Below, piece after piece: positions 1-62,459 of a DNA stretch of 62,459 bases. The notes under the pieces were generated by a model that had not been told where the DNA came from, did no database searches, and worked only from the letters and a program-made list of their open reading frames with translations. The position numbers and the translations under genes were made by a program. Position 1 is the first letter of the stretch; each line of letters opens with the position of its first letter. The stretch comes from a virus (lineage: Duplodnaviria > Caudoviricetes), in the IMG/VR virus record IMGVR_UViG_3300025864_000016, positions 1 through 62,459 of that record. One strand, written 5' to 3'.

Positions 1-127
1 AAGATGAAGAGGTGCTTGCCGCGTTTAGAATTGCTGCTAAACAATTGGACATAGACAAAGCATCACAAGCAGTGAAGGACAAACTCTTTTGGGAAGCTGA
101 CGCGAAATTGCAAGGCAATGCAGACCG
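1..127. repeat. Terminal overlap identical to 62333-62459 (circular assembly)
   Basis: Exact 127-nt identity. The tape-measure ORF reads in frame across the junction. Confidence 0.95.
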
Positions 128-1430
128 AAAGAATGCCGGTATTCAGCAAATCCATTTTGCAATCGATGACGCCACTCGTGCCGACGCAACGTTGCGAAGA
201 CTGGCTGAAATCGCATATGGATATACTAAAGCAGACCGTGCCGCCGCCGCATATAACCGTAGCGTAAGCGATATGGGGGAGATTCAATCAAAGGCAAGTT
301 CAGTCATCGCTGATGCTATCGGGGGTATTTATGCCGCACAGATGGCAATGCAGGATAAATTGGCAGCAAACGGAATTGCCAAAGCACAGGAAATAGAGGC
401 AATACGAGTTAAGACAGAGCGAGATATTGCCGCGTTAGGTGTTGGCCCTGACGTATTGATAAATACTAACAAGCTCAATGAAGAGGCTAATGCTGCATAC
501 GATGAAATTCAGGCGCGGTTCAGCAAGGAAGCTATCCTCGTTAAACTCGACTTCCAGAAGTCGGCAATAGAGGATGCAAAGAAGGCACTACTCGATAGCG
601 TGTCTGGCCTCGACTTCAAGGATGCGCGTTGGCAAAAGGGGTTCAAGGCTGGCTTGGATGCCGGTATGATAAAGGCGTTCGGATTGATGGGCGGAGACCC
701 CAAACTGGTTGCCGAGGGGTCAAAGAACGGCGATTGGGGCGCGTTAATTAAAGGATTTACCGGGGCGCAAAACATGGCCGGGATGATAAACGGTACGGGG
801 GCCAAAGGTGGGGCTACAGCATTTGCAGGAGCAAATACTACGGCACTAGGGGCAAACACTACAGCCTTAAATCATGTAGCAACAGCACTAGGCTATCTTT
901 TTACTACTCAGAATATGATTATTAAAGGCGAGCGACATATACAGGGGCCAGACGACGTATGGAAAGTAACCCCATTGCCACCGCAGCAGATAGGTATAAA
1001 ACCTTATACTTCCCATCGAGGAATCCCAGAGGCGGAAATACCTGCAAAACCAGCATCAGGCATTGCATCAATGGCGGAATGGTTCTTAAAGAAAATAGCG
1101 GACTCAAATGCTGAACAGGCACTAGCGAAAAGGTTGCGTAACCCAATCCCCCCTGCATTTATGGGATTGCCGAACCTTTCTCCTCCACGTAGTCTGTTGT
1201 CGCAACTCATGCCGTCACTAAACGGTGGGTTCAACGGGCCGCAACTCGCTATGGCAGGAGCAGGCGTGGGCGGTGGGCAAACCGTCATTGTTATTAATGA
1301 CTCGACACTTGCCGATGTTCGCATACGCGGGCAGGCAATCAAAGTACTGCAGGAAGATAGGCGTGCAGCGGCGTCGGGGTTCATAGGCCCAAGCAATAAC
1401 GACGGGCGCAGAATCGGCGGCGCGAAGTAA
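1..1430 (+). CDS. Tape measure protein, C-terminal part (continues from 58168)
   Basis: ORF 12..1430 is in frame with the ORF starting at 58168 across the overlap; Ala-rich helical sequence. Confidence 0.9.
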   Translation, partial: DEEVLAAFRIAAKQLDIDKASQAVKDKLFWEADAKLQGNADRKNAGIQQIHFAIDDATRADATLRRLAEIAYGYTKADRAAAAYNRSVSDMGEIQSKASSVIADAIGGIYAAQMAMQDKLAANGIAKAQEIEAIRVKTERDIAALGVGPDVLINTNKLNEEANAAYDEIQARFSKEAILVKLDFQKSAIEDAKKALLDSVSGLDFKDARWQKGFKAGLDAGMIKAFGLMGGDPKLVAEGSKNGDWGALIKGFTGAQNMAGMINGTGAKGGATAFAGANTTALGANTTALNHVATALGYLFTTQNMIIKGERHIQGPDDVWKVTPLPPQQIGIKPYTSHRGIPEAEIPAKPASGIASMAEWFLKKIADSNAEQALAKRLRNPIPPAFMGLPNLSPPRSLLSQLMPSLNGGFNGPQLAMAGAGVGGGQTVIVINDSTLADVRIRGQAIKVLQEDRRAAASGFIGPSNNDGRRIGGAK

Positions 1431-1522
1431 CTAAAACGTATGTACTTAGTAACAAGTACCTACACTTTGTAAACAGCATGTTGCCGAAACGGATTTCAGG
1501 AACACCTTCAGGGGGAACAATA

Positions 1523-1945
1523 ATGTCGCTAGACCCAAAGTTTATGAGCAGTTTCGGTTCCCAGTTTGGCGAAGCTGTTGTCGCCTACTGCGATCCAGCT
1601 GACCATAAAATGTATATCAAGTTCGATGCAGAGACGGCTATCCCCGTGAACACAGGTACAATTGCGTCACCTGTATACCTCACATTCACGGGTACATCAC
1701 CGGACAGGGATGTTACCATTTTCGAGGATGTTATTGACCAATTTTACCTCGTATATCAGGATAACGCACTAGCAACAATAACGTTAAGGTCCAAGGACAG
1801 GGGCGCGACATGGGTTATATGGACTACACAGGCATCAGGGGCTACGGTGGTTACAGGGACTCCAGATGTTGCAGGGGTTAATACAGCCACTATTGTTGTT
1901 GTTAACACCCCCCCTGTTACAGGTATCCAGTACGCCACGGAATGA
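1523..1945 (+). CDS. Putative virion/tail protein with one Asp-box
   Basis: RBS GGGGGA before ATG 1523; SKDRGATW motif; lies directly after the TMP. Confidence 0.6.
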   Translation: MSLDPKFMSSFGSQFGEAVVAYCDPADHKMYIKFDAETAIPVNTGTIASPVYLTFTGTSPDRDVTIFEDVIDQFYLVYQDNALATITLRSKDRGATWVIWTTQASGATVVTGTPDVAGVNTATIVVVNTPPVTGIQYATE

Positions 1946-2136
1946 CCTAACCAGCTTGTTCGCCGACGGTGTGTTCCCCCTTCGCACCGTCGGTGGGCAA
2001 TATCATTATTATACCAAAGGGGGGCTATTCCTTCATCATTCGGGCGGTATTAGCCCGTTATCGGCATAATATCGGTAATATCGTAAGATTTATCGGCAAT
2101 GCCATAACATTGTCGTAAGATTACACATCTTCATAC

Positions 2137-2165
2137 TTGACAGAATCCTCCGCTAGTGCTACTCT
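2137..2165 (+). promoter_or_regulatory. sigma70-type promoter
   Basis: TTGACA-17-TACTCT with extended TG. Confidence 0.6.
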
Positions 2166-2189
2166 TTTATCAGAAAGGGAGGATTGAAC

Positions 2190-4652
2190 ATGAACAACAT
2201 CACATGGGGCGCACGTGCCCTCACAATGGCCATTACGTGCATCGTAGCACTATGGGGGACTACCACTATGGCACTCGGAGCACCGACAGCAACAAATAAC
2301 CTGTATGAGGTAGCCCCTGTCTCTGAACTGTTGCCGGGACCTACCGATGGTATTACTAGGGCGGGAGCGACATTCTCATACAGCCGAGATGGGGAAGGTT
2401 TTATATTTCCAGTCGCTACAGCAGACGACGACATTGCCGGACTTATGGGCAACGACCTATTAAAATCGGTACAGCTGGAAGCGTATTCTGACAAGGATAT
2501 TCAAACCGACGCCGCACTGTCTGACTTTACGGAGTCAACCGACGGTACTGCATACTCACTTGTCACCCCGATAAGTCAATCGGGTAATGTCAACCATAAG
2601 TGGTTGCGCAACAAAGATGCGTCTTTCGGGTATGGGGATAAGACATTAACGGGCGATGCGACACATAGGACATATGGCGTGGCCGGGGCCGGGAATACAT
2701 TTCAATCAAATTCCTGCTTGCGTATCGGCTTGCAGTTCGCCACACCACCGCTTGGAACTGTTGATGCAGGCCCACCAGTTATTACGGGTATGCAGGCACC
2801 CACTGTCTCTTTCACTATGGCAGCTATACCTGCTGATGGGTTTGACATTTATCCGTCACCGCAGGTCAATGTTAGTTGGAACAGCGATGGACTTACGCTT
2901 TCTTATTCAAAATTTACTTTTGAAGGATTTGAGACACTATATACGAAACACAACAAGTGGGAAGCTGACGACTGGAGCAAAACTGTCGGCCCGGCCACCT
3001 ACTACTGCGATTGGCGGATAACTGACCGCGTAATTTACTTCTATCATGGCGCAACTGGCAAAGTGTATACTTTGAGCGTGTATGACAAAACAAATGCCGG
3101 GGCATCTCCTGCTGATAGGTTTCAAGTAAAGACTTACACTGTCAATGCGTCATTTACAAATGCCGGTGCCTTTGCATTCAACGTTTCGCAGCAACTATTC
3201 CATACTGAAGGCACATTCAAAACCGACTGGATGACACTGTCTCGTGAGACTACCACTGCAGAAACACCCGTATTGACGGCATGGCCTACAGGTTCGACAG
3301 ACTATCTCAACCTGCAGATAGAGGGCGACCAGCCGTTTGTGCGGGACGGCAATCGGGAACGTTATAACATTCGGATGACAGCTACTTACCCAGATAGTGG
3401 GCACTTACCCGACGGCACAACACAGGCGGCGTGGAACCCGTGCCCATTAGAAGTATTCCATGTTGACTATCCGAGCGACTGGCCTGCACTTGAGGGTTAC
3501 GATGGCACATCTTTCGGTACGGCCATAGCCAAGTGCGAGGAGACAGGCAACGAAGACCCACTGAGCCGTTCAATGTCGTTCGACTTGCAATTGAGTGACC
3601 CCACTATTGAAGCGGCGCAACCGGCATATGACGGCCTACCGTGGTATCGGCAAGTTGTAGCTATTAACTTCATGCAAGTAGGGACACCTAGCGTACTACG
3701 ACTTACTGCTTTCACTAATAGCATAGATGAGCCGGTGTTCACCGCTAACGGCAATGAGCACACAGTGAGAATCAACGCCGTGTCACAGGCAATGCTTTGG
3801 TCGAAGCAATCCATGATGGGTTGCAAGCCTTTATGGGGGATGACGATTCAGACGGCGGTAGAGACGATACTCGATTACCTTGGGATACACCCCGACAGGG
3901 TAGACACTTCCGGCGTAACTGCAAGTATCACCATAGAGGATCCACTTTTCAGCTACGATGAATCAAAGTACGGTACGCAGATGGGGAATATGGATGGCCT
4001 GCGTCTTATCAAGGATTTAGTCTATGACTACGGATGCGTACTGCAAGACCGTGGCAACCCTACCGTAAACATGAGCGGGTTTTACCTTGTCCCCAAACCT
4101 GTAGCAAAAACTGGTGGCGCAATTTTAGCACTTCCGTTAATCACAGACGACACACCGGCCACGGGTGATGAGACCTTCAGCACGCTGAGTTTCAGAAGGA
4201 ATTGCACAGAAGCCTATACGGGGATTATAGTGTCAGCTACCGATTCGGCAGGGAAAACCATTACTGCATCTGCCAACGTGACAAGCCCGCAATTACCGTT
4301 CCCACAGGTGTTGCATATCGACTTATCCCAAGCCACTTCGGAGCAGCAGAAGGCACTTGGCCTATGGAACCGGGGAAGAGTCGTTACGCAGGTGCAACTC
4401 AACGAAATCGCAAAGCACGAGCTTAGGTGGGTTTCGCAAGGTCGCAATGAGTTGATTGTTAAGAACACCGCCTATGGGCTAAATACGCTCTATAGCGGCG
4501 ACCTAGTGCGCGTTACAAGCGCGAAACTTGGTTACACAAACGAACAATTCCAGGTCGTGAATATCAATATCACGCATGACAGCAAGGAGCTAGGGTTTAA
4601 GTATCCCGAAACCACTCTGACACTTCGAGCGCCGGACCCCACCGTCGAATAA
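2190..4652 (+). CDS. Tail tip/baseplate hub-like protein (alternative start 2268)
   Basis: About 820 aa, beta-rich, between TMP and fibre; C-terminal 'GDLVRV...FQVVNINITHD' typical of hub proteins. Confidence 0.65.
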   Translation: MNNITWGARALTMAITCIVALWGTTTMALGAPTATNNLYEVAPVSELLPGPTDGITRAGATFSYSRDGEGFIFPVATADDDIAGLMGNDLLKSVQLEAYSDKDIQTDAALSDFTESTDGTAYSLVTPISQSGNVNHKWLRNKDASFGYGDKTLTGDATHRTYGVAGAGNTFQSNSCLRIGLQFATPPLGTVDAGPPVITGMQAPTVSFTMAAIPADGFDIYPSPQVNVSWNSDGLTLSYSKFTFEGFETLYTKHNKWEADDWSKTVGPATYYCDWRITDRVIYFYHGATGKVYTLSVYDKTNAGASPADRFQVKTYTVNASFTNAGAFAFNVSQQLFHTEGTFKTDWMTLSRETTTAETPVLTAWPTGSTDYLNLQIEGDQPFVRDGNRERYNIRMTATYPDSGHLPDGTTQAAWNPCPLEVFHVDYPSDWPALEGYDGTSFGTAIAKCEETGNEDPLSRSMSFDLQLSDPTIEAAQPAYDGLPWYRQVVAINFMQVGTPSVLRLTAFTNSIDEPVFTANGNEHTVRINAVSQAMLWSKQSMMGCKPLWGMTIQTAVETILDYLGIHPDRVDTSGVTASITIEDPLFSYDESKYGTQMGNMDGLRLIKDLVYDYGCVLQDRGNPTVNMSGFYLVPKPVAKTGGAILALPLITDDTPATGDETFSTLSFRRNCTEAYTGIIVSATDSAGKTITASANVTSPQLPFPQVLHIDLSQATSEQQKALGLWNRGRVVTQVQLNEIAKHELRWVSQGRNELIVKNTAYGLNTLYSGDLVRVTSAKLGYTNEQFQVVNINITHDSKELGFKYPETTLTLRAPDPTVE

Positions 4653-4681
4653 CCCTACCCGCAACTACATAAACCACGCAT

Positions 4682-4709
4682 GGCCACTCCTTTGGGGGTG
4701 GCCTTTTCT
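4682..4709 (+). terminator. Intrinsic terminator
   Basis: GGCCACTCC-TTTG-GGGGTGGCC followed by TTTTCT. Confidence 0.65.
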
Positions 4710-4723
4710 ATGGGGGAACTTCA

Positions 4724-7700
4724 ATGCCAACGCAGATTCCAGACACTCAAAGACCTTCAACGATGGATAAGAACGGCTATGGGGCAATCCTTAATCGCAT
4801 TATTGACGCCTTTAATGGCCCCTTCGCCAACCTCGCGAATGACCCTGCAACCACGACAGATTTGACATGGGGGTATCAGGCGGGCGATGTAGGAGGGGTA
4901 ACAGTTCCCGCTGGCACCATCGGTTTAACGGATAACTCCGTCAATTATGTTTATGTGGATACAACGTCGGGCGTAGTTTCGGCGAACACAGTGGGCTTCC
5001 CCCCCGGCGCACATACATCGCCATTAGCAACAGTGACAACAGCAGGCGGTGTAATAACCACTTTTACCGATATGCGTTCGTGGTTAGGCGGGACGCCGGT
5101 AACAAAACTGGCAGAATTGTCCGATGTGGCGATAACCAGCCCCGTTGCGGACGACATGCTGTTGTGGGATGATGATTTAGAGCAGTGGGTAAATGCGCCA
5201 TATGTGGACGGGTTCTATAACTCCAATGTTGACGCGACGCGGCCACCTACTGTCAGGGATGATGCATCTGGTATTGTTACAGCGGCAGGTTGGACTCCGT
5301 TGTCGCCCACTGGTATTGGTATATCGTATGGGCTTTGTTGTTCTTCTAACGGCACGGTGATTTATGCTGGAAAATATACCTCAGGACAGATTCAGAAAAG
5401 CGTCGACGGCGGCGCGAACTGGTCAGACCTGACGGTAGGGTCGTCATTCGCTACAGCGTTTACTATCCACTGCTCGGACTCCGGTGCGGTGGTAGTTGTC
5501 GTCGATACCAGTAATGGAATATATGTTTCAACAGATTCCGGCGCTACATGGATACAACGTCAGACAGGGACACAATGGCAGGACGCAGGGGTATCGGGCG
5601 ACGGGACAAAAATGATTGCCTATCGCGACGGTACAACAGGGTCAGAGGATGGTAAAGGGTGTTATCTCTCAACCGATTCTGGCGCATCATGGAATCTCTC
5701 ATTTGGATATGCCAGGGGGTGGGCGTGTGCTATCTCAGATGATGGCCAGATATTATTCGCAGTTATGCATGTTGACGCTACCAGTGTCACGTCACTGTTG
5801 AAATCATCAAATGGCGGGACTTCATGGACAGTTATTTCGACAGGTGTAGTACTGGGGCCAAACGTGGCATGTTCGGCGAATGGACAGTATATTCAATGGG
5901 GCAACAAATATTCGGACAATTCCGGTGTGTCGTTCATAAACATTTTAACAGGAACGAGTTTCCCGCGTGCTAGTGTCAGTGATGATGGGAAAAATATTGT
6001 ATATACCTATTCATATACTGGCGGTACGTTATATTCTATAAATCTTATCGCAGATGGTTTGACAACATACCCATATCGATTTGACGGTTATGCAACAGCC
6101 GTGGTGGTCTCCGGTGATGGCACGGTATTCTATAGTTTAGCAGGAGCAACTGCCAGTACAGATTTTACCGTTAGAAAATATCACCCTGCTCAGAATGGAA
6201 TCTTTGAAGAGGGAAAATCGGAATGGGTGATGCCGAAATCACTCACGAATCTGATTGAGAGGATATGGCTTTGCATAGACGACACGCCGGGGGCGGCAGT
6301 GTGGGTGGAGTATTATCCGCAGGAAGCATTGGCAATCGGTATCCCCGAAACAATTCACGCGGCCACCACGAAGATGCCTCCGATTGGACCGGATGAGTTC
6401 TGTTTTTGGGATTCGATCACCGGGTTGCTGCGGAAATGCACGTTCACTAACCTTGCAGCGGCGATTCAGACAGTATTTAACACCGTGTTTGCGAAAGTGG
6501 ACCTGTCGAACCTCGGCACTACCGCTGTCAATGCGGATGTCCTGCCCGACGCGAATGACACGCGGTCGCTGGGCACGCTGCTGAAGGCGTGGCTGAATGT
6601 GTACGCGAATAAAACGTACACCAATGTGATCGCTCCTCACGCTGACGGGACGCAGGCTATCCTGCTAACGAAAGCCGACGGCACTACCGTTATTGTCACT
6701 TTCGACAGTACAAACGGCAGGCTAGGGATCGGTGGGCAGCCATTAGAAAAACTGCATGTTATTGACGGAAAAATACAGGTCAGCGGAACTGGGGCAGGGT
6801 TCAAAATCGGCGAAGCGATTCTGCAAAATGGTGCGAATGTCTACCAGTTAAATACATCTGCTCACTTTTCCACAACGGGTTTATTTGCGGTAGGAACCAC
6901 CCCGGTAGCTAATCGCTGTATTAACGTACTGGACAAAAACGACATAGATGTTTCTGCATACCTAGCAGGTCTATTAACTAAAACTGGTGATTATATAACG
7001 TGTATAGTGCCAGGATATTACGTAACCGCAAGGATAACGGCACTTGGTGGGGCGTATTTTAAGGATAAAGTGGGTGTCGGGATAACTTCTCCTACCGCCC
7101 GCGTGGACCCAGCAGCAGGTTCCGCAGGTGCTGGTACTGCGCCATATTGTCTACGCTCTGGAGTGTTGAGTACAGTGCCGGTGGCGGGGGAGTTGAGTGC
7201 AGATAGTGGGTTTGTGTACTGGGTCAATGCGGCTGCGGCGCGACTAAAATTCCTGTTCGCAAACGCGGCGATAACGCCGGGCACCAAAACAAAGATAACC
7301 TACGATGCAAACGGCTTGGTAACGGCGGGGGCAAACGCTACGACCGTTGATATTGCGGATAGCACGGGCAAACGGTACACCCCTGATGTGACGGCTCCGG
7401 CGGCGGGCAATTTGGCCGTACTGGCTGTGGCGAACGGTGAGACGGTGCGGTCGGATAAGTTGTTGTTGGATGCAACCGCGCCTTCCACGCAGGCATTTGG
7501 GGATGCAGGCGCAGCAGGTGTGGCGTTGCAGGCGGCGCGGCGTGACCATAAGCACGCGATGATGGCGGCTCCTACGGCGACAGATTTGGGGTTGGGGTCG
7601 GGATTATCGACAGACATTACTATTGTTGTGGACACGCAATTTAATACCACTACCGGCAACCTTGAACAAAAAACGCAGGCGCTCACGTTTGTAAATGGGA

Positions 7701-7771
7701 TATTAACCGAACAGACAGACGCATCGGCGTGGACAACGGTTCTGGACTGGGCAACGGCATCTTGCACGTAG
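4724..7771 (+). CDS. Tail fibre / receptor-binding protein with BNR/Asp-box beta-propeller
   Basis: Repeated SxDxGxxW boxes (SVDGGANW, STDSGATW, STDSGASW, SSNGGTSW); fibre motifs TKITYDANGLVTAG and AARRDHKH. Confidence 0.8.
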   Translation: MPTQIPDTQRPSTMDKNGYGAILNRIIDAFNGPFANLANDPATTTDLTWGYQAGDVGGVTVPAGTIGLTDNSVNYVYVDTTSGVVSANTVGFPPGAHTSPLATVTTAGGVITTFTDMRSWLGGTPVTKLAELSDVAITSPVADDMLLWDDDLEQWVNAPYVDGFYNSNVDATRPPTVRDDASGIVTAAGWTPLSPTGIGISYGLCCSSNGTVIYAGKYTSGQIQKSVDGGANWSDLTVGSSFATAFTIHCSDSGAVVVVVDTSNGIYVSTDSGATWIQRQTGTQWQDAGVSGDGTKMIAYRDGTTGSEDGKGCYLSTDSGASWNLSFGYARGWACAISDDGQILFAVMHVDATSVTSLLKSSNGGTSWTVISTGVVLGPNVACSANGQYIQWGNKYSDNSGVSFINILTGTSFPRASVSDDGKNIVYTYSYTGGTLYSINLIADGLTTYPYRFDGYATAVVVSGDGTVFYSLAGATASTDFTVRKYHPAQNGIFEEGKSEWVMPKSLTNLIERIWLCIDDTPGAAVWVEYYPQEALAIGIPETIHAATTKMPPIGPDEFCFWDSITGLLRKCTFTNLAAAIQTVFNTVFAKVDLSNLGTTAVNADVLPDANDTRSLGTLLKAWLNVYANKTYTNVIAPHADGTQAILLTKADGTTVIVTFDSTNGRLGIGGQPLEKLHVIDGKIQVSGTGAGFKIGEAILQNGANVYQLNTSAHFSTTGLFAVGTTPVANRCINVLDKNDIDVSAYLAGLLTKTGDYITCIVPGYYVTARITALGGAYFKDKVGVGITSPTARVDPAAGSAGAGTAPYCLRSGVLSTVPVAGELSADSGFVYWVNAAAARLKFLFANAAITPGTKTKITYDANGLVTAGANATTVDIADSTGKRYTPDVTAPAAGNLAVLAVANGETVRSDKLLLDATAPSTQAFGDAGAAGVALQAARRDHKHAMMAAPTATDLGLGSGLSTDITIVVDTQFNTTTGNLEQKTQALTFVNGILTEQTDASAWTTVLDWATASCT

Positions 7772-7784
7772 GAGGGATTGAACG

Positions 7785-8276
7785 ATGGTTAAAATACTCC
7801 TAAAGGGCGGGTTGCCGGTATTTCGCGACGGGGCACTGGTCACTGTGGTAACTGACGCGACGGGGTGCGGGTGTTGCGGGGGCGGTGGGGGGGCGAGTTG
7901 TTCGGACACTCCGGTGTATTTGACTGCGGATACTACGGATGCGGGAACCGCTAATGTGGTGTGCAGTGAGTATGGGTATATCCCGTGGGACCCCTGCCCG
8001 GGGGGAACTATAGCATTAGTTCGAGGGGCTACCTGTCCAGGTGCATATTGGAATAGCACGCCTAGGTATGTATATCTATATTGGGATAGTACAGCAACTG
8101 TGTGGAGAATAGTATTACAGGGTTACAATGATTATGACAATATTGCAGTCTGGTATGGTATAAAAGCCACCGGCAGTGACCCTACGGGTACCTATGTGGT
8201 GGACATAACGGCCTACATAGATTGTGGTACAGCTAATGAAACGACCGGAACGGTGGTGGTGACGGAGACGATATGA
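7785..8276 (+). CDS. Cys-rich tail-associated protein
   Basis: RBS GGAGG; GCGCCGGGGG motif near the N-terminus; follows the fibre gene. Confidence 0.6.
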   Translation: MVKILLKGGLPVFRDGALVTVVTDATGCGCCGGGGGASCSDTPVYLTADTTDAGTANVVCSEYGYIPWDPCPGGTIALVRGATCPGAYWNSTPRYVYLYWDSTATVWRIVLQGYNDYDNIAVWYGIKATGSDPTGTYVVDITAYIDCGTANETTGTVVVTETI

Positions 8277-8605
8277 CAACGGCAGATATTTTTAGCATGT
8301 ATTTCCTCGGCATTGACTACGCCGAAATAACCGACCTCAATAACCGCGCGTCAATTGACGACCTACTACGCACCGGTGAAGCCGGGGTGATGAAGGCATT
8401 GACGGCGAAACGCGCGGCGATGAAGGCGATGATGGCAGGGGGGGGACAATCTGACCCCATCCCCACCATAACGTTGACACTGGCGCAGGAGGCGGAGGCG
8501 GATGCGCTGGCACGGACGATGTATAAATCCGAATTGTGCGCACTTTGCGCCGCACGGCAGGCGATTATCCGGCGCGATATTTTAACAAGGGGGAAAGATG
8601 ACTGA
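8273..8605 (+). CDS. Hypothetical protein (CxxC)
   Basis: ATGA coupling to the upstream gene. Confidence 0.6.
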   Translation: MTTADIFSMYFLGIDYAEITDLNNRASIDDLLRTGEAGVMKALTAKRAAMKAMMAGGGQSDPIPTITLTLAQEAEADALARTMYKSELCALCAARQAIIRRDILTRGKDD

Positions 8606-8876
8606 AATAACAGAAGCGATGCCGGACGTGGTAGTAGCGGAAGAAGCCCGTCCGGTAATAAGCCAGACGGAGATTGACGCGGATACCGGCGAGTTGATTG
8701 TCACAACGATACTGCCGGTGGCAACCTCGGAGACGCGCTACACGCAGGAGTGGCTTGTCGGGCAACGGGCGCAGGTGCAGGAGCAGTTTGACGCACGACA
8801 AGCGGAGTTGACAGAGATTGACGGGTTGCTGGCGCAGTTTGGGTCTCCACTTGAAGCAACACCGCAAAAACCATAA
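8598..8876 (+). CDS. Hypothetical acidic coiled-coil protein
   Basis: RBS AAGGGG; overlapping start. Confidence 0.6.
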   Translation: MTEITEAMPDVVVAEEARPVISQTEIDADTGELIVTTILPVATSETRYTQEWLVGQRAQVQEQFDARQAELTEIDGLLAQFGSPLEATPQKP

Positions 8877-9052
8877 GAAAACCATGTATTTTGCTGTAAA
8901 ACCTCAACTAAAATGGCCTCCAGTCCAATTTTTCTGGTAAAAGTGGCTAAAAAAGCGGAGTATACTAATTATTATACTCTGGAGTATAACCCTACTCGAA
9001 TACCAAATCACTCCAACTCGAATAATTCCCAAAGCAAGAAATAGGAGAAAGT

Positions 9053-9490
9053 ATGTTCACATCATTACCGGCATTTTGGAACCTTTTACTAAGCACCTGC
9101 ACCGTATTATCTGTGACGATAGCAGCAATTGCGTACTTTTGGTCAGCATGGAAAAATGGGGCGATAAAAGGGTCTATAGATGCAATGGCTATCTATCGCA
9201 ACGAACTGGATGCCATTAAATTAACGGTCGACAGACTTCGGGATGAGAACATACAACTGAAAGAGCAAACAGCGCTATTACAGGGGCAAATCAATATTTT
9301 AGAAAAGTTACCGCTAAACGAAATTGCCGTCACCCTTAAAGAGATCGCGCAATCCAACCGTGATCTGATGTCAATAAATCTCAAGGTTTTGGAACGATTG
9401 GATAACGATGCAATAACATTACGCGACGACACCAAACACGTGGCCAACGAAGTCGCGAATGTGAAAACTGACCTGGCAAAGGGGAAATAG
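9053..9490 (+). CDS. Membrane-anchored coiled-coil protein (lysis module, holin-like)
   Basis: N-terminal hydrophobic helix and heptad repeats; RBS AGGAG; precedes the endolysin. Confidence 0.55.
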   Translation: MFTSLPAFWNLLLSTCTVLSVTIAAIAYFWSAWKNGAIKGSIDAMAIYRNELDAIKLTVDRLRDENIQLKEQTALLQGQINILEKLPLNEIAVTLKEIAQSNRDLMSINLKVLERLDNDAITLRDDTKHVANEVANVKTDLAKGK

Positions 9491-9492
9491 GA

Positions 9493-9534
9493 TCCCCCGT
9501 CGCCATTCCACCTTCGCCATTCCCCCGTCGCCAT
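9493..9534. repeat. 3 x 14-bp tandem repeat
   Basis: tcccccgtcgccat / tccaccttcgccat / tcccccgtcgccat. Confidence 0.9.
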
Positions 9535-9624
9535 CCTGGCTATGGGGGACTAAGGGGGGGGTCTCTCGGCCTGATCAGCACGCTGTGTGGCGTGTTATTC
9601 CAATACGCGAAAAGAAGGTAAACT

Positions 9625-10143
9625 ATGAATACGTACTATAACTTGTGCGGTGACGAAATACCGTTCGATCTATCCCCCAACAGTACCTCGCGTACCAAGG
9701 CGGTGACTACCATTGTGCTGCACTCAACCTGCAGTGGACTGGACCCGGCGAAGAGTTTTCACAGTGCGGTCAACTGGTTGCAATCCCCCAAGGCGAAGGC
9801 GTCAGCGCACTTCGTAATTTCTCGAAAATGCGTTGTGGTGCAACTGGTCGATACCGACCGGCAAGCGTGGCACGCGGGGAAATCTCAACTGGATGGGCGC
9901 GTCGGGGTAAATGGGTTTAGTGTCGGCATTGAGATTGACCATATGGACGGCGAAGAGGACTGGCCGATATTGCAAGTGCAGGCCGCCGCCGACCTGTGCC
10001 GGCAACTTGCCGAGGCCTACGGATTGGACTTACAAAATGACGAAACCATCGTCTCGCATGAGCAGATTGCCACGCCTGCTGGGCGAAAAACCGACCCCAT
10101 GGATTTTCCGTGGGACAGGTTTAATCAGTTTCTGGGGCGATAA
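9625..10143 (+). CDS. Endolysin, N-acetylmuramoyl-L-alanine amidase (Amidase_2/AmpD-like)
   Basis: IVLHST, SAHFVI, AWHAG, SVGIE, SHEQIA, RKTDP motifs. Confidence 0.93.
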   Translation: MNTYYNLCGDEIPFDLSPNSTSRTKAVTTIVLHSTCSGLDPAKSFHSAVNWLQSPKAKASAHFVISRKCVVVQLVDTDRQAWHAGKSQLDGRVGVNGFSVGIEIDHMDGEEDWPILQVQAAADLCRQLAEAYGLDLQNDETIVSHEQIATPAGRKTDPMDFPWDRFNQFLGR

Positions 10144-10449
10144 CACAAAATTGATTCTCCGGGAAAAATGTCCTATCGGGATATCGTACTGCAGATATTA
10201 CAATCGGGATATACAGCGGTGTAAAACACTCGGAAAATGTGGGGGCAACAGATGGCTTGGATAAACCGTGCGCTGACAGTGCCAGAGTCAGTGCGGAAAC
10301 TACAAATAGGAAAAGCGCTGGGCAGGATGTTCACACTACCAGCAAATACTAAGTCAGTCATAGCACTGGCGGGCAAAGTTGCTCAAATCTGGCTTGAATA
10401 TCTAATCGACCGTGACCCGGTGACGGGCACAAAAAAGGGAGAAAATCAA

Positions 10450-10731
10450 ATGTTATACCTGGTTAATCTGGTAATCACTATCATTCTGGCCGCTATCGCA
10501 ACGGTACAGATGGTTGAACTCGTTGGTGCAGGGGCAGACGGTAGCGTCAAACGCGCAGAAGCCATTGTGCAGATTCGCGCCGCGTTAAACGGGTTACCCA
10601 TACCCTCGTGGGCAAGCGGAGCTGTAGCGATGTTCATAACCGACAATTTCCTTGGGGGCATTATCGACAAGGTCGTTAGCTACTTGAATGGGTTAGGTAT
10701 CTTCACTCATGCGGCAACTCCTACCGAGTAA
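10450..10731 (+). CDS. Putative holin (possible longer in-frame start at 10252)
   Basis: Hydrophobic segments, GxxKR motif, RBS AAGGGAG, follows the endolysin. Confidence 0.55.
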   Translation: MLYLVNLVITIILAAIATVQMVELVGAGADGSVKRAEAIVQIRAALNGLPIPSWASGAVAMFITDNFLGGIIDKVVSYLNGLGIFTHAATPTE

Positions 10732-10753
10732 CTCAACCGAATAAGCACCAGAC

Positions 10754-10786
10754 GCCCCGCTGCTTTATGTGGCGGGGCATTTTTTT
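10754..10786 (+). terminator. Intrinsic terminator ending the lysis module
   Basis: GCCCCGC...GCGGGGC followed by a T7 run. Confidence 0.85.
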
Positions 10787-10827
10787 GTGCCTGCATTACG
10801 GAAAACGAAAACCAAGTGTAAGGAAAC

Positions 10828-10856
10828 TTGCACAATTTTCATTACTGTGGTAGCAT
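10828..10856 (+). promoter_or_regulatory. sigma70-type promoter
   Basis: TTGCAC-17-TAGCAT with extended TG. Confidence 0.55.
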
Positions 10857-10875
10857 TGATACAAGAGGGGATTAT

Positions 10876-11127
10876 ATGGATAAATCACCAGCGCGAAAAG
10901 AACACCCCGGACGTGCGATACAGCGATTCCTCGACCAGTATGATGAAACGATTCATTGGCTTGCGCGTGAGTGCCGCTTGCCAGTGAAGGACGTGGCAAA
11001 CGTGATAAGCGGTGTATGGGACATAACGCCAACGCTTGCTACTGGATTAGCCGACGCATTTGGCACTAGCGAGAGTTTCTGGTTGTCATTGCAGGAAGCC
11101 TACGATTCATTTGAGGAGAAAGTATGA
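10876..11127 (+). CDS. higA: HigA/VapI-family HTH antitoxin-like protein
   Basis: HPG..I..FL, ITPTLA..LADAFGTS..FWL.LQ..YD signature. Confidence 0.8.
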   Translation: MDKSPARKEHPGRAIQRFLDQYDETIHWLARECRLPVKDVANVISGVWDITPTLATGLADAFGTSESFWLSLQEAYDSFEEKV

Positions 11128-12515
11128 GCAACGAAATTATCCCATTGCGCGAACTTTGCCGGACGGCAGGTTTCAGCCGGACAACTTTCTACCGTATGCT
11201 TGGCAGGGGCGACGTTCCAGAACACTTCATCGTGCAAATGTCTGGCGCAACTTGCGGGTACAAACCGGAATTAGTGACTTGGTTGCGCGCCTACAAGCAA
11301 GCCCCGAAAGACTACCGCGTACTTCCCAAAGACGAGATACCGATAAAACAGACACCCGCACCCACCGGCGAAGAAGTTACGGTTGAGGACACGCCGAATC
11401 ACAAGAGCATCACCACGAAGTCTAGCCGACTCCGGACGCTCGAAGACGTGCTGGCCTACAGTGAAATTGACGAAAAGAGTTGGCAAGTTGAATCCTGCAC
11501 CGTGAAGTCGTGGGAAATGGGGTATAAGGCTCAAGTCGTCAGCGAGGAAACGGAAGTCGGCAATGTGAAGACGGCAAAAGCTGATAGCCATATGCTTTAC
11601 GGTATTTCAGTGAAGCTACGACGCATCGTTACAAGCCCCGTAGATGCCGCCTACGCCCTGTTAGAGGCGCGCATTGCAAACCATGCCCCTTTGTATACTC
11701 CGACCGCTTACACGACGCCTACAGACCCCCATATGCTTGAAATTGGCCTTGTTGATTCACACTTCGGTATGCTTTCGTGGCACAAAGAAACGGGTGAGGA
11801 CTACGACCTTAACATCAGCCAGAACATTTACACATACGCGGTAGAGGATATTGTCAACAAAGCGTCGGCATACAGCATTGAGAAAATCCTGTTGCCGGTG
11901 GGGAGTGACTTCTTAGCATGTGATAATTTGGAGTTAGCCACAACAAAAGGCACTCCGCAAGACGTTGACGGGCGACTTGCCAAAATCATCGAGACGGCAC
12001 AAATGGCTATGGTTAATGCTGTTGAGAGACTACGATTAGTTGCTCCAGTAGAAGTTGTGCTTGTTCCTGGCAACCATGATTTTGTATCATCCTTCCATAT
12101 CGCGCACTTCATTGACGCGTGGTTCAGAAATTGTGGCGAAGTCACGGTGAATACTGCCCCTATCAGCCGCAAGTACGTACCCTACGGTGTCACGCTTATC
12201 GGGCTTACCCACGGTGACGGCGTGAAGCAAGCCGAGTTGCCGCTAATTATGGCAACGGAAGCTAAAGAGTTATGGGCTGACACAATATACCGTGAGTGGC
12301 ATATAGGTCACTTTCACACAGAGCGCGAGACACGGTTTACGGCAGTGAATGGCAATGCCGGTGTCAATGTGCGGGTACTTCCCACCCTTGCCCGTACTGA
12401 CCGCTGGAGCTATAGCAAGGGGTATATCTCAACGAAACGTGCCGAAGGTTATGTTTACTCGCGGGCTAATGGTCCAGCAGGGTACGTAATCTCCTATGGG
12501 GGTACAAAGCAATGA
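11124..12515 (+). CDS. AlpA-like HTH fused to a calcineurin-like metallophosphoesterase
   Basis: N-terminal LRELC..AGFSRTTFYR; DSHFG, GSDFL, GNHD, THGD and GHFH motifs. Confidence 0.8.
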   Translation: MSNEIIPLRELCRTAGFSRTTFYRMLGRGDVPEHFIVQMSGATCGYKPELVTWLRAYKQAPKDYRVLPKDEIPIKQTPAPTGEEVTVEDTPNHKSITTKSSRLRTLEDVLAYSEIDEKSWQVESCTVKSWEMGYKAQVVSEETEVGNVKTAKADSHMLYGISVKLRRIVTSPVDAAYALLEARIANHAPLYTPTAYTTPTDPHMLEIGLVDSHFGMLSWHKETGEDYDLNISQNIYTYAVEDIVNKASAYSIEKILLPVGSDFLACDNLELATTKGTPQDVDGRLAKIIETAQMAMVNAVERLRLVAPVEVVLVPGNHDFVSSFHIAHFIDAWFRNCGEVTVNTAPISRKYVPYGVTLIGLTHGDGVKQAELPLIMATEAKELWADTIYREWHIGHFHTERETRFTAVNGNAGVNVRVLPTLARTDRWSYSKGYISTKRAEGYVYSRANGPAGYVISYGGTKQ

Positions 12516-13201
12516 CTCTCGCACTAGATACAATTCACCTCGGCAATTGCCTTGACCTTATGCCCCAAATACCCGACGGGAGCGTGGATTGCGTTCTCAC
12601 AGACCCGCCGTATGGCATAAGTTATCAAAGCAATATGCGCGTGGCAAGTGCGCAGTTTGCAGTGCTTGAGAATGATGATAATGATATGCGGTTTGATGCG
12701 TATGTAGAAATATATCGCATATTGAAGGACAACTCAGTAGCTATTGTGTTCTGCTCCTTCAAAAACTATGCTGATGACTACAACGAATTAAAGAAGCTAT
12801 TCTCTATCAAAAATGCAATCATCTGGAATAAAGGCGGCGGTGGCATTGGCGACCTATCTCATAGTCTGTTGACAGACTATGAGATAGCTATCGTAGCACA
12901 CAAGGGTAGTTGCGAGATACGGGGCAAGCGTGACGGCAGTGTCTGGACACACGCCAAAGTTCCACCGAGTGATATGGTTCATGCTACAGAAAAGCCAGTA
13001 TCGTTATTTTCGCGTCTTATGTATAAATTCACTGATGCTGGTGCTGTTGTTCTCGACCCGTTTCTCGGTTCCGGCACAACAGCCGTCGCCGCGCACAACA
13101 CAGGCAGGCACTTCATCGGGATAGAAATGGATGAAACTTACTACAAAATCGCCTGCAAGCGGCTGGCCGACGCGCAGAGCCAGCAGAGGTTGGGGATATG
13201 A
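12512..13201 (+). CDS. DNA N6-adenine/N4-cytosine methyltransferase (beta class)
   Basis: DPPY, HATEKP and DPFLGSGTT. Confidence 0.92.
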   Translation: MTLALDTIHLGNCLDLMPQIPDGSVDCVLTDPPYGISYQSNMRVASAQFAVLENDDNDMRFDAYVEIYRILKDNSVAIVFCSFKNYADDYNELKKLFSIKNAIIWNKGGGGIGDLSHSLLTDYEIAIVAHKGSCEIRGKRDGSVWTHAKVPPSDMVHATEKPVSLFSRLMYKFTDAGAVVLDPFLGSGTTAVAAHNTGRHFIGIEMDETYYKIACKRLADAQSQQRLGI

Positions 13202-13461
13202 GAATACTACGACGAATTACCGTGTACCTGCCCCTCTGCTATTTGGCCGCTAAAACAATGTGGCAGGTGCTTGTGGCCGGTGAAAAGCAGTACCCAGTCG
13301 TGCGCGCCGACGCTATCATCAATAAGGCCAAACATGCGTCTCATGCTAAGAATCATATTGATTGCTACCGAGAGTTGGGCCACATCGAGGATTTGACGCA
13401 CTGTGCGGTCAGGTGCATTTTGGAGCTGGCTCGCAGACGTAAGCTACTTCGCAGGAAATAA
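13198..13461 (+). CDS. Possible dATP/dGTP diphosphohydrolase-like (DUF5664-like) protein
   Basis: VL..G.K.Y ... H...HI..Y ... EDLTH.A.R pattern; short. Confidence 0.45.
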   Translation: MRILRRITVYLPLCYLAAKTMWQVLVAGEKQYPVVRADAIINKAKHASHAKNHIDCYRELGHIEDLTHCAVRCILELARRRKLLRRK

Positions 13462-13524
13462 TTCCTACTATACTTTTAGAGCTACTAGGCGTATAGTATG
13501 GTAGCAGACAAAAAGGGAGAAACG

Positions 13525-13911
13525 ATGATAGATAAATATTCCAAGGCCGCTACAGATGACGGCAACATCATTTTACTCGACGGGATAAAGCCTTCCAGAA
13601 CACGGCTTATCTTTGTGAGCGGCGCGTACTCCGCTTCTACAGCAGAAGGCATTGCCGCAAACGTGAAGCGGGCGCAGGATGTGGGCCGCAAACTTTTACG
13701 CGCAGGATACACTCCACTGATTCCGCAGTCTATGTACTGGACAATGGAAGACGCGGGGAAGTGGGAAGACTTCATGGATTGTTGTAAGGAAATGATTTCA
13801 TATTGCGACGGTATTCTGATGATGCCTGGCTGGACATTGAGTAAGGGTGCTTATATCGAATTTTTACATGCACTCTCCGCCCAAGTACAGCCATACGAGA
13901 TAGTAAAATAA
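13525..13911 (+). CDS. DUF4406 / nucleoside deoxyribosyltransferase-like protein
   Basis: IFVSGAYS, CDGILMMPGW..SKGA..E. Confidence 0.75.
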   Translation: MIDKYSKAATDDGNIILLDGIKPSRTRLIFVSGAYSASTAEGIAANVKRAQDVGRKLLRAGYTPLIPQSMYWTMEDAGKWEDFMDCCKEMISYCDGILMMPGWTLSKGAYIEFLHALSAQVQPYEIVK

Positions 13912-13921
13912 TCATTCGTAC

Positions 13922-14017
13922 TGTACATGCTTCCCTTAACGTGGTATAATGTATGAAGTTGCCCAGCGCAAATCACTACGCTGGGCGTTATGCAACACCT
14001 AAAAAGGAGGTAGAAGC
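13922..14017 (+). promoter_or_regulatory. Promoter and conserved hairpin leader of HNH-like copy 1
   Basis: TGgTATAAT 13942-13950; stem GCCCAGCG/CGCTGGGC 13961-13986; GTTATGCAACACC; AGGAGG. Confidence 0.8.
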
Positions 14018-14737
14018 ATGAATGGAAGTATAGTCCATATTAACGATGGCGTCAAGTTTACAACAGGGAACATTCCCACTGGCATGAAGTTTGGTAGGAC
14101 TACCGTTATTGAAAAAATACCGAATCCTACCAAAGACAATCATGCATTTTATAGATGTGCCTGTGACTGCGGAAAGATTTATTGTACCGTTGGCAGAGGA
14201 TTGGTCAGTGGCCACACCACATCATGCGGGTGTTATTTTTCCGAACAACTTATAGCGCGCAATACTATACACGGTGAAGGTAGCCAAAAACACGCAAATC
14301 GTGGTTTGTATTGTGTATGGAATAACATGATGAAACGTTGTTACAATACAAAAAATCCTGGGTACTATAATTGGGGCGGCAGAGGCATCACCGTTTGCGA
14401 TGAGTGGAAAGCTGATTATACAGTATTTAGAGACTGGGCATTTGCTAATGGATACAAAAAGCACCTTTCCCTCGACAGAAGAGACAATCTCCTCGGCTAT
14501 AGCCCATCTAATTGTTGGTGGGCAACATCAATACAACAGAATAGGAATACTCGGAAAAATGTCAATGTTACTGCTTTCGGAGAAACAAAATGTATCTCCG
14601 CATGGGTAGCTGACGATTGCTGTAGCGTTGGTCATACAGCAATAAGGAAGAGAATAAAGAAGGGATGGTCTCCCGAAGATGCGATAACAACACCAGCATA
14701 CGGGCGGCGGGCAACATTGACACATACCCCCGCATAG
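14018..14737 (+). CDS. HNH-like homing-endonuclease-family protein, copy 1
   Basis: CDCG, SCGC, RCYN, GGRGITVC.EW, LSLDRRDN..GY.PSNC.WAT, TAFGETK. Confidence 0.85.
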   Translation: MNGSIVHINDGVKFTTGNIPTGMKFGRTTVIEKIPNPTKDNHAFYRCACDCGKIYCTVGRGLVSGHTTSCGCYFSEQLIARNTIHGEGSQKHANRGLYCVWNNMMKRCYNTKNPGYYNWGGRGITVCDEWKADYTVFRDWAFANGYKKHLSLDRRDNLLGYSPSNCWWATSIQQNRNTRKNVNVTAFGETKCISAWVADDCCSVGHTAIRKRIKKGWSPEDAITTPAYGRRATLTHTPA

Positions 14738-14782
14738 TGTATTCTATCACCTAGCACCCTCCGTGATGCTACTTACACCTCC

Positions 14783-14818
14783 TGGCCAGCGGTGGCTATC
14801 CTTCCCTGCCGCTGGCCA
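14783..14818. terminator. Strong hairpin after HNH-like copy 1
   Basis: TGGCCAGCGGTGG...CTGCCGCTGGCCA. Confidence 0.55.
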
Positions 14819-14885
14819 CCTCTTTGCCTGTTGACGAAACGCTACGACTTCTCAATAACTTATAGCACTCTGTCTGAAACTCCCC

Positions 14886-14914
14886 TTGACAACGAAGCCT
14901 TGATCTGTTACACT
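14886..14914 (+). promoter_or_regulatory. sigma70-type promoter with no convincing downstream ORF
   Basis: TTGACA-17-TACACT with extended TG. Confidence 0.7.
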
Positions 14915-14920
14915 ATTTTT

Positions 14921-15197
14921 CAGTAGAAAATGAAAATGCAAGGCGCGCACACATTGCCTCGTTAACAAAGTGTACGCCACCTCCATCGGAGAAGTAATTG
15001 GCAATGGTGGGGGCAACGGAAACAGGATAATAGAATAGAGAAGAGCCTTCGTAAAGCGTTACTATTGAAATGAAATGGACGTATACGGGGGTTCTTTCGT
15101 TTAATATATATCTTACTTCGTAGTTTTGCCATTCTCCAACCTTCGCAGCTTGCCATACATGCGATTGTACCCCGCTAGAAGCCTCGTAGCGGGGTAC
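14921..15197 (+). ncRNA. Candidate rod-like non-coding RNA
   Basis: 13-bp helix 15041-15053/15084-15096 with G.U pairs on the + strand; outer pairing 14988-15004/15126-15137; closing hairpin 15167-15197. Confidence 0.45.
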
Positions 15198-15229
15198 GGA
15201 TTGATTATTAGAGGTATTGCACGTCGGGG

Positions 15230-15601
15230 CTAACTGAAGTCCTTGAATGTAAAGCTGAATTTCTCTTCGTCCAGCCAGTAGTAGTCCTCGAAGTCGGAGT
15301 CCGGCGGTACGTCAACGTTGTGCGTCGGCGCGAACTTGAGGGTTGCGCGCGCCATCACAAAGAACTCCTCAACGGTCATATCGTCGCCGGGAATACTGCG
15401 TATTGTGAACCCGTGCGCCGCAATAACCTCTTCCCAGTCCTTTGCGGATTTGATGTCCTTCTCATGGTTGGGGCCGAGGTAGCCGCGCAAGCCCTGAAAG
15501 CCGAACACAGCACCCGCCGAACGTTTGCCTAAATGATATTCCTCGGTTGCACCTCCGCACTCGTGGCAATAAGCTCCGCAATAGTAGTTGGTTGACATCA
15601 T
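15230..15601 (-). CDS. Conserved phage hypothetical protein
   Basis: MSTNYY...HLGKRSAG..F.F pattern. Confidence 0.7.
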   Translation of the reverse strand: MMSTNYYCGAYCHECGGATEEYHLGKRSAGAVFGFQGLRGYLGPNHEKDIKSAKDWEEVIAAHGFTIRSIPGDDMTVEEFFVMARATLKFAPTHNVDVPPDSDFEDYYWLDEEKFSFTFKDFS

Positions 15602-15810
15602 TTCCCCTCCGATTCTTCAATCATAGCATCTAACTTTCGCAGTATACACTCACGACAGCAGGCGCAATCCCGAAGGTCAGTTTCGTCGCAGTGTTCGTCC
15701 ATAACCTCGGCAATCTCCAGACTACCCAAGTTATAAATGTCTTTAATGTTGAACCCTCTGTCGAGCAGCACGTCGTCCTTCGCCTTCTCAATATCAGCTT
15801 TCGTTATCAT
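15598..15810 (-). CDS. Small Cys-rich protein (MITKAD...CxxC family)
   Basis: Paralogous to 21218-21412. Confidence 0.7.
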   Translation of the reverse strand: MITKADIEKAKDDVLLDRGFNIKDIYNLGSLEIAEVMDEHCDETDLRDCACCRECILRKLDAMIEESEGK

Positions 15811-16277
15811 CGCCCTGCCTCCAGTTCTTTGAGCATCGCCAGCTTGCAGGCCGAGCAAAACGCATCATCAGACGGCTTGCAATTCACAGAGTGAAGCGGC
15901 ACAGACTGGCACTGTATGTCCAGCACCTTCAGCAAGTCGGGGTTTCGCGTCAGAAACGCAATGCTTGTCGCGGGTTCCCTTATCAGTCTCTGCTTCGCCG
16001 CCTCAAGGTCAGTCAGTATCCGCAAAGAGTACCACTGCGTATCCTCGCACATAGCATCAAACGACGTTACCGTTGCCCAAAGTCGAGTTGTCGGCAACAC
16101 TCCGATAACAACATCGACCTCCACCATTGTCCGGCTAATCATCAGCTCGGTCAGAACGTCCGGCGAGACAGTGCCAATCTCGAAGTCGCTACTAATCCAT
16201 TCGCCGTCAGCGTTCGCCTCAATGTTCAGCCCCTTCTGGCTCCCGATTCGCGTTATGGTTAGCTTTCGCATACTCAT
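15807..16277 (-). CDS. Hypothetical protein with C-terminal CxxC
   Basis: Coupled ORF with RBS GAGG. Confidence 0.65.
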   Translation of the reverse strand: MSMRKLTITRIGSQKGLNIEANADGEWISSDFEIGTVSPDVLTELMISRTMVEVDVVIGVLPTTRLWATVTSFDAMCEDTQWYSLRILTDLEAAKQRLIREPATSIAFLTRNPDLLKVLDIQCQSVPLHSVNCKPSDDAFCSACKLAMLKELEAGR

Positions 16278-16561
16278 ACCTCCTCGTATTCCATGCGCTC
16301 AAAGCCGTGGTTCGTTATTAGATGAAGTACAAAGTTGTTGTAGTCTTTGAAGCTCCAATCCCATTGCTGTTTGCTAATCATGTCGCCATAGTCACTAACA
16401 AGTGTAAACCACGAACCCACTTCCCCATCATCTGCGCAACTTCCGGTAATCACAGCCACCAGTTCTTTGCCTCTGTGGTAATCGTTCCTGTCCTCACACC
16501 AGAGCAGGTAGGTTTTGCGCGATGGCCGGGCACAAATATTGTTTACTTCCAACTGATTCAT
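16274..16561 (-). CDS. Hypothetical protein
   Basis: Coupled ORF. Confidence 0.6.
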   Translation of the reverse strand: MNQLEVNNICARPSRKTYLLWCEDRNDYHRGKELVAVITGSCADDGEVGSWFTLVSDYGDMISKQQWDWSFKDYNNFVLHLITNHGFERMEYEEV

Positions 16562-16884
16562 GAGTCCCCCCTCATTCGCTCCTCGGCCTGCGCCAAGTTG
16601 TACAGTGCGTCCACGTGTCCAAATGCGATCATTACAGCTTCAACGCGCAATGCCTGCCGAAAGTGAAAGGCACGGTCTTTCTGGTATTCCTCGCACTCTC
16701 GCGTCTTCCCCACAAGTGCCGCCGTCAGCTCCGCCTGCGAGTCAAGCAGCAGCTTTATCAGCTCCTGCTGGTCTTTGTCGTTGCAGGCATCGCATACGCC
16801 GGACTTGGAATCATGTGCCATTGACTGGCCGCAGACAGGACAGGCGCACTGCCAAGTGTCGTACTTTTGTTCTTCTTTATCCAC
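16558..16884 (-). CDS. Zn-ribbon / coiled-coil hypothetical protein
   Basis: CPVC...CDAC. Confidence 0.6.
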   Translation of the reverse strand: MDKEEQKYDTWQCACPVCGQSMAHDSKSGVCDACNDKDQQELIKLLLDSQAELTAALVGKTRECEEYQKDRAFHFRQALRVEAVMIAFGHVDALYNLAQAEERMRGDS

Positions 16885-17596
16885 AAATATTCCCTCCTCT
16901 TTTTTTCATATGTCTAGCAGGTTTTGTTATTGCTTCTTCGGGGGACATACCGCTTTTAAGCCTATCCCGCAAAGTGCCATAACTAACTACGCAGCGATAA
17001 TCACCTACCCATTCTGCTATACTTTTTGTTTCTCCAAATGCGGTCAGTAGGTGATTTCTTCGCGTATTCCTGGCTTGCTGTTTACGCGTCGCCCATCGAC
17101 AATTTGGCGGTTCGTAGTTACCGTCGTTATTTATGCGGTCTAATGTAAGGCTATCGGAATACCCGTGAGACAGCGCCCATTCTTTGAATGGAGGATATTC
17201 TCTCCATTCATTACAAACGGTAATTCCGCGACCACCATGATTGCAATAATCTTTTTTCTTTTCGTTGTAACAACGACCAAACATTCCCTGCCAGCAATCA
17301 AATAGCCTCGCGTATTCGCTGCTACGCACACTATCTCCGTGCGTAGTATGGCGTTTACTGGTCATTTCGGCACAATAGCATCCACATGACTTTATTCGTC
17401 CTCTAACTAAATGACTACCTAATACGCAACAAGTGTTTCCACAATCACAAGTAGCGACATAGTAGTGCATTGTCTGACCATTGACCTTTTTAATCACGTG
17501 TGAAGTCACCACCAACCTGTCAAATCTCATTCCCGCTGGTATGTTTGGAACAGTAAAATTAACGCCGTCTCTTTCGTGGACTATACTTTTACTCAT
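16877..17596 (-). CDS. HNH-like protein, copy 2
   Basis: Same motif set (LTLDRINNDGNYEPPNCRWAT); translationally coupled at the 5' end and overlapping the next gene. Confidence 0.85.
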   Translation of the reverse strand: MSKSIVHERDGVNFTVPNIPAGMRFDRLVVTSHVIKKVNGQTMHYYVATCDCGNTCCVLGSHLVRGRIKSCGCYCAEMTSKRHTTHGDSVRSSEYARLFDCWQGMFGRCYNEKKKDYCNHGGRGITVCNEWREYPPFKEWALSHGYSDSLTLDRINNDGNYEPPNCRWATRKQQARNTRRNHLLTAFGETKSIAEWVGDYRCVVSYGTLRDRLKSGMSPEEAITKPARHMKKRGGNICG

Positions 17597-17793
17597 TTCT
17601 TCCCCCTATTTGCCAATTCATTTGTCGGCATAGGGTAGTCTTCTGCAGCATCTTCAAAGATAAACCCTGCCCGCGCCATGCGAAAATCAAAGTCTTTCAA
17701 CGTGTGACACCTCAACATGGTATCATGGCACTCGGCAATGCGATTTAATCGCTCAAGTAGCTGATCTTTGGTCATGTATGGTTCTTTAGTCAT
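17593..17793 (-). CDS. Hypothetical protein
   Basis: RBS GAGGAGGG. Confidence 0.6.
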   Translation of the reverse strand: MTKEPYMTKDQLLERLNRIAECHDTMLRCHTLKDFDFRMARAGFIFEDAAEDYPMPTNELANRGKK

Positions 17794-18257
17794 CTTCCCT
17801 CCTCATGAGCAATCGGGGCGAGTAGTGGTCTTATCACTTCGCACTTGGCGTTCTAAATTCTCGCTCCGATTACAATGGTATTCTAGCAGATTTAGCTTGA
17901 CTTGTCAAGCGTATTGGTTCGCGGGTAAAAGGGATAGACTCGCTCGTCCTGCTGGCACGGCAAACGCTTCATCGCCACTTCCCACTCGCCCTTGCACGAA
18001 CCCTCAAGCTCATTCCTCTTCGCCACCAATGCCTGCAATGCCTTAAACGCACTATCTATCTGGGCATCAGGGGAGGGCGGTGGTGAACCACAAACTCGTG
18101 GTTCACCAAATATTGCTGCCAACAGAATACGCAGTCGTCTGGGCAATGCGCATCACCCTTCGCCATCCCTATCGGACACCCTCCTATCTCCTCCACCGGC
18201 TGGTGTGCAACAATACGCCGGACGCACTGCGTGAACGCATTTAGCAGGTGTTCATAT

Positions 18258-18560
18258 TTACCCATTACTTTTCTCCCCATATGTTCTCTCGCGGTGAATC
18301 ATCGCGCCGCCAGGAATCTTCCGGTCACGTATTACACGGTCGGGAACATTGTCGCTTATGTGGCAAGTCACCGTGACCGTCAAGCCCTTAGCGTCAACAC
18401 TGATTTTACGCTGACCAAGTTTCACGTTCTCTATAGTCAGTGTGTCAGTGGGCACCCCGTCCTTCGCCCACTCCTCAAGCACTACTCTATCGAAATGCAC
18501 CCCTCCAAGGTTGTGGTCAGACGACACGTGCGTGCTGTCGAATGTCCATGAATTGCTCAT
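18258..18560 (-). CDS. Hypothetical protein
   Basis: RBS GGAGG; coupled to the DUF5131 gene. Confidence 0.55.
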   Translation of the reverse strand: MSNSWTFDSTHVSSDHNLGGVHFDRVVLEEWAKDGVPTDTLTIENVKLGQRKISVDAKGLTVTVTCHISDNVPDRVIRDRKIPGGAMIHRERTYGEKSNG

Positions 18561-19315
18561 CGTTGGCCTCCCGGAAATTGCAACCACTTTTGCCCATCAA
18601 GCTCTGGCTCTTTGACTATTTTGCCGTTCACTTCCATTTGTTTAAGAAAATACGGTATGCCTGCGTCTACGCATTGGTCACGCAGCGACAGGAACCAGTC
18701 GGTTTGCGCTTGCCGTCGGTTTGAACCAGACTCGCATCCGGCGATTACCCACCCTCGGTTGCCCAATTCGAGAAAGTCTTCCGACAGGGTAACTGGGCCT
18801 AACATCGGCTCTATCGACAGAAACCGGACATAGCCCATCGTTGTAGTCATTAGCAGGGGTATCCGATTGTCAGCAGCCGCCTGATTTTCGACACTCACTC
18901 CACACCATAAATTAGGTATTGTGTTCGTGTTGAGTTTACTGAACATGCTCATGTTCTCCGCCCGCTTGGTCAAAATCATAAACGTATGCTGATTGCATTT
19001 TTTAATCATCTGTCTCACGTCATGAATGAAGTGGTACGGCACATCATCGTGAAACAAATCACTCATGGAGTTTACGAATATGCGACGTGGTGTTTTCCAG
19101 TGCCACGGTTGGCCTATACGCTCCGGTAGACATTGAACCACATCAAATGGTTTCGCGTACTGCACTGGCATATTGTGACCCACTATTCGTGCGATATGCC
19201 GCTGCCTATGCAATGCTCGTGCATAGCAATTATCGCACCCAGGACTCCCCGCGTGGGTACATCCCACTACCGGATTCCAGACATAGTCTGTCCATGCTAT
19301 TCCAGTTTTAGCCAT
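18557..19315 (-). CDS. Phage Gp37Gp68 / DUF5131 family protein
   Basis: TGIAWTD..WNPV.GC...SPGCDNCYA, IFVNSMSDLFH, LTKR, SIEPMLG, WVIAGCESG. Confidence 0.92.
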   Translation of the reverse strand: MAKTGIAWTDYVWNPVVGCTHAGSPGCDNCYARALHRQRHIARIVGHNMPVQYAKPFDVVQCLPERIGQPWHWKTPRRIFVNSMSDLFHDDVPYHFIHDVRQMIKKCNQHTFMILTKRAENMSMFSKLNTNTIPNLWCGVSVENQAAADNRIPLLMTTTMGYVRFLSIEPMLGPVTLSEDFLELGNRGWVIAGCESGSNRRQAQTDWFLSLRDQCVDAGIPYFLKQMEVNGKIVKEPELDGQKWLQFPGGQR

Positions 19316-19626
19316 TACTCCACCCCTAACTTAATCTGTCCCGACAGGTCTTTCTTCGGAAGCTCCTCGACGGTACACACAGCCCGCTGCGCCATAATCA
19401 CCATTGCCAAACATGTGGAGCAACTTACCACCGGCCACGTCGTATTCGCCGGTTGCACGCTCCAGCTCCCTTTTTTGCAGCAATTATAACACTTGTCTGT
19501 GTTCATTCTTCCCCCTTACCAGAATCTCATGATTATGTGAACAATTATTCCAACTACCAGAAGTACAAACATAATTGCTACACACCCCATTAAGCTCTCT
19601 CCGCCTTCGTTGTTCATAGATGCACC

Positions 19627-19944
19627 TTAATACCGGATTTCCGGCACGTCTACAACGGTAAACCCGTGGTTCTCGCATAGCCAGCGCACAAGCGAATTGG
19701 CGATAATCGGGAAGGCAATGTCAGGGTATTTGGCCCGCAGTATAGTCATGCTGGCGTTCTTTATGTGCATAACTGCACAAACATCTTCCCTCTGTTCCCT
19801 TGCGGTAATTCGTCGAAATCCACAGGCTGTTTCAAACTCTTTGCACAACGAAGACAAGGCAGGTTTTGCTGGCCCAGTCACGTGTGCAACGACCTCATAA
19901 TCTTCATATCTACCTTCGCTAATTGCATACATCTTTGTTTTCAT
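19627..19944 (-). CDS. Hypothetical protein
   Basis: Coupled ORF. Confidence 0.55.
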   Translation of the reverse strand: MKTKMYAISEGRYEDYEVVAHVTGPAKPALSSLCKEFETACGFRRITAREQREDVCAVMHIKNASMTILRAKYPDIAFPIIANSLVRWLCENHGFTVVDVPEIRY

Positions 19945-20219
19945 TGTAGAATATCCTTCGCTCGTGCCATTAGTTGCTCGAACGTCACGCCTGCCGCACA
20001 CGGCAGGTATTGCTTAAAGCCATCAACCTCAATGATCAGCGCAGGCACACCCCCTTGATGCAGTGCCGACGCAAGCCGTTGCTCCAGCATCCCATCGACG
20101 GTACGCAGCTTCGCACCAATCGCCTCAGCCAGCTTCTCAATCACGCCGCTCTTTTTTACGGCGGCGCACGGGCGACAGTGGGTACTTGTGATGAAGTACA
20201 AAATAACTGTCTTTCCCAT
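19941..20219 (-). CDS. Thioredoxin-like protein
   Basis: CRPC active-site motif and GVP cis-Pro loop. Confidence 0.75.
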   Translation of the reverse strand: MGKTVILYFITSTHCRPCAAVKKSGVIEKLAEAIGAKLRTVDGMLEQRLASALHQGGVPALIIEVDGFKQYLPCAAGVTFEQLMARAKDILQ

Positions 20220-20220
20220 A

Positions 20221-20922
20221 TTAACTACCTCCTTTGGTTTTGCTACGCTGGCTAGGTTTAGTTATTGCCAGTTCTGCTTCCATACCGCTTTTTAGTCTGT
20301 GCCATAAAGCCATATAGCCAACAACACACCGACTATCATCCGCCCATTCCGCGAGGCACTTGGTTTCACCAAAGGCAGTAATGAGGAGATTATCTCGCCT
20401 GTTTCTGTTCTGCTCTTTGTACGTTGCGAATCGACAGTTCGATGGCTCATAATCCCCGCTTTCGTTGTTGGGGTAACGGTCTAATGTAAGGTGCTTCTCG
20501 TATCCATTTGCAAGTGCCCATTCTTTGAACGGTGGGTACGTTCGCCACTCGTTGCATACAGTGATTCCCCTGCCGCCATGAGTGTCGTAGCCGGTGGCCT
20601 TTTCGTTGTAACAACGGCTCATCATACTTACCCAGCAATCAAATAATCTATTGTATGCACTACCTATCCTACTATCGCCGTGTGTAGTATTGCACGCTTT
20701 GACTACTTCACGCCGATAGCACCCACACGAAGTAGAAGCGCCACTAACTAAGCTACAACTAAGCACACGGCGTGTGTTTCCGCAATCACAGATGACAACG
20801 TAGTAATGCATTTTTTGTCCTTTGATTGTTTCTACCTCATGCTCTACGACCGCCCACCTGCCGAATTTACTCCCGGCAGGAATATCGCACCCACGTGGCT
20901 TGACGATTTCTTTCTTACTCAT
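20221..20922 (-). CDS. HNH-like protein, copy 3
   Basis: LTLDRYPNNESGDYEPSNCRFAT. Confidence 0.85.
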   Translation of the reverse strand: MSKKEIVKPRGCDIPAGSKFGRWAVVEHEVETIKGQKMHYYVVICDCGNTRRVLSCSLVSGASTSCGCYRREVVKACNTTHGDSRIGSAYNRLFDCWVSMMSRCYNEKATGYDTHGGRGITVCNEWRTYPPFKEWALANGYEKHLTLDRYPNNESGDYEPSNCRFATYKEQNRNRRDNLLITAFGETKCLAEWADDSRCVVGYMALWHRLKSGMEAELAITKPSQRSKTKGGS

Positions 20923-20944
20923 TTAATCCCCTTTCTTCATGCTG

Positions 20945-20973
20945 ATTCTATTCCGATTCAGGCATCGTGTCAA
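20945..20973 (-). promoter_or_regulatory. sigma70 promoter of HNH-like copy 3 (no hairpin leader)
   Basis: TTGACA-17-TAGAAT on the minus strand. Confidence 0.65.
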
Positions 20974-21225
20974 TTATCCCTCGTACCCCGCCGGAACACC
21001 TTTGTACCCCCATTTGTGCCCCAGATATTCACCGGCTTTGTATGTGCCCAAACATTCCGGCACAATATCGGTAGCATAGAAGAACTCCAACCCGCTAAAG
21101 TCACCGCCATACATGTGCCGTATCCGCCGTTCCTGCGCGGGCGTTATCGCAGCTCCGTACTCGCTCCGAATCGTCACCTTTGGCCATTCGGGGAACGCCT
21201 TCTTTGAGACGATACACTTAGTCAT
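20974..21225 (-). CDS. Hypothetical protein
   Basis: Coupled ORF. Confidence 0.55.
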   Translation of the reverse strand: MTKCIVSKKAFPEWPKVTIRSEYGAAITPAQERRIRHMYGGDFSGLEFFYATDIVPECLGTYKAGEYLGHKWGYKGVPAGYEG

Positions 21226-21412
21226 CTTTCCCCTCCAGCTCCGCCAGCATGACTTTTAGCCTCTTTTCTTCACAGTCACTACAACATTTCGACTGGTCGC
21301 AATCGTTAGTGGTAGAATCATCGCACATCACCTGCAAGGCATTGCGCACATCCTCACTATCTATACTAAATACGCAGTCGATAGCCTGTTGCAGGTCAGC
21401 TTTTGTTATCAT
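21218..21412 (-). CDS. Small Cys-rich protein (MITKAD...CxxC family)
   Basis: Paralogous to 15598-15810. Confidence 0.7.
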   Translation of the reverse strand: MITKADLQQAIDCVFSIDSEDVRNALQVMCDDSTTNDCDQSKCCSDCEEKRLKVMLAELEGKDD

Positions 21413-21644
21413 GGTTTTCCTCCGCAATCTCCGCCATCATCGCGGTAAGTTTGGCGACCAGGCAGCGACGGCATGATGCAAGTGCAGAGCATTTACTATG
21501 GGTATGGTGTAACCACAAGGCATCTTCAATGTCCTGACTTAAAACATTGCCAGTCAATACGTCATCCGGCATACCATCATATGCCATACATTTATGCACC
21601 ACCCCCACGGCGGCACGCAGGGATGCTTGTGTGTAGTTAGGCAT
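21396..21644 (-). CDS. Small Cys-rich protein (same family)
   Basis: C...SCRRCLVAKLTAMMAE. Confidence 0.6.
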   Translation of the reverse strand: MPNYTQASLRAAVGVVHKCMAYDGMPDDVLTGNVLSQDIEDALWLHHTHSKCSALASCRRCLVAKLTAMMAEIAEENHDNKS

Positions 21645-22101
21645 TGGAGGCCTCCTCATCTTCATTCACGAAGCACACGCCCTTCACACACGTAACTTTT
21701 GACCTGCGCAGTGCAGACCTCATCATACGAATTTCATTGCGCCAGTTCCATTCGGAAAATCCTGTTGAACCGTGCTTTATCGTTACTGTCCCGGCATCGT
21801 CTACTTCCAGTAACCCCCACCCTTCCGGCATTTCCATTACAGCCAGAAGCCCGGCGGGTGCCATGTAGTAACGCTCCTGCCCAACTCCTAACCACGGGTG
21901 TGTGCGAAATGGCTTTTTCATATCCGCTTTGAAGTCAGATCGAGAGGTTTTACACTCAATAAGTGTGCTATAGGCGTCATACCACCCGATAGCGTCACAA
22001 TATTCGCAAGCGTGAGTAGACAATTCAGTCAGTACAGGATTGCATCGCTGCTTTTTCTGTAGCCACTTGCCTGCTATTTCAACTAATTCAGCGTGAGTCA
22101 T
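21637..22101 (-). CDS. PD-(D/E)XK nuclease-like protein (MmcB-like)
   Basis: DAIGW, LIECKTSRSDFKAD.KK, PEGWGLL. Confidence 0.75.
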   Translation of the reverse strand: MTHAELVEIAGKWLQKKQRCNPVLTELSTHACEYCDAIGWYDAYSTLIECKTSRSDFKADMKKPFRTHPWLGVGQERYYMAPAGLLAVMEMPEGWGLLEVDDAGTVTIKHGSTGFSEWNWRNEIRMMRSALRRSKVTCVKGVCFVNEDEEASNA

Positions 22102-22102
22102 C

Positions 22103-23035
22103 TCACTTCTCCTCCCTCACCGCATCCAACGCGTCAAGTGCAAGTGCGATATCGCCTTCAATATATGCAGCAGCTTTAGCTGCCTCTACTACAGCTTCCA
22201 TAAGCGCCATATGCTCCTGCAATCCGGTTATCACAATGTAGCAAGCCTCGCACTCCGCCTTCGCCTGCTCCAGCGCGGATTGTGACCGCTCGTAGTTGGC
22301 TTTCAAACAGACATTAAAACGTTCGAGTTCTAGTGCCTGCTCAAATAACTCTACTTCACCAGCGTGAAAAGCTCTGGTTTCGCCGTGTTCTCTGTCAATA
22401 AACAGCAGACCGTTTTCGGTATGGCAACGGCGCAATATGTCAGTTGTCATCCTCGCGGCGGCGTCAATGTCTTTAATCATGGTTCATTACCTCCTTAATC
22501 AAATTATCTGGCACTTCGTCACGCAGCATGGTTACAATATCGTTGACAGAAGTCGGCTCGTCGTACTCGTCAAATATTGTCCGCAATGTGTACCCGAACC
22601 ATGTAAGCAGTATCCGTTCGCGTTCCTTCGCCTGCTCCAGCGCGGCGGACAGGGCGGCAATTTGTTCATACAAAGGTTTCACCTCATAGTATATAGTGCA
22701 ACTGGTATTATTGCCGCTACAGTAATGGTTTGGCGTTGACGTGTTGCCAATCCTGCACCTTGCGCAGGTTAGACATAATTCTTTACTCATTTCAGCACCT
22801 CCCGAATTAAATCAATATCAATGCCATTATTTGCATCAAACGTGCGAAGTCCATTCGCAATATTGCCAATCTTACGCACCTTCTCCCGCAGCGCGTCACG
22901 CTCTTTCATCGTGGCCTGCAGGGAGTCGCGAAGCACACGTAAATCTTTACTTCCCTTGCCGCCGATAAAAATGAAGAAGTTTACTCGCGAAAGCAACTCA
23001 TCATCCAGTAACGTAGTAGGTGTGGTATCGCTCAT
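22103..23035 (-). CDS. Three coupled small coiled-coil hypothetical genes (22103-22480, 22473-22790, 22787-23035)
   Basis: Overlapping start/stop codons and RBSs. Confidence 0.55.
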
Positions 23036-23406
23036 TTCCTTCCCCCTTCTCCTTTTTTACGGCAAACTGCTTGCGATTGTACGCAGCGATCTCTTCACAA
23101 ACAAACGATCCAGCATGGACACGTCCACAATACTCGCAGCGAATGTCGCGGGTGTCGCTAAAATCTCGTTTGATGGACTTACTCATTGGTGACCTCCTCC
23201 AGTGCTTCGGTCGGAAGCTCGTAGAAGTAAGCCCCTTCGACTTGTATGTCAGTTACGGCGGTACCGCTATCGCTAATACAGTCGTAAGTACAGCCATAAT
23301 GGTGATACACGATAGTACCCTTTGGCTTGTCCTCTTTGAGCCAGTCACACTCCCGCTGCGTTACGGTAGGTGAGTAGGTTGTATACTCGTGGTTTCAGTG
23401 CGTTAC

Positions 23407-23607
23407 TCATCTGGCACCCCTTTTTGCCAGCTCCTCAGCGGCGGCTTGCAACCAACATTCCGGGCAACAAGTCTCATCTTTGTCATTGTTGCAGTTCTCG
23501 TAGACTATCGGGCAGTTATTAGAGATCATATCCGCTACCTGCTTGATTACTTCCAGTTCCTCGCTCGTGTAGTCCTCGATGATTTGCGCGATAATTGGCT
23601 CGCTCAT
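23407..23607 (-). CDS. Small Cys-rich protein
   Basis: CP...C....CCPECW. Confidence 0.55.
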   Translation of the reverse strand: MSEPIIAQIIEDYTSEELEVIKQVADMISNNCPIVYENCNNDKDETCCPECWLQAAAEELAKRGAR

Positions 23608-23954
23608 TTTATCCCCTCCCGTATGTACACGCGGTATTTCTCAAGTGCCACTTCGGCATCAAATTTCTTACCATAGCCGAATTTCCTGTCATTCACATCG
23701 TCAAGGTCTGCGATATCACCGTTTCGCAGCAGTATCTGGCTAAAATCTCCGGCGTCTCGTGTGATGTAGTAGGAACATTGTTGCCCTGCTACGCGCCAGT
23801 TGCCCCATGTTTTATCTATCATGCCAATTTCTGCTTGTAAGTAGGCAACAGCCTTCTCAAGTTCTTCGATGCGGTCAGCCGCGTACAGCTTTGAAGGGTC
23901 ATCCGATATTCGCAGTATGCCCACGATGTCTTTGTTCATTCGTTCATAAGTCAT
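23604..23954 (-). CDS. Hypothetical protein with a repeated C-terminal domain
   Basis: C-terminal domain resembles those of 32393-32920 and 32921-33430. Confidence 0.6.
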   Translation of the reverse strand: MTYERMNKDIVGILRISDDPSKLYAADRIEELEKAVAYLQAEIGMIDKTWGNWRVAGQQCSYYITRDAGDFSQILLRNGDIADLDDVNDRKFGYGKKFDAEVALEKYRVYIREGIK

Positions 23955-24223
23955 TTGCCTGCCCCCTTCATTTCCGCAACTTCGGCCAGCACTTCGTCGA
24001 AGTCTACCCCCGCTGCCTCGCAGATTCGCAGGTACCTCGCCCTCGTGCAGGAGAAGTCCCCATTCAATACCCCGTGGATATATTGCCTCGATGTTCCAAG
24101 CGTTTTCGATACGCTGTAATGCGTGATCCCCCGCTCGGCAAGGTGCTTCTTTAGCACGGTGCCTATAAGTATTCGCTCCGGTCTATTAAAGTCGGGCACT
24201 GGCCCTTTTTTGTGTTCTGTCAT
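23951..24223 (-). CDS. XRE-family HTH regulator
   Basis: ITHYSVSKTLGTSRQYIHGVLNG. Confidence 0.8.
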   Translation of the reverse strand: MTEHKKGPVPDFNRPERILIGTVLKKHLAERGITHYSVSKTLGTSRQYIHGVLNGDFSCTRARYLRICEAAGVDFDEVLAEVAEMKGAGK

Positions 24224-24245
24224 TCTGTTCCTCCCTTTCAATGTC

Positions 24246-24275
24246 ATCATAGCACTATTGCTTGACGTTGTCAAG
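24246..24275 (-). promoter_or_regulatory. sigma70 promoter with an overlapping palindrome
   Basis: TTGACA-17-TATGAT; CTTGAC-GTT-GTCAAG at 24261-24275. Confidence 0.7.
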
Positions 24276-24681
24276 TGTGTTTGTCACACTGTTTTTGCCT
24301 GATTATGCGAAATTTAGACTTCGCAATCCAAGTTTCATTCTACATACCCCGTTAAACCGGCCCAGCAAGCCCGCCACGGCGTAAGTCCCCCGCAAATGGG
24401 GGAATGTTAGTCCAAGCGATCCGTCGGCCTTAAAATGGCTTTCTAGCGCGATTTGGTTCTTTGCCGCTTTTCTCGTTCAGCCCGCAGGCACTTCTGACAC
24501 GAAGTACTCGCAAAATCAGCCCGAAAAGCGTTCGCCGCCGCGTTCGTCGCCCCACTGAAGGGGTCTTTCAAATAGCATCCACAGGCCCGCTGAATTTGCG
24601 CAGGCTCCGGCGTGTCCGAGTAGTCGTAAGTCGCGGTAAGTGAGTCGTATGGCATATCAGCTCCCCTTTCGCTGTCGCCAG

Positions 24682-26094
24682 CTACATCCGGTCGTCTCTG
24701 GCCATAAAAGTGTTCTTCTCGTCTGCGAACCAGAGCGGTACCCGGCCCGGCGGGCCATTTCTTTGTTTGGCAATAATTAAATCGCAAAGGTGCAAGTCTT
24801 CTTGCTTGTTGTATATCCACGGCCTGTGTAGGAACATCGTTAAATCGCTATCGTAAAACAGCGCGTTGGTTTCGCCTATGTCCGAATATATCGGATCTTT
24901 GTTACTCCGGCCATCAGCAGCGCGGTTCAGACTAGTGACAATCACGACGGGAATATCAAGCTCAACGGCAATGTCCTTTAGCCGGTGAGAGATATTCGCG
25001 AAGTCCAAACGGGCGTTACTGGTTGGGTTATCGGCGCACATCAACTGGAAGTAGTCAATCACCAGCAGGTCTAGCCCCACCTCGTTCTTCTGTTTGCGCG
25101 CTAACTGCAGCACCTTGTTTGGGGTCAGTAGCTTCGGACGCCCGACGTACAACGGCAAGCCCTTTAGCTCATCAATCGCATAGACAAGCTGGTCGCGCAT
25201 GGGCCGGTCAAGGTCACGGGCATTGTCTTTCAACTCATCCCAATTAGCGTCCCGGAAACGGGTATCTCGCATATGCTTGTTTTCTAGCGTGGTAGCCATT
25301 GCGATTAATGCCCGACGCGCTATGCTTCGTTCCCCCATTTCGCTTGATTGTATCTGCACCTTGTATCCAGCTCGCGCGGCAGGTAATGCGATATTGTTCA
25401 GCGCGAATTGTGACTTGCCCACATTGGACAACGCGCCAATCAGAATCATATCCGAGTTTTGCCAGCCTAGCGTCAGGTGATCCAAGTAGCCAAGCCCGGT
25501 CATAATCCCCGGAGGTGTGCCGTTCATCACCTGGTCATCAAGTTTGTCCAGCACTTCAGCGGCATAGTGCGCCATAGGCAACGTGCTTTCAGCCGGGGAA
25601 CTTGCGGTCATTATCCGGTCTAGCTCCGCTTGCGATACTCGCACTATCTCTTCGGCGGTAGCATCTACAGAATAGCAGGCCATCATCACCCTATCGGCGT
25701 TTTTAATGAGTTCCCGAAGTGAGTATTTTGCCTTGATAATTTCCGAATAGTGTTTCACCCCTCCAGCGGTTGGGCAAGCATTCATTATCGTCATCAGGTA
25801 TAGGGTACCGCCGACCATCTCTAATTGTGTTCCTGATTCCAGGTCACGCGGGTTAGCGGCCTTTCCTTTGAGATATTCCCCTAGTGTTATGAGGTCTACC
25901 GGGTCTTTTTTGTCGTACAATGCGACAATAGCCTCATAGATAATTTTATGCGTTTCTCTGTAGAAATATTCTGGCCGCATAATCTCAACAGCCTTCTCGA
26001 TTGCCTCGATCTCTAACAAGCAAGCGCCTAATAGAGCCTGTTCGGTTTCTATCGCATTTGGAGGTATCCGCTCAAGCAAATTATCTGGTAGCAT
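24682..26094 (-). CDS. dnaB: Replicative DNA helicase
   Basis: RIPP...EQALLG N-terminal domain, Walker A GALSNVGKS, VIDYFQL, KQRNGP. Confidence 0.93.
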   Translation of the reverse strand: MLPDNLLERIPPNAIETEQALLGACLLEIEAIEKAVEIMRPEYFYRETHKIIYEAIVALYDKKDPVDLITLGEYLKGKAANPRDLESGTQLEMVGGTLYLMTIMNACPTAGGVKHYSEIIKAKYSLRELIKNADRVMMACYSVDATAEEIVRVSQAELDRIMTASSPAESTLPMAHYAAEVLDKLDDQVMNGTPPGIMTGLGYLDHLTLGWQNSDMILIGALSNVGKSQFALNNIALPAARAGYKVQIQSSEMGERSIARRALIAMATTLENKHMRDTRFRDANWDELKDNARDLDRPMRDQLVYAIDELKGLPLYVGRPKLLTPNKVLQLARKQKNEVGLDLLVIDYFQLMCADNPTSNARLDFANISHRLKDIAVELDIPVVIVTSLNRAADGRSNKDPIYSDIGETNALFYDSDLTMFLHRPWIYNKQEDLHLCDLIIAKQRNGPPGRVPLWFADEKNTFMARDDRM

Positions 26095-27142
26095 TGTTTA
26101 CCCTCGCAGCAGCGGCGGCACGTTTGGCGGCCAGCTCTATCTGGTATTCTTCATAACCTTCGGGCAGTGGGGTGTAGGGTATTGCGTCGGGGTGCAGCGC
26201 GTATGGGGTGTATTGCCCCTGCGTTGTTTGCGAGGTGGCGTTATCGCGTCGCTTCAGTTCGTCAAGTCCGGCATAATCTTTCATATGACTTTCCCATAGT
26301 CTATTCGTCGGATTCAAAAACTTCTCACAGTACATCAGGTAAGTATTCGTCGAGTTGCAGGCATTGACATAGCATTTTGCAAGGTACGCAAGGTCGTCGT
26401 GCGAGATTAGTTTCTTGTGCATAATGGCCTTGTAATACTTGAGAGATATGGCCTTACTCCCTCGGTGGTCACCACTGAAACGGTAAGCCTTCCAGATTTC
26501 CTTGTCAAAGCGTTCTTCCAGTTCAGCGTTTTTATCCACAGCAGGTACATCATCTACCAGCAAAGAATCAAACGCTGGTTCCGAAGAACCGGCAAGAGTA
26601 TTACTTACCTCTTCTAACCTCACCTCACCTCTACTAACCTTACCTAAAGGAAGTACAGAATCAGTATTCGTACTATTTGCGCACGTATCCTGTACGTATC
26701 CTGTACTAATATCTTTTTCTGGTGTTTCCACGCCTGCGGCAAGGTCTTGAGCTAACTTTCTAGCAGCTCTTATAGCAGCAGCGCGCTGGCGATTTTCTTC
26801 TATTTTCTCCAGATACTTGCCCCCATACTCTGCGAAATCATGCAAAAAGGTGCCTTTTTCTGTATGGTCTAAAAAACCAGAATCTACCATAGCGTCAAAG
26901 AAAAGCTGGTGGTCACCTTCCCACCCTGCAGCACGGGCTACCACGGCAGACGACTTTCCCGTCAAGTCCCCATGAGTACCCTTTGTGTGGTCTAAAGCCC
27001 ACGCCCACAAAAAGAACAAGTTGCCCGACGCATGGGCAGGTGATACGTCCAGTTTAGCGGCAAGTGTAAATAGCTTGTCGTTGTCTTTTAGGTCTTGATA
27101 CATTGAGACATATGCCATATCAGTTTCTCCTTTGGTTTCCAT
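26081..27142 (-). CDS. Replication initiator / replisome organiser
   Basis: N-terminal wHTH-like domain (LWAWALD...LHDFAEY), low-complexity linker with repeats, C-terminal FDKEIWK.Y domain; adjacent to DnaB. Confidence 0.8.
   Translation of the reverse strand: METKGETDMAYVSMYQDLKDNDKLFTLAAKLDVSPAHASGNLFFLWAWALDHTKGTHGDLTGKSSAVVARAAGWEGDHQLFFDAMVDSGFLDHTEKGTFLHDFAEYGGKYLEKIEENRQRAAAIRAARKLAQDLAAGVETPEKDISTGYVQDTCANSTNTDSVLPLGKVSRGEVRLEEVSNTLAGSSEPAFDSLLVDDVPAVDKNAELEERFDKEIWKAYRFSGDHRGSKAISLKYYKAIMHKKLISHDDLAYLAKCYVNACNSTNTYLMYCEKFLNPTNRLWESHMKDYAGLDELKRRDNATSQTTQGQYTPYALHPDAIPYTPLPEGYEEYQIELAAKRAAAAARVNNATR
26600..26710. other. Probable replication origin (iterons within the initiator gene)
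   Basis: ACGTATCCTGT x2 at 26683-26704, recurring GTAC, and ACCT-rich repeats. Confidence 0.5.
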
Positions 27143-27147
27143 TATTA

Positions 27148-27462
27148 TTACCCCCTGGTTTTAAGCAGGTTAGCGCCGTAGTAGAGTCGCTCCCACCCCA
27201 CGATAGTATGAACGTTATCACTATCACAGATAATGATTCCATTATCAATAAAAGCGTGATATAGTGCCCCTAAATTGCCTTGCCAATCACAAACATGTTC
27301 TATAAAAACGTCGTCTATCAAACCATGCACCCGATGTTTGTTTGTCCAACAGAATAGTGCCACAGCATAGCCGACTGCTTCTGCGTTTGTAATTCCTAAA
27401 TCTCGTGCCATACACATTATAGCGGGGCTTCGATGGATGTCATCGCTGATTGGTATGTTCAT
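27148..27462 (-). CDS. Stand-alone paralogue of the initiator N-terminal domain
   Basis: A.G...LF.W ... G ... CDW.G ... A.ID.G aligns with the N-terminus of 26081-27142. Confidence 0.65.
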   Translation of the reverse strand: MNIPISDDIHRSPAIMCMARDLGITNAEAVGYAVALFCWTNKHRVHGLIDDVFIEHVCDWQGNLGALYHAFIDNGIIICDSDNVHTIVGWERLYYGANLLKTRG

Positions 27463-27475
27463 AGTTTCCTCCTCT

Positions 27476-27664
27476 TCAATAGTCGGGGAAAAGTTCTTCT
27501 ATCGGCTCCCCCGTCAAAGCCGATAGTTTCCTCATAATCTTGTACGAGGCGTGGTCGCGTTTGCCGGTAGCAAGCATCTGGACGTATTCGGGCGTGGCGT
27601 CGATCAACTTGGCAACGTCCCGATAGGTCAGGTTTTTTGCTACGATAGCTTCTTGTAGAGTCAT
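27476..27664 (-). CDS. Cro/XRE-like HTH regulator
   Basis: LTYRDVAKLIDATPEYVQML..G...IEELF; promoter TTGCGT-17-TATACT at 27683-27711. Confidence 0.8.
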   Translation of the reverse strand: MTLQEAIVAKNLTYRDVAKLIDATPEYVQMLATGKRDHASYKIMRKLSALTGEPIEELFPDY

Positions 27665-27756
27665 GTTTCCTCCAATTGTTATAGTATAACAGAAAATTGT
27701 TTGTAACGCAATAGGGTATTCTAAAATCTTTGCAAGCCAGCGCAAGCAGGTATGGG

Positions 27757-28308
27757 CTACTTCGCACGTCGGCCTACACGCGGTTTCCTTGGCGCAGATG
27801 GGGCTTTGTAGCCTTTAGCTATCCTCGCGGCTTTGCGCGCAGCCTTGGCGTCCAGAAGTACCTTTTTGTAGGGCAGCAGGTTCGGGATAGATTCCAAAGA
27901 CTCAATCCCAAAAAACAGTGCCCGCATCACGTCCATGCAGTAAGGCATGAATTTGTTAATCATGTCATCGTCAAAGAAGGCAGTAGTGTATCCAAGCCAA
28001 GCGTAGATGTTCCGGCACTCCCTGTCTGTGCCGTGTGAACCCCCGCCGGGTAACTTCGTGCCACCGTCCACTTCGACAATAATCTTCCGATCACGCCAGA
28101 TGAAGTCGCAGGAGTACCGACGCCCCTTTAGCGGTTTGCGTTGAATCTCTGGGGCCGGTATTTCTGGGCAAGACTCCTTCAATGCCTCCTCAAACGCCAG
28201 CTCAAGGTAGCTTCGTTTCTTATCGACATTCACCTCAATGGTAAACGCGGTTTCGCGCACGTTTTGCGGCGTTTCTACAACTTTCATTGACGATGTAGGT
28301 TTTCTCAC
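27757..28308 (-). CDS. DUF559/Vsr-like endonuclease (possible resolvase)
   Basis: RRYSCDF...IIVEVDGG...H..D...N....LGY. Confidence 0.75.
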   Translation of the reverse strand: MRKPTSSMKVVETPQNVRETAFTIEVNVDKKRSYLELAFEEALKESCPEIPAPEIQRKPLKGRRYSCDFIWRDRKIIVEVDGGTKLPGGGSHGTDRECRNIYAWLGYTTAFFDDDMINKFMPYCMDVMRALFFGIESLESIPNLLPYKKVLLDAKAARKAARIAKGYKAPSAPRKPRVGRRAK

Positions 28309-29000
28309 TTTGCCGCCCTCCCAGTTGGTTTCGTCATCGCTTCTTCCGAATCCATTCCAATCTTTATTCTATAACATAAAGTTTGACTAGTAACGACGCA
28401 CCGTTTATCCTCTACCCACGCAGCGATACACTTCGTTTCACTGAAGGCTGTAATGAGATGGTTATCACTTCTGTTTCTCTGTTGTTGCTTCATTGTGATC
28501 CACCTACAATTATTCGGTTCGTAATTGCCATCGTTGTTTGGGTAACGGTCAAGGGATAAGCCTTTTATGTATCCGTTAGCAAGCGCCCATTTTTTAAAGA
28601 CGGCACGGTCAGTTCTCCACTCGTCACAGACGATGATACCCCTTCCACCATAACGAAAGTAGTTTTTATTGTTTGTGTTGTAGCAACGTTGCATCATATC
28701 TGTCCATACACAACGTAAACGATAATATTCACTACCGAGTAGACTATCTCCATGTGTGGTACTTACTTCACGCTGATAACACCCACATGAAATGGTATGA
28801 CCACTGGCTAATTTCTGGCCTTCTACGCGGTATGTATTACCACAATCGCAGATGACAGTATAGAAATGCCTTATCTGTCCGTTAATTCTTTCGGCCACGT
28901 GCGCCGTGGTTGTTAATCGTCCGAGTTTCATCCCGATAGGAATGGCACACCCACGAACCTTGACGACAGGTGTAACTGTGGTTATAATGTTCATTGTCAA
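28305..29000 (-). CDS. HNH-like protein, copy 4
   Basis: LSLDRYPNNDGNYEPNNCRWIT. Confidence 0.85.
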   Translation of the reverse strand: MTMNIITTVTPVVKVRGCAIPIGMKLGRLTTTAHVAERINGQIRHFYTVICDCGNTYRVEGQKLASGHTISCGCYQREVSTTHGDSLLGSEYYRLRCVWTDMMQRCYNTNNKNYFRYGGRGIIVCDEWRTDRAVFKKWALANGYIKGLSLDRYPNNDGNYEPNNCRWITMKQQQRNRSDNHLITAFSETKCIAAWVEDKRCVVTSQTLCYRIKIGMDSEEAMTKPTGRAAK

Positions 29001-29128
29001 CTCCTCCTTTTAGGTGTTGTCCGGCCTCCAACATTTGGCTATGTGTGGAGGCATTTCTGTAAGTATACCACCTATTAGAATAAAAGTACAGTCCGCATCA
29101 ACTGTCTTTGGCGCTTTTTGTTTTCGCA

Positions 29129-29862
29129 TTATTTTACCCCTTCTTTCTTTTTGCGCGGGATTGAATAAGAAACACACAAGCACCCCGCAGCAGCTAGTAT
29201 GCTCACCCACATTTTGTCCCAATTGTGCAATCCAATATTGACGCCAGTCATCAGGTAGAAAAGCATGAAGCCCATATTGAATAAGAATATTATCCATTTC
29301 TTCATACTTCCCCCCATCCAGTGCCATTTACATGGGCATCAATAATACCCATAATAGCAAACACAATGAAAGTTATTGTCATTCCAATTAAATTACACGT
29401 CGCGCTGTAACCTCCAAAAAGAATTACAGAAACCAGATACAGGATTCTGATACCGACAGGATATATGTGTTTAGACATTGTCTTCCTCCCCCTGCCCATA
29501 AGCAGCGTCAACCCCGAACGGCGGTCGGTGCAATGCATCAAGATTCTCGTGAAGCAACCGCTCGTGGTTGAACTTCTTCACCGCCTCGACAAGGTACTCG
29601 CAAATGCCCATGTTCCGGCGCCCCGCGTGCTTGCAGGCCGCCACAAACTCCTCTGAATCAATGGATATGCGGACTACTAGGTTCTCTGGCATTACTTCAC
29701 CTCCGCTAGCCCATTGGCTATTATCCCGACGATAAACGCAAAGGCTATGCAAACTACGGCCATTACAGCATTGCCCTTCCCGATGTAAACGCCGGAAGAT
29801 ACCAGAAGTATCGACGCGCCGACATTAAACAGGAATCTAACGAATATTAACGCTTTGTTCAT
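29129..29862 (-). CDS. Cluster of small genes including three two-TM membrane proteins
   Basis: Hydrophobic ORFs ending at 29129, 29302 and 29692; promoter TTGACA-17-TATAGT at 29909-29937. Confidence 0.5.
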
Positions 29863-29981
29863 CTTTCCCCCTTTGCCCGGATTGTGCGACGGGCGCGCAT
29901 CTGAATATACTATAGCAGGAATAGCCCTGCGTGTCAAGTGAGTTACTACTAGCTATTATTGTATTAATAACCAGTAATTGA

Positions 29982-30407
29982 TTATTGGTCGCGGAACGGA
30001 TCGACCAGGTCAGGCATTGCGGCTTCCGTTGCCTGTTGCGCGGGTGAAGCCGCCGGTGCCGACGCGGGCGAATTGTACGGGTCAGCAGGCTTGTCCCCTT
30101 CCGCCTTGTTGCTCATGGGCAGGAATGAGAAGTCACTGACGACGATGCTCAATGAGGTTTTCGTTGTCCCGTCTTTGCCCTGATATTCGCGGGTGTCCAG
30201 TTTCCCGATAGCGATGATGGGCTTGCCCTTTTTGAAGAACTTCACTATCCGCTCTGCAAGCGCGTCAAATGCCGCACAATCAAAGAAGATCGTCTTATCC
30301 TTGCTGACATTATCAGCGACAGAAAATTGTACCATTGGCTTGCCCGCTTGAGTATATTTTAACTCAAGCTCTCTGGTGATATTGCCAATTACCGTGATTA
30401 AAGCCAT
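29982..30407 (-). CDS. ssb: Single-stranded DNA-binding protein
   Basis: ITVIGNITRELELKYT, KKGKPI...GKL.TREY, acidic tail DPF. Confidence 0.93.
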   Translation of the reverse strand: MALITVIGNITRELELKYTQAGKPMVQFSVADNVSKDKTIFFDCAAFDALAERIVKFFKKGKPIIAIGKLDTREYQGKDGTTKTSLSIVVSDFSFLPMSNKAEGDKPADPYNSPASAPAASPAQQATEAAMPDLVDPFRDQ

Positions 30408-30454
30408 TTGTTTTCTCCTGCCCCTACGAGGCCGGGGCCAGGCACTTCGGGTGA

Positions 30455-31399
30455 CTACGCCTTTGCTTGCGCCTGCGCTGCTGCTACGTCGTATGGATTG
30501 GGCGGCTCTTCTGGGTCGGGCGGAATGTCAGCCTCGACAAACTCACCCTCAATGTCGTTTACGTCCCGGAATGAGATAATCTCGTCAACGTGGTGGTCAG
30601 TGTCTATCGCCACATTGACTGTCTGGCTGTCAACAGCGATAGCGTTCATAAACTCTGTAGACAACGGCCACCAGCGAGCGCACATCCGAAAAACAGTTTT
30701 CAATGAAGCTGTTTCGGGATTCTCACGCCACATTTTAGTTTCCTTTTTGTCCTTGCCTTGTGCATAGCGGGCGCGGTGCTTCTCTATGTCTTCTGGAGTC
30801 CATGGGTTAGACGTGAAGCGTCTGCCATCCTTCATAGTTACGACGATGTAGTACCCTGTGATTTTGCCCCGTTCACCGCCCCACTTCGGCTTGTGGATTA
30901 TTTGCGCGTTACTTCCTGCAATCCATTCAAAGTTATCGTTTTCATAAACAATGAATGGCTCAATATTTGCCACCTGTCCAGAACGATAAGCAAGCTGAAT
31001 CATGCCCCGATAACCGACAATAACCTGTGCCTCCGCTATTTGTTGCCATTCACCATTAACCTTTGCACTCCGATTGTAGGGAATTATGTACGCCATCCCT
31101 AACGGCCCTCCCGGTGACAATCCCAACTTCGAGAGCGTGAATACCGCCCCCAAAATAGAAGTCGGGGTGCATTTGTACAGTGCCGGATTGATTCGGAACT
31201 CCTGCAACAACGCGCCTGCCAGCGTCTCGTAGTCTATCACCTTTGATAACGCTCGCTCAATGTCCGGGCGATACTTGCCCAGTAGCTGAACCTCAAGTTG
31301 CTGGTGAGGAGTCAGCTTTGCTTCCTTCACCTCTTCGGCGGACATGTTAGCCCGCCGAAGGATTAACTCATTGGCTTCTTTAGCTGTTCCGCTTGCCAT
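30455..31399 (-). CDS. recT: RecT-family ssDNA annealing protein
   Basis: CTPTSILGA, LGL.P, AYIIPY, GYRGMIQLAYRSG, KTV.R..P.LS.E. Confidence 0.92.
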   Translation of the reverse strand: MASGTAKEANELILRRANMSAEEVKEAKLTPHQQLEVQLLGKYRPDIERALSKVIDYETLAGALLQEFRINPALYKCTPTSILGAVFTLSKLGLSPGGPLGMAYIIPYNRSAKVNGEWQQIAEAQVIVGYRGMIQLAYRSGQVANIEPFIVYENDNFEWIAGSNAQIIHKPKWGGERGKITGYYIVVTMKDGRRFTSNPWTPEDIEKHRARYAQGKDKKETKMWRENPETASLKTVFRMCARWWPLSTEFMNAIAVDSQTVNVAIDTDHHVDEIISFRDVNDIEGEFVEADIPPDPEEPPNPYDVAAAQAQAKA

Positions 31400-32391
31400 T
31401 ATTTGCCTCCCTTTTCTGGTGTGATTGTGAACCGGCGCGAGGTAGACACTTTGGCGTACTTCGCGAATAATTCCGGTTCCTTGGCCTTAACCTCTTTCGT
31501 GTCAAGGCGCGTGGTGGTAGTGTTTGTCCAGTTTACGCGGGTTCCTCCTACTGTGCCCCGCTGGTGTGCGCCAAGCTCGGCCTTGAGCTGGTTCTCAATG
31601 AACGTTATCTTTTCGTCAAGCTCTTTAGCTTCACCCTTCAGCTCGAAGTAGTGCTCGATGTCACTAACTGGTAATTCTAATTCAACCGGCGTGTCATCGT
31701 CAATGCCTTCGGGATAAATGGCCGACAATGCCTGCGAGGTAGCTTCTGTGCCGTCTACCGCTGGTGGGGTGTTTGTTACCACACAATCCCAGAAGTTGCT
31801 ACCCGCTTCAATCAGCGCGGCGATAACCGCATTGTCTCGTTCTACCCGTATGTAGTTGAACTTGTTACCCCCGATACGTGTAGCCACATAAGCATACTGT
31901 AGGTCTATCACCGCCATATACCACTGCACTTGGCACTGGTAAGCAAAGGGTATATTCTCCCCTTCCCACTCTTTGGCAAGGTAGCTAGACGCATTTTTCG
32001 CCTCCAGGATACCGTTGCCATTTACAGGGTCTATAATTAGGCGGTCAATATTCGCCAGCATCCAAGGGTATTTCGGGTGCTGGTATATGCAGTTGCGTCT
32101 CTGCACCTTTAGCCCCGTCACAGCGGCGAAGTGGTTAGCATTGGACTCCTCATCCACCGTTCCCCAGTACGCGGCTTCTGAAGGCCATTCCTGCCCGTTG
32201 ACGACATACGGCTCCCGGCCATCGTTTACACGCATAGCACCGGTTTTCTCATACCACAACTCAATTGGAGAAGTGTACTTGTTCAGCCCGATTATGGCTG
32301 CGATTTCTGAACCGCCTATCCCCGCCTTCCGGTGTTCAAGCCAAATGTCCTTTGACATATTGGTAGTGCTTGTAAGTATTCGTGGTTTCAT
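31399..32391 (-). CDS. yqaJ: YqaJ-like viral recombinase exonuclease
   Basis: WLEHRKAGIGGSE, ANIDR, LEAK, YQCQVQWYM. Confidence 0.93.
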   Translation of the reverse strand: MKPRILTSTTNMSKDIWLEHRKAGIGGSEIAAIIGLNKYTSPIELWYEKTGAMRVNDGREPYVVNGQEWPSEAAYWGTVDEESNANHFAAVTGLKVQRRNCIYQHPKYPWMLANIDRLIIDPVNGNGILEAKNASSYLAKEWEGENIPFAYQCQVQWYMAVIDLQYAYVATRIGGNKFNYIRVERDNAVIAALIEAGSNFWDCVVTNTPPAVDGTEATSQALSAIYPEGIDDDTPVELELPVSDIEHYFELKGEAKELDEKITFIENQLKAELGAHQRGTVGGTRVNWTNTTTTRLDTKEVKAKEPELFAKYAKVSTSRRFTITPEKGGK

Positions 32392-32392
32392 G

Positions 32393-32920
32393 CTACTCCC
32401 CCTTCTGCTTGCGCAGGTACAGTGTCAACGCGGCTTCGGCTTCGGCGCGAGTAGAGAATAGCCACTGCTTGCTGTAATCTCCGTGTTCTTTAACTGTGCC
32501 ATCAAAAAATATCCAGACCACGCGCCCGTCTAATCGCCCGCAAATAGACCACTCCTGACTATTTGCAACGTCGGATATTTTCCAACCATTCTGCGGTACG
32601 TCGGTTCGTGTAGCTGGTGGCAGCACATCTGGCTTATCATCCGCATTCTCCGCCTTCACCTTCTTCAGCTCCCCGCCCAGTTCCTTCAACTGCTTGCGCA
32701 GGCTGTCTATGAGGCTGTCCTTGGCTTGGTGGCCCTCAGCAAACATAGCAGCAGTATTCATGTTCGTGCTTTTGAACGAATAAGATACACCCGCCTTTAC
32801 CCAATGCCCGCATACATCTAAATATTCTTTGGTCTCGTTTGCGCTGCGGGCAACCCTGTACCCGTCTACGTCATCGCCGAAAACGAAATAATCTCCGGCG
32901 TCGTATACTTCTTTAGCCAT
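32393..32920 (-). CDS. Hypothetical protein with two copies of a small repeated domain
   Basis: See findings. Confidence 0.65.
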   Translation of the reverse strand: MAKEVYDAGDYFVFGDDVDGYRVARSANETKEYLDVCGHWVKAGVSYSFKSTNMNTAAMFAEGHQAKDSLIDSLRKQLKELGGELKKVKAENADDKPDVLPPATRTDVPQNGWKISDVANSQEWSICGRLDGRVVWIFFDGTVKEHGDYSKQWLFSTRAEAEAALTLYLRKQKGE

Positions 32921-33430
32921 TTACTTTCCCTCCTCTTTCAGTCGCAGATAGCGGTTCAACGCGGTAGCCGCCTCGCTTTTGGTGGCATAGCGCCACGTTT
33001 TGCCAGTCAAATAGCTGCTGGTTGTAAGCACTGCACCCTCTGCAGTTACCCAACAGAGTGCGGATTCGCTCAATGCCGGTACGACTATCCACAAGCCATC
33101 CCACGATTTGACTAACCTCCATTCGCCGATAATTTCGGGACTCTCCGCTTCCCACTCGGCGTGTTCCTGATTGTTCCTCAAGGTTTCCGCTGCGCACTCG
33201 TGGCACATATACTGGCCTTCCAGCAGCACCTGGGCGTCGCGCCCGCAGTTGCTGGTGTATTCGCACGGTTCAAGTCCTGTGTCCTTGCAGTGGTCGCAGT
33301 TCGGCTCAGGCTCCGGGTCGCCAAACACCCACATACTGGGGCGTATTTCACGCGGATATGCCTGAATCACCCCATCGCTTTCCGGCGGCTTACCGGCGCA
33401 CTTTGTGCAGACCTTCATTTCCAGACTCAT
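32921..33430 (-). CDS. Zn-finger protein plus repeated C-terminal domain
   Basis: CTKC, CDHCKDTG, CHEC. Confidence 0.65.
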   Translation of the reverse strand: MSLEMKVCTKCAGKPPESDGVIQAYPREIRPSMWVFGDPEPEPNCDHCKDTGLEPCEYTSNCGRDAQVLLEGQYMCHECAAETLRNNQEHAEWEAESPEIIGEWRLVKSWDGLWIVVPALSESALCWVTAEGAVLTTSSYLTGKTWRYATKSEAATALNRYLRLKEEGK

Positions 33431-33475
33431 GACCCCTTCTCCTCTCGTGCTAGGCTATCCCCTAGTCACAGGTAT

Positions 33476-33573
33476 ATAGTATCAGATAACGCGGTGCTTG
33501 TCAAGCAGGTAACGGAAGTATTTTGAAACCAATTTTGCAGGGTATTGTCAAACTGAACGTGTTGTGCTAAGAT
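33476..33573. promoter_or_regulatory. Divergent promoters
   Basis: Leftward TTGACA-17-TACTAT (33476-33504); rightward TTGTCA-17-TAAGAT (33545-33573). Confidence 0.6.
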
Positions 33574-33592
33574 ACGTACAAAGGAGTGACTT

Positions 33593-34213
33593 ATGAACGC
33601 AAATGCTACTTTAATACCTGCGAGTGAAAACTCCATGAGCAAGGGCAAACCAGATTCATTGTTGCGCCCGCTATGCGATGACTACTACCGGAAGTTTAAG
33701 GCCATTGATATGCTCAAGGTTCAGCTTGCTGACCTTGATACTATTATCCCCCACCTCAAGGAAGAGGCCTGGCAACGGTCACAAATCAACTCATACGGTA
33801 TCGCTGACTATAGCGGAGAGGTTCACGGTAGCGGCGTGTCTGACCGCGTAGCAACCGACGCCACGCGCAACAGGGACACCGTCGAAAGCAAGGCATTGTG
33901 TGCCGCGTATGAGCAGCAGGCATATTGTCACCGCACAATCAACGAGACGCTAAAGACAGTGCGCCCTTTTGAACAGGCATTTAACGCATTACCCCGCCTC
34001 GATAAACGAATCATAGAGCTACGCTATGGCCAGTCCATGCAATTAGAGGCACTGGTAGAGGCCATCTACATTGAGGAGCAGGCATTTGATCGGAAGGGCA
34101 TGGATATTAGCACGGTATGCCTGCATATTCGCAAAATGAACCGTGAGTTCCCCCTCGATGTCTCTTATTTTACCCAAATATCTGATAAAAACGATAACAA
34201 TTATCGCAATTAA
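33593..34213 (+). CDS. ArpU/RinA-like (sigma region-4-like) transcriptional activator
   Basis: GSGVSDRVA..A, ALPRLDKRIIELRY, C-terminal HTH-like segment. Confidence 0.7.
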   Translation: MNANATLIPASENSMSKGKPDSLLRPLCDDYYRKFKAIDMLKVQLADLDTIIPHLKEEAWQRSQINSYGIADYSGEVHGSGVSDRVATDATRNRDTVESKALCAAYEQQAYCHRTINETLKTVRPFEQAFNALPRLDKRIIELRYGQSMQLEALVEAIYIEEQAFDRKGMDISTVCLHIRKMNREFPLDVSYFTQISDKNDNNYRN

Positions 34214-34550
34214 ATAGTATTCCGTGCGGATTAGTATGCTATTCGTTAAGAAGAAAATACACTTGCATAAGGCTTTTGGAAGGTGTACTATCTTACCATG
34301 CCAACAGGGGCACGAAAGTATAACCAATGAACATCCGCTCACCACATAGCAGGTTTAACGACGATCCCACGGCATACCAGGCGGTGGGCAACGTGTTTAG
34401 AGAAGTTAACCCTATCGCCTACGCTAACGAGCAACGGGAACGCCGCGTTAAACAAGTGCGCCACAAGCGCCCCGGCGGGGTAGTCCGCACAAGCATAGTG
34501 GAGATTCCCTGTTAAAACCAGATTTAGCAATATGAAAGTGCAGGTGTGCT

Positions 34551-34748
34551 ATGTGGCCATTCACAAAGAAGATAACACAGTCAGAGATTCGGAACGCACT
34601 GGCGATAGACCGCGCCAATCAGCGGATAACCCTATTAGAGGCCAACCTCATTAACCTGCAAGTGATTCAGCGCCAGATCGTTGCAGGGAATAAGATTATT
34701 GTCCACCAGCTCGCGGCTATACGAAAAGCAACGCCCGCAGGCGGATAG
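34551..34748 (+). CDS. Small hypothetical protein
   Basis: MWPF start, RBS AGGTG. Confidence 0.5.
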   Translation: MWPFTKKITQSEIRNALAIDRANQRITLLEANLINLQVIQRQIVAGNKIIVHQLAAIRKATPAGG

Positions 34749-34962
34749 CCCACGGGCGCGTAGCGCGTATTCTGTTTTGTTTTATTTCACCTCCTCGTGT
34801 CTACCATGTACTTGCCGGTGAACAGCAACCTGTTTACCTCGCAGGCCACGGTACAAAGGCACGGGCATACACAGGCATACCCGAATATTGAAGTCCATCG
34901 GCTGCGAAGTGCTGACTCCGTTGTTGTAACCAGCCGCCCCTGTAGGGGCTTGTAGTAGACGG

Positions 34963-36429
34963 TCAAAACTTCACCCGCCTTCGTTTTGCCGCGAAGTTAT
35001 TATGTACTGTAGCTTTCCAGAGTAAGCGTAACTTGCTATTACTTTCTACTAGCGGCCATCTAATACCGCCTGTAGGTAAGTCGGGAGCGCGAATCAGCCA
35101 ACCCTTAACAATTGCCTTGTGCAAGCCTTGCAGTATCCTTTCGCGTGACATTTCTACCCACACGCCATCGAAATTGTAGCAACCTCTTTTAATCATGCTT
35201 TTGAAGTCTTTAGCTCGCACTTTCCTTGGCGGAATGTACATCGATATTCCCGGACAGTTCCCCTTTCTGCGACACGGGAAAGTGCCGAAAAAAGGATGCT
35301 CTGAACCTCCACACTCACGGGTAGCAATACGAATACATTGTTCGCATGGAAAATCCTTTTGTTTACTCATTGTGTCATTTTCCTTTGCCGTCTCCGGCTG
35401 TCAGTCATCCTTGGCAGGTTATTGTCGTAAACCGTCATTATCGCACCATCAAGTGGTACACCGTACCCCATGCCGTAAAGCAAAGTGCGAAAATGCAAGC
35501 CGAGAAAATAAAAGCGGCAATCTTAAGATTCCGGGGCGGAACCTCACTGTACTTTTTCCAACCTTCAATAATCCAGTTGTATGCTAGTACTGGTAAAATC
35601 ACAGTTGCGAAGAAAAAAACAATCCCCAGCGGTTCAACGAAGTTATCCATTTTTAGCCTCCTCTTTCTGAATCACGGCAAGCGCGAACCTCATAGCCAGC
35701 GCAAGGCTGTCAGAGCGGTAGAGCATATTACCGCACAGTAAAGGATTGCGGGATTGACGGAATTTTCCGTCTTCACATAACTGCTCAATAGTATTCCCCA
35801 CCCGCCGTGTTACGTGATAGTGCGTTCCTTCATGCGGCGTAAAAGTTACGTTATTCATACTTCCCCCTTGTTGACAATCGCTTCGATGAGCGGCCTAGCG
35901 GCTGCGTCCAGTGCGGCTGTACTTGCGGCGATGCTGGGCTGCTTGCCCGGTATAACGCACACTGTCACCATTCGCCCCGGCTTGCCCGTCATCTGGAACC
36001 CGGCTGTGGACTCCGAAAAGTCATCACTAAATTGTGTGAAGTAAACGCTGGCTCCCACCTCGCGCCCGATTTTTTCGCAATCTTCTCTAGTCATTTTGAA
36101 CCTTCCTTCATCCCCGGCGTAACTGTCCGGGTCGCGTTCTCGTGTGCAAGGCTGCACTGCTCGGCTAACGAATTGTCCAGATGCCTGCACGGGTGGCACC
36201 AATGAGGGCAACGAGTCTGGAAGCAGAAACCCCAAACCTCTTTTAACCGCTGGGAAGTATCAAAAGCTGCATCCATAGCCACTACGGCTTTGTAATACGC
36301 CGGGTAGTTATCATCCCCTGGCAATACTCGGATAGCTTCCTTTGCGCTATAAAGAGCATCTACATCCGCTTTAGCAGTCTGTATGACTGCCCAAAGGTCT
36401 TCTCGTGTCATACCGTCACCCCTTCCCAA
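34963..36429 (-). CDS. Run of small early hypothetical genes (34963-35370, 35438-35650, 35643-35858 and neighbours)
   Basis: Coupled ORFs with RBSs. Confidence 0.5.
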
Positions 36430-36827
36430 TACTGCCCAGGAACCGGCTGTAGGTCATACGGCTGCCCAAACTCATGCAGTAGCGCGTCGTAGTACATCCA
36501 CTGCACCCCGTCGAAAATGTAGTTGTAAGCGCAGGCCATACCGCCGGCACCCATGTGGTAAACAGCGTCAAGGTCAGGGCAATACAGATACGCCGGATTA
36601 ATCCACGGCGCGGGGGCAAGCGGCACGCACCCCTCAATAGTGGCTCCTAGCTCGTCAAGGAAACCGATCTGGAATAGCAGGTCAAGGCGCGTAACATTCG
36701 CGCTGCTGGCTCCGTAGTTCTCAACAAGCAACTTGCCGACGTAACCCGGCTCCCCGTCATGCTGGCAGTAGATGGCGTCGTAGCCACCGGCAGGGCTTTT
36801 CTTTGCAATTATGCAACGTGTACTCAT
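36408..36827 (-). CDS. Conserved phage hypothetical protein
   Basis: MSTRC.I...IYCQHDG.P..VG..L..NY family pattern. Confidence 0.75.
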   Translation of the reverse strand: MSTRCIIAKKSPAGGYDAIYCQHDGEPGYVGKLLVENYGASSANVTRLDLLFQIGFLDELGATIEGCVPLAPAPWINPAYLYCPDLDAVYHMGAGGMACAYNYIFDGVQWMYYDALLHEFGQPYDLQPVPGQYWEGVTV

Positions 36828-36872
36828 TTTCTTCCCTCGCCCTCCGTGGCGGTCGTATCCAGGTTTTGGTGA

Positions 36873-37049
36873 TTAGCGATTAGCTGCCAATGTCTGCATA
36901 TAATGCTTGTTCATAGCAACTTCTGCTTTGTGCCAGGCTGCCCATGCTTTCTTTTGTTCTGCAATAGGCGCGGCAGGCTTTTCCTGCGTCTTATGCCAAA
37001 CTTCACGGGCTGCGGATTCCGCTAGTGCTAATTTATCTTCAGTGGTCAT
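36873..37049 (-). CDS. 58-aa hypothetical protein (below the ORF-track cutoff)
   Basis: MTTEDKLALAESAAREVW...; RBS AAGGA. Confidence 0.6.
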   Translation of the reverse strand: MTTEDKLALAESAAREVWHKTQEKPAAPIAEQKKAWAAWHKAEVAMNKHYMQTLAANR

Positions 37050-37094
37050 GGTTCATTCCTTCCCCGGCTATACCCGCCGGGAGGGTCAAGGCTG

Positions 37095-37295
37095 TTATGC
37101 TTCATCAATAACAATCAGGAACGGGCGCGATACGGTTACGTGAGCGCTGATACCCACTAACTGCAATGCACTGACCTTGTTGTTAGCCTGCGTGCGGTTA
37201 GCGTATAACAGCATTTCATATTCGCCATCACATAGCCGGTAGAGCAAGTGTTTATCGAATTTCTTATTATAGGAAACGACTTCATCTTCTCTCAT
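37095..37295 (-). CDS. Hypothetical protein
   Basis: RBS GGAGGT. Confidence 0.65.
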   Translation of the reverse strand: MREDEVVSYNKKFDKHLLYRLCDGEYEMLLYANRTQANNKVSALQLVGISAHVTVSRPFLIVIDEA

Positions 37296-37341
37296 TTTAG
37301 CACCTCCGCGCCGTCCGTGGCAGGAAAATCCGGGAGTTAGT

Positions 37342-37491
37342 CTACAACGGCTTCACTTGAGAATGTGAAGTCTGCGCGATAGTCTGGAAGTAATGTTCAG
37401 TGCAAAGGTGAAAAACCCCTACATTGTCAATGACTACTTCCCACTCTGCTTTGGTGGCACATTTTTTGTGTCCGCACTTTTTCTGCTCCAT
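37342..37491 (-). CDS. 49-aa Zn-binding hypothetical protein
   Basis: MEQKKCGHKKC...LCTEH; RBS AAGGAG. Confidence 0.6.
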   Translation of the reverse strand: MEQKKCGHKKCATKAEWEVVIDNVGVFHLCTEHYFQTIAQTSHSQVKPL

Positions 37492-37671
37492 AGGTTCTAG
37501 CTCCTTCCTCAATTCTTTTTCGCGTTCGGTGGGAATACAGATCGGGATTACACAAATGCTAAATATCCGGTGTCGGTGATAGGGTAGGTTTGAAGTATCG
37601 CCCCTCGCTAAGCCTATCCGGTATATTTAGTTGTCCCTCTCAATTCCCTCCTCTGTCTTAACTCTGATATT

Positions 37672-37707
37672 AGTATACACCTATTCTACCCGTATGTCAA
37701 GTAAGTA
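37672..37707 (-). promoter_or_regulatory. Strong leftward early promoter
   Basis: TACTTAC-TTGACA-17-TATACT. Confidence 0.8.
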
Positions 37708-37864
37708 AGTAGCAAACAAGTGTACTATTTTTCATGCTTGTTTTTCGCACCCGACAACTCCACAAATTCGCATCATCACCATATAACCAAGTAACTATAT
37801 AACCACATAGTCATACTATACTACTTGTTAATAACTATACCCGTTGTCAAATTTAGGTAACTCA

Positions 37865-38443
37865 ATGCCACAATGCACCGCAAAATCTAAACGAACACAT
37901 AACAGATGTACCGCGAATGCAATGCATGGGAAAACCGTTTGCTACCATCATGGAGGTAAATCACAAGGCGGTGTTTTGGCTCCAGCATACAAAGGCAAAG
38001 GCCGATCTAAATACCTCCCCACCAGGTTAGCGGACGCCTATCAGCAAGCGCTAAACGATCCCGATTTAGTCTCGTTGAGTAGCGATATAGCCTTAATGGA
38101 CGTTAGACTCGGCGAGGTATTAGCGAAGCTAGATACCGGCGAGGCTGGCGCAATTTGGGATGACCTGCAGGAGGCTTGCCGGGAAGGAAGCATTGATCGG
38201 ATAGCCGGCCTAGTAGCGAGGGGTGCGAATGAATACCGGCAGTGGGAAGACATTTTGCCCTTGATTGAGCAGAGGCGGAAGCTGGTGGAGAGCGAGAGCA
38301 AAAGAACGCAGGTGTTGAACCAGAATGTGCCCGCTGAGAAGAATCTGTTGCTGATGGGGGTGATCCTGCAGAGTTTACGAACCCATGCACCGAGGGAAGT
38401 GCAGGAGGCTGTGGCAAATGATCTGAAGGCTTTGATTTATTAA
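37865..38443 (+). CDS. terS: HGGxSTG-domain protein, probable terminase small subunit
   Basis: QCTAKSKRT..RC...A..G..VC.HHGGKS.G followed by a helical region. Confidence 0.6.
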   Translation: MPQCTAKSKRTHNRCTANAMHGKTVCYHHGGKSQGGVLAPAYKGKGRSKYLPTRLADAYQQALNDPDLVSLSSDIALMDVRLGEVLAKLDTGEAGAIWDDLQEACREGSIDRIAGLVARGANEYRQWEDILPLIEQRRKLVESESKRTQVLNQNVPAEKNLLLMGVILQSLRTHAPREVQEAVANDLKALIY

Positions 38444-38628
38444 GAGCTGTAGCAAAGTGAACTTTGCCCTTAGTATATATATACTATATACGCGTGCGCG
38501 CGTTTCCTATTCGCGTATGTGCGCGGGGGTAGATTAAGACGCCTTTTTTGGTCAAAAAGTCTTAAATTACCATTAGGCGTGAAGTGATAGCACGAAATTA
38601 CCAAACAGGCGTGAAAGTATGTGCGTGT

Positions 38629-39186
38629 TTACCTAACAGGGCTGTAACTTGTGTGTGCTGGCCGGGCTGCGATTTCGCGGTCTGTAAGTGGTTGTTTAGA
38701 TGCTACCCAAAACTTGTAATTACGCAGGTGAACCGGATGACGGGGTGAAGTATTAACAAGGAATCCCCGGCTGTCGCAGAAGCACCGGAAGCGGTGTATC
38801 TCCTGCAGGTTATCCCATGCATATACATAATTTAGGTCTGACTCTGTATAGCGGTCTGTGTCGTATCCGGTAAACCCGGTTGAATAAAACGGCCCCATAG
38901 TTGTTACCTCTTCTGTATTATAGCATCACCCCGGCGGCTGTGCTACCGGGGCGGCTGTGGTGTTATGCTACAATATCACGGTCTGTAATGCCTTCTGGTA
39001 ATTGTAGTCTTCGGCGGTGAATTGATCTTTTGCCTGCATAGCGGCTTCGATAGCGTCGGCTATTTCTAGCGGGTCAACGGTATCTTTACGGTCTATCAGG
39101 TAATTAGCAATAGCCTGTTTAGCGGCTGCATTTACCCAGACATTAGCTGCCTTGTTCCAAAGTAACTCTAAATCTGATTTACTCAT
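38629..39186 (-). CDS. Two small early genes (38629-38898, 38968-39186)
   Basis: RBSs present; intergenic hairpin and TGcTATAAT between them. Confidence 0.55.
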
Positions 39187-39216
39187 AGTCTTTACCTTTC
39201 CTTTCGTTCGTGCGGA

Positions 39217-39384
39217 TTATCCCGCTTGGTGTGACCACCACGGTTTCCCGGCTGCGCGGTCGCTAGTGGCGGCTGCAGGCTGTACCGCATGAGTGATTTC
39301 AATATGGCGGTCAAGTTGCTCTCGAACCGTATACCCGCGTACTTTGCTATTGCCCTTGAATCCGTTGCAATATGGACACTTCAT
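39217..39384 (-). CDS. 55-aa C2H2-like zinc-finger protein (below the ORF-track cutoff)
   Basis: MKCPYC-x20-HIEITH; RBS GGAG. Confidence 0.55.
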   Translation of the reverse strand: MKCPYCNGFKGNSKVRGYTVREQLDRHIEITHAVQPAAATSDRAAGKPWWSHQAG

Positions 39385-39436
39385 AGTATCTCCCTCCCGG
39401 ATTAAGCGCCGGGACGCTCAAGGCTGCAGAGGGCTG

Positions 39437-39838
39437 CTAACAATCTGCGGCAGGCCGGGAATATGTCGTAATTTTATCTGTATGGAAACTGTAATCCCCG
39501 TTGGTTTGCCGCAGACGGTGCAGACTTGCATAATGCATATTAGCACCGGTCAAGTCTGCACCGCGCATATCGCAGAAGTCTAATGTAGCGAATTCCAGAT
39601 TAGCACCGCGCATATCTGCACCACGAAAGTCTGCACCGGTACACCGCTGGCCGCGAAGGTCTACACCACGCAGGTCTGCACCGCTAAAGTCAATGCTGTA
39701 TAAATCAGTGCGCGCTGCACGAAAGTACAATCCACGCAAATCTTTACCAGACAGGTCAGCTTTAGCTGATTGGTTGCGGATATCTGCACAGTACAATTGA
39801 TGTGTGTGTAATACCGCGTCTAATTCTTCTTGTGTCAT
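39437..39838 (-). CDS. Pentapeptide-repeat protein
   Basis: ADLSG/ADLRG/ADFRG/ADMRG/ANLEF repeats. Confidence 0.92.
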   Translation of the reverse strand: MTQEELDAVLHTHQLYCADIRNQSAKADLSGKDLRGLYFRAARTDLYSIDFSGADLRGVDLRGQRCTGADFRGADMRGANLEFATLDFCDMRGADLTGANMHYASLHRLRQTNGDYSFHTDKITTYSRPAADC

Positions 39839-39986
39839 TGTCCTTCTCCTTCCCCGTGTATCATCAGATCAAGCCGGTCAGCAAACAAGCTGCAGGCGGC
39901 GGCTATATCGAGTAGCAGGTTTACTGCAAGCTCGTATAACCAAGTTGTGTTTACTTCTGCTACGTTATAGCAGGCGATTAGGTTTC

Positions 39987-40755
39987 TCATGCTATTACCT
40001 CTTTCTGTTTGCGTGGTGCGATAACAGCCACTACCATGCCATCCATTGACCAAGTGAGGAAACAAGCGCGTTTCCCATCATCATTGATGTAGGTTACATT
40101 CGAGGAAACCTTGCAGCCTGCGTGCCATAGCGCGTCTATTTCTGCAGGTGTCAGATATTCCGCGCGGCGATCCGTATAACCGTTATGGTAAAATACAGAC
40201 TCCGACCAGTTCTTTGCACCTTCTGTGCTTAGCGTCAATTTCTCTATTAACATAGTTACCTTCCTTCCTTCCGATATGCCACCCGTGGTAGCATATAGCA
40301 GGGAAGGCCTTCCATGGCAGATTGTGTGCTAACCAGCGGCATCAATAGCGGCATGGTAGACTATCAACGCGGCATTGCAGCGGCGTACCTTGGCATTGTA
40401 CGCAGCGTTGAGCGCTACGTTATCGCCGGGTACTGACAGGTCAATCGTTTCGCGCTCAATCGCCGCGGCATAATCGCACGCGGCAATATAGACATTGCAC
40501 GCAGATTGGTGTAGGTCAGCTCTTGTTATTACTTGTGTCATCATCATCTCCTTGTAATTCGCAGTGTGGAGGATACCACTATATAGACAAGCGCGCGTCA
40601 GGACACGGCACCACGCAGGTGTCCTTGTCGTAGTCAGACAATGCCCGGCGATAATTCGGGCAGGTGCTACAACCAACGATACAACGATACAACTCATACG
40701 CGACCGCGTGCGGTATCGGCGCCGGGTGTGTTTGCGGGTACTGATCTTCTCTCAT
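39987..40755 (-). CDS. Small early genes (39987-40253, 40329-40541, 40579-40755)
   Basis: Each has an AGGA/GGAG-type RBS. Confidence 0.55.
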
Positions 40756-40800
40756 GATATCCTCCCTTTCCTCGTGCACAGGATTGTGCTTACAAGGTCT

Positions 40801-40836
40801 ATTATACAGATAGCGGATTAGCCTGTCAAGTAAGTA
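40801..40836 (-). promoter_or_regulatory. Strong leftward early promoter
   Basis: TACTTAC-TTGACA-17-TATAAT (perfect consensus). Confidence 0.85.
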
Positions 40837-41448
40837 GTAGGAATATGATGTAGTATTTATCACACAATTGCAAAGTATTTTCCGAGGTAGCAATATGCAA
40901 GGATAAGATCATCATCATCATCATGCTGGTAGCAGGGAATTCACCCCGTCAATTCAACAGATAGGCGCAAAAGGTGTAAATCAAATTGACTCATATGTGA
41001 AAACAAGGCAAAAACACGGCATTGTCAAGCTAATACAGGGATATGACTAGTGGCAGAATAGCACTTGTGGCTTAGAAGGCCTTGCAGGTACCAACAAACG
41101 CATTTCCTGCAGCATGGTAGTGTAACTCATTTTCAACAGGGTAGCATTAACAGGGTATCATATAACGCAGCTGGTAGCTGGTAGCGTAACTCCCGATATC
41201 GCAGGTAGCAGGAGCTGGCAAAGAGCAGTCAAACAGCGGTTTGCATAGCGACGAATAGCAAACAAAGCGACGGCAACGAATACAAACAGACAGACGCGAA
41301 AAGATGTTCGTGAAAAACGGTTTATTTATTAACGATTCGAACGCGCGAAACGAAGTTACCACCTTGCCTAACATTTTTTTCAATTTTTCGCAAAACCAAC
41401 TTTTGTGATAGCACCTATTTGCCTTAAAAATTTTTTTAGATTTTTAAC

Positions 41449-41477
41449 TTGACAAACAAACTTCTTTCTGTTATGAT
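41449..41477 (+). promoter_or_regulatory. Rightward promoter with an AT-rich UP region
   Basis: TTGACA-17-TATGAT with extended TG. Confidence 0.8.
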
Positions 41478-41497
41478 TCAATCGAAAGGGGGTGGAT

Positions 41498-41965
41498 ATG
41501 TGTAATCCATTAAAGAGACTGTTCACTGGTTGTAAGCAAAAACTTGGGTTTAACAGCTACGTCGCAAATGTCATCAGTGATAACTACAAGCAAGGCTTAA
41601 AAATCAAGTCGCTTGAGCATGACGTAACAACACTGCTTGCTGAGATAAAATCATTAAATGCTGATTTTCGAGAATGTGGTATTACTTCTTTGCGCGAGAG
41701 TGCTGACCGCTATCGCAACAAGTGCATGGAAATGGAACGTGCTTGCAAAGCTGGTACTTGTGAACGCATTACTCAATTGCAGGAGCGTTACGATACTTGT
41801 TCCACCCGACTGCGTGATGCAGAAGGGAAGCTAAAGGCTCCAGAAACCGAGTATGACAAAATCGAAGAGCTTACGGGTAACGAAATGGCGTGTGGTAATT
41901 CGGAAGTTATGGAATACATTGATGGCCTGCGCGAGAAATTGCTAAAGGCGGGTATTCCTGTATAA
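41498..41965 (+). CDS. Coiled-coil hypothetical protein
   Basis: RBS GGGGG; follows the promoter. Confidence 0.6.
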   Translation: MCNPLKRLFTGCKQKLGFNSYVANVISDNYKQGLKIKSLEHDVTTLLAEIKSLNADFRECGITSLRESADRYRNKCMEMERACKAGTCERITQLQERYDTCSTRLRDAEGKLKAPETEYDKIEELTGNEMACGNSEVMEYIDGLREKLLKAGIPV

Positions 41966-42124
41966 ATACCCATTTCGCGTCAGGGTTGATTGTAAGCCCC
42001 AAGTTTCCGGTGGTTAGGCAATTCCTCTACTTCGGGTAACTTGTGGCGTGGCGGGCCTATTCTGTTGAATTGCGGGGGTATCCTGCACAGAGTTTGGATT
42101 GTATTATCCTTAAGGGGGATGATT

Positions 42125-42730
42125 ATGGCGAAATTAGAAAAAGAAGTGCCGTCGATTTTTGTCGGTTCACTTGAGGACTTCTTAAGCCTGATGAAGAGCG
42201 GTTTCAAGGACGTTGGCACAGAAGCCGACTTCCAGAAAGCCTGCGAAGTTGACGCAGATAGAATGTGCGATGAGTGTCTTTGTTGCAGTTGTTCCGAGAA
42301 GAGTATGTTAGAGTGCTGCAGAAATATATGCTTGGAGTGCGCAAAGCACACGGCCAGTTCTACAGAACATTGCACAAACTATAAACATATAGCCTGCGAC
42401 GAGTCTGAGGATGACGAACGTTGCATTGCTTGCGGCAACCTGCTTCCGGCCAGCGCGGAGACCTCGTACTGCTATATTTGCGTAAAGAACGGTGTGCGCG
42501 ACCGTATGGAGGCGCTTTACTGCGACAACGCGAAACTCGGTTCGCAACTTGAGATGGCAAACGCGAGGGTGAAAGAGTTGATGGGCGGACTTGATTGGGC
42601 AAGTAATTTGCTTGAGGACGCGGAAGCGATAATGGACAAACTCACTGCTAAAATCGAGAAACGAGATACTAAAATAGCAAAGCTTAAGAAGCGTCTTCGT
42701 GGGCAAGCGCCTACGGAGGTTGCGCTATGA
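42125..42730 (+). CDS. Cys-rich protein with C-terminal coiled coil
   Basis: Multiple CxxC motifs. Confidence 0.65.
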   Translation: MAKLEKEVPSIFVGSLEDFLSLMKSGFKDVGTEADFQKACEVDADRMCDECLCCSCSEKSMLECCRNICLECAKHTASSTEHCTNYKHIACDESEDDERCIACGNLLPASAETSYCYICVKNGVRDRMEALYCDNAKLGSQLEMANARVKELMGGLDWASNLLEDAEAIMDKLTAKIEKRDTKIAKLKKRLRGQAPTEVAL

Positions 42731-42963
42731 AGCTAACATCCGCATCAGTTACTCCCGGAGAATGGCAGTACCCAGGGGACGTGTCGTTTACTTTAGAAGT
42801 GGATAACCAAGAAGAAGCAGACGTAGCGAACGACCCGTCATTCCAGCAATTCGTTTGCGAAAAGATTATCGAGTTGTACAAAGCTGATTTGGATAAACAT
42901 TTCGGCAAAGGCAGTTTTACTAATCCAGATAAGCCATCATGGGATGGCTATCAGTGTAATTAG
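42727..42963 (+). CDS. Hypothetical protein
   Basis: ATGA coupling; RBS GGAGG. Confidence 0.6.
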   Translation: MKLTSASVTPGEWQYPGDVSFTLEVDNQEEADVANDPSFQQFVCEKIIELYKADLDKHFGKGSFTNPDKPSWDGYQCN

Positions 42964-43060
42964 GGTGTCCGCTGTGTGCGGTCGGGTTTTGTCGCACCCG
43001 TCAAAAGCGAACGTCAGCCTCATGTGCCAAGTGTACAAGGAGATCGGGCGGGGTAGGTAC

Positions 43061-43089
43061 TTGACAAGTGCCCCGACTGCAGTTACAAT
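43061..43089 (+). promoter_or_regulatory. sigma70 promoter for the RNA locus
   Basis: TTGACA-17-TACAAT. Confidence 0.75.
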
Positions 43090-43094
43090 GTCGA

Positions 43095-43513
43095 TGTGGA
43101 TGAACGACGTGAAGCGGGGCGTAGCCCCAATGACACTGTCCTCCACAATTAGCGTGAGCGGGAACAGCTGCTGCGGTGCGCCGTATAGCACACGTTCTCA
43201 CTCACTGCCTGCTTTAGCACCGGAAACGATGGGCAGGCGAAAAGGTTTACCGTGTAGGTTTCAGTGACATCAATGTCACCAGATGGTTGGTGTAAGATTG
43301 CACGACACGGTAAACTTCTAAGGTTTTGGTAGCTGTGCCCGCCTGGCGAAACAACTACATAACATGCTTGGGGTCAGCGGTCAGTAACCGCGCCCGCCAG
43401 TGCGGGTGGTTCCTTGGGAACCTGCGGTGAAACTCCGCGCCCCTCGCCTCAAGTTTATTATCGAGGGGTAAAGGGTTCGGCCTGAGCTTCGGCCCCCGAA
43501 TCAAACACCCCTC
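43095..43513 (+). ncRNA. Candidate large structured ncRNA, or array of structured RNAs
   Basis: At least seven consecutive stem domains, including a perfect 11-bp helix 43245-43255/43305-43315 and a cloverleaf at 43370-43443. Confidence 0.65.
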
Positions 43514-43522
43514 AAAAGTTTC

Positions 43523-43599
43523 GCATCTGTAGCTCAGCCCGGTAGAGCGTCGCGGTGAAAACGCGTAGGTCGCAGGTTCGATTCCTGCTGGATGCACCA
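43523..43599 (+). tRNA. tRNA-Phe (GAA)
   Basis: GCATCTG acceptor, TAGCTCAG..GGTAGAGC D arm, GAA anticodon, GGTTCGATTCC T arm, encoded CCA. Confidence 0.88.
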
Positions 43600-43602
43600 A
43601 AA

Positions 43603-43690
43603 TTGACAATCCAACACATCCGTGTTATTGTCTAGCCAGCATAGGCCCGCCACCTCTGACATAAGTGCAAATAGCGGGTCTCTTTCTTTT
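43603..43690 (+). promoter_or_regulatory. Promoter plus terminator-like hairpin in the MTase leader
   Basis: TTGACA-17-TATTGT; GGCCCGC...GCGGGTC followed by TCTTTCTTTT. Confidence 0.55.
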
Positions 43691-43741
43691 CAATCGCGCC
43701 ACAGACACGCCAAACGCGCCAACTTTCTGAGGGGGAAGCGC

Positions 43742-44479
43742 ATGGAACTGAACCAGATTTACCACGGGGACTGCCTCGAACTAATGGCGGGTATACCGGA
43801 CGGTAGCGTTGATATGGTGCTTTGTGACCTCCCTTACGGAACTACCGCTTGCAAGTGGGATACCATCATACCGTTTGAGCCTCTCTGGGCGCACTACAAG
43901 CGCGTGATTAAGAAGAACGGGGCAATTGTGCTGACCGCAAGCCAGCCGTTCACAACAGAACTTATCGCAAGCAACTTCTCAATGTTCAAGTATGAATTAA
44001 TATGGGATAAGGGACGCGGGTTTGAACCACAATTAGCAAATATCCGACCGATGAAATCACACGAAAACATTATCGTATTTGGGCAAGGAAAACTTTTTTA
44101 TAATCCTCAAAAAACCCCGTGTGAACCATATACGATGAACCGCAAATCTTTGAACAAAAAAGATGGGGAAGGGCAAAATATTTTTGCATCTAAACCGCAA
44201 AGTAAAACCTATAATGAAAAGTTTCCTGTTTCCATACTTCGTGCTGGTTTTGAGCGCGGACTTCACCCAACCCAGAAGCCCGTCGCCCTGTTTGAATACC
44301 TGATTAGAACCTACACAAACGAAGGCGAAACGGTTTTGGATAATTGTTTGGGGTCAGGGACTACGGCGATAGCGGCAATTCGCACGGGGCGCAACTTTAT
44401 CGGTATGGAAAAAGACGATAAATACCACGCTATTGCCTGCGAGCGCGTCAGGCAGGAGCTTGAGCAACAGACACTTTAA
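43742..44479 (+). CDS. DNA N6-adenine/N4-cytosine methyltransferase (beta class)
   Basis: DLPYG, HPTQKP and DNCLGSGTT. Confidence 0.93.
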   Translation: MELNQIYHGDCLELMAGIPDGSVDMVLCDLPYGTTACKWDTIIPFEPLWAHYKRVIKKNGAIVLTASQPFTTELIASNFSMFKYELIWDKGRGFEPQLANIRPMKSHENIIVFGQGKLFYNPQKTPCEPYTMNRKSLNKKDGEGQNIFASKPQSKTYNEKFPVSILRAGFERGLHPTQKPVALFEYLIRTYTNEGETVLDNCLGSGTTAIAAIRTGRNFIGMEKDDKYHAIACERVRQELEQQTL

Positions 44480-44488
44480 GGGGACACT

Positions 44489-44800
44489 ATGCCTTATACC
44501 CGCAAAGAATACGACAAACTGATTGCGAACCTCAGTACCCTCGCGCTGGTAACAGGTGCGACTGCGGTTAGTGAGGAACTCCTGTTTGCTGCTACACAGT
44601 TGTCGCTGCACGCCCCGTTTAAGACGCCCGAAGAAGTGGCGCATTATGCCTTCAACCATAGAAGCAAGGGGGAAGCAGACGTGTATAGTCCTTACTACAA
44701 CGATGTTGTAATACCGGCATTTGCTGTCATCTCGCGTGAGATCGACGCCTGCTACCCGACGTTCGCGACCGACTGCCAGGATAACCTGCACTTCACTTGA
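44489..44800 (+). CDS. Hypothetical protein
   Basis: RBS AAGGG. Confidence 0.6.
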   Translation: MPYTRKEYDKLIANLSTLALVTGATAVSEELLFAATQLSLHAPFKTPEEVAHYAFNHRSKGEADVYSPYYNDVVIPAFAVISREIDACYPTFATDCQDNLHFT

Positions 44801-44846
44801 CAAACTTCACCTCCTGATTTATTATTAGCGAAAGGGGGAAGAATTT

Positions 44847-45224
44847 ATGGCAAAGAAACTGAAATGTTCCGACGTGTTCGACGTGCCGACCGCAACCGTG
44901 AGACGCGCATTGCAGGATGCACCTGCTGCTAACTACGTTTTCCAAGAGGGTACGCAGATAGAACCGACGACAGCACCTATTATCTCGGTTTATCCGCATA
45001 GCGATTCTATCACCAGCAGTATTCCCATAGGCTCCGCCGTGAACCTTGGGGACTACAAGTGGCCGACGCTGCCGAAGGAAATGCCCGAAGGCGTGACGCG
45101 CAGGGAGATAGAAGTCGTACCAAGCTGGACGGCCATACGAGAAGCTATTGCAAAGATTGACGCCCTCGAAGCCCGTGTGACCGACCTCGAAAGGGCGCAG
45201 AAGGCACACGCGGTATACAAATAG
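44847..45224 (+). CDS. Hypothetical protein
   Basis: Own promoter TTGACA-17-TATTAT at 44797-44825. Confidence 0.6.
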   Translation: MAKKLKCSDVFDVPTATVRRALQDAPAANYVFQEGTQIEPTTAPIISVYPHSDSITSSIPIGSAVNLGDYKWPTLPKEMPEGVTRREIEVVPSWTAIREAIAKIDALEARVTDLERAQKAHAVYK

Positions 45225-45308
45225 GCCAGTATGTGCTATAATAAAATAGAAATGCCCCAGACATCGCGAAATGCCGGGGCGGTATGCAACCTGTAAAGGA
45301 GGAAGCAC
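45214..45308 (+). promoter_or_regulatory. Promoter and conserved hairpin leader of HNH-like copy 5
   Basis: TGcTATAAT 45234-45242; GCCCC...GGGGC 45254-45280; GGTATGCAACC; AGGAGG. Confidence 0.8.
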
Positions 45309-45995
45309 TTGAAAAGTATAACACGAGTCAAAGACGGAGTCAACTACAGCGTCCCAAACATTCCCATTGGAATGAAGTGGGGCAGGCTTACAGTGCAACA
45401 TCATGCACCAGAAAAGGTCAAAGGGCGATTGCGACATTTCTACATTTGCATTTGCGAGTGTGGAAAGACATGTCGTGTGGTCGGGGAATGTTTGATTTCT
45501 GGTCATACGATTTCATGCGGATGTTATCATGACGAAGTAAGGCTTGTTTGCACAACGACGCATGGCGACAGTCGGCCAGGCAGTAAGTACAAAAGACTAT
45601 TTGAGAGCTGGGGGGATATGATCCGGCGCTGCGAAAAAGAAAAGCGTAAGGATTATCACCATTACGGTGGTAGGGGAATTTTTGTCTGTAATGAGTGGAA
45701 AGATTATCAGACATTTAAAGATTGGGCACTGGCTAATGGGTATAATGAAAAACTATCGCTAGATAGAATTAACAACGACCTAGGCTATAGCCCAAGTAAT
45801 TGCAAATATTCAACAGCAAAACAACAGGCTAGAAATAGGCGTAACAATTATTTACTAACCGCTTTCGATGAAACTAAAAGTATCGCAGAGTGGGTAGAAG
45901 ATAGCCGATGTAGTGTAAACTACAGCACTGTACATGCCAGAGCGACAAGGCTCAAATGGCCCCACGAAAAAGCAATTACGGAACCCGGAAGGTAA
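45309..45995 (+). CDS. HNH-like protein, copy 5 (TTG start)
   Basis: LSLDRINNDLGYSPSNCKYST. Confidence 0.85.
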   Translation: MKSITRVKDGVNYSVPNIPIGMKWGRLTVQHHAPEKVKGRLRHFYICICECGKTCRVVGECLISGHTISCGCYHDEVRLVCTTTHGDSRPGSKYKRLFESWGDMIRRCEKEKRKDYHHYGGRGIFVCNEWKDYQTFKDWALANGYNEKLSLDRINNDLGYSPSNCKYSTAKQQARNRRNNYLLTAFDETKSIAEWVEDSRCSVNYSTVHARATRLKWPHEKAITEPGR

Positions 45996-46020
45996 CTAAT
46001 TGCTCTATCATAAAAACCGA

Positions 46021-46051
46021 AAGACTCTCCTGTAAAGGGGGAGTCTTTTTT
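46021..46051 (+). terminator. Cassette terminator
   Basis: AAGACTCTCC...GGGGAGTCTT followed by a T run. Confidence 0.85.
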
Positions 46052-46070
46052 ATACCGCAAAGGTGGCGCG

Positions 46071-47495
46071 ATGCTAAAAAACGTACCAAAGGGAACGCGA
46101 TCCGCCTTCGATGTATGCGTGGCAGATCTGATCAATGACCTCATCATGGAACCCGATAAGGGTTTAGAGCGATACAGGAATGACCCCGTCGGATTCGTGC
46201 GCGAAGTGCTAAATGAAGACCCGTGGGAGAAGCAAGAGGAAGTGTTAGAAGCCGTTAGGGACAATCGACGCGTGACGGTCAGAAGTTGTCACGGGGTGGG
46301 CAAGACAAAATGCGCTTCGTGGGTTGCTTTGTGGTTCTTACTAACACACCCCGATAGCTGCGTGATCAGTACTGCACCGACGTGGCAACAGGTTGAGCAA
46401 CTTTTGTGGAGAGAGATTAGGAATAGTCATGCAAAAAGTAAAATCCCCTTGCCTGGGCAACCATTAACAACAAAGTACGAAATCAATGATAAATGGTTCG
46501 CTTTGGGGCTATCAACAGACAAACCTGAGCGTTTCCAGGGTTTCCATTCTTCCAGTGGAGACATTCTCCTAATCTGCGACGAGGCATCAGGTATTGACCA
46601 AGCCATATATGACGCGGCAGAAGGGTTTCTCGCGAGTGCTGGTGCAAGAATATTGTTAATAGGAAACCCCACACAGATGTCGGGCGAATTTTATTCGAGT
46701 TTTAAAACGTCTATCTATCACAAAATTCATATTTCTGCCTTTGATTCCCCTAATCTTACTCATGGGCAGGTTGTCAGAAAGTACCTCATTACCAAGGAAT
46801 GGGTTGATGAGAAGCGTGTCAAATGGACTGAAGAGTCACCGCTATGGTCGTCAAGGGTACTAGGGGACTTTCCAGAGCAATCAGAAGACACCCTCATACC
46901 TTTGGCGTGGATTGAAGCAGCCATAGCGCGTTACCCAAGTACGGAACGCTCAACCAACGCTCCTTTCCTCGGTTGTGACATAGCCCGGTTTGGTTCAGAC
47001 AGTACCGTTATCTGGTCAGTTTGGGGCAATCGCGCTGAATTGTACGCGCAGATTCGCAAGCAGGACACAATGGAAGTGGCCGGTGCAATCACTAATGCCA
47101 TCAAAGAGACAAGTGCCGCATATGCGAATGTTGACGTGTGCGGGCTTGGGGCTGGTGTTTATGACCGGCTCAAGGAAATGAATCAGCCTGCCATTGACTT
47201 GAACGCGGCGGGCAAGCCTGTTGACACTGAGCGGTTCGTGAATAATAGGGCCGAGTGGTATTGGAACCTGCGAGAGCGCTTCCAATCGGGTGACATTGCA
47301 ATTCCCGACAACGAAGAGCTGGCCGCGCAACTCACTGGCCTAAAGTACAAATTTGATTCACGCGGTAGATACCTCATCGAGAGTAAAGAAGAGATGAAAA
47401 AGCGTGGGATGTCCTCACCCGACCTTGCAGATGCGCTGATGTTGGCGTTCGCTCAGCAGCGTCCCCCGCAAGAAATTGGCGCAATGCTAGTTTAA
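46071..47495 (+). CDS. terL: Terminase large subunit
   Basis: Walker A SCHGVGKT, Walker B LLICDEAS, GNP, nuclease motifs GCDIA and SPDLADA. Confidence 0.95.
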   Translation: MLKNVPKGTRSAFDVCVADLINDLIMEPDKGLERYRNDPVGFVREVLNEDPWEKQEEVLEAVRDNRRVTVRSCHGVGKTKCASWVALWFLLTHPDSCVISTAPTWQQVEQLLWREIRNSHAKSKIPLPGQPLTTKYEINDKWFALGLSTDKPERFQGFHSSSGDILLICDEASGIDQAIYDAAEGFLASAGARILLIGNPTQMSGEFYSSFKTSIYHKIHISAFDSPNLTHGQVVRKYLITKEWVDEKRVKWTEESPLWSSRVLGDFPEQSEDTLIPLAWIEAAIARYPSTERSTNAPFLGCDIARFGSDSTVIWSVWGNRAELYAQIRKQDTMEVAGAITNAIKETSAAYANVDVCGLGAGVYDRLKEMNQPAIDLNAAGKPVDTERFVNNRAEWYWNLRERFQSGDIAIPDNEELAAQLTGLKYKFDSRGRYLIESKEEMKKRGMSSPDLADALMLAFAQQRPPQEIGAMLV

Positions 47496-47506
47496 CGGAG
47501 AAACAT

Positions 47507-48877
47507 ATGCAGAAATTAACACTTGGCCAGAGGGTGAAGCAATTCCTCTTTGGCGCTACGCCGTCTCCGTTCAGCGCTTTGTGCAACGTCGGAGACCCGC
47601 TTTGGAAGACTACTGACTACATCACGGCCTCGCGTGAGGCGTACATGGCGAACTGGGTAGTGCTGTCGTGCATTCAGAAGAAAGCCGCGCCCGTGGCCGC
47701 TGTTCCTTGGTACTGTTATACACCTGAGCAGGGCGATAACGGTAAATGGTTAGAGAAGCGCGTGTCCGTTCCAGAAATTGAGGATATGTTCCTCTTTGTG
47801 AATGATAATGATAGCTGGTTGCAGTTTATAACCGCTACCATTGCCAGTCTCGACCTTGGGGGCAAGGCGTACTGGCGCAGTATTGAACCAAAACAAGAAC
47901 TTGAGTGCCTTTACGTGCATGAAACCACGCCGCGTTTTGATGATGGTCAGCGTGCGATAATTGGATACGAACACACAAGCAGTTATGGGGGTGTGCCGAC
48001 GTTCCTAAGTGCAGAAGAAGTGCGCTACATTCGCAACTGGCACCCGTTGGACAAATGGGGTGGGTTAGCCGCAATTCAAGCCGCCGCCAAGCATGTAGAT
48101 ATTGCTAATGCTGGTGCTGGCTGGAATCTAGCGTTACTGCAAAACTCCGCCCGGCCAGGTGGTATTCTCTCAACAGACGCTACCCCTACACCCGAACAAC
48201 GTGAAGACGTGTTAAAAGCAGTTGAGGCCCGTTCTGGCGCAGCCAATCAAGGCAAAAGCCTGTTTGTGTGGGGTGGTATTAAATATGACCGCGATACCAT
48301 GACTCCTACCGATATGGCGTGGGGTGAGCTGGACGTTCGTGCAGCCTTGGCTATATGCAATGTCCTAGGTGTCCCTGCGCAAAAACTGAATATTCCCGGT
48401 TCGGAACAGTACGCGAATAAGGAACAGAGCGAAGAGAGCTTTGTTACTGATAGTATATTGCCTGTTTTGACTAGGGTTCAAAGACACTTGCAGCATTGGC
48501 AAATTCCCAAGATGCTTGCTAAGCCAATGATGAGTCATTATCCGCCAAACTTACGGATAGCATTTGACACAGAAGCTATCAGCGCGTTGCAGGAAGATAG
48601 AGACGCACTTTACGCCCGCACTATCGAGGCCGTAGACAAGGGAATTATCACCCTTCAGCAGGCTTGTGACACACTCGGCTACGATTGGGATGAGATTGGC
48701 ACCCGCCTTGTGGACGGCGACCGCCAAACACTCGAAACTGTGCTGAATGAAGTCTCGCAACCAGACAAAACAGGGGCAAGCCGCGTTGTGGTAGCCCCCG
48801 GAAGTGTTCCCGATAATAATAAGCCAGCAGTAGCAGAGGAGGCAACTAATGCCACAGCAAACAATACTCAAAAATAG
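47507..48877 (+). CDS. Portal protein (HK97-like)
   Basis: GKAYW, HPLD.WGGL, QNSARPGGIL, AICNVLGVP, YANKEQ. Confidence 0.92.
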   Translation: MQKLTLGQRVKQFLFGATPSPFSALCNVGDPLWKTTDYITASREAYMANWVVLSCIQKKAAPVAAVPWYCYTPEQGDNGKWLEKRVSVPEIEDMFLFVNDNDSWLQFITATIASLDLGGKAYWRSIEPKQELECLYVHETTPRFDDGQRAIIGYEHTSSYGGVPTFLSAEEVRYIRNWHPLDKWGGLAAIQAAAKHVDIANAGAGWNLALLQNSARPGGILSTDATPTPEQREDVLKAVEARSGAANQGKSLFVWGGIKYDRDTMTPTDMAWGELDVRAALAICNVLGVPAQKLNIPGSEQYANKEQSEESFVTDSILPVLTRVQRHLQHWQIPKMLAKPMMSHYPPNLRIAFDTEAISALQEDRDALYARTIEAVDKGIITLQQACDTLGYDWDEIGTRLVDGDRQTLETVLNEVSQPDKTGASRVVVAPGSVPDNNKPAVAEEATNATANNTQK

Positions 48878-50006
48878 GCATAACATTGTGACTGAGATTA
48901 GTTTGGGCGTGAGTGATTCCGAAGAGGGAATTATCACCGGAACAGCTCACGTCTGCGGAGTGCTGAACTCAACTAACCCTCCGATGGTGCTGCTGGCCGG
49001 TTCGTTTACAAAGACGATTAACGAAGGTGGGCAAAAGGTTCCCATTGAGATAGACCACGGTTCGGGCATTATGAAAGAGGTCGGCATAGGAGAGTTTTCC
49101 TATGATGGCAACGTTTTGACGCTCACTCGTGGTATGTTGAACATGGATTCTACCTATGTCCGTGAAGAGGTTTACCCGCGTTTGAAGCACCGCGCCGAAC
49201 ATGGCATGGCTACCGGCCTGTCCGTTGTTGTGGAGTTGCCGAAAGGTAAAGCCACATTCAAAGATGGGGCCTACCACGTAAGCGAAGTTATCCTCAAGAA
49301 AGTTGGCATTGTTGACGTACCTGCTAATGAGCCGTCCGTTATCACCACAGTTATGAGCGAAGAGAAACCTGATACTGAAGTAGCCGAAAATATCACGTTA
49401 GCGAAAACCTTTAACGATATTCTCAATGAGATTGAAGTACGTGAAGAAGAGCGAGACCTTGATAGTGAACGCTACAAACTCGACAGTGCTTTATCTTCAC
49501 TGATTTACCAGCTAACCGACGACGATACGCTCACCCCGATACAGGTTAAGGCCGCCGTGACACAGGGATTGAGCGACTACGCAACCGCAATGCTGACTTG
49601 GTTAGATGCATTACTCGCATTGAAGGCAACGGAGCCAGCAGAGAGCGACACAGAGGGGTCTAGCGGGGCACAGGAGGCCGAAGTCGAGTACGATGGCGCA
49701 ATGATGGGTCGTGGCGATAAAGCTCGTAACACGGCGGCAATGGCGGGGATTCATTCCCGTGTTGTCAAGTGCGCGTCTGAAATCCAAACCCACATGAAGA
49801 CACTTCGAGGAATGATGAACGACACCCCCGCAAAAATGGGGGCAACCACAGAAAATACTATAGATGAGCCGGAGCCGGAGACCACTGCTTTGTCGCAGCC
49901 GGAAACCACTACCACTCAGCAAGTAGATAACGTTTCAATGTCGGCAGAGTCTGCCGCATCTATCGCTGCAAATCTACAACGCAGCATAGATATTCTCACA
50001 AAGTAA
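48849..50006 (+). CDS. Prohead protease with long C-terminal extension
   Basis: GSFTKTI, IDH, GLSV, VDVPANE. Confidence 0.85.
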   Translation: MPQQTILKNRHNIVTEISLGVSDSEEGIITGTAHVCGVLNSTNPPMVLLAGSFTKTINEGGQKVPIEIDHGSGIMKEVGIGEFSYDGNVLTLTRGMLNMDSTYVREEVYPRLKHRAEHGMATGLSVVVELPKGKATFKDGAYHVSEVILKKVGIVDVPANEPSVITTVMSEEKPDTEVAENITLAKTFNDILNEIEVREEERDLDSERYKLDSALSSLIYQLTDDDTLTPIQVKAAVTQGLSDYATAMLTWLDALLALKATEPAESDTEGSSGAQEAEVEYDGAMMGRGDKARNTAAMAGIHSRVVKCASEIQTHMKTLRGMMNDTPAKMGATTENTIDEPEPETTALSQPETTTTQQVDNVSMSAESAASIAANLQRSIDILTK

Positions 50007-50019
50007 GAGGAGCAATTAA

Positions 50020-51177
50020 ATGGATGAATTAGTACAAAAGGTAGAGGAGCTTGCTGCTACTACCGCAGAGTTCAAGCGCACAAACGATGAGCGGCTTGCT
50101 ACCATCGAGGCTACGGGCAAAGAGTCTGTCATACAGACTGAAAAACTGGGGGCGATTGAGGCAGAATTGATTCGCCTTGAAGATTCTATCACTAAGCTGA
50201 ATCGCACATCCGCTGGCACTACCGCCGACGCGAAGGACGCGAAGACAGAAGCCTTTTTCGCTGGTATTCGCATGGGGTTGTCCCCGGATATGCCTTCCGA
50301 AATCAAGATGGGGATGACCGTAGCCAACGACACGACTGGTGGCTATCTGGCAAGCCCAGAGTACCTGTCCACAATCATGCGTAACATTAACGAGTACAGC
50401 GATGTGCGCGGCCTTGTTACCGTAAAGCCCACTACGAAAAAGGAAATCTCCTGGCCGACACGCACGCAGGGAACCGTGGCCCGGTTCGTCGGCGAGACTG
50501 AGCTCCGCACAGAGAGCCAGAACCCCCTGTATGGGCGCGATAAGATTCTCACTCGTGAGATGTATGCGATCATCGACGTGTCCAATGAAGACTTGGAAGA
50601 TAGCGATTATGACCTCGAAGGTATGATTCGCGACGAGATCACCGAGAGCTTCACCCTGCTGGAAGGCACGAGTGTTGTGTCCGGCACTGGTATAAACGGA
50701 GCGCCGTTCGGGTTCATGAATGCGGCTGGTATCGCTGAAGTCGTGTCTGGCGCTGCTACCACGATCCCTTCTGCCGACCCGCTTATTTCTTTGATGTACA
50801 ACATCAAAGACGTATATCAGCGCAATGGCGTTTGGGCTTTTAATCGCTCTACGTTGTCTGCTATCCGAAAACTGAAAGACGGGAATAACCAGTATCTGTG
50901 GGCACCGGGCATTGCTGGCGCAATCCCGAATACCATTCTTGACCGTCCGTATATCATTGTGCCGGATATGCCGAGCATTGGCGCTGGTCTGTACCCGGTC
51001 GTGTTCGGCGACCTCAAACGGGGTTACTGGCTAGTGGACCGCACTCAGCTCACCTTCACCCGCGACATCTATACACAGGCAACTTCTGGCTACGTTCGCA
51101 TCCTTGCCCGCAAGCGCATCGGTGGCAACGTGGTTCGCGCAGAGGCCTTTGCTAAACTGAAAATCGCCGCTTCCTAA
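50020..51177 (+). CDS. Major capsid protein (HK97 fold with delta domain)
   Basis: GGYL..PE, GTG...P.G, KLKDGNNQYLW, VVFGD, RIGG.V. Confidence 0.95.
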   Translation: MDELVQKVEELAATTAEFKRTNDERLATIEATGKESVIQTEKLGAIEAELIRLEDSITKLNRTSAGTTADAKDAKTEAFFAGIRMGLSPDMPSEIKMGMTVANDTTGGYLASPEYLSTIMRNINEYSDVRGLVTVKPTTKKEISWPTRTQGTVARFVGETELRTESQNPLYGRDKILTREMYAIIDVSNEDLEDSDYDLEGMIRDEITESFTLLEGTSVVSGTGINGAPFGFMNAAGIAEVVSGAATTIPSADPLISLMYNIKDVYQRNGVWAFNRSTLSAIRKLKDGNNQYLWAPGIAGAIPNTILDRPYIIVPDMPSIGAGLYPVVFGDLKRGYWLVDRTQLTFTRDIYTQATSGYVRILARKRIGGNVVRAEAFAKLKIAAS

Positions 51178-51189
51178 GGAGAGTAAATT

Positions 51190-51639
51190 ATGGCTAACGC
51201 AGGAACACTAATCGACATGAAGAATGTCGATGGCGTTAATATCCAAACAATACAGGATAGCGCCATTTATAATGTGGGCGGGGTTGACTACACGGGGGCG
51301 GCGATTGGTGCGATACTGGCTAATCAATTCCCCGCTGGCGTAACCGCCACCGCAGCGCAAATCAACAAGCTGGCCGCTGTTACCCCCGGTACGGTGGCCG
51401 CAAGCAAGGCGCTTGTCGTTGACGCACAGAAAACGCTCAACGAGCTTACCGTAACAGCACTGACCACGGGGGCTACCGTCACTATCGGGACAATCCCACT
51501 GGTGGCACTCACTGTGGCCGTAACCGCCAATTCCACTACCACGGCCCTCGCCGCAGGAACCTACGCCATTACCAGTAACGCTACTGGACTTGGCAAACTG
51601 TTCTATAGCGACGGTAGCAAGTGGCAGGTGGCCGCCTAG
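51190..51639 (+). CDS. Head fibre/decoration protein
   Basis: GVTATAAQINKL..VTPGT..ASKALVVD. Confidence 0.6.
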   Translation: MANAGTLIDMKNVDGVNIQTIQDSAIYNVGGVDYTGAAIGAILANQFPAGVTATAAQINKLAAVTPGTVAASKALVVDAQKTLNELTVTALTTGATVTIGTIPLVALTVAVTANSTTTALAAGTYAITSNATGLGKLFYSDGSKWQVAA

Positions 51640-51697
51640 TAATCAATACGGGGTGGGGGTAACTCCTCACCCCTTTCGTTCATAAGGAGAAAATAAC

Positions 51698-52135
51698 ATG
51701 CGTGATATTTATCACAACACAGGAGATACAATACTGCTGGAGCCGCAGGACTTGGCCCATACTAATACGTTGTCTGCAATAATTGACACCGTTGGTTTCG
51801 CAGGCGTTGACCTCAAGGTTATCGTTAGTGCGCTGACCGGCGTTGACGGCAGCAACTATCTGACCATTGTCGCTCAAGAGAGCGCCACTACCGCAACGGG
51901 CGCATTCACTACCGTCGCCGCTGGTGACCTACTGGGCGCGTTCACCGTCATTAACAGCACCAGCAAAGATAGCTTGGAGCAGAAAGTCGGATACATCGGC
52001 AACAAGCGGTACGTCCGCATTAGCCTGGTGTACACCGGCACGACTATCAGCGCCGGAGTTGTCGGCGTTATCGCCACCGTCGATAGTGCAAGTACGGCCC
52101 CGGTAACAGCACCAGCCATCACCGCCACCACGTAA
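51698..52135 (+). CDS. Capsid decoration/cement protein
   Basis: IDT.GF, QES, VGYIGNKRYVR. Confidence 0.7.
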   Translation: MRDIYHNTGDTILLEPQDLAHTNTLSAIIDTVGFAGVDLKVIVSALTGVDGSNYLTIVAQESATTATGAFTTVAAGDLLGAFTVINSTSKDSLEQKVGYIGNKRYVRISLVYTGTTISAGVVGVIATVDSASTAPVTAPAITATT

Positions 52136-52190
52136 GGCGAACAGGCAATCCCCGCGTGGTTATGCTGCGCGGGGAGATTAAGGGGGTAAT

Positions 52191-52781
52191 ATGAAACTTA
52201 CGCGAATCAGTGATAGCAGCGTAGAACCTGTGTCCTCCGCGCTAGTAAAGGCCCATCTCGTAGACGTTAATTCAAGCGACGACACACTATTAGCCATGTA
52301 TATCCGGCGGGCAAGAATGGCGCTGGAAGTTTTGTCCCGTTCAGCATTATGCGTGGGAACTGACACTCAAACATGGAAAGCCGTGTTTACATATCAAGAA
52401 TGGTTGGACGCGCAGGACGTCGATGGCACGATCACGCTCGGTTACGGCCCGATGAGTGCAGTAACAAGCATCATAGAAAGACGCAAATCAGCCACTACCA
52501 CAACCGTCAGCACTGATGTATATACCACTGACCCTTCCACAAATAGGATTCTTTTGAAAGATGATCAACTGTGGCCTGATATATCTGGTACGCATACAGA
52601 CTGCCTAGGATTTACAATCACATATACGGCAGTTAATACTGCACTACCGGATTGGGCCGCTGACGGGGTGTGTCGCCTTTGTGGTTATCTTTTTGAGCGT
52701 AGGGGTGATAGTGAGCCTGATAATATATTTGCTGTTGCGGGCCAGCTTGTTCCTGACGCTATTTCGTATGATGATTATTGA
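52191..52781 (+). CDS. Head-tail adaptor (gp6-like)
   Basis: EPVS...VKAHL.D...DD.LL..YI..AR; L..YLFERR. Confidence 0.85.
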   Translation: MKLTRISDSSVEPVSSALVKAHLVDVNSSDDTLLAMYIRRARMALEVLSRSALCVGTDTQTWKAVFTYQEWLDAQDVDGTITLGYGPMSAVTSIIERRKSATTTTVSTDVYTTDPSTNRILLKDDQLWPDISGTHTDCLGFTITYTAVNTALPDWAADGVCRLCGYLFERRGDSEPDNIFAVAGQLVPDAISYDDY

Positions 52782-52876
52782 CAAAACCAGGCGCAACATG
52801 TTATACTACCAAAAGTAATTACCCCGCACAAAATCTGATTGTACGGGGCGTATGAAATACCGATAGGAGGTATTGC
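52778..52876 (+). promoter_or_regulatory. Promoter and conserved hairpin leader of HNH-like copy 6
   Basis: TTGACA-18-TATACT; stem 52822-52848; GTATGAAATACC; AGGAGG. Confidence 0.85.
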
Positions 52877-53575
52877 ATGAGAACTAGTATACAGCGATTC
52901 AAAGATGGCGTCAATTACACGCTAGGCACTATGCCTGCCGGCATGAGATGGGGTAGGGGCACAGTTCAGAACCGTACACCTAGCCCATTTGGCGATCGCA
53001 AACCACGATATTCTTTACTGTGCGATTGTGGAAATATTTATATCGCATTTGGGCGTGATATTGTAAGTGGTCACACAAAATCTTGCGGGTGTTATAAGCA
53101 GGCAATGATTAAAGTCTGGTCGACAAAGCATGGATATAGCTTACCTACTAGTGAATATTATAGGTTGTATAAGTGCTGGATACACATGATTAGCCGCTGT
53201 TACGATATGAATGATTCTGGTTACAACGCTCATGGAGGACGCGGCATCACTGTTTGCAATGAGTGGCGAGATAATCCAGAAGTATTTCAAAGGTGGGCTA
53301 TAAGTAACGGATATTCTGACACCCTAACTCTCGACCGTTACCCTAACAACGACGGCAATTACGAACCTTCAAACTGCCGGTGGGCGACACGTAAGCAGCA
53401 GAATAGAAACACTCGGTCTAATCGCCTTATTATGGCATTTGGCGAGACGAAGTGTATTTCTGCATGGGTAGAAGATTCCCGCTGCGTTGTTTCCTATGCA
53501 ACTTTATGGTACAGACTAAAGAGTGGAATGGATACCGAAGACGCGATGACAAAACCTTCCCGGCGTAGCAAGTAA
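52877..53575 (+). CDS. HNH-like protein, copy 6
   Basis: LTLDRYPNNDGNYEPSNCRWAT. Confidence 0.85.
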   Translation: MRTSIQRFKDGVNYTLGTMPAGMRWGRGTVQNRTPSPFGDRKPRYSLLCDCGNIYIAFGRDIVSGHTKSCGCYKQAMIKVWSTKHGYSLPTSEYYRLYKCWIHMISRCYDMNDSGYNAHGGRGITVCNEWRDNPEVFQRWAISNGYSDTLTLDRYPNNDGNYEPSNCRWATRKQQNRNTRSNRLIMAFGETKCISAWVEDSRCVVSYATLWYRLKSGMDTEDAMTKPSRRSK

Positions 53576-53593
53576 CTACTTCACGATGTAAAA

Positions 53594-53626
53594 AAGAACT
53601 CTCAAATGAATCGGGGGTTCTTTTTT
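53594..53626 (+). terminator. Cassette terminator
   Basis: AAGAACTCTC...GGGGGTTCTT followed by a T run. Confidence 0.8.
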
Positions 53627-53651
53627 GTGCCATCTTTCGAGGATGTGACTT

Positions 53652-54365
53652 ATGGCTTATACACCAATATCATCGGCACAATGCCGCTATACAGCTACCA
53701 TACTCACCCCGACGCTTATTACTAGCCCGGCGACTACCGGACAGGTTACGTGGGGCAACCTCGGCTCAACGCCGACTTGCAGAGTTGCGGTAGCGTGGCC
53801 GTCACTCGCGAGCTTAAATCATATAACCAACGCCGATAACGGAAGTGTTGCCACACTCACAACAAGAAAACGGGCAGACGTTATCGTAGGCCACATGATT
53901 CAAGTGGTCATGGACGCCGTGACCAGAACCTTTGACATTATGGCGATAGTTCCACACCGCGCCGCTGGCTGGATGGAAATAACCGGCAGGGAAGTTACCC
54001 GGCCTTCAATTATGTACACAATGACCGTGCAAAGACAGACCATCGGGAATAGTGCTTTCGGTGACGGCATGGGGGGATTTACTTCCGCATCAGGCACAAG
54101 TGGGTACGCTACTACAGGGGTAACGCTAACAGGAATTCTCAACAGTATCGACGCCACAATCAGATACACGCCCGCAGTTAATGGGCAACTAATCTCGCAC
54201 GAATTTCACATACCTTATCGCAATGACTATAACACTGTTATCACCGCTGCTGACCGGCTGGTCATAGGCACCCGCAGCTTTTATATCGTTGGGATTGATG
54301 ATATGAATGAGCATCACACCGAGATATGCGTCTATCTTAACGAGTTGAAGCAAGCAGGTCAGTGA
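53652..54365 (+). CDS. Head closure (stopper) protein with two tandem gp16-like domains
   Basis: Position in the neck cluster; two repeats of the pattern T.Q....G...W/Y ... R.D..I/V....RT/SF.I..I....E. Confidence 0.7.
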   Translation: MAYTPISSAQCRYTATILTPTLITSPATTGQVTWGNLGSTPTCRVAVAWPSLASLNHITNADNGSVATLTTRKRADVIVGHMIQVVMDAVTRTFDIMAIVPHRAAGWMEITGREVTRPSIMYTMTVQRQTIGNSAFGDGMGGFTSASGTSGYATTGVTLTGILNSIDATIRYTPAVNGQLISHEFHIPYRNDYNTVITAADRLVIGTRSFYIVGIDDMNEHHTEICVYLNELKQAGQ

Positions 54366-54366
54366 T

Positions 54367-54843
54367 ATGCGAGTAATTGGCGTTGACAAACTATCTGGCT
54401 ACTTCGCGAAGAAGCAAGCCGCTATCGAAGAAAAGGTAAAAGAAGCATTGATGCTGCGGGCAAAGGTTATACAGGACAAGGCAAAGTACCTTGCAGCTCC
54501 GCCGCCTAAAGTTTGGAGATTCACTCGCTTACCAACCGGGGGCAGGAGTCGTACCGGACAACCAAATACGCCGGTTCCTTCAACTTCCGATAGCATTGCT
54601 GATATGATAGAGATTATCCCATTAAATGGCGGGCTTACCATTCGCATTGTCAGCAGGCACTGGGTAAGTCTTTGGTTTGAGTTTGGCACGGGTGATACGG
54701 CAAGCACCGGCCCATTTCCGAATCCTCCGCATAATAGGTCATTCAATCGCGGCATGTACGCTTCACCGTTTATGGTTCCTGCGCTAGAAACCTCGCGAAT
54801 GGGCACAATACGGGCGGTTAAAGCCGCACTAGGGGGTAAGTAA
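54367..54843 (+). CDS. HK97 gp10-like neck protein
   Basis: AKYLA, WFEFGT, GMYASPFMVPALE. Confidence 0.85.
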   Translation: MRVIGVDKLSGYFAKKQAAIEEKVKEALMLRAKVIQDKAKYLAAPPPKVWRFTRLPTGGRSRTGQPNTPVPSTSDSIADMIEIIPLNGGLTIRIVSRHWVSLWFEFGTGDTASTGPFPNPPHNRSFNRGMYASPFMVPALETSRMGTIRAVKAALGGK

Positions 54844-55292
54844 TGCCAACAGAAACCGGATTCAGTATTCCGTTTGCTGCAATACAAGCTGGGATTTACA
54901 CGAAACTCAATGCCGCCGTGACTTATGGCGGAGTCGCCGTTCCCGTGTTGAGCAGTCCGCCAATGGAGTTTACGCCAAGGCGCATCGAAATTGGCGAAGA
55001 CACCGCAGATGCCTTCTGGGGCAAGGATTTCAAGGGCTGGTACACGACGACGACTATTCATGTCTGGGACAGCGGTGGTAGCCGCGCACCCGTGTTAAGT
55101 ATCATGGATTCTGTGTCGAAACTACTCACAAAATTCAGTAGCCCAATTTCACTGGGCACGGGATTTTACAACATCGCAACTTTTCCCGGAGCAACGCTTT
55201 GTATCCGCGACAGTTTCGACGAAGTCCTCAAGCTACCCGTATATCACGGAGTTTTGAGACTTAAGCTATATATTCAGCAGGCTACGGCCTAG
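54843..55292 (+). CDS. Tail terminator (DUF3168-like)
   Basis: AIQAGIYTKL, IGED, TIHVW, YHGVLR. Confidence 0.8.
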   Translation: MPTETGFSIPFAAIQAGIYTKLNAAVTYGGVAVPVLSSPPMEFTPRRIEIGEDTADAFWGKDFKGWYTTTTIHVWDSGGSRAPVLSIMDSVSKLLTKFSSPISLGTGFYNIATFPGATLCIRDSFDEVLKLPVYHGVLRLKLYIQQATA

Positions 55293-55310
55293 CACTAAAG
55301 GAGAAAGAAA

Positions 55311-56159
55311 ATGCCAACACCAACACTTGTTGCCGGCAAAAACCTAAACATTGGGCCGCAGACTGCGGGCGTAGTAACGCCATTAAAGTTTTCGCGCGGC
55401 GGTGATATATCTATCACCGGGACTACCTTTGATGGCGCTCACAAGGGCGACCCATCAACCCCGAACTTCGTCGGCTATACCGAATGGAACGCCGCCGTTA
55501 GTGGAGTATTAGACGATACAGCCGCAGAGGTGTCGGGCATCAAATGCACACTCACCCGTGCAGGCGGACTCGTTTTCTGCGGCGACGTCTCCATTGACAT
55601 TAATATGGGGTTCGCCAGTGCGAAGGTTCACGACCTGTATCCCAATACGGTTTTCGCTCCGACGCAGTATACGTGGAGTGCAACAGCAAATACCTTTTGG
55701 ACTTCTGACGGCACCCCTTCAGAACTGACCGCCGAATTGTTGGCGGCATTGGAAGGCACTGATTTCCCCGCCGATGATGGCATAGAGGTGGTTTTCACCA
55801 TTGGTTCTGCCATAACACTGACAGGCAACGGGAAAATTCATTCGTCTAAAACTTCTGGCGGGCACACCGACTTCGTGAAGAACGACTTCTCTATCATCGG
55901 AGATGGCGTGCTTACTCCGGTTATTACTGGAGCTTCACAGTTAGTGGCCGTTCTGACACCATTACTCGCGGGCACAGTTATTGCTATTGGGGTAAACGTT
56001 GGCGGGACAGGGTCTCCACTTACGGGCGGGAATGTCCTGGTTGGCAACAGCTACGGCAAGTCTGTCAAGATCAGTGCTCCAGTCGATGGCATCGCTACCT
56101 TCGACATCGCACTTCAGGGAACTGGGGCACTTGGCCCGTATGTCCCAGTAATACCGTAA
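55311..56159 (+). CDS. Major tail tube protein (internally duplicated)
   Basis: Position; tube-type motifs W.A...G and A..D...TF...LQGTGAL. Confidence 0.8.
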   Translation: MPTPTLVAGKNLNIGPQTAGVVTPLKFSRGGDISITGTTFDGAHKGDPSTPNFVGYTEWNAAVSGVLDDTAAEVSGIKCTLTRAGGLVFCGDVSIDINMGFASAKVHDLYPNTVFAPTQYTWSATANTFWTSDGTPSELTAELLAALEGTDFPADDGIEVVFTIGSAITLTGNGKIHSSKTSGGHTDFVKNDFSIIGDGVLTPVITGASQLVAVLTPLLAGTVIAIGVNVGGTGSPLTGGNVLVGNSYGKSVKISAPVDGIATFDIALQGTGALGPYVPVIP

Positions 56160-56242
56160 TTGTGTGGTAAGTAACCACACAAGCACTGGTGGGGACAATT
56201 CAGTCCCCACCCTACATTTCAGTTTTATAAGGGGGAAATTAG

Positions 56243-56782
56243 ATGGCTAACATAGGCAAAAGAGCAAAGCCAACACTCGCGCCGGTGGCTCCGGTAGAAG
56301 TTCCGCAAGCCGACGTATTCACCACGAATGGTGACGTAGAAGTTTACGTTCCCGGGATGGAACGCACGGGGTACTTCCAGTTAAACGCACGCTCAATCAG
56401 CAACCTCCAGCGCAAGTTTGGTAAGTCGATCAAGGATTTATACGCTGACATTGCGATGAAGGCAGAGGGCGACATTCTTTCTGCTGTCCTTGTGGAAGGC
56501 TTTAACGCCCCGATTGAGCGTGACAAATACAACGCAAGCAAGGGCAGGCCGGGGCCGCTGGCTGACGAAGAGTTATGGACAGAGGACGACGTTCTCTACA
56601 ACATCAATACCAACAACATTGGCTACTTGAGTGAACAGCTCGTGACCGGATTTGGAAAGGCATTCGGGGTGGATATCCCCCAAATATTGCGCCTGCTCTC
56701 CACATTAACGGAGGCGGGCAAGGAGATGGAGACAGCGATGGCGGCGTCTGGAGCAGTACTAGCTGGTATCGACAATATTTAG
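56243..56782 (+). CDS. Tail assembly chaperone
   Basis: Lies between tube and TMP; FQLN..I..LQRKFGK. Confidence 0.7.
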   Translation: MANIGKRAKPTLAPVAPVEVPQADVFTTNGDVEVYVPGMERTGYFQLNARSISNLQRKFGKSIKDLYADIAMKAEGDILSAVLVEGFNAPIERDKYNASKGRPGPLADEELWTEDDVLYNINTNNIGYLSEQLVTGFGKAFGVDIPQILRLLSTLTEAGKEMETAMAASGAVLAGIDNI

Positions 56783-57321
56783 TTGCGGGTGGCGACCCCG
56801 ACATTGAAGCCTTCGGGTTCCTAATTCCATGGGAGATATCCGAGTTTGTTGGGGCGTATAGCCTGCGAAAGAATGAGGCGATACTGCTCGAAGATGAGCG
56901 ATTCGCTAGGAGCCTGTGGTACACGTTAAACTGTGGAACTATGGGCATCAGTGAGAAGAGTAGCTGGCTGAAAGTCGAAGACCTGCGCATGTTCAACCGC
57001 GATGGCGACAAGCAGGAAATTGACGAGAAGAAAGTTGCCAAGCCTAAACGCCTGACCCGCAAACAGAAGATAGCGGCAGAGCGTGCGAGACGCAAACAAT
57101 GGGCATCCTTTGCTGTTTCAATACCTTCATTAGCAGAAACACAATCGCGCCTGTACGAAATATCGCAACTGCCGAACACTGACGTTTCCTGCTATGAGAC
57201 ATGGACAGAGTTGAACAAAGAGCGACTGGCAAAAGCGAAACTTAGTGACGCACAACGACTAAAGGCGTTGATAGACGATAAGACCCGCTTGCACAACAAT
57301 CCAGTTTGTGGTATACTATGA
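56635..57321 (+). CDS. Chaperone -1 frameshift extension (GT-like)
   Basis: The -1 frame is open from 56635 to 57321 and overlaps the chaperone; no strong RBS. Confidence 0.6.
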   Translation, partial: TARDRIWKGIRGGYPPNIAPALHINGGGQGDGDSDGGVWSSTSWYRQYLVAGGDPDIEAFGFLIPWEISEFVGAYSLRKNEAILLEDERFARSLWYTLNCGTMGISEKSSWLKVEDLRMFNRDGDKQEIDEKKVAKPKRLTRKQKIAAERARRKQWASFAVSIPSLAETQSRLYEISQLPNTDVSCYETWTELNKERLAKAKLSDAQRLKALIDDKTRLHNNPVCGIL

Positions 57322-57387
57322 ATAGAAAGTGCCCACCGCAAAGACTAATTGCGGTGGGCGTATGAAATACCTAGAAGGAGGTATCGC
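57289..57387 (+). promoter_or_regulatory. Promoter and conserved hairpin leader of HNH-like copy 7
   Basis: TTGCAC-17-TATACT; 11-bp stem 57331-57359; GTATGAAATACC; AGGAGG. Confidence 0.85.
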
Positions 57388-58074
57388 ATGAGACCTAGTA
57401 TAGCACGAGTCAAAGACGGAGTCAACTACACGACGGACAACATGCCCGTAGGTATGGTTTGGAATTGGCTCACAGTCAAAGAGCATGAAGTAGAGAGAAT
57501 CAAGGGACATTTAAGGCATTTCTATATTTGCGTCTGCGAATGTGGAAACATTTGCCGCGTAGAAGGCAATAATTTAATCAGTGGCCATACCAAGTCATGC
57601 GGGTGTTATCGGCGCGAGGTAATTACTACGCACGGCGACCGTGTGGTGGGTAGCGAGTATTTTAGACTGCATCAGTGCTGGGCAGCTATGATGAATCGTT
57701 GCTACAACAAAAACAGTGACAGTTACCATACTCATGGCGGGCGCGGTATTACAGTTTGTGTGGCATGGAGAGATAGCTCGGTATTCAAGGAATGGTCTCT
57801 CGCTAATGGCTATTCGGATAAACTCACCCTTGATAGAGAAAATAACGAAAGTGGCAACTATGAACCATCCAACTGCAGGTGGGCTACAGCGAAGCAACAG
57901 GCGAGGAATCGACGGGATAATCACATGATTACTGCTTTCGGAGAAACCAAGTGTATCGCTGAATGGGCTGAAGACGTCCGCTGCGTTGTTGCTGCTGGCA
58001 CTTTGCGTATGAGACTAAAGCGCGGCATGGAACCCGAAGAAGCGATGACTAAATATAGCAGGCAGAGCAAATAG
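57388..58074 (+). CDS. HNH-like protein, copy 7
   Basis: LTLDRENNESGNYEPSNCRWAT. Confidence 0.85.
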   Translation: MRPSIARVKDGVNYTTDNMPVGMVWNWLTVKEHEVERIKGHLRHFYICVCECGNICRVEGNNLISGHTKSCGCYRREVITTHGDRVVGSEYFRLHQCWAAMMNRCYNKNSDSYHTHGGRGITVCVAWRDSSVFKEWSLANGYSDKLTLDRENNESGNYEPSNCRWATAKQQARNRRDNHMITAFGETKCIAEWAEDVRCVVAAGTLRMRLKRGMEPEEAMTKYSRQSK

Positions 58075-58095
58075 CGATTTCACATCTAAAATATT

Positions 58096-58127
58096 AGAAC
58101 CTCTCATATAATGGGGGGTTCTTTTTT
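58096..58127 (+). terminator. Cassette terminator
   Basis: AGAACCTCTCAT...ATGGGGGGTTCT followed by a T run. Confidence 0.85.
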
Positions 58128-58167
58128 ATGCGGCGCGTTTGCCTCAAAATACCCAAAGGGGGAATTT

Positions 58168-61100
58168 ATGGCTGAAGATGGTATGGACGTAGGAGGCGGA
58201 GGAATTTACGTTGAAATCGGTGCGACCCTCATAAAATTGCAAGAAGACCTCAAAGTTGCCAAAGGAATGGTTGAGAAGTTTGCTGCTGACGTATCTACAG
58301 ACGTAGTAACAATTCGCACTAATCCGGCTATGCTAGAGCAGTTGGAGGCAAAAATTGCCGCGCTCGAAGCGCAGGTAAAGACGCTCTCGGCACAGGTAGT
58401 TACCCCGCAAGTCAACATGGCGGAGTTGACCGCACTTCGCGCCGAGTTTACCGCACTGCAAGCGCAGATGGCCGCGTTGTCGGCAAAACCCGTTGTTATT
58501 GACGTGGTAACAAAGACCACTTCCGTTGGGGCAGGGGCGGCAGTAGTCAGTGGCAAGCCAATGCCACAACCTAGCGCAAAACTTCGCGAGTTGAATGAAT
58601 GGAACTCTAGAGCTATCGCCAATGGTGGCGAAGCAATTTATACAAAAGACAATAGTGCTGTCTATGCAAAAGAGCAAGCAAAGTATGAAGCCGCACTAGC
58701 CAAAAGAGCTGCTGCTGACGAAAGAGCTGCTGCAAAAATAGTAGCGGCACAAGCAAAAGCTGACGCAGCCCTTGATTCTCAATATGCAAAGTGGACAGCA
58801 AAACAAGAAAAATGGGTAGCTCAAAAAGAAGCGGGAGAACAAAAAGTCGCTATTGCATCACAGACCGCTCGTGAAGAAGAAGCCGCTGGGCTTGCTAAAG
58901 TTGAGCAGATGAACGCGCAACTTGAAGCTTCTGATACCGCTCGCATGGAAAAGAGCGTTGCCAATGTCCGTAAACTCGAAGCGGTGCAGGCAGACGCTTT
59001 AGCAAAGCAATTAGCGGCACAGGCCAAACTTGACGCAGCAACAGTTGTCGCTAACGCAAAACTCGCTGCCCGTGTAGAAGCGTTCAATATCCAAAAGGTA
59101 GGCGTCAATGGTGCGCCAATATTTTCAGCAGCAGATGCACCCGCGCTCAATGCGGAAATGGCAAACCTAAAAGAGCAGCAGGCTTTACTTTCTGCACAAC
59201 GCGGTGAGTTAGTAGCGCAGTCAGCGGCATGGAAGGAAATTGACGCCGAAGTAATGGCCGTTGGTGAGCGAATCAAGGCACTTTCGCCCGCGCAAGCATT
59301 TGTTAATGGCCTCGTCAAAGAGCAGTTAGCATTAGAAAAGGCAGTAGCCACCGCAGCTACAGCAAAGACCAAAGAAGGCACTGCCCTCGCTGCTCAAAAC
59401 ATCAGAAATGAAGCGCAAACTTACGCGCAAAACATAACAGGACTGCAGGGCGTTACCCCCGGCGGAGTATTCGCTAACACCTTTACAATTCAGAAGAGCA
59501 TGGTTCTTATGTCTGCGGAGTTGCAGAAGCTCACCATCGACTTGAATAATATGGGTCCGAGTAATGCCGCTTACGAGATGACCAAGGCGAAAATCGACGC
59601 AATTGCTGGCCGTCTTCGGGCACTCCGGCAGGCCGCTGGTGAGATGAAAGCCGCGATGCAGCAGCTCGGAAGCACGTTGCAGGGCATTGGCATGGGCCTT
59701 GTAATGGCCGGTGCTGTAGGCGCAGCAACTATATTCGGCATTGGCAAAATTCAGAGTCACATCGACCAGACAAGGATTTCTCTCGCATCGTTATTCGGCA
59801 GTATGGATGCTGGTCTCGCGTTTATGAAGAAACTACGTGACTTCAGCGAGAATACTCCGTTCAAGTTTGATATTCTATTGAATGGCGCAAAGGAACTGAA
59901 GGCGTTTGGATATTCGGCAGAAGAACTAATCCCGACGATGCAGATAATCGCCGACAAGGTAGCACAGATTGGCGCTGACCCCGAAATGATGCAGCGAGTT
60001 ATCACCATTTTCGGTAAGATTCGCAATGAAGGCAAAATAATGGGGCGCGAGTTGCTACAACTCGAAAAAGCCAATATCCCCGTTATCAAGTACCTGACTG
60101 AATATACCGGCGAATCATGGGAATCGTTATCAAAGCGGATGCGAAACCCGGATATGACAATATCAGCGGACGTGGCCTTGCCCGCGTTTACGCAGGGGAT
60201 GAAGAAGGACTCCAGTGGTGTAGCAAAAGCACAGGAAATGGAATCTCTGTCAGGCAAGCTTTCTAACGCGGCAACTAACTTCCAGATGGCGATCACTAAA
60301 CTCGGCGACGCTATGAAGGGTAATCTGATGAAGATTATCGACTGGGGCGTTAGCGTGCTTCATGCAATCGAAAACCTGTCTCCGGCAACGCAGAAGGCGA
60401 TTGGAGATTTCCTGTTGTTCGGTTCGGCGGGCGCTGTTGTGACCGGCGTACTTGCATTGCTCGCGTCTGGAATTATAAGCATTGATGCTAAATGGGGGCA
60501 GTTCGCAGGGGTACTGGCAAAGATTCCGAATATTGCGGTAGTAGGCCCGATAGTGGCACTCATAGCCGCATTCGTGGGCTTGAGCCTTGCTACCGAGGAT
60601 GGCCGCAAAAACCTGCAAGCTATCGGGGCTAACCTGATGGCCGTCGGCAAAAACTTCATGGACTTCGCGAAGCAAGTCTGGAGTGCCGTAGCGGGTGCCG
60701 GGGGAATCTTACAGCCGGTCATTCAGATGATTGGTGGGTTCCTTAAGTCTATCACCGGATTACTCGCTGCAAACGGAATTGGGGCAACAATACTGGCGTT
60801 TGCTTTATCGTTCAAGGCTTTGTCAGCAGTGTTACCTGTGGTAGTTACCGGCGTGGCCACACTGAGCCGGTCATTATCCGCACTTGGTTTTGGGTTTGCC
60901 TTAATCAAGGCCGAAGCAGTTGCGGCAGCAGCAGGAGCAACAGGGTTTGCGGCAGCAACAAATATAGCTTCCGTATCAGTCGCAGGACTGTCTACAGCAA
61001 TCAAAGCCGCCTTTGCTACAAATCCGTTGGGGTGGATTATTTTAGGATTATCCGCTGTTGTCGCTGGTACTATGGCATGGAATAATGCTAATGAGTACGC

Positions 61101-62459
61101 GGCAAATGCTGGTGTTCGCAAGGCTACAGAGGCCGTACAGTCGCAGGAAGCGGCACTTGTAGCACTAAAGGGCAAACAGGCCGATGAAGTTACCCAGATA
61201 ACAAAGAACATCGACACCTACGAGAAGCTGAAAAAAGCACAAGTTGGCACAGGCACAGTATCGGGGGAATTAAAAACGGTACAAGATGCCCTTGCGGCAA
61301 GTTTCAAGTACATGGCCGAACAGGTCGGGGATTCATCGACTACATGGGACGAGAATGTTGACTCTGTTAAAAAGATGACAACGCAGTATCTGGAGATGAA
61401 TAAGGCTATTGAAGAGTCGAATATTAAGATACTGGAGCAAAAGGCAGCAGTAGCTGAAGCGTCATTAGACAAAACGTTGAATGCTTATCTAAAACCTGGT
61501 GAAATCGCAGGTGCAAGAAAAACCCTAGATTCGGGTGGAACAATCCAACCTACTTCTTCCGATCAAGCATGGCGAGTGAGACTATACAATTCGGGACGCG
61601 GAAGATGGGATAAGACAAATCAAACAAGTCCAGACATGACTGAGGAAATGAATGCCGCCAGTGTGGCTCGTAACCAGGCACAGCTAGACCTGACTAAAGC
61701 GAAGAACACTTCAGCATTGAAAGAGACCACTCCCGATAAAGTCGGTTTTGGCGATGTCAAAAAAGCGGATGCCGACGCGAAGGCACTTGAGAAAATCAAT
61801 GATGAATATGCGCGAAGCGTAGCGGATACGGCGCAGACTGTCTCACAACTCCAGTATGAAGCATCAAAGGAAACCGACGACATCAAGCGTGCAGAGTTGC
61901 AGATGAAGGTGTCAGAGAATCAATTCGAGGCAACTCTAAATGAAAAATACGTCACTGAGCAACGGTCACAATATGCTACCCTTCTGAGCATGAAAGAGGA
62001 AGACCGCGATGCTCAGCGCGACATCATGGACAAGGTGCTTGGTGACCTAAACTCCAACAACAAGCGGAAACTTGACGCCCAGAAGTGGGCTGACGCGCAA
62101 GCAATCAAGGCCATGGAGAACTACCGGAAGGCGCAGGCAGAGGATGCCGCATTAGCAGATACTCGCGCTGCAAATGCCCGTAATAAAGCGAATGCAGATA
62201 GTGACCGAATCCTTGCGCAGAAAAAACAAGCTGCCAAAATCCAGTCTGAGACCAATGGCACTTCTAGTGGTATGGTACAGGCAGTCATAGGTAGTGCTGA
62301 ACAAGACGCACTAGAGGCAATAAAAAAGAGAGAAGATGAAGAGGTGCTTGCCGCGTTTAGAATTGCTGCTAAACAATTGGACATAGACAAAGCATCACAA
62401 GCAGTGAAGGACAAACTCTTTTGGGAAGCTGACGCGAAATTGCAAGGCAATGCAGACCG
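58168..62459 (+). CDS. Tape measure protein, N-terminal part (about 1864 aa with 128-1430)
   Basis: RBS GGGGGA; N-terminal GGIYVEIGA; tape-measure domain (NTPFKF..L.GAKELKAFGY); TM-like segments. Absent from the ORF track because it has no stop in the window. Confidence 0.9.
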   Translation, partial: MAEDGMDVGGGGIYVEIGATLIKLQEDLKVAKGMVEKFAADVSTDVVTIRTNPAMLEQLEAKIAALEAQVKTLSAQVVTPQVNMAELTALRAEFTALQAQMAALSAKPVVIDVVTKTTSVGAGAAVVSGKPMPQPSAKLRELNEWNSRAIANGGEAIYTKDNSAVYAKEQAKYEAALAKRAAADERAAAKIVAAQAKADAALDSQYAKWTAKQEKWVAQKEAGEQKVAIASQTAREEEAAGLAKVEQMNAQLEASDTARMEKSVANVRKLEAVQADALAKQLAAQAKLDAATVVANAKLAARVEAFNIQKVGVNGAPIFSAADAPALNAEMANLKEQQALLSAQRGELVAQSAAWKEIDAEVMAVGERIKALSPAQAFVNGLVKEQLALEKAVATAATAKTKEGTALAAQNIRNEAQTYAQNITGLQGVTPGGVFANTFTIQKSMVLMSAELQKLTIDLNNMGPSNAAYEMTKAKIDAIAGRLRALRQAAGEMKAAMQQLGSTLQGIGMGLVMAGAVGAATIFGIGKIQSHIDQTRISLASLFGSMDAGLAFMKKLRDFSENTPFKFDILLNGAKELKAFGYSAEELIPTMQIIADKVAQIGADPEMMQRVITIFGKIRNEGKIMGRELLQLEKANIPVIKYLTEYTGESWESLSKRMRNPDMTISADVALPAFTQGMKKDSSGVAKAQEMESLSGKLSNAATNFQMAITKLGDAMKGNLMKIIDWGVSVLHAIENLSPATQKAIGDFLLFGSAGAVVTGVLALLASGIISIDAKWGQFAGVLAKIPNIAVVGPIVALIAAFVGLSLATEDGRKNLQAIGANLMAVGKNFMDFAKQVWSAVAGAGGILQPVIQMIGGFLKSITGLLAANGIGATILAFALSFKALSAVLPVVVTGVATLSRSLSALGFGFALIKAEAVAAAAGATGFAAATNIASVSVAGLSTAIKAAFATNPLGWIILGLSAVVAGTMAWNNANEYAANAGVRKATEAVQSQEAALVALKGKQADEVTQITKNIDTYEKLKKAQVGTGTVSGELKTVQDALAASFKYMAEQVGDSSTTWDENVDSVKKMTTQYLEMNKAIEESNIKILEQKAAVAEASLDKTLNAYLKPGEIAGARKTLDSGGTIQPTSSDQAWRVRLYNSGRGRWDKTNQTSPDMTEEMNAASVARNQAQLDLTKAKNTSALKETTPDKVGFGDVKKADADAKALEKINDEYARSVADTAQTVSQLQYEASKETDDIKRAELQMKVSENQFEATLNEKYVTEQRSQYATLLSMKEEDRDAQRDIMDKVLGDLNSNNKRKLDAQKWADAQAIKAMENYRKAQAEDAALADTRAANARNKANADSDRILAQKKQAAKIQSETNGTSSGMVQAVIGSAEQDALEAIKKREDEEVLAAFRIAAKQLDIDKASQAVKDKLFWEADAKLQGNAD
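62333..62459. repeat. Terminal overlap identical to 1-127
   Basis: Exact identity. Confidence 0.95.

Follow-up and report, generated by a model that had tools for sequence, protein, structure and literature searches.

How did one phage genome come to hold seven HNH-like genes, and how might such genes be controlled? A sequence-only reading of the window (the whole 62,459-bp stretch analysed here) had described seven HNH-like copies of ~230 aa, taking up about 8% of the genome, and had proposed that they are closely related and spread within this lineage by repeated copying. The virus record represents a complete phage genome, in which bases 1-127 recur at 62333-62459, leaving 62,332 unique bases. 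All seven copies (c1 to c7) were found at the positions given for them as intact ORFs of 228-239 aa that translate cleanly, and a profile built from them had exactly seven matches in the whole record (eight candidates scored). The ORFs sum to ~4.9 kb, or ~7.9% of the unique bases, in line with the share estimated before.

Seven intact genes at unrelated sites

The first copy, c1 (14018-14737, plus strand, 239 aa), ends a plus-strand block after a nucleoside 2-deoxyribosyltransferase-like gene. Copies c2 (16877-17596, 239 aa), c3 (20221-20922, 233 aa) and c4 (28305-28994, 229 aa from ATG) lie on the minus strand amid replication and recombination genes; the earlier reading had placed three copies in the early operon. 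The start and stop of c2 overlap the adjoining ORFs. For c4, an alternative TTG start at 29000 lies only 2 nt after AGGAGG; the ATG at 28994 is the likelier start because it follows that sequence by 8 nt. The remaining copies are on the plus strand: c5 (45309-45995, 228 aa, TTG start) immediately before the gene for the large terminase, c6 (52877-53575, 232 aa) between a head-tail adaptor gene and a head-closure gene, and c7 (57388-58074, 228 aa), which is flanked by tail-chaperone-like ORFs and by the tape measure gene. The neighbours are unrelated among the seven insertion sites, and all copies have the orientation of the genes next to them, which the earlier reading had also noted. The terminal motifs that it listed were recovered as well, DGV(N/K)(F/Y)(T/S) in c1, c2, c5, c6 and c7, RGC.IP in c3 and c4, and the C-terminal TAF.ETK..W..D..C.V in all seven, with the variant MAFGETK in c6.

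The copies form one clade and are old

We compared the seven within a set of 357 full-length family segments obtained by searching libraries of 5.8 billion proteins and 1.84 billion representatives. When any one copy was compared with this set by BLAST, its six best matches were the other six copies. In an IQ-TREE analysis of 69 rows, including the nearest database relatives, c1 to c7 formed a single clade (UFBoot 100, SH-aLRT 97) whose stem measured 0.32 changes per column, and this clade was present in 100% of 200 bootstrap trees, although the bootstrap had not fully converged. The copies are thus monophyletic in a phylogeny with their best database matches; they did not scatter among relatives from unrelated phages. 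The branching order was (c1,(c5,(c2,(c7,(c6,(c3,c4)))))); c1 was the earliest-branching copy, and the inner branches were short (0.05-0.07). FastTree also grouped the seven among all 357 rows, with a support of 98 for c2-c7 and only 28 for adding c1, and the margin of c1 in bit scores was slight (186-214 against its paralogues, up to 186 against outsiders). Scores between copies were 186-271 bits, compared with at most 181 bits (≤47% identity) for 159 further IMG/VR and GTDB loci. Outside full-length matches were at most ~51% identical and partial ones reached 54% over 66% of the query. Among named phages, 1141 records matched, all below 60% identity (best 44.6%), and none of the collections searched yielded a close relative of the phage. 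As far as sequence comparison can tell, descent of the seven from one ancestral gene cassette is supported.

The description of the copies as closely related was right in that they form one family and too strong otherwise. Pairwise protein identity is 46.8-58.9% in global alignments (up to 62% in local BLAST alignments), DNA identity is 54-63%, and synonymous sites are saturated (NG86 dS 1.5-3.7, not computable in 11 of 21 pairs). The copying is ancient and not recent. With dN at 0.32-0.50 and dN/dS at or below ~0.33 where computable (dS being saturated), the seven copies are intact and under purifying selection. By domain, identity is 0.47 in the N-terminal barrel, 0.60 in the core and 0.57 in the C-terminal module; divergence is thus greatest in the N-terminal domain, as might be expected if the copies have different DNA targets.

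The route of copying we infer from these patterns. A single-origin expansion, as proposed in the earlier reading, is supported, but copying within the genome is indistinguishable here from exchange among unsampled sister phages. The premise that HNH genes in a phage usually diverge from each other was too broad, as paralogous multi-copy sets have been described (PMC2248197), and multi-copy HNH sets in phages are already part of the published record in the accounts cited here (PMC2248197, PMC7344957).

A divergent HNH-like protein family

The seven belong to PHROG 374, 'HNH endonuclease' (E 1e-49 to 4e-59), a family that is very common in phages (1300 places in 1141 records, many host genera). 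No HNH model matched in Pfam (E up to 1) or NCBIfam (E up to 0.1), and the Pfam search detected no AP2 domain in the seven. An AlphaFold2 model of c7 has a mean pLDDT of 93.6. Each of the seven proteins has three parts. The N-terminal part is a small beta-barrel with a CxC...CxC zinc motif. It is followed by a core similar to the beta-beta-alpha-metal fold of HNH nucleases, in which Arg replaces the catalytic His, and by a C-terminal module of ~48 residues that presumably binds DNA and forms tandem repeats in other family members. Residues 84-178 of c7 matched the HNH restriction enzyme PacI (Z 5.7, 80 residues aligned, rmsd 3.4), a score below the level that the tool calls distinctive, so that the structural match to HNH enzymes is weak. 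Foldseek returned nothing from the PDB at E ≤ 0.001; in BFVD, there were matches with E down to 3e-20 to phage proteins that carry the name HNH or homing endonuclease. A weak profile match to I-HmuI (E 0.33) spans the HNH motif.

In 356 of the 357 family segments, Arg occupies the position that aligns with the general-base His of HNH enzymes. The first motif Asn is present in all 357 and the last in 343, the Asp aligned with the I-HmuI motif is conserved in 314, and all seven copies retain the motif Arg and both Asn residues. We take the conserved Asp and the last Asn to correspond to metal ligands of I-HmuI. Since Arg occupies the general-base position, cleavage by the whole family is putative, and a nuclease or homing activity of the seven is predicted.

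Five copies share a leader cassette

Copies c1, c4, c5, c6 and c7 have in common an extended -10 promoter, a covarying hairpin (hairpin 1) and a second hairpin that sequesters the ribosome-binding site; this shared regulatory cassette is new. Both hairpins are predicted in five of five leaders, and the arms of hairpin 1 vary among copies while an 11-bp stem is retained in each. The promoter and leader of c1 (13922-14017, plus strand) contain TGTACA-17-TATAAT with an upstream TG, followed by hairpin 1 at 13961-13986 and the hairpin that sequesters the Shine-Dalgarno sequence and AUG. In c4, the extended -10 and leader occupy 28995-29070 on the minus strand, with TGGTATACT as the -10 at 29070-29062 and hairpin 1 at 29024-29052. 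The corresponding plus-strand regions, each with TG, are TATACA-17-TATAAT in c5 (45214-45308, hairpin 1 at 45254-45280), TTGACA-18-TATACT in c6 (52778-52876, hairpin 1 at 52821-52849) and TGCACA-16-TATACT in c7 (57290-57387, hairpin 1 at 57331-57359). An intrinsic terminator is additionally common to c5 (46026-46050), c6 (53595-53626) and c7 (58096-58128), all on the plus strand, and that of c6 resembles that of c7. An nhmmer profile of the leader found only these five in the window (E 2e-20 to 8e-27) and none in 169 fetched loci totalling 1.245 Mb. Copy c2 is without the leader cassette. As noted before, c3 has a bare promoter of its own, TTGACA-17-TAGAAT at 20945-20973 on the minus strand, without a structured leader.

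Promoter-like sites face the leaders from inside the genes

In the same five copies, a sigma-70-like consensus promoter lies on the opposite strand within codons 4-14, and such antisense promoter-like sites inside the genes are new here. On the minus strand they read TTGACG-17-TATACT in c1 (14027-14055, codons 4-13) and c6 (52886-52914), and TTGACT-17-TATACT with TG in c5 (45315-45343) and c7 (57397-57425); on the plus strand, c4 has TTGACG-17-TATAAT (28960-28988). A weaker sixth site is found in c2 (17559-17587, plus strand; TTAACG-17-TATACT, 9 of 12 matches). Copy c3 lacks five N-terminal codons present in the other copies and is without the antisense -10. The strict pattern TTGAC-N18-TATAMT occurs seven times in the genome against 0.08 expected, a count reached in 0 of 100 shuffles. 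Five of the seven strict sites are those at the same antisense place in c1, c4, c5, c6 and c7, and the other two head minus-strand gene blocks. The promoter-like and hairpin motifs exceed background; because the five cassettes are paralogues, their motif counts are not independent events.

We propose that one ancestral free-standing cassette of the homing-endonuclease type was copied long ago to new intergenic sites in the phage lineage. Its control region would have combined an extended -10 promoter of host type with two hairpins, the first GC-rich and the second pairing the Shine-Dalgarno sequence and AUG, and with a terminator after the gene. The stronger consensus promoter in codons 4-14 would fire on the opposite strand, and transcription would begin near the start codon, cross the entire leader and end at hairpin 1, whose stem would be the better one on the antisense strand and would there run into a U-rich tail. 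This would yield an antisense RNA of 65-70 nt complementary to the 5' UTR, and the RNA would repress translation of a potentially harmful DNA-cutting protein. We assign this explanation as a whole, in which antisense control is predicted, a probability of about 70%. Taken by itself, the antisense RNA of ~65-70 nt is a tentative prediction from sequence, to which we give somewhat less than an even chance.

Alternative explanations

The chances are about even that the antisense RNA does not exist and that the hexamers arise incidentally from conserved N-terminal residues and from AT-rich codons close to the start; hairpin 1 would then be a 5' stem-loop stabilising the sense mRNA, and hairpin 2 would limit translation. 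In five copies the promoter-like site overlaps conserved residues, with the hexamers encoding S-I and G-V-(N/K), and protein-level constraint may be a partial cause of the site. Residues 7-14 form a small beta-hairpin in the c7 model. Against this, c4 retains both hexamers and the 17-nt spacing although I-I and V-V-K replace S-I and G-V-N. The codon pair AGT-ATA for Ser-Ile, read on the opposite strand as the -10, is used exclusively even though six Ser and three Ile codons exist and synonymous sites elsewhere are saturated; it accounts for two of only eight single-codon columns among 118 conserved degenerate columns. Five of the genome's seven strict consensus promoters being antisense sites in the copies also speaks against a by-product. 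At the equivalent place in outside family members, which are without the N-terminal extension and motif, a site with at least 10 of 12 matches occurred at 2 of 75 loci, the same as in control windows (3/77, 0/77 and 1/76), compared with five of the seven window copies. The same leader interval, folded on both strands, is more stable as antisense RNA in four of five cassettes, because G-U pairs there would turn into C-A mismatches in the sense RNA, but folding is equal on both strands in c7, the antisense U-rich tails are modest, and a terminator scan flags hairpin 1 as minus-strand terminator-like in c6 and c7 only (two of five).

The explanation proposed above also assumes DNA cutting and copying of a cassette. 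We consider it unlikely that the seven are instead sequence-specific DNA-binding proteins for the phage's own use, with an Arg-for-His core that lacks cleavage activity, acting as regulators, as packaging or replication accessory factors, or in exclusion of competitors without cutting. The near-universal Arg, the missing Pfam HNH match and the position of c5 beside the large terminase gene would suit such a role, as would the intactness and purifying selection of all seven despite their age, a pattern that departs from the cycle of gain, decay and loss reported for homing genes (PMC2248197). The conserved Asp and Asn aligned with the I-HmuI motif, the insertion sites with unrelated neighbours and the scattered distribution of the family, typical of selfish genes, argue for nucleases, and tight negative control by a ribosome-binding-site hairpin and a predicted antisense RNA suits a harmful product. 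Similarly improbable, in our judgement, is that the copies form a lineage-restricted subfamily gained singly, through homing or recombination during co-infection, from sister phages that already had each copy at its own locus, the clade mirroring the gene pool of an unsampled phage group and not in-genome copying. Free-standing endonuclease genes are described as normally moving from one related genome to another at an unchanged locus (PMC2988022), those of Skunavirus are described as clustering by insertion site (PMC12724721), and the ancient divergence leaves ample time for such exchange. Low-depth contigs, 85-95% like parts of the window, in runs X1 and X2 indicate that kin of the phage may exist. 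However, for acquisition of this kind the same ancestral ectopic copying must still have taken place in some member of the lineage, the tree, shared leader and antisense promoter indicate one ancestral cassette, and no such sister phage was present in any collection searched.

Comparison with known systems

The Xanthomonas oryzae phages Xop411, Xp10 and OP1 carry 8, 7 and 6 HNN-AP2 genes in ~44 kb, sets that were proposed to have spread inside the genome by duplication or transposition (PMC2248197). As here, many paralogous free-standing HNH-type genes with a motif departing from H-N-H are scattered across a siphophage genome (PMC2248197). The family and architecture differ; the present proteins have no AP2 domain and read Arg-N-N instead of H-N-N. 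The published account of the Xanthomonas phages, so far as cited here, reports that flanking sequences are not conserved and that several copies are in decay (PMC2248197), whereas here promoter, leader and antisense promoter are common to five copies and all seven are intact. Pectobacterium phage CB7 has 23 homing endonucleases, and the ~7% of its 143-kb genome taken up by HNH ORFs is comparable to the share found here; unlike our phage, CB7 is a myovirus with partly intron-borne HNH genes, and its description, to the extent drawn on here, reports no shared regulatory cassette (PMC7344957).

The seg and mob genes of T4 are likewise intergenic, co-oriented selfish nuclease genes, and T4 homing endonuclease genes are regulated by RNA hairpins on the ribosome-binding site that limit translation, as predicted here (PMC2988022). 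T4 is described as having 15 genes of several families (GIY-YIG, HNH), seven of the free-standing ones without a promoter of their own, and a late promoter inside the hairpin that bypasses it (PMC2988022). The present genes, by contrast, form one family, which has a host-type promoter of its own preceding both hairpins and, in addition, a convergent promoter. I-HmuI (PDB 1u3e) shares the Asp and last motif Asn and PacI (3m7k/3ldy) the fold, each in a weak match; the present proteins differ from both in the His-to-Arg change, in their flanking domains and in having no significant Pfam or PDB sequence match.

For the predicted RNA, the cyanophage S-PM2 offers a precedent in CfrI, an experimentally shown phage antisense transcript of ~225 nt that overlaps a homing endonuclease gene and spans it and psbA (PMC2984593). 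The RNA predicted here would be shorter (~65-70 nt), confined to the 5' UTR and repeated in five cassettes. In IS10 RNA-OUT and P22 sar, experimentally proven systems of a transposase or antirepressor, the 5' end of the gene contains an inward-facing promoter that is the stronger one, and the short antisense RNA made from it can pair with the start codon and ribosome-binding site for the element's own enzyme. Without any sequence relationship to either, the predicted RNA resembles both in layout.

Seven divergent HNH-like genes are maintained in one phage genome

A search of the record with the paralogues' own profile returned exactly seven places, and these were the seven ORFs that had been picked out from the sequence alone: c1 (14018-14737, +), c2 (16877-17596, -), c3 (20221-20922, -), c4 (28305-28994, -), c5 (45309-45995, +), c6 (52877-53575, +), and c7 (57388-58074, +). 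Most of what the sequence-only reading had said of them was borne out. The proteins have 228-239 aa (about 230 had been given), the ORFs make up ∼7.9% of the unique genome (about 8% had been claimed), the quoted N- and C-terminal motifs are present, and all seven lie between co-oriented ORFs as stand-alone genes outside introns and inteins. We consider the ATG at 28994 a likelier start for c4 than the TTG at 29000, and c5 starts with TTG. The description of the copies as closely related did not hold. They share only 47-59% protein identity in global alignments (up to 62% in local BLAST) and 54-63% DNA identity, and synonymous sites are saturated, with dS values of 1.5-3.7 or not computable (11 of 21 pairs) next to dN values of 0.32-0.50. 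The G+C content of the copies is 43-48%, compared with 49.6% for the genome. All seven reading frames are open and have kept every family-invariant residue.

Because dS was saturated, the estimation of dN/dS per domain was given up and identity per domain was used in its place. Mean identity was 0.47 for an N-terminal barrel, 0.60 for the core, and 0.57 for the C-terminal module. The barrel is thus the most diverged domain of the seven proteins, which may reflect diverging DNA specificity.

The 5' ends of c5 (45315-45348) and c7 (57397-57430) have 33 of 34 nt in common, including an exact run of 27 nt and the spacer of the promoter-like site described below, despite an identity of only 63% between the two genes. 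This likeness could stem from a small gene-conversion tract or from an additional constraint at the DNA level.

The proteins resemble HNH endonucleases and belong to a large family

All seven proteins matched the PHROG 374 'HNH endonuclease' profile (E 9.5e-49 to 3.7e-59, profile positions ∼198-400 of 617). None matched a Pfam HNH model at E ≤ 1, the sole match being to an unrelated family and under its cut-off, and none matched NCBIfam at E ≤ 0.1. A profile search of 1.84 billion representatives placed 156,044 representative clusters in the family at E ≤ 0.001, and 31,163 at 1e-30. Family members occur at 1300 places in 1141 of 50,697 named phage records, with hosts ranging from Staphylococcus to Vibrio. 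There is usually one copy per phage genome, and the most found among the 40 matches listed was 4. The last ∼48 residues (TAFGETK...) form a module that recurs in tandem in other proteins, with 28 stretches in P0124 (1537 aa) and 22 in P0125 (1202 aa), and several of the top database matches contain the core together with the tail in duplicate.

The AlphaFold2 model of c7 (pLDDT 93.6) has a small beta-barrel of the Tudor/SH3/CarD-N type at residues ∼4-69 (Z ∼5), which bears the CxC...SCGC cysteines. Residues 84-178, which may adopt the beta-beta-alpha-metal fold of HNH enzymes, aligned weakly with the HNH restriction enzyme PacI (Z 5.7, rmsd 3.4, 80 residues aligned). Foldseek found nothing in the PDB at E ≤ 0.001; its matches in BFVD included many phage proteins annotated as HNH or homing endonucleases. 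The sole match by sequence in the PDB was I-HmuI over its HNH motif. By this weak alignment (E 0.33), the position of the general-base histidine (the 'DH' of I-HmuI) is occupied by arginine in every one of the seven copies and in all but one of the 357 family segments (356). The residue before it is aspartate in 314 segments and glutamate in 30, and the last asparagine is present in 343; this aspartate and asparagine are candidate metal ligands. Hence, 'HNH-like' is a fair term for the resemblance, membership in the catalytic family is not established, and nuclease activity of the seven proteins is putative. A family of this size that has no Pfam model and carries arginine in place of the catalytic histidine merits biochemical characterisation.

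The seven copies have a single, ancient origin

Relatives were gathered with a profile and two single-sequence searches (with c7 and with c1, the most divergent copy) of a collection of 5.8 billion proteins, with the profile search of the 1.84 billion representatives, and by scanning IMG/VR and GTDB, the latter with a single genome for each species. Outside proteins reached at most ∼51% identity over most of the length, with a few partial matches at 52-54%. The comparison set consisted of 357 full-length segments taken from 446 fetched proteins, and within it every copy had the other six as its six best matches. Copies c2 to c7 scored 207-271 bits among themselves and at most 194 bits to outsiders. 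The margin was slight for c1, with 186-214 bits to its paralogues and at most 186 to outsiders. Members from 159 IMG/VR and GTDB loci scored no more than 181 bits.

In a FastTree phylogeny of the 357 segments the seven copies formed one group, with a support of 98 for c2-c7 and of only 28 for the addition of c1. The careful tree comprised 69 rows, namely the seven copies, their 44 nearest outsiders (8 per copy, 14 for c1), and 18 random members, and omitted 288 rows. A quick IQ-TREE run under a site-heterogeneous model gave one clade of seven copies (SH-aLRT 96), and the careful run recovered this clade with UFBoot 100 / SH-aLRT 97 and in 200 of 200 bootstrap trees, at a bootstrap correlation of 0.975 that was not quite settled. 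The seven are therefore monophyletic in the careful tree and not polyphyletic, and they are mutual best matches, so that the earlier interpretation as an expansion of a single lineage stands. The branching order was (c1,(c5,(c2,(c7,(c6,(c3,c4)))))). Within this clade, inner branches measure only 0.05-0.07, against 0.29-0.88 for the tips, which suggests an old, nearly simultaneous radiation. The expansion is real, has one origin, and is ancient. As to the route, the same tree is expected whether the copies arose by copying within the genome or were exchanged among unsampled sister phages.

Five copies share a control cassette that was probably lost twice

Copies c1, c4, c5, c6, and c7 share ∼95 nt upstream of the gene, and this similarity ends just 5' of the −35 position. 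The order of elements is the same in all five: an extended −10 promoter (TGnTATAMT) with a weak −35, hairpin 1, hairpin 2, and the ORF. Hairpin 1 is GC-rich and has ∼11 bp; its arms vary among the copies and the pairing is retained. In hairpin 2, both AGGAGG and the start codon are paired. In T4, homing endonuclease genes are known to be controlled by hairpins that sequester the ribosome-binding site (PMC2988022). RNAalifold returned no consensus structure for a MAFFT alignment of the five leaders because the hairpin arms were misaligned, and the structures given here come from single-sequence folds.

When the genome was searched with a profile of the leader, only the five leaders themselves were matched. 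The profile had no match in 169 fetched loci (1.245 Mb), among them 80 IMG/VR loci (L002-L081) around family members. A strict DNA pattern of the cassette architecture had 8 matches in IMG/VR, none of which encodes a family member.

Translation of c2 is coupled into the minus-strand operon, and the promoter of c3, TTGACA-17-TAGAAT, differs from that of the cassette. A structured leader 5' of c2 or c3 was considered and rejected (fold z-scores of −2.2 to −0.3). Copies with the cassette (c1 and c4-c7) branch on either side of c2 and c3 in the tree, so that this form would be ancestral and lost twice, assuming a root outside the clade. The control region would thus have been lost independently in two copies that came to lie within an operon. 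The minus-strand block contains two TTGACA-17-TAGAAT promoters; the one at 20945-20973 (-) lies directly 5' of c3, and the one at 17880-17908 (-) lies 5' of a 66-aa ORF whose translation is coupled to that of c2.

Intrinsic terminators follow c5 (46026-46050, +), c6 (53595-53626, +), and c7 (58096-58128, +), the last two being similar to each other. They are located within the row of late structural genes, directly 5' of the large terminase, head-closure, and tape-measure genes. With terminators inside the late gene row, late transcription must pass through them or restart downstream.

The first codons carry an opposite-strand promoter-like site and predict an antisense RNA

The copies have a clade-specific N-terminal extension, the motif that had been called idiosyncratic in the sequence-only reading. 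Its opposite strand reads TTGAC(G/T)-17-TATA(C/A)T at the same place, within codons 4-14, in c1, c4, c5, c6, and c7. The version in c2 is TTAACG-17-TATACT, with 9 of 12 consensus matches. A strict promoter pattern occurs 7 times in the genome, compared with 0.08 expected. Two strict sigma-70 consensus promoters lie outside the HNH-like genes (37672-37700 and 40801-40829, both -), each heading a block of minus-strand genes, and are probably early promoters of the phage.

Copy c4 keeps both hexamers and their spacing despite different residues. A Ser-Ile pair is encoded exclusively by AGT-ATA (5/5 and 6/6), and these are two of only eight single-codon columns among 118 conserved degenerate columns. 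The promoter-like site is found at this position in 5 of the 7 copies of the window versus 2 of 75 outside family members, which have it no more frequently than control windows do (3/77, 0/77, and 1/76).

In four of the five cassettes the predicted fold of the leader interval is more stable for the antisense than for the sense RNA, by 1.8-7.3 kcal/mol; in c7 the two are equal. The antisense RNA has the advantage because its G-U pairs correspond to C-A mismatches on the sense strand. On the antisense strand, hairpin 1 of all five cassettes has an 11-bp stem, unbroken apart from a single bulged base in c4 and c5, and a U-rich stretch comes after it. A simple terminator scan marks it as terminator-like in c6 and c7 only.

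We propose that a strong, inward-facing promoter inside the first codons drives an antisense RNA. Transcription would start at about the start codon, run backwards through the leader, and end at hairpin 1 as a dedicated terminator. The predicted RNA would be 65-70 nt long, bear an anti-Shine-Dalgarno sequence on a 5' stem-loop, and pair with essentially the entire 5' untranslated region of the endonuclease mRNA. The existence of this RNA is a tentative prediction that falls somewhat short of even odds. The wider reading, to which we give a probability of roughly 0.4, is that the HNH cassette is a self-limiting selfish element, in which an antisense brake acts on the mRNA and the N-terminal extension exists largely to encode the antisense promoter. 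Such a brake would have been inherited through at least five rounds of cassette copying.

Comparison with known systems

Paralogous, multi-copy HNH genes within one phage are already in print. Phages Xop411, Xp10, and OP1 have 8, 7, and 6 such genes; the authors proposed duplication or transposition, found no conserved flanks, and described several copies as decaying (PMC2248197). CB7 is credited with 23 homing endonucleases, with HNH ORFs at ∼7% of the genome (PMC7344957), and T4 with 15 homing endonuclease genes (PMC2988022). The I-HmuI-like genes of Skunavirus group according to insertion site and exhibit marker exclusion (PMC12724721). What the present genome adds is a conserved, self-contained control cassette, a predicted antisense RNA, and the maintenance of all seven copies.

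The proposed brake would be similar to RNA-OUT of IS10, in that an opposite-strand promoter-like site lies in the 5' end of the target gene, here in five copies and seen at the level of sequence, but it would act on a gene of the homing-endonuclease type. In cyanophage S-PM2, an antisense RNA of unknown function overlaps a homing endonuclease gene (PMC2984593). Among the top matches listed by full-text searches of open-access papers, none was seen to describe free-standing HNH cassettes with a cis-antisense RNA of their own. If real, the RNA would clearly illustrate antisense control within a homing-endonuclease-type cassette, and the protein's N-terminus would be an example of a sequence moulded by an opposite-strand promoter.

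Multi-copy HNH genes of phages have often been noted and seldom explained. One genome here displays a full history, from an ancestral cassette through an old, near-simultaneous radiation to seven sites with no later decay. The seven kept copies argue against a simple cycle of gain, decay, and loss for this HNH-like family, and the genome offers a compact system in which to ask why a phage retains seven related DNA-targeting proteins.

Genome setting and occurrence in peat metagenomes

The record is rated 100% complete at 62,459 bp and has an exact terminal direct repeat of 127 bp (1-127 = 62333-62459). A tape-measure-like ORF (58111-62457) runs off the right end and the open frame resumes at 3-1430, hence the record was cut within the tape-measure gene. 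The genome is of the siphovirus type. Its late genes are on the plus strand (large terminase, portal, major capsid, connector proteins, major tail protein, and tape measure), and a replication and recombination block on the minus strand encodes a DnaB-like helicase, a replication initiator, and RecT/RecE-like proteins. Two paralogous DNA methyltransferase genes (12512-13201 and 43622-44479, both +; PHROG 67, E 3e-66 and 6e-80) are distributed one per plus-strand block. A single tRNA-Phe (GAA) gene (43523-43599, +), the sole match of an Rfam search, lies directly 5' of the second. Periodic direct repeats of 15 nt (families D5 and D10) occupy 39521-39684 within a minus-strand ORF (39437-39838) that looks like a pentapeptide-type repeat protein.

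Megablast of the terminase-to-capsid region (46071-51177, 5.1 kb) had zero matches in the 50,697 phage records, and thus there is no close cultured phage among them. By tblastn against phages, the best match of the major capsid protein came from a Rhizobium phage (42% identity), and that of the large terminase had ∼42% identity. Among metagenome contigs the best full-length match of the terminase had 49% identity and one fragment 55%, and a peptide-pattern scan of IMG/VR for the major capsid protein gave one distant locus (30% identity). The 80 loci (738 kb) around distant terminase relatives contained no family member. These searches, made to compare synteny and empty sites, yielded no close relative of the phage.

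We compared three peat-metagenome DNA runs (X1, X2, and X3) with positions 43000-62459 of the window. Contigs of X1 and X2, which are possible sources of the record, were identical to this region, and X3 gave identical short contigs. Five joints listed in the runs span 66-319 nt, and no joint among them leaves out an entire cassette. For the joint of 319 nt, inside c7, we read the loose ends as the c1 paralogue mapping across. Beside the exact contigs, X1 and X2 contain short, divergent contigs of low depth, for example at 50308-50485, 51444-51696, and 54572-54761, with differences such as 26 in 178 nt, or 28 plus 3 gaps in 253 nt. A related phage present in these peat samples may be their source.

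Follow-up and report, generated by a model that had tools for sequence, protein, structure and literature searches.

A duplicated HNH-like cassette in a siphovirus genome with a two-hairpin leader and a candidate antisense promoter

A nuclease-like gene that recurs in a phage genome together with its non-coding ends raises the question of what those ends do. The window analyzed here, a complete record of 62,459 bp from an uncultured siphovirus, holds seven paralogous HNH-like ORFs (c1–c7). The first-pass annotation had described promoters and hairpin leaders around four of them and offered three options for the leader: an autoregulatory RNA bound by the protein, a small partner RNA, or a DNA hairpin end used for mobility. 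The second option comes nearest to the reading developed below, in which a consensus promoter on the opposite strand, internal to the ORF, would give a transcript complementary to the entire leader.

The HNH-like genes and their common leader

By tblastn and genome search, the ORFs share 48–56% identity with c6. They are located as follows:

14018..14737, plus strand: c1, 239 aa; without a T-run terminator
16877..17596, minus strand: c2; without the leader and without hairpin H1
20221..20922, minus strand: c3; a different promoter (TTGACA-17-TAGAAT), without hairpins or a reverse promoter
28305..28994, minus strand: c4; stop codon abutting the next gene, without a terminator
45309..45995, plus strand: c5, 228 aa; directly 5' of the large terminase gene
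52877..53575, plus strand: c6, 232 aa
57388..58074, plus strand: c7, 228 aa

A quick tree unites the seven ORFs as one group relative to 45 relatives (SH-aLRT 94), supporting the earlier view of a self-contained, duplicating unit. The homologous terminators previously reported 3' of c5, c6 and c7 are also borne out:

46020..46052, plus strand: c5 sense terminator
53595..53633, plus strand: c6 sense terminator, a stem whose sense strand forms two G·U pairs, with a T run after it
58096..58128, plus strand: c7 sense terminator

Five of the seven copies (c1, c4, c5, c6 and c7) have one common leader, which c2 and c3 lack. It runs from TGnTATAnT through about 10 nt to a GC-closed hairpin, ..TATG../..ACC.., AGGAGG and the start codon, and comprises an extended -10 promoter, two hairpins (H1 and H2) and, on the opposite strand, a near-consensus sigma-70 promoter. 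The layout claimed for c1, c5, c6 and c7 was recovered where it had been placed, and the phenomenon is real and larger than first described: the list of cassettes was right for these four copies and incomplete in missing the c4 leader (minus strand, 29070 down to 28994). The control elements are:

13942..14055, plus strand: c1 control region; extended -10 at 13942-13950, H1 at 13961-13986, Shine–Dalgarno (SD) at 14005-14010, ATG at 14018
14027-14055, minus strand: c1 reverse promoter, within its control region
28960..29070, minus strand: c4 control region; extended -10 at 29070-29062, H1 at 29052-29024, ATG at 28994
28960-28988, plus strand: c4 reverse promoter, TTGACG-17-TATAAT
45214..45343, plus strand: c5 control region; extended -10 at 45234-45242, H1 at 45254-45280, SD at 45297-45302, TTG start at 45309
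45315-45343, minus strand: c5 reverse promoter, within its control region
52778..52807, plus strand: c6 sense promoter; TTGACA at 52778-52783, 18-nt spacer, extended -10 TGTTATACT at 52799-52807
57290..57317, plus strand: c7 sense promoter; weak -35 TGCACA, extended -10 TGGTATACT at 57309-57317

TGNTATAMT occurs 12 times in the genome against 3.7 expected, a count reached by 0/100 shuffles, and five of the 12 matches are the leader promoters of the module-bearing copies. The -35 is poor in four of the five sense promoters. Because the five cassettes are paralogues within one genome, their common features are non-independent observations. In the quick tree, c1 and c5, both of which carry the module, fall outside the group holding c2 and c3, suggesting that the leader is probably ancestral and inherited together with the ORF. 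Neither close relatives nor empty alleles were found, the 228 homologues compared all being distant.

A candidate reverse promoter inside the ORF

On the strand opposite codons 3–13 lies a promoter-like sequence directed backwards across the start codon, SD and H2 and on into H1. Both hexamers are present and score 10–11/12, sigma-70-type recognition by the host being assumed. In addition to those of c1, c4 and c5 given above, the sites are:

52886..52914, minus strand: c6 reverse promoter, codons 4-13; TTGACG, 17 nt, TATACT
57397..57425, minus strand: c7 reverse promoter; TTGACT, 17 nt, TGCTATACT (extended -10)
about 17559-17587, plus strand: weaker reverse-promoter-like site in c2; TTAACG-17-TATACT, 9/12

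A count over both genome strands gives seven matches to TTGAC-N18-TATAMT where 0.08 would be expected; 0/100 shuffles reached seven. Five of these sites occupy the equivalent position in c1, c4, c5, c6 and c7. The other two lie 5' of small early genes and have a common upstream ACTTAC motif, indicating that the phage does use promoters of this type.

Conservation is concentrated in the hexamers of the five reverse promoters, which are identical at 110/120 compared positions, versus 93/170 for the fixed 17-nt spacer. For pairs containing c4, the figures are 42/48 and 27/68; the N-terminal peptide of c4 is unlike that of the other copies, and the hexamers are retained nonetheless. The codons beneath the hexamers are AGT (5/5), ATA (6/6) and GTC (6/7), with genome-wide usages of 0.17, 0.27 and 0.18, respectively. 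Codons for the same residue are identical in 74/109 cases within the first 16 codons versus 999/2255 elsewhere, and this segment ranks first of 58 by codon identity with all seven copies and third of 58 with the five module-bearing copies only. An antisense promoter-like site scoring at least 10/12 between -10 and +90 is present in five of the seven copies here and in 0/156 viral or metagenome and 0/72 genome homologues, most relatives lacking the ~14-residue N-terminal extension that carries it.

The hexamers overlap the most conserved N-terminal residues, S-I and V-N/K, so selection at the protein level and at the promoter level can only be incompletely separated. Also weighing against the antisense reading, part of the extension is modelled by AlphaFold as short beta strands (pLDDT about 75). 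The reverse -10 ends 3–6 nt from the start codon, so that the predicted RNA would start at or just before this codon and cover the SD.

Hairpins H1 and H2

In the two copies nearest the right end of the window, the hairpins are placed as follows:

52821..52849, minus strand: c6 H1; antisense 11 bp with two G·U pairs, -18.2 kcal/mol; sense 9 bp with mismatches, -11.7
57331..57359, minus strand: c7 H1; 11 bp on both strands, antisense tail ACTTTCTATT
52851..52879, plus strand: c6 H2; UAUG/AAUACC pairs with GGUAUU/CAUG, sequestering the SD AGGAGG (52865-52870) and the start codon (52877-52879)
57361..57390, plus strand: c7 H2; occludes the SD (57376-57381) together with the start codon

H1 is asymmetric between the strands. 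On the antisense strand it has 11 bp in all five copies, with six G·U pairs in total and a dG of -14.6 to -21.6, versus 8, 11, 9, 9 and 11 bp, zero G·U pairs and -10.4 to -20.7 on the sense strand. The sense terminators mirror this arrangement, having six G·U pairs when read as sense and one when read as antisense. Among the 10 nt past H1, the antisense strand has 3, 5, 7, 6 and 6 T and the sense strand 3, 0, 2, 3 and 3. The antisense tail is moderately U-rich with interrupted tracts, c1 having just 3 U per 10 nt, and judged by this tail H1 is a weak predicted terminator. All five H1 hairpins have negative values by a terminator score of the d'Aubenton-Carafa type, which also fails one of three obvious sense terminators. 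H1 of c6 and c7 carries a minus-strand terminator-like flag. The first-pass annotation had considered that the motif might act only as a minus-strand terminator; the asymmetry does fall on that strand, antisense to the gene, and is better read as the 3' hairpin of a dedicated, predicted antisense RNA than as an accidental terminator.

The covariation claimed for the c6 and c7 stems holds, with three compensatory double changes, and two further one-sided changes are paired, as G·U, on the antisense strand only. In an alignment of c7, c6, c1 and c4 that was model-fitted to structure and holds just these four related sequences, pairing of H1 reaches 100% of cells, versus 35–46% in slid controls, and 6/11 pairs are changed on both sides. 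A model trained on c6 and c7 alone detects c1 at E 3.9e-6 and c4 at 3.3e-4, and the four-leader model (c6, c7, c1 and c4) recovers c5 at 9.1e-5; its search of the window gave no further full-length leader below E 0.3.

The earlier statement that the hairpin does not occlude the RBS is incomplete. H2, which had been overlooked, folds in all five leaders and partly pairs the SD in each, together with the start codon in c1, c6 and c7.

Predicted antisense control, alternatives and known systems

We infer the function of the cassette and of its antisense RNA from these sequence features. The predicted RNAs of c6 and c7 are:

52810..52878, minus strand: c6 predicted cis-antisense RNA, about 68 nt; ends placed by promoter geometry and the H1 tail
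57320..57389, minus strand: c7 predicted cis-antisense RNA, about 69 nt; ends likewise predicted

The unit would be a free-standing HNH-like (homing-type) gene, self-expressed, insulated and duplicated within the phage lineage. A host-type extended -10 promoter would begin the mRNA 3–6 nt ahead of H1, and the reverse promoter would yield a cis-antisense RNA of ~65–70 nt with full complementarity to the 5' UTR, H1 serving as 3' stem-loop and (weak) terminator. By pairing with the SD region and by adding convergent-transcription interference, the antisense transcript would act alongside H2 to keep nuclease synthesis low, so that the unit would neither harm phage or host nor drive adjacent late genes; a strong terminator would close it in the late-region copies. 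We lean, with modest confidence, towards this account of an autonomous, insulated, duplicated nuclease unit held at low synthesis by antisense RNA and H2. Counting against it, all seven copies have an arginine where HNH enzymes have their catalytic histidine; the protein is thus only a putative toxic nuclease that would need tight control.

A different explanation, which we regard as unlikely, is that the leader works in the sense mRNA alone, with H1 as a 5' stabilizing stem-loop, H2 as a translational brake as in T4 homing endonuclease genes, and the reverse promoter as a by-product of a conserved peptide and shared ancestry that gives no functional RNA. H1 starts 9–13 nt past the -10 box, which would leave only about 3–6 unpaired nucleotides ahead of it, and this spacing fits the geometry of known ompA-type 5' stabilizers. 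The T4 homing endonuclease review (PMC2988022) describes pairing of the SD and start codon, as by H2, for I-TevI, segB and mobE, and a hairpin just 5' of the seg43(25) RBS; the coincidence of the hexamers with conserved residues fits as well. However, all six G·U pairs of H1 lie on the antisense strand, and the sense mismatches cost c1, c5 and c6 5–6.5 kcal/mol. The hexamers are also kept in c4 beneath a different peptide, the site is seen in 0/228 homologues (most of which lack the peptide itself), and elsewhere in the genome the pattern appears only at the two early promoters. The reverse promoter could instead act by transcription alone, its polymerases colliding with or dislodging those from the weaker sense promoter and from late read-through, which would insulate the ORF and leave the short RNA without a pairing role. 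The two promoters do face each other, with 72–79 bp between their -10 boxes, the reverse one has both hexamers while most sense promoters lack a good -35, and convergent promoters are described as inhibiting each other at EcoRI (PMC3874152). Interference alone nevertheless seems quite improbable, as it leaves unexplained the antisense-specific 11-bp H1 helix with its compensatory changes, and also why an antisense RNA would begin precisely at the start codon and take in the SD.

Autoregulation, with the two-hairpin leader as an operator RNA (or DNA) for the cassette's own protein and each copy recognizing its own H1, is very doubtful. Stems that vary between copies while keeping their shape are what cognate recognition would predict, and the protein model has an N-terminal Tudor/SH3/KOW-like barrel with Z 4–5 to many such domains. 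Freely covarying helices in which three outer pairs alone are constant argue for shape over sequence-specific contacts, however, and although autorepression at target-like sites is known for I-TevI among homing endonucleases (PMC2988022), it is directed at homing-site-like DNA. The last option, H1 as the DNA hairpin end of a transposon-like unit resembling IS200/IS605 subterminal hairpins, is scarcely credible and was rejected. The unit is repeated in the genome and has a shape-conserved hairpin close to its 5' edge, but its sole ORF is HNH-like, with neither an HUH/Y1 transposase nor TnpB; the hairpin is at a single end, the opposite end being an ordinary RNA terminator with sense-strand G·U pairs and a T run; and c2 and c3 persist without it. 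No target duplications or shared flanks surround the copies, the longest left/right common word being 5–6 nt and the best flank-to-flank match 11 nt.

The antisense reading has parallels in several systems. In the RNA-IN/RNA-OUT system of the mobile element IS10, the element's own gene has near its 5' end an outward-facing promoter, whose product is a stem-loop RNA of ~70 nt with complementarity to the mRNA's RBS region; RNA-OUT works in trans from one copy to another (multicopy inhibition). The cassettes are likewise putative mobile units with an in-gene promoter for a predicted short stem-loop antisense RNA, but they carry an HNH-like ORF in place of a transposase gene, and their H1 sequences are copy-specific, unlike RNA-OUT acting in trans.

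Reverse promoters inside nuclease or toxin genes are reported to make SD-covering antisense RNAs at symE/symR, EcoRI and Eco29kI (PMC3874152, PMC4147584); by analogy, the control predicted here would be of a kind already described. In symE/symR, a type I toxin–antitoxin system of E. coli, the antisense RNA's 5' part overlies the SD and start codon and prevents translation (PMC3874152, PMC4147584). The cassettes resemble it in having a reverse promoter within the 5' coding part of a nuclease-like gene and in the distance of its -10 from the start codon. They differ in their HNH-like phage protein (SymE has an AbrB fold), in having no LexA control, and in being five phage copies with an antisense RNA predicted from sequence. 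At EcoRI and Eco29kI, in-gene promoters face and depress the forward promoter and produce antisense RNA across the 5' end (PMC3874152), a facing arrangement that the cassettes share. Those genes belong to restriction-modification operons with a methylase partner, whereas the cassettes have no modification partner and a dedicated hairpin would close their predicted antisense unit.

Among phages, T4-type I-TevI, segB, mobE and seg43(25) are free-standing nuclease genes between essential genes with RBS-sequestering hairpins; some of them bring along promoters and terminators of their own, and in one case a hairpin sits just 5' of the RBS (PMC2988022). In T4, the hairpin contains the late promoter and late transcripts thus avoid occlusion, whereas the cassette sense promoter lies upstream of both H2 strands; the passages of that review consulted describe no dedicated reverse promoter. 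An antisense RNA opposite a homing endonuclease gene, CfrI, is described for cyanophage S-PM2 (PMC2984593). Unlike the predicted cassette RNA, CfrI is not a compact 5'-UTR-covering unit repeated with its gene; it is about 225 nt long and links the endonuclease gene to psbA.

The ORF family and its phage genome

The seven paralogous HNH-like ORFs of this phage, c1 to c7, encode proteins of 228-239 amino acids with pairwise identities of 47-59%. In a quick tree with 45 relatives, midpoint-rooted for drawing only, they form one group (SH-aLRT 94), within which c2, c3, c4, c6 and c7 cluster together (SH-aLRT 86) and c1 and c5 lie outside. Elsewhere, in genomes and among the matches listed from viral and metagenome contigs (about 600 per search), the best relatives are 43-48% identical, and closer ones may exist in the contigs.

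Positions of the seven ORFs
14018-14737, + strand, c1
16877-17596, - strand, c2
20221-20922, - strand, c3
28305-28994, - strand, c4
45309-45995, + strand, c5
52877-53575, + strand, c6
57388-58074, + strand, c7

The 62,459-bp window is the whole virus record and has direct terminal repeats; PHROGs annotation indicates a siphovirus-type gene order. Conserved phage genes surround the ORFs: one site adjoins the large terminase gene, and another separates the tail chaperone gene from that for the tape measure.

Modules of the phage genome
46071-47495, + strand, large terminase, opening the structural and lysis module; portal follows (PHROGs)
50020-51177, + strand, major head protein (PHROGs)
58111 onward, + strand, tape measure, preceded by tail terminator and major tail protein (PHROGs)
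9625-10143, + strand, endolysin, up to which the module runs across the record ends (PHROGs)
~15000-41000, - strand, replication/recombination module with DnaB-like helicase, RecT/RecE-like pair and SSB
43523-43596, + strand, tRNA gene (61.4 bits), just ahead of the structural module

The ORFs are multi-copy and intergenic, and some of their relatives are intron-adjacent, the selfish-element context of I-HmuI-type homing endonucleases. A group I intron (RF00028, 81-94 bits) lies directly 5' of the ORF in three of the ten homologue loci scanned (L001:178-507, L059:129-429, L060:47-333), ending ~50-60 nt before the ORF start, which fits a homing-type family. Part of the ORF family is, on these sequence matches, intron-associated.

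The proteins strongly match PHROGs annotated as HNH endonuclease (phrog_374, E 2e-54; phrog_3377, E 1e-44); curated families give no match, with cut-offs of E 0.01 for Pfam and E 1 for NCBIfam. When the seven copies are made into a profile, its alignment with the I-HmuI HNH motif (1u3e) is weak (E 0.3), and there the catalytic D-H of I-HmuI falls on D-R, so that the catalytic histidine, the first of the motif, is absent and an arginine takes its place. D153 and R154 are invariant in all seven copies (53333-53338 in c6, for example). Across 160 related loci, the pair reads DR in 105, ER in 19 and otherwise in 1, with 35 unparsed, giving (D/E)-R in 124 of 125 parsable relatives. Either these proteins cut DNA using another residue or they are not nucleases. 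An AlphaFold model (pLDDT 92, pTM 0.63) has an N-terminal Tudor/SH3-like barrel. Foldseek with this model gives no PDB match within E 0.001; I-HmuI comes 34th (E 1.6). The top VIA-align match is the HNH restriction enzyme PacI, over 84 residues within model residues 80-179 (rmsd 3.8), with a Z of 6.0 that falls inside the range of chance arrangements. The label HNH-like is fair for c1 to c7, and nuclease activity is putative.

The two-hairpin leader

The first-pass annotation described a leader of extended -10 promoter, GC-closed stem, conserved word, Shine-Dalgarno (SD) sequence and start codon upstream of c1, c5, c6 and c7. This layout holds in all four, and it also precedes c4 on the minus strand; c2 and c3 are without it and look like copies that lost the module. 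The promoter word TGNTATAMT occurs 12 times in the genome against 3.7 expected. Each of the five leaders folds into two hairpins. H1 is the GC-closed stem already noticed, and H2 had been overlooked. The conserved word GTATG(A/C)AA..ACC is explained by H2, since it forms the 5' strand of that helix; the SD forms the 3' strand. The helix includes the start codon of c1, c6 and c7, extends to the bases immediately 5' of it in c5, and ends before the preferred ATG in c4, so that the SD and/or start codon is paired in five of five leaders (dG of -5.9 to -10.5 kcal/mol for 43-nt segments across H2).

H1 is fully paired in four copies of a model-guided alignment, with 6 of 11 pairs changing on both sides; in slid controls, 35-46% of cells are paired. 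A covariance model trained on c6 and c7 retrieves c1 and c4 and, when rebuilt from all four, retrieves c5 (E 9.1e-5). Because the copies are paralogous and the alignment is model-fitted, these figures show a conserved shape and not independent events. The model-guided alignment was used because plain MAFFT/RNAalifold, applied to the five antisense sequences, put the stems out of register and yielded a poor consensus. Beyond c5, the four-copy model finds no full-length match in the genome under E 0.3, and the leader model R2 finds no credible match in 239 homologue loci, the best (E 0.24) lying inside an ORF. The leaders match no Rfam family: a gathering-score search of the window yields only a tRNA, and an E-value search of 52700-58200 finds nothing on the leaders, its sole match (E 3.8) lying on the c6 terminator.

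Two distant homologues carry a different element ~20-25 nt upstream of their start codons, the int-alpA RNA motif (RF02996; L010:490-555 and L034:456-523, 53.7 and 58.8 bits). By eye, similar leaders are also present in L028, L061 and L068. Differing kinds of structured leader seem to accompany the ORF family.

We rejected a small upstream ORF beginning at the conserved TATG. It would have 9 codons in c7, 4 in c6 and 7 in c1, enters another frame in c5, has no ATG in c4 and lacks an SD of its own.

Two further hairpins lie elsewhere in the genome. One, with a promoter ahead of it, begins like the cassettes and has no ORF behind it; it could encode an additional small RNA or serve to terminate the plus-strand gene that ends at 1945. 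The other, at the convergence of plus- and minus-strand modules, matches the leader model weakly (E 0.35-0.45), with the remaining layout absent, and is probably a terminator between modules.

Hairpin elements outside the cassettes
2016-2008, - strand, orphan extended -10 TGGTATAAT in an intergenic gap of the plus-strand tail module
~1993-1962, - strand, 9-bp GC hairpin, ~14 nt beyond the orphan extended -10
15170-15200, 11-bp GC hairpin

A predicted reverse promoter and its proposed antisense RNA

Five of the seven copies (c1, c4, c5, c6 and c7) contain TTGAC(G/T)-17 nt-TATA(C/A)T opposite codons 3-13, a predicted reverse promoter within the 5' coding region that faces the forward promoter. 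The strict pattern occurs seven times in the genome, both strands counted, against 0.08 expected. Each of the remaining two sites lies just 5' of a small early gene that has an SD and start codon; the two share an upstream word and are likely the phage's main early promoters.

Strict-consensus promoters outside the cassettes
37672-37712, - strand, early-gene promoter site with upstream word ACTTACTTGACA
40801-40841, - strand, early-gene promoter site with the same word

The hexamers are 92% identical among copies (110/120), compared with 55% (93/170) for the fixed-length spacer. The N-terminal peptide of c4 is MNIITTVTPVVKV, as opposed to M..SI.R.KDGVN elsewhere, and both hexamers are kept; its sole nucleotide difference in the -10 gives the consensus TATAAT. 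Hexamer codons are the same in nearly all copies, though not favoured genome-wide, and the same residue is encoded by the same codon at 68% in the first 16 codons versus 44% elsewhere. Between 45315-45347 in c5 and 57397-57429 in c7, a stretch of 33 nt that spans the reverse promoter and the codons that follow it, there is a single difference; the two proteins are 58% identical. This could reflect very strong constraint, or gene conversion that took place recently between the copies.

Most relatives start ~14 residues later than c1 to c7, so the promoter-bearing segment was added in this lineage. Near the ORF start, a comparable antisense site is missing from all 228 relatives, and the DNA pattern of the N-terminus with both hexamers has no match in viral contigs. 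The arrangement of SD, start codon and reverse promoter occurs at 77 viral loci, near the chance number by a rough estimate; none encodes this ORF family, with one weak match on the opposite strand.

The gap between the reverse -10 and the start codon is 3-6 nt, so that a transcript would begin at or just before that codon. The predicted antisense RNA of ~64-69 nt would contain the SD/H2 complement, end at H1 and be complementary to the whole 5' UTR. A reasonable alternative is that H1 and H2 act solely in the sense mRNA. The strand asymmetry of H1 bears on this choice. On the antisense strand, H1 has 11 bp in five of five copies and holds all six G.U pairs, with none on the sense strand, where these positions become C.A mismatches, at a cost of 5-6.5 kcal/mol to c1, c5 and c6. 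In the three sense terminators the asymmetry is the mirror image of this. The 10 nt after H1 contain 3-7 T on the antisense strand versus 0-3 on the sense strand. A d'Aubenton-Carafa-type terminator score is negative for all H1 hairpins and is given little weight, because one of three obvious terminators fails it too. If the reverse promoter is silent, the cassette reduces to an ordinary homing-endonuclease unit, well insulated and headed by a two-hairpin leader.

We consider it possible, though short of probable, that a type-I-toxin-antitoxin-style safety catch can be part of the mobile unit of free-standing phage nuclease genes. The catch would be a ~150-bp bidirectional control region, with the reverse promoter written into the added N-terminal peptide, yielding a copy-specific antisense RNA whose terminator hairpin doubles as the mRNA 5' hairpin. 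In the mechanism we favour, a sigma-70-type polymerase of the host would use both promoters, the reverse one presumably being the stronger because it has both hexamers. The antisense RNA would pair with the SD region of the mRNA, convergent transcription may also lower the sense promoter, and H2 may act as a constant translational brake in addition. We infer this function from the elements seen in the sequence, where they lie, how they are conserved and how the two strands differ, all in five related copies of one genome, with weak U tails.

Strong terminators interrupt the late gene string directly after the late-region cassettes c5, c6 and c7, and may keep cassette-started transcripts out of the terminase, tail and tape-measure genes. 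The stretch from each terminator to the next gene has no evident promoter, and late transcription must therefore read through, being either terminator-resistant or met by leaky terminators. The early-operon copy, c4, runs directly up to the next gene and is without a terminator. Since control would move with the gene, a cassette could land, silent and insulated, between essential late genes, which would explain the rise to seven copies in one genome.

Terminators in the late gene string
46020-46070, directly before the large terminase gene
53595-53651, directly before a head-tail gene
58096-58110, directly before the tape-measure gene

Comparison with known systems, mobility and phage relatives

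Harm avoidance by selfish nuclease genes is known mainly from T4, where control rests on the phage's own timing through RBS hairpins and late promoters. The cassette H2 resembles the T4 type in pairing the SD and/or start codon. The T4-type hairpin holds an internal late promoter, so that transcripts escape it, whereas the cassette sense promoter lies upstream of H1 and both H2 strands. A review of T4 homing endonucleases covers autorepression, promoters, terminators and RBS hairpins, with one case of a hairpin that lies upstream of an RBS, and describes no dedicated reverse promoter for these genes (PMC2988022). In the literature covered, which includes few subscription journals, no phage homing-endonuclease cassette is described as containing a dedicated antisense RNA or a reverse promoter. 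CfrI of S-PM2, also an antisense RNA, is longer and has no assigned role (PMC2984593).

Parallels are found in symE/symR, EcoRI and Eco29kI, for which two reports describe reverse promoters inside nuclease or toxin genes that give SD-covering antisense RNAs (PMC3874152, PMC4147584). As in symE/symR and EcoRI, the putative reverse promoter of the cassettes lies in the 5' coding region, and by geometry its RNA is predicted to overlap the SD and start codon as in symE/symR. IS10 RNA-OUT is a further analogue of antisense control from an internal reverse promoter. A cassette with its own antisense brake would be a portable solution unlike that of T4, and would connect the biology of homing endonucleases with the regulation of type I toxin-antitoxin systems and restriction genes. 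It would also mean that part of a coding sequence, here the added N-terminal peptide, can exist mainly to house an opposite-strand promoter, and that the ~150-bp module is a compact natural 'tight-off' expression element.

The earlier suggestion of an IS200/605-like mobile end does not hold, as there is no HUH (Y1) transposase and the only ORF is HNH-like. An IS200/IS605-type element is further disfavoured by a hairpin at the 5' side only, a 3' element that is an RNA terminator, and flanks with no duplications.

Empty alleles were sought in contigs from DNA runs, which span all three late-region cassettes with no joint skipping one; megablast, a capsid search and run contigs gave no relatives of the phage and no ORF-less alleles. 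Phage records have no megablast match to 51000-59500, and the closest major head protein in a search of viral contigs, from one locus, is 30% identical. The window sequence is present in three DNA runs labelled peat metagenome and in none of RNA type. Short low-depth contigs in runs X1 and X2, too fragmentary to cover cassette sites, are ~80-90% like the head genes (50279-50525, 51980-52268 and others) and show that a diverged relative of the phage coexists there.
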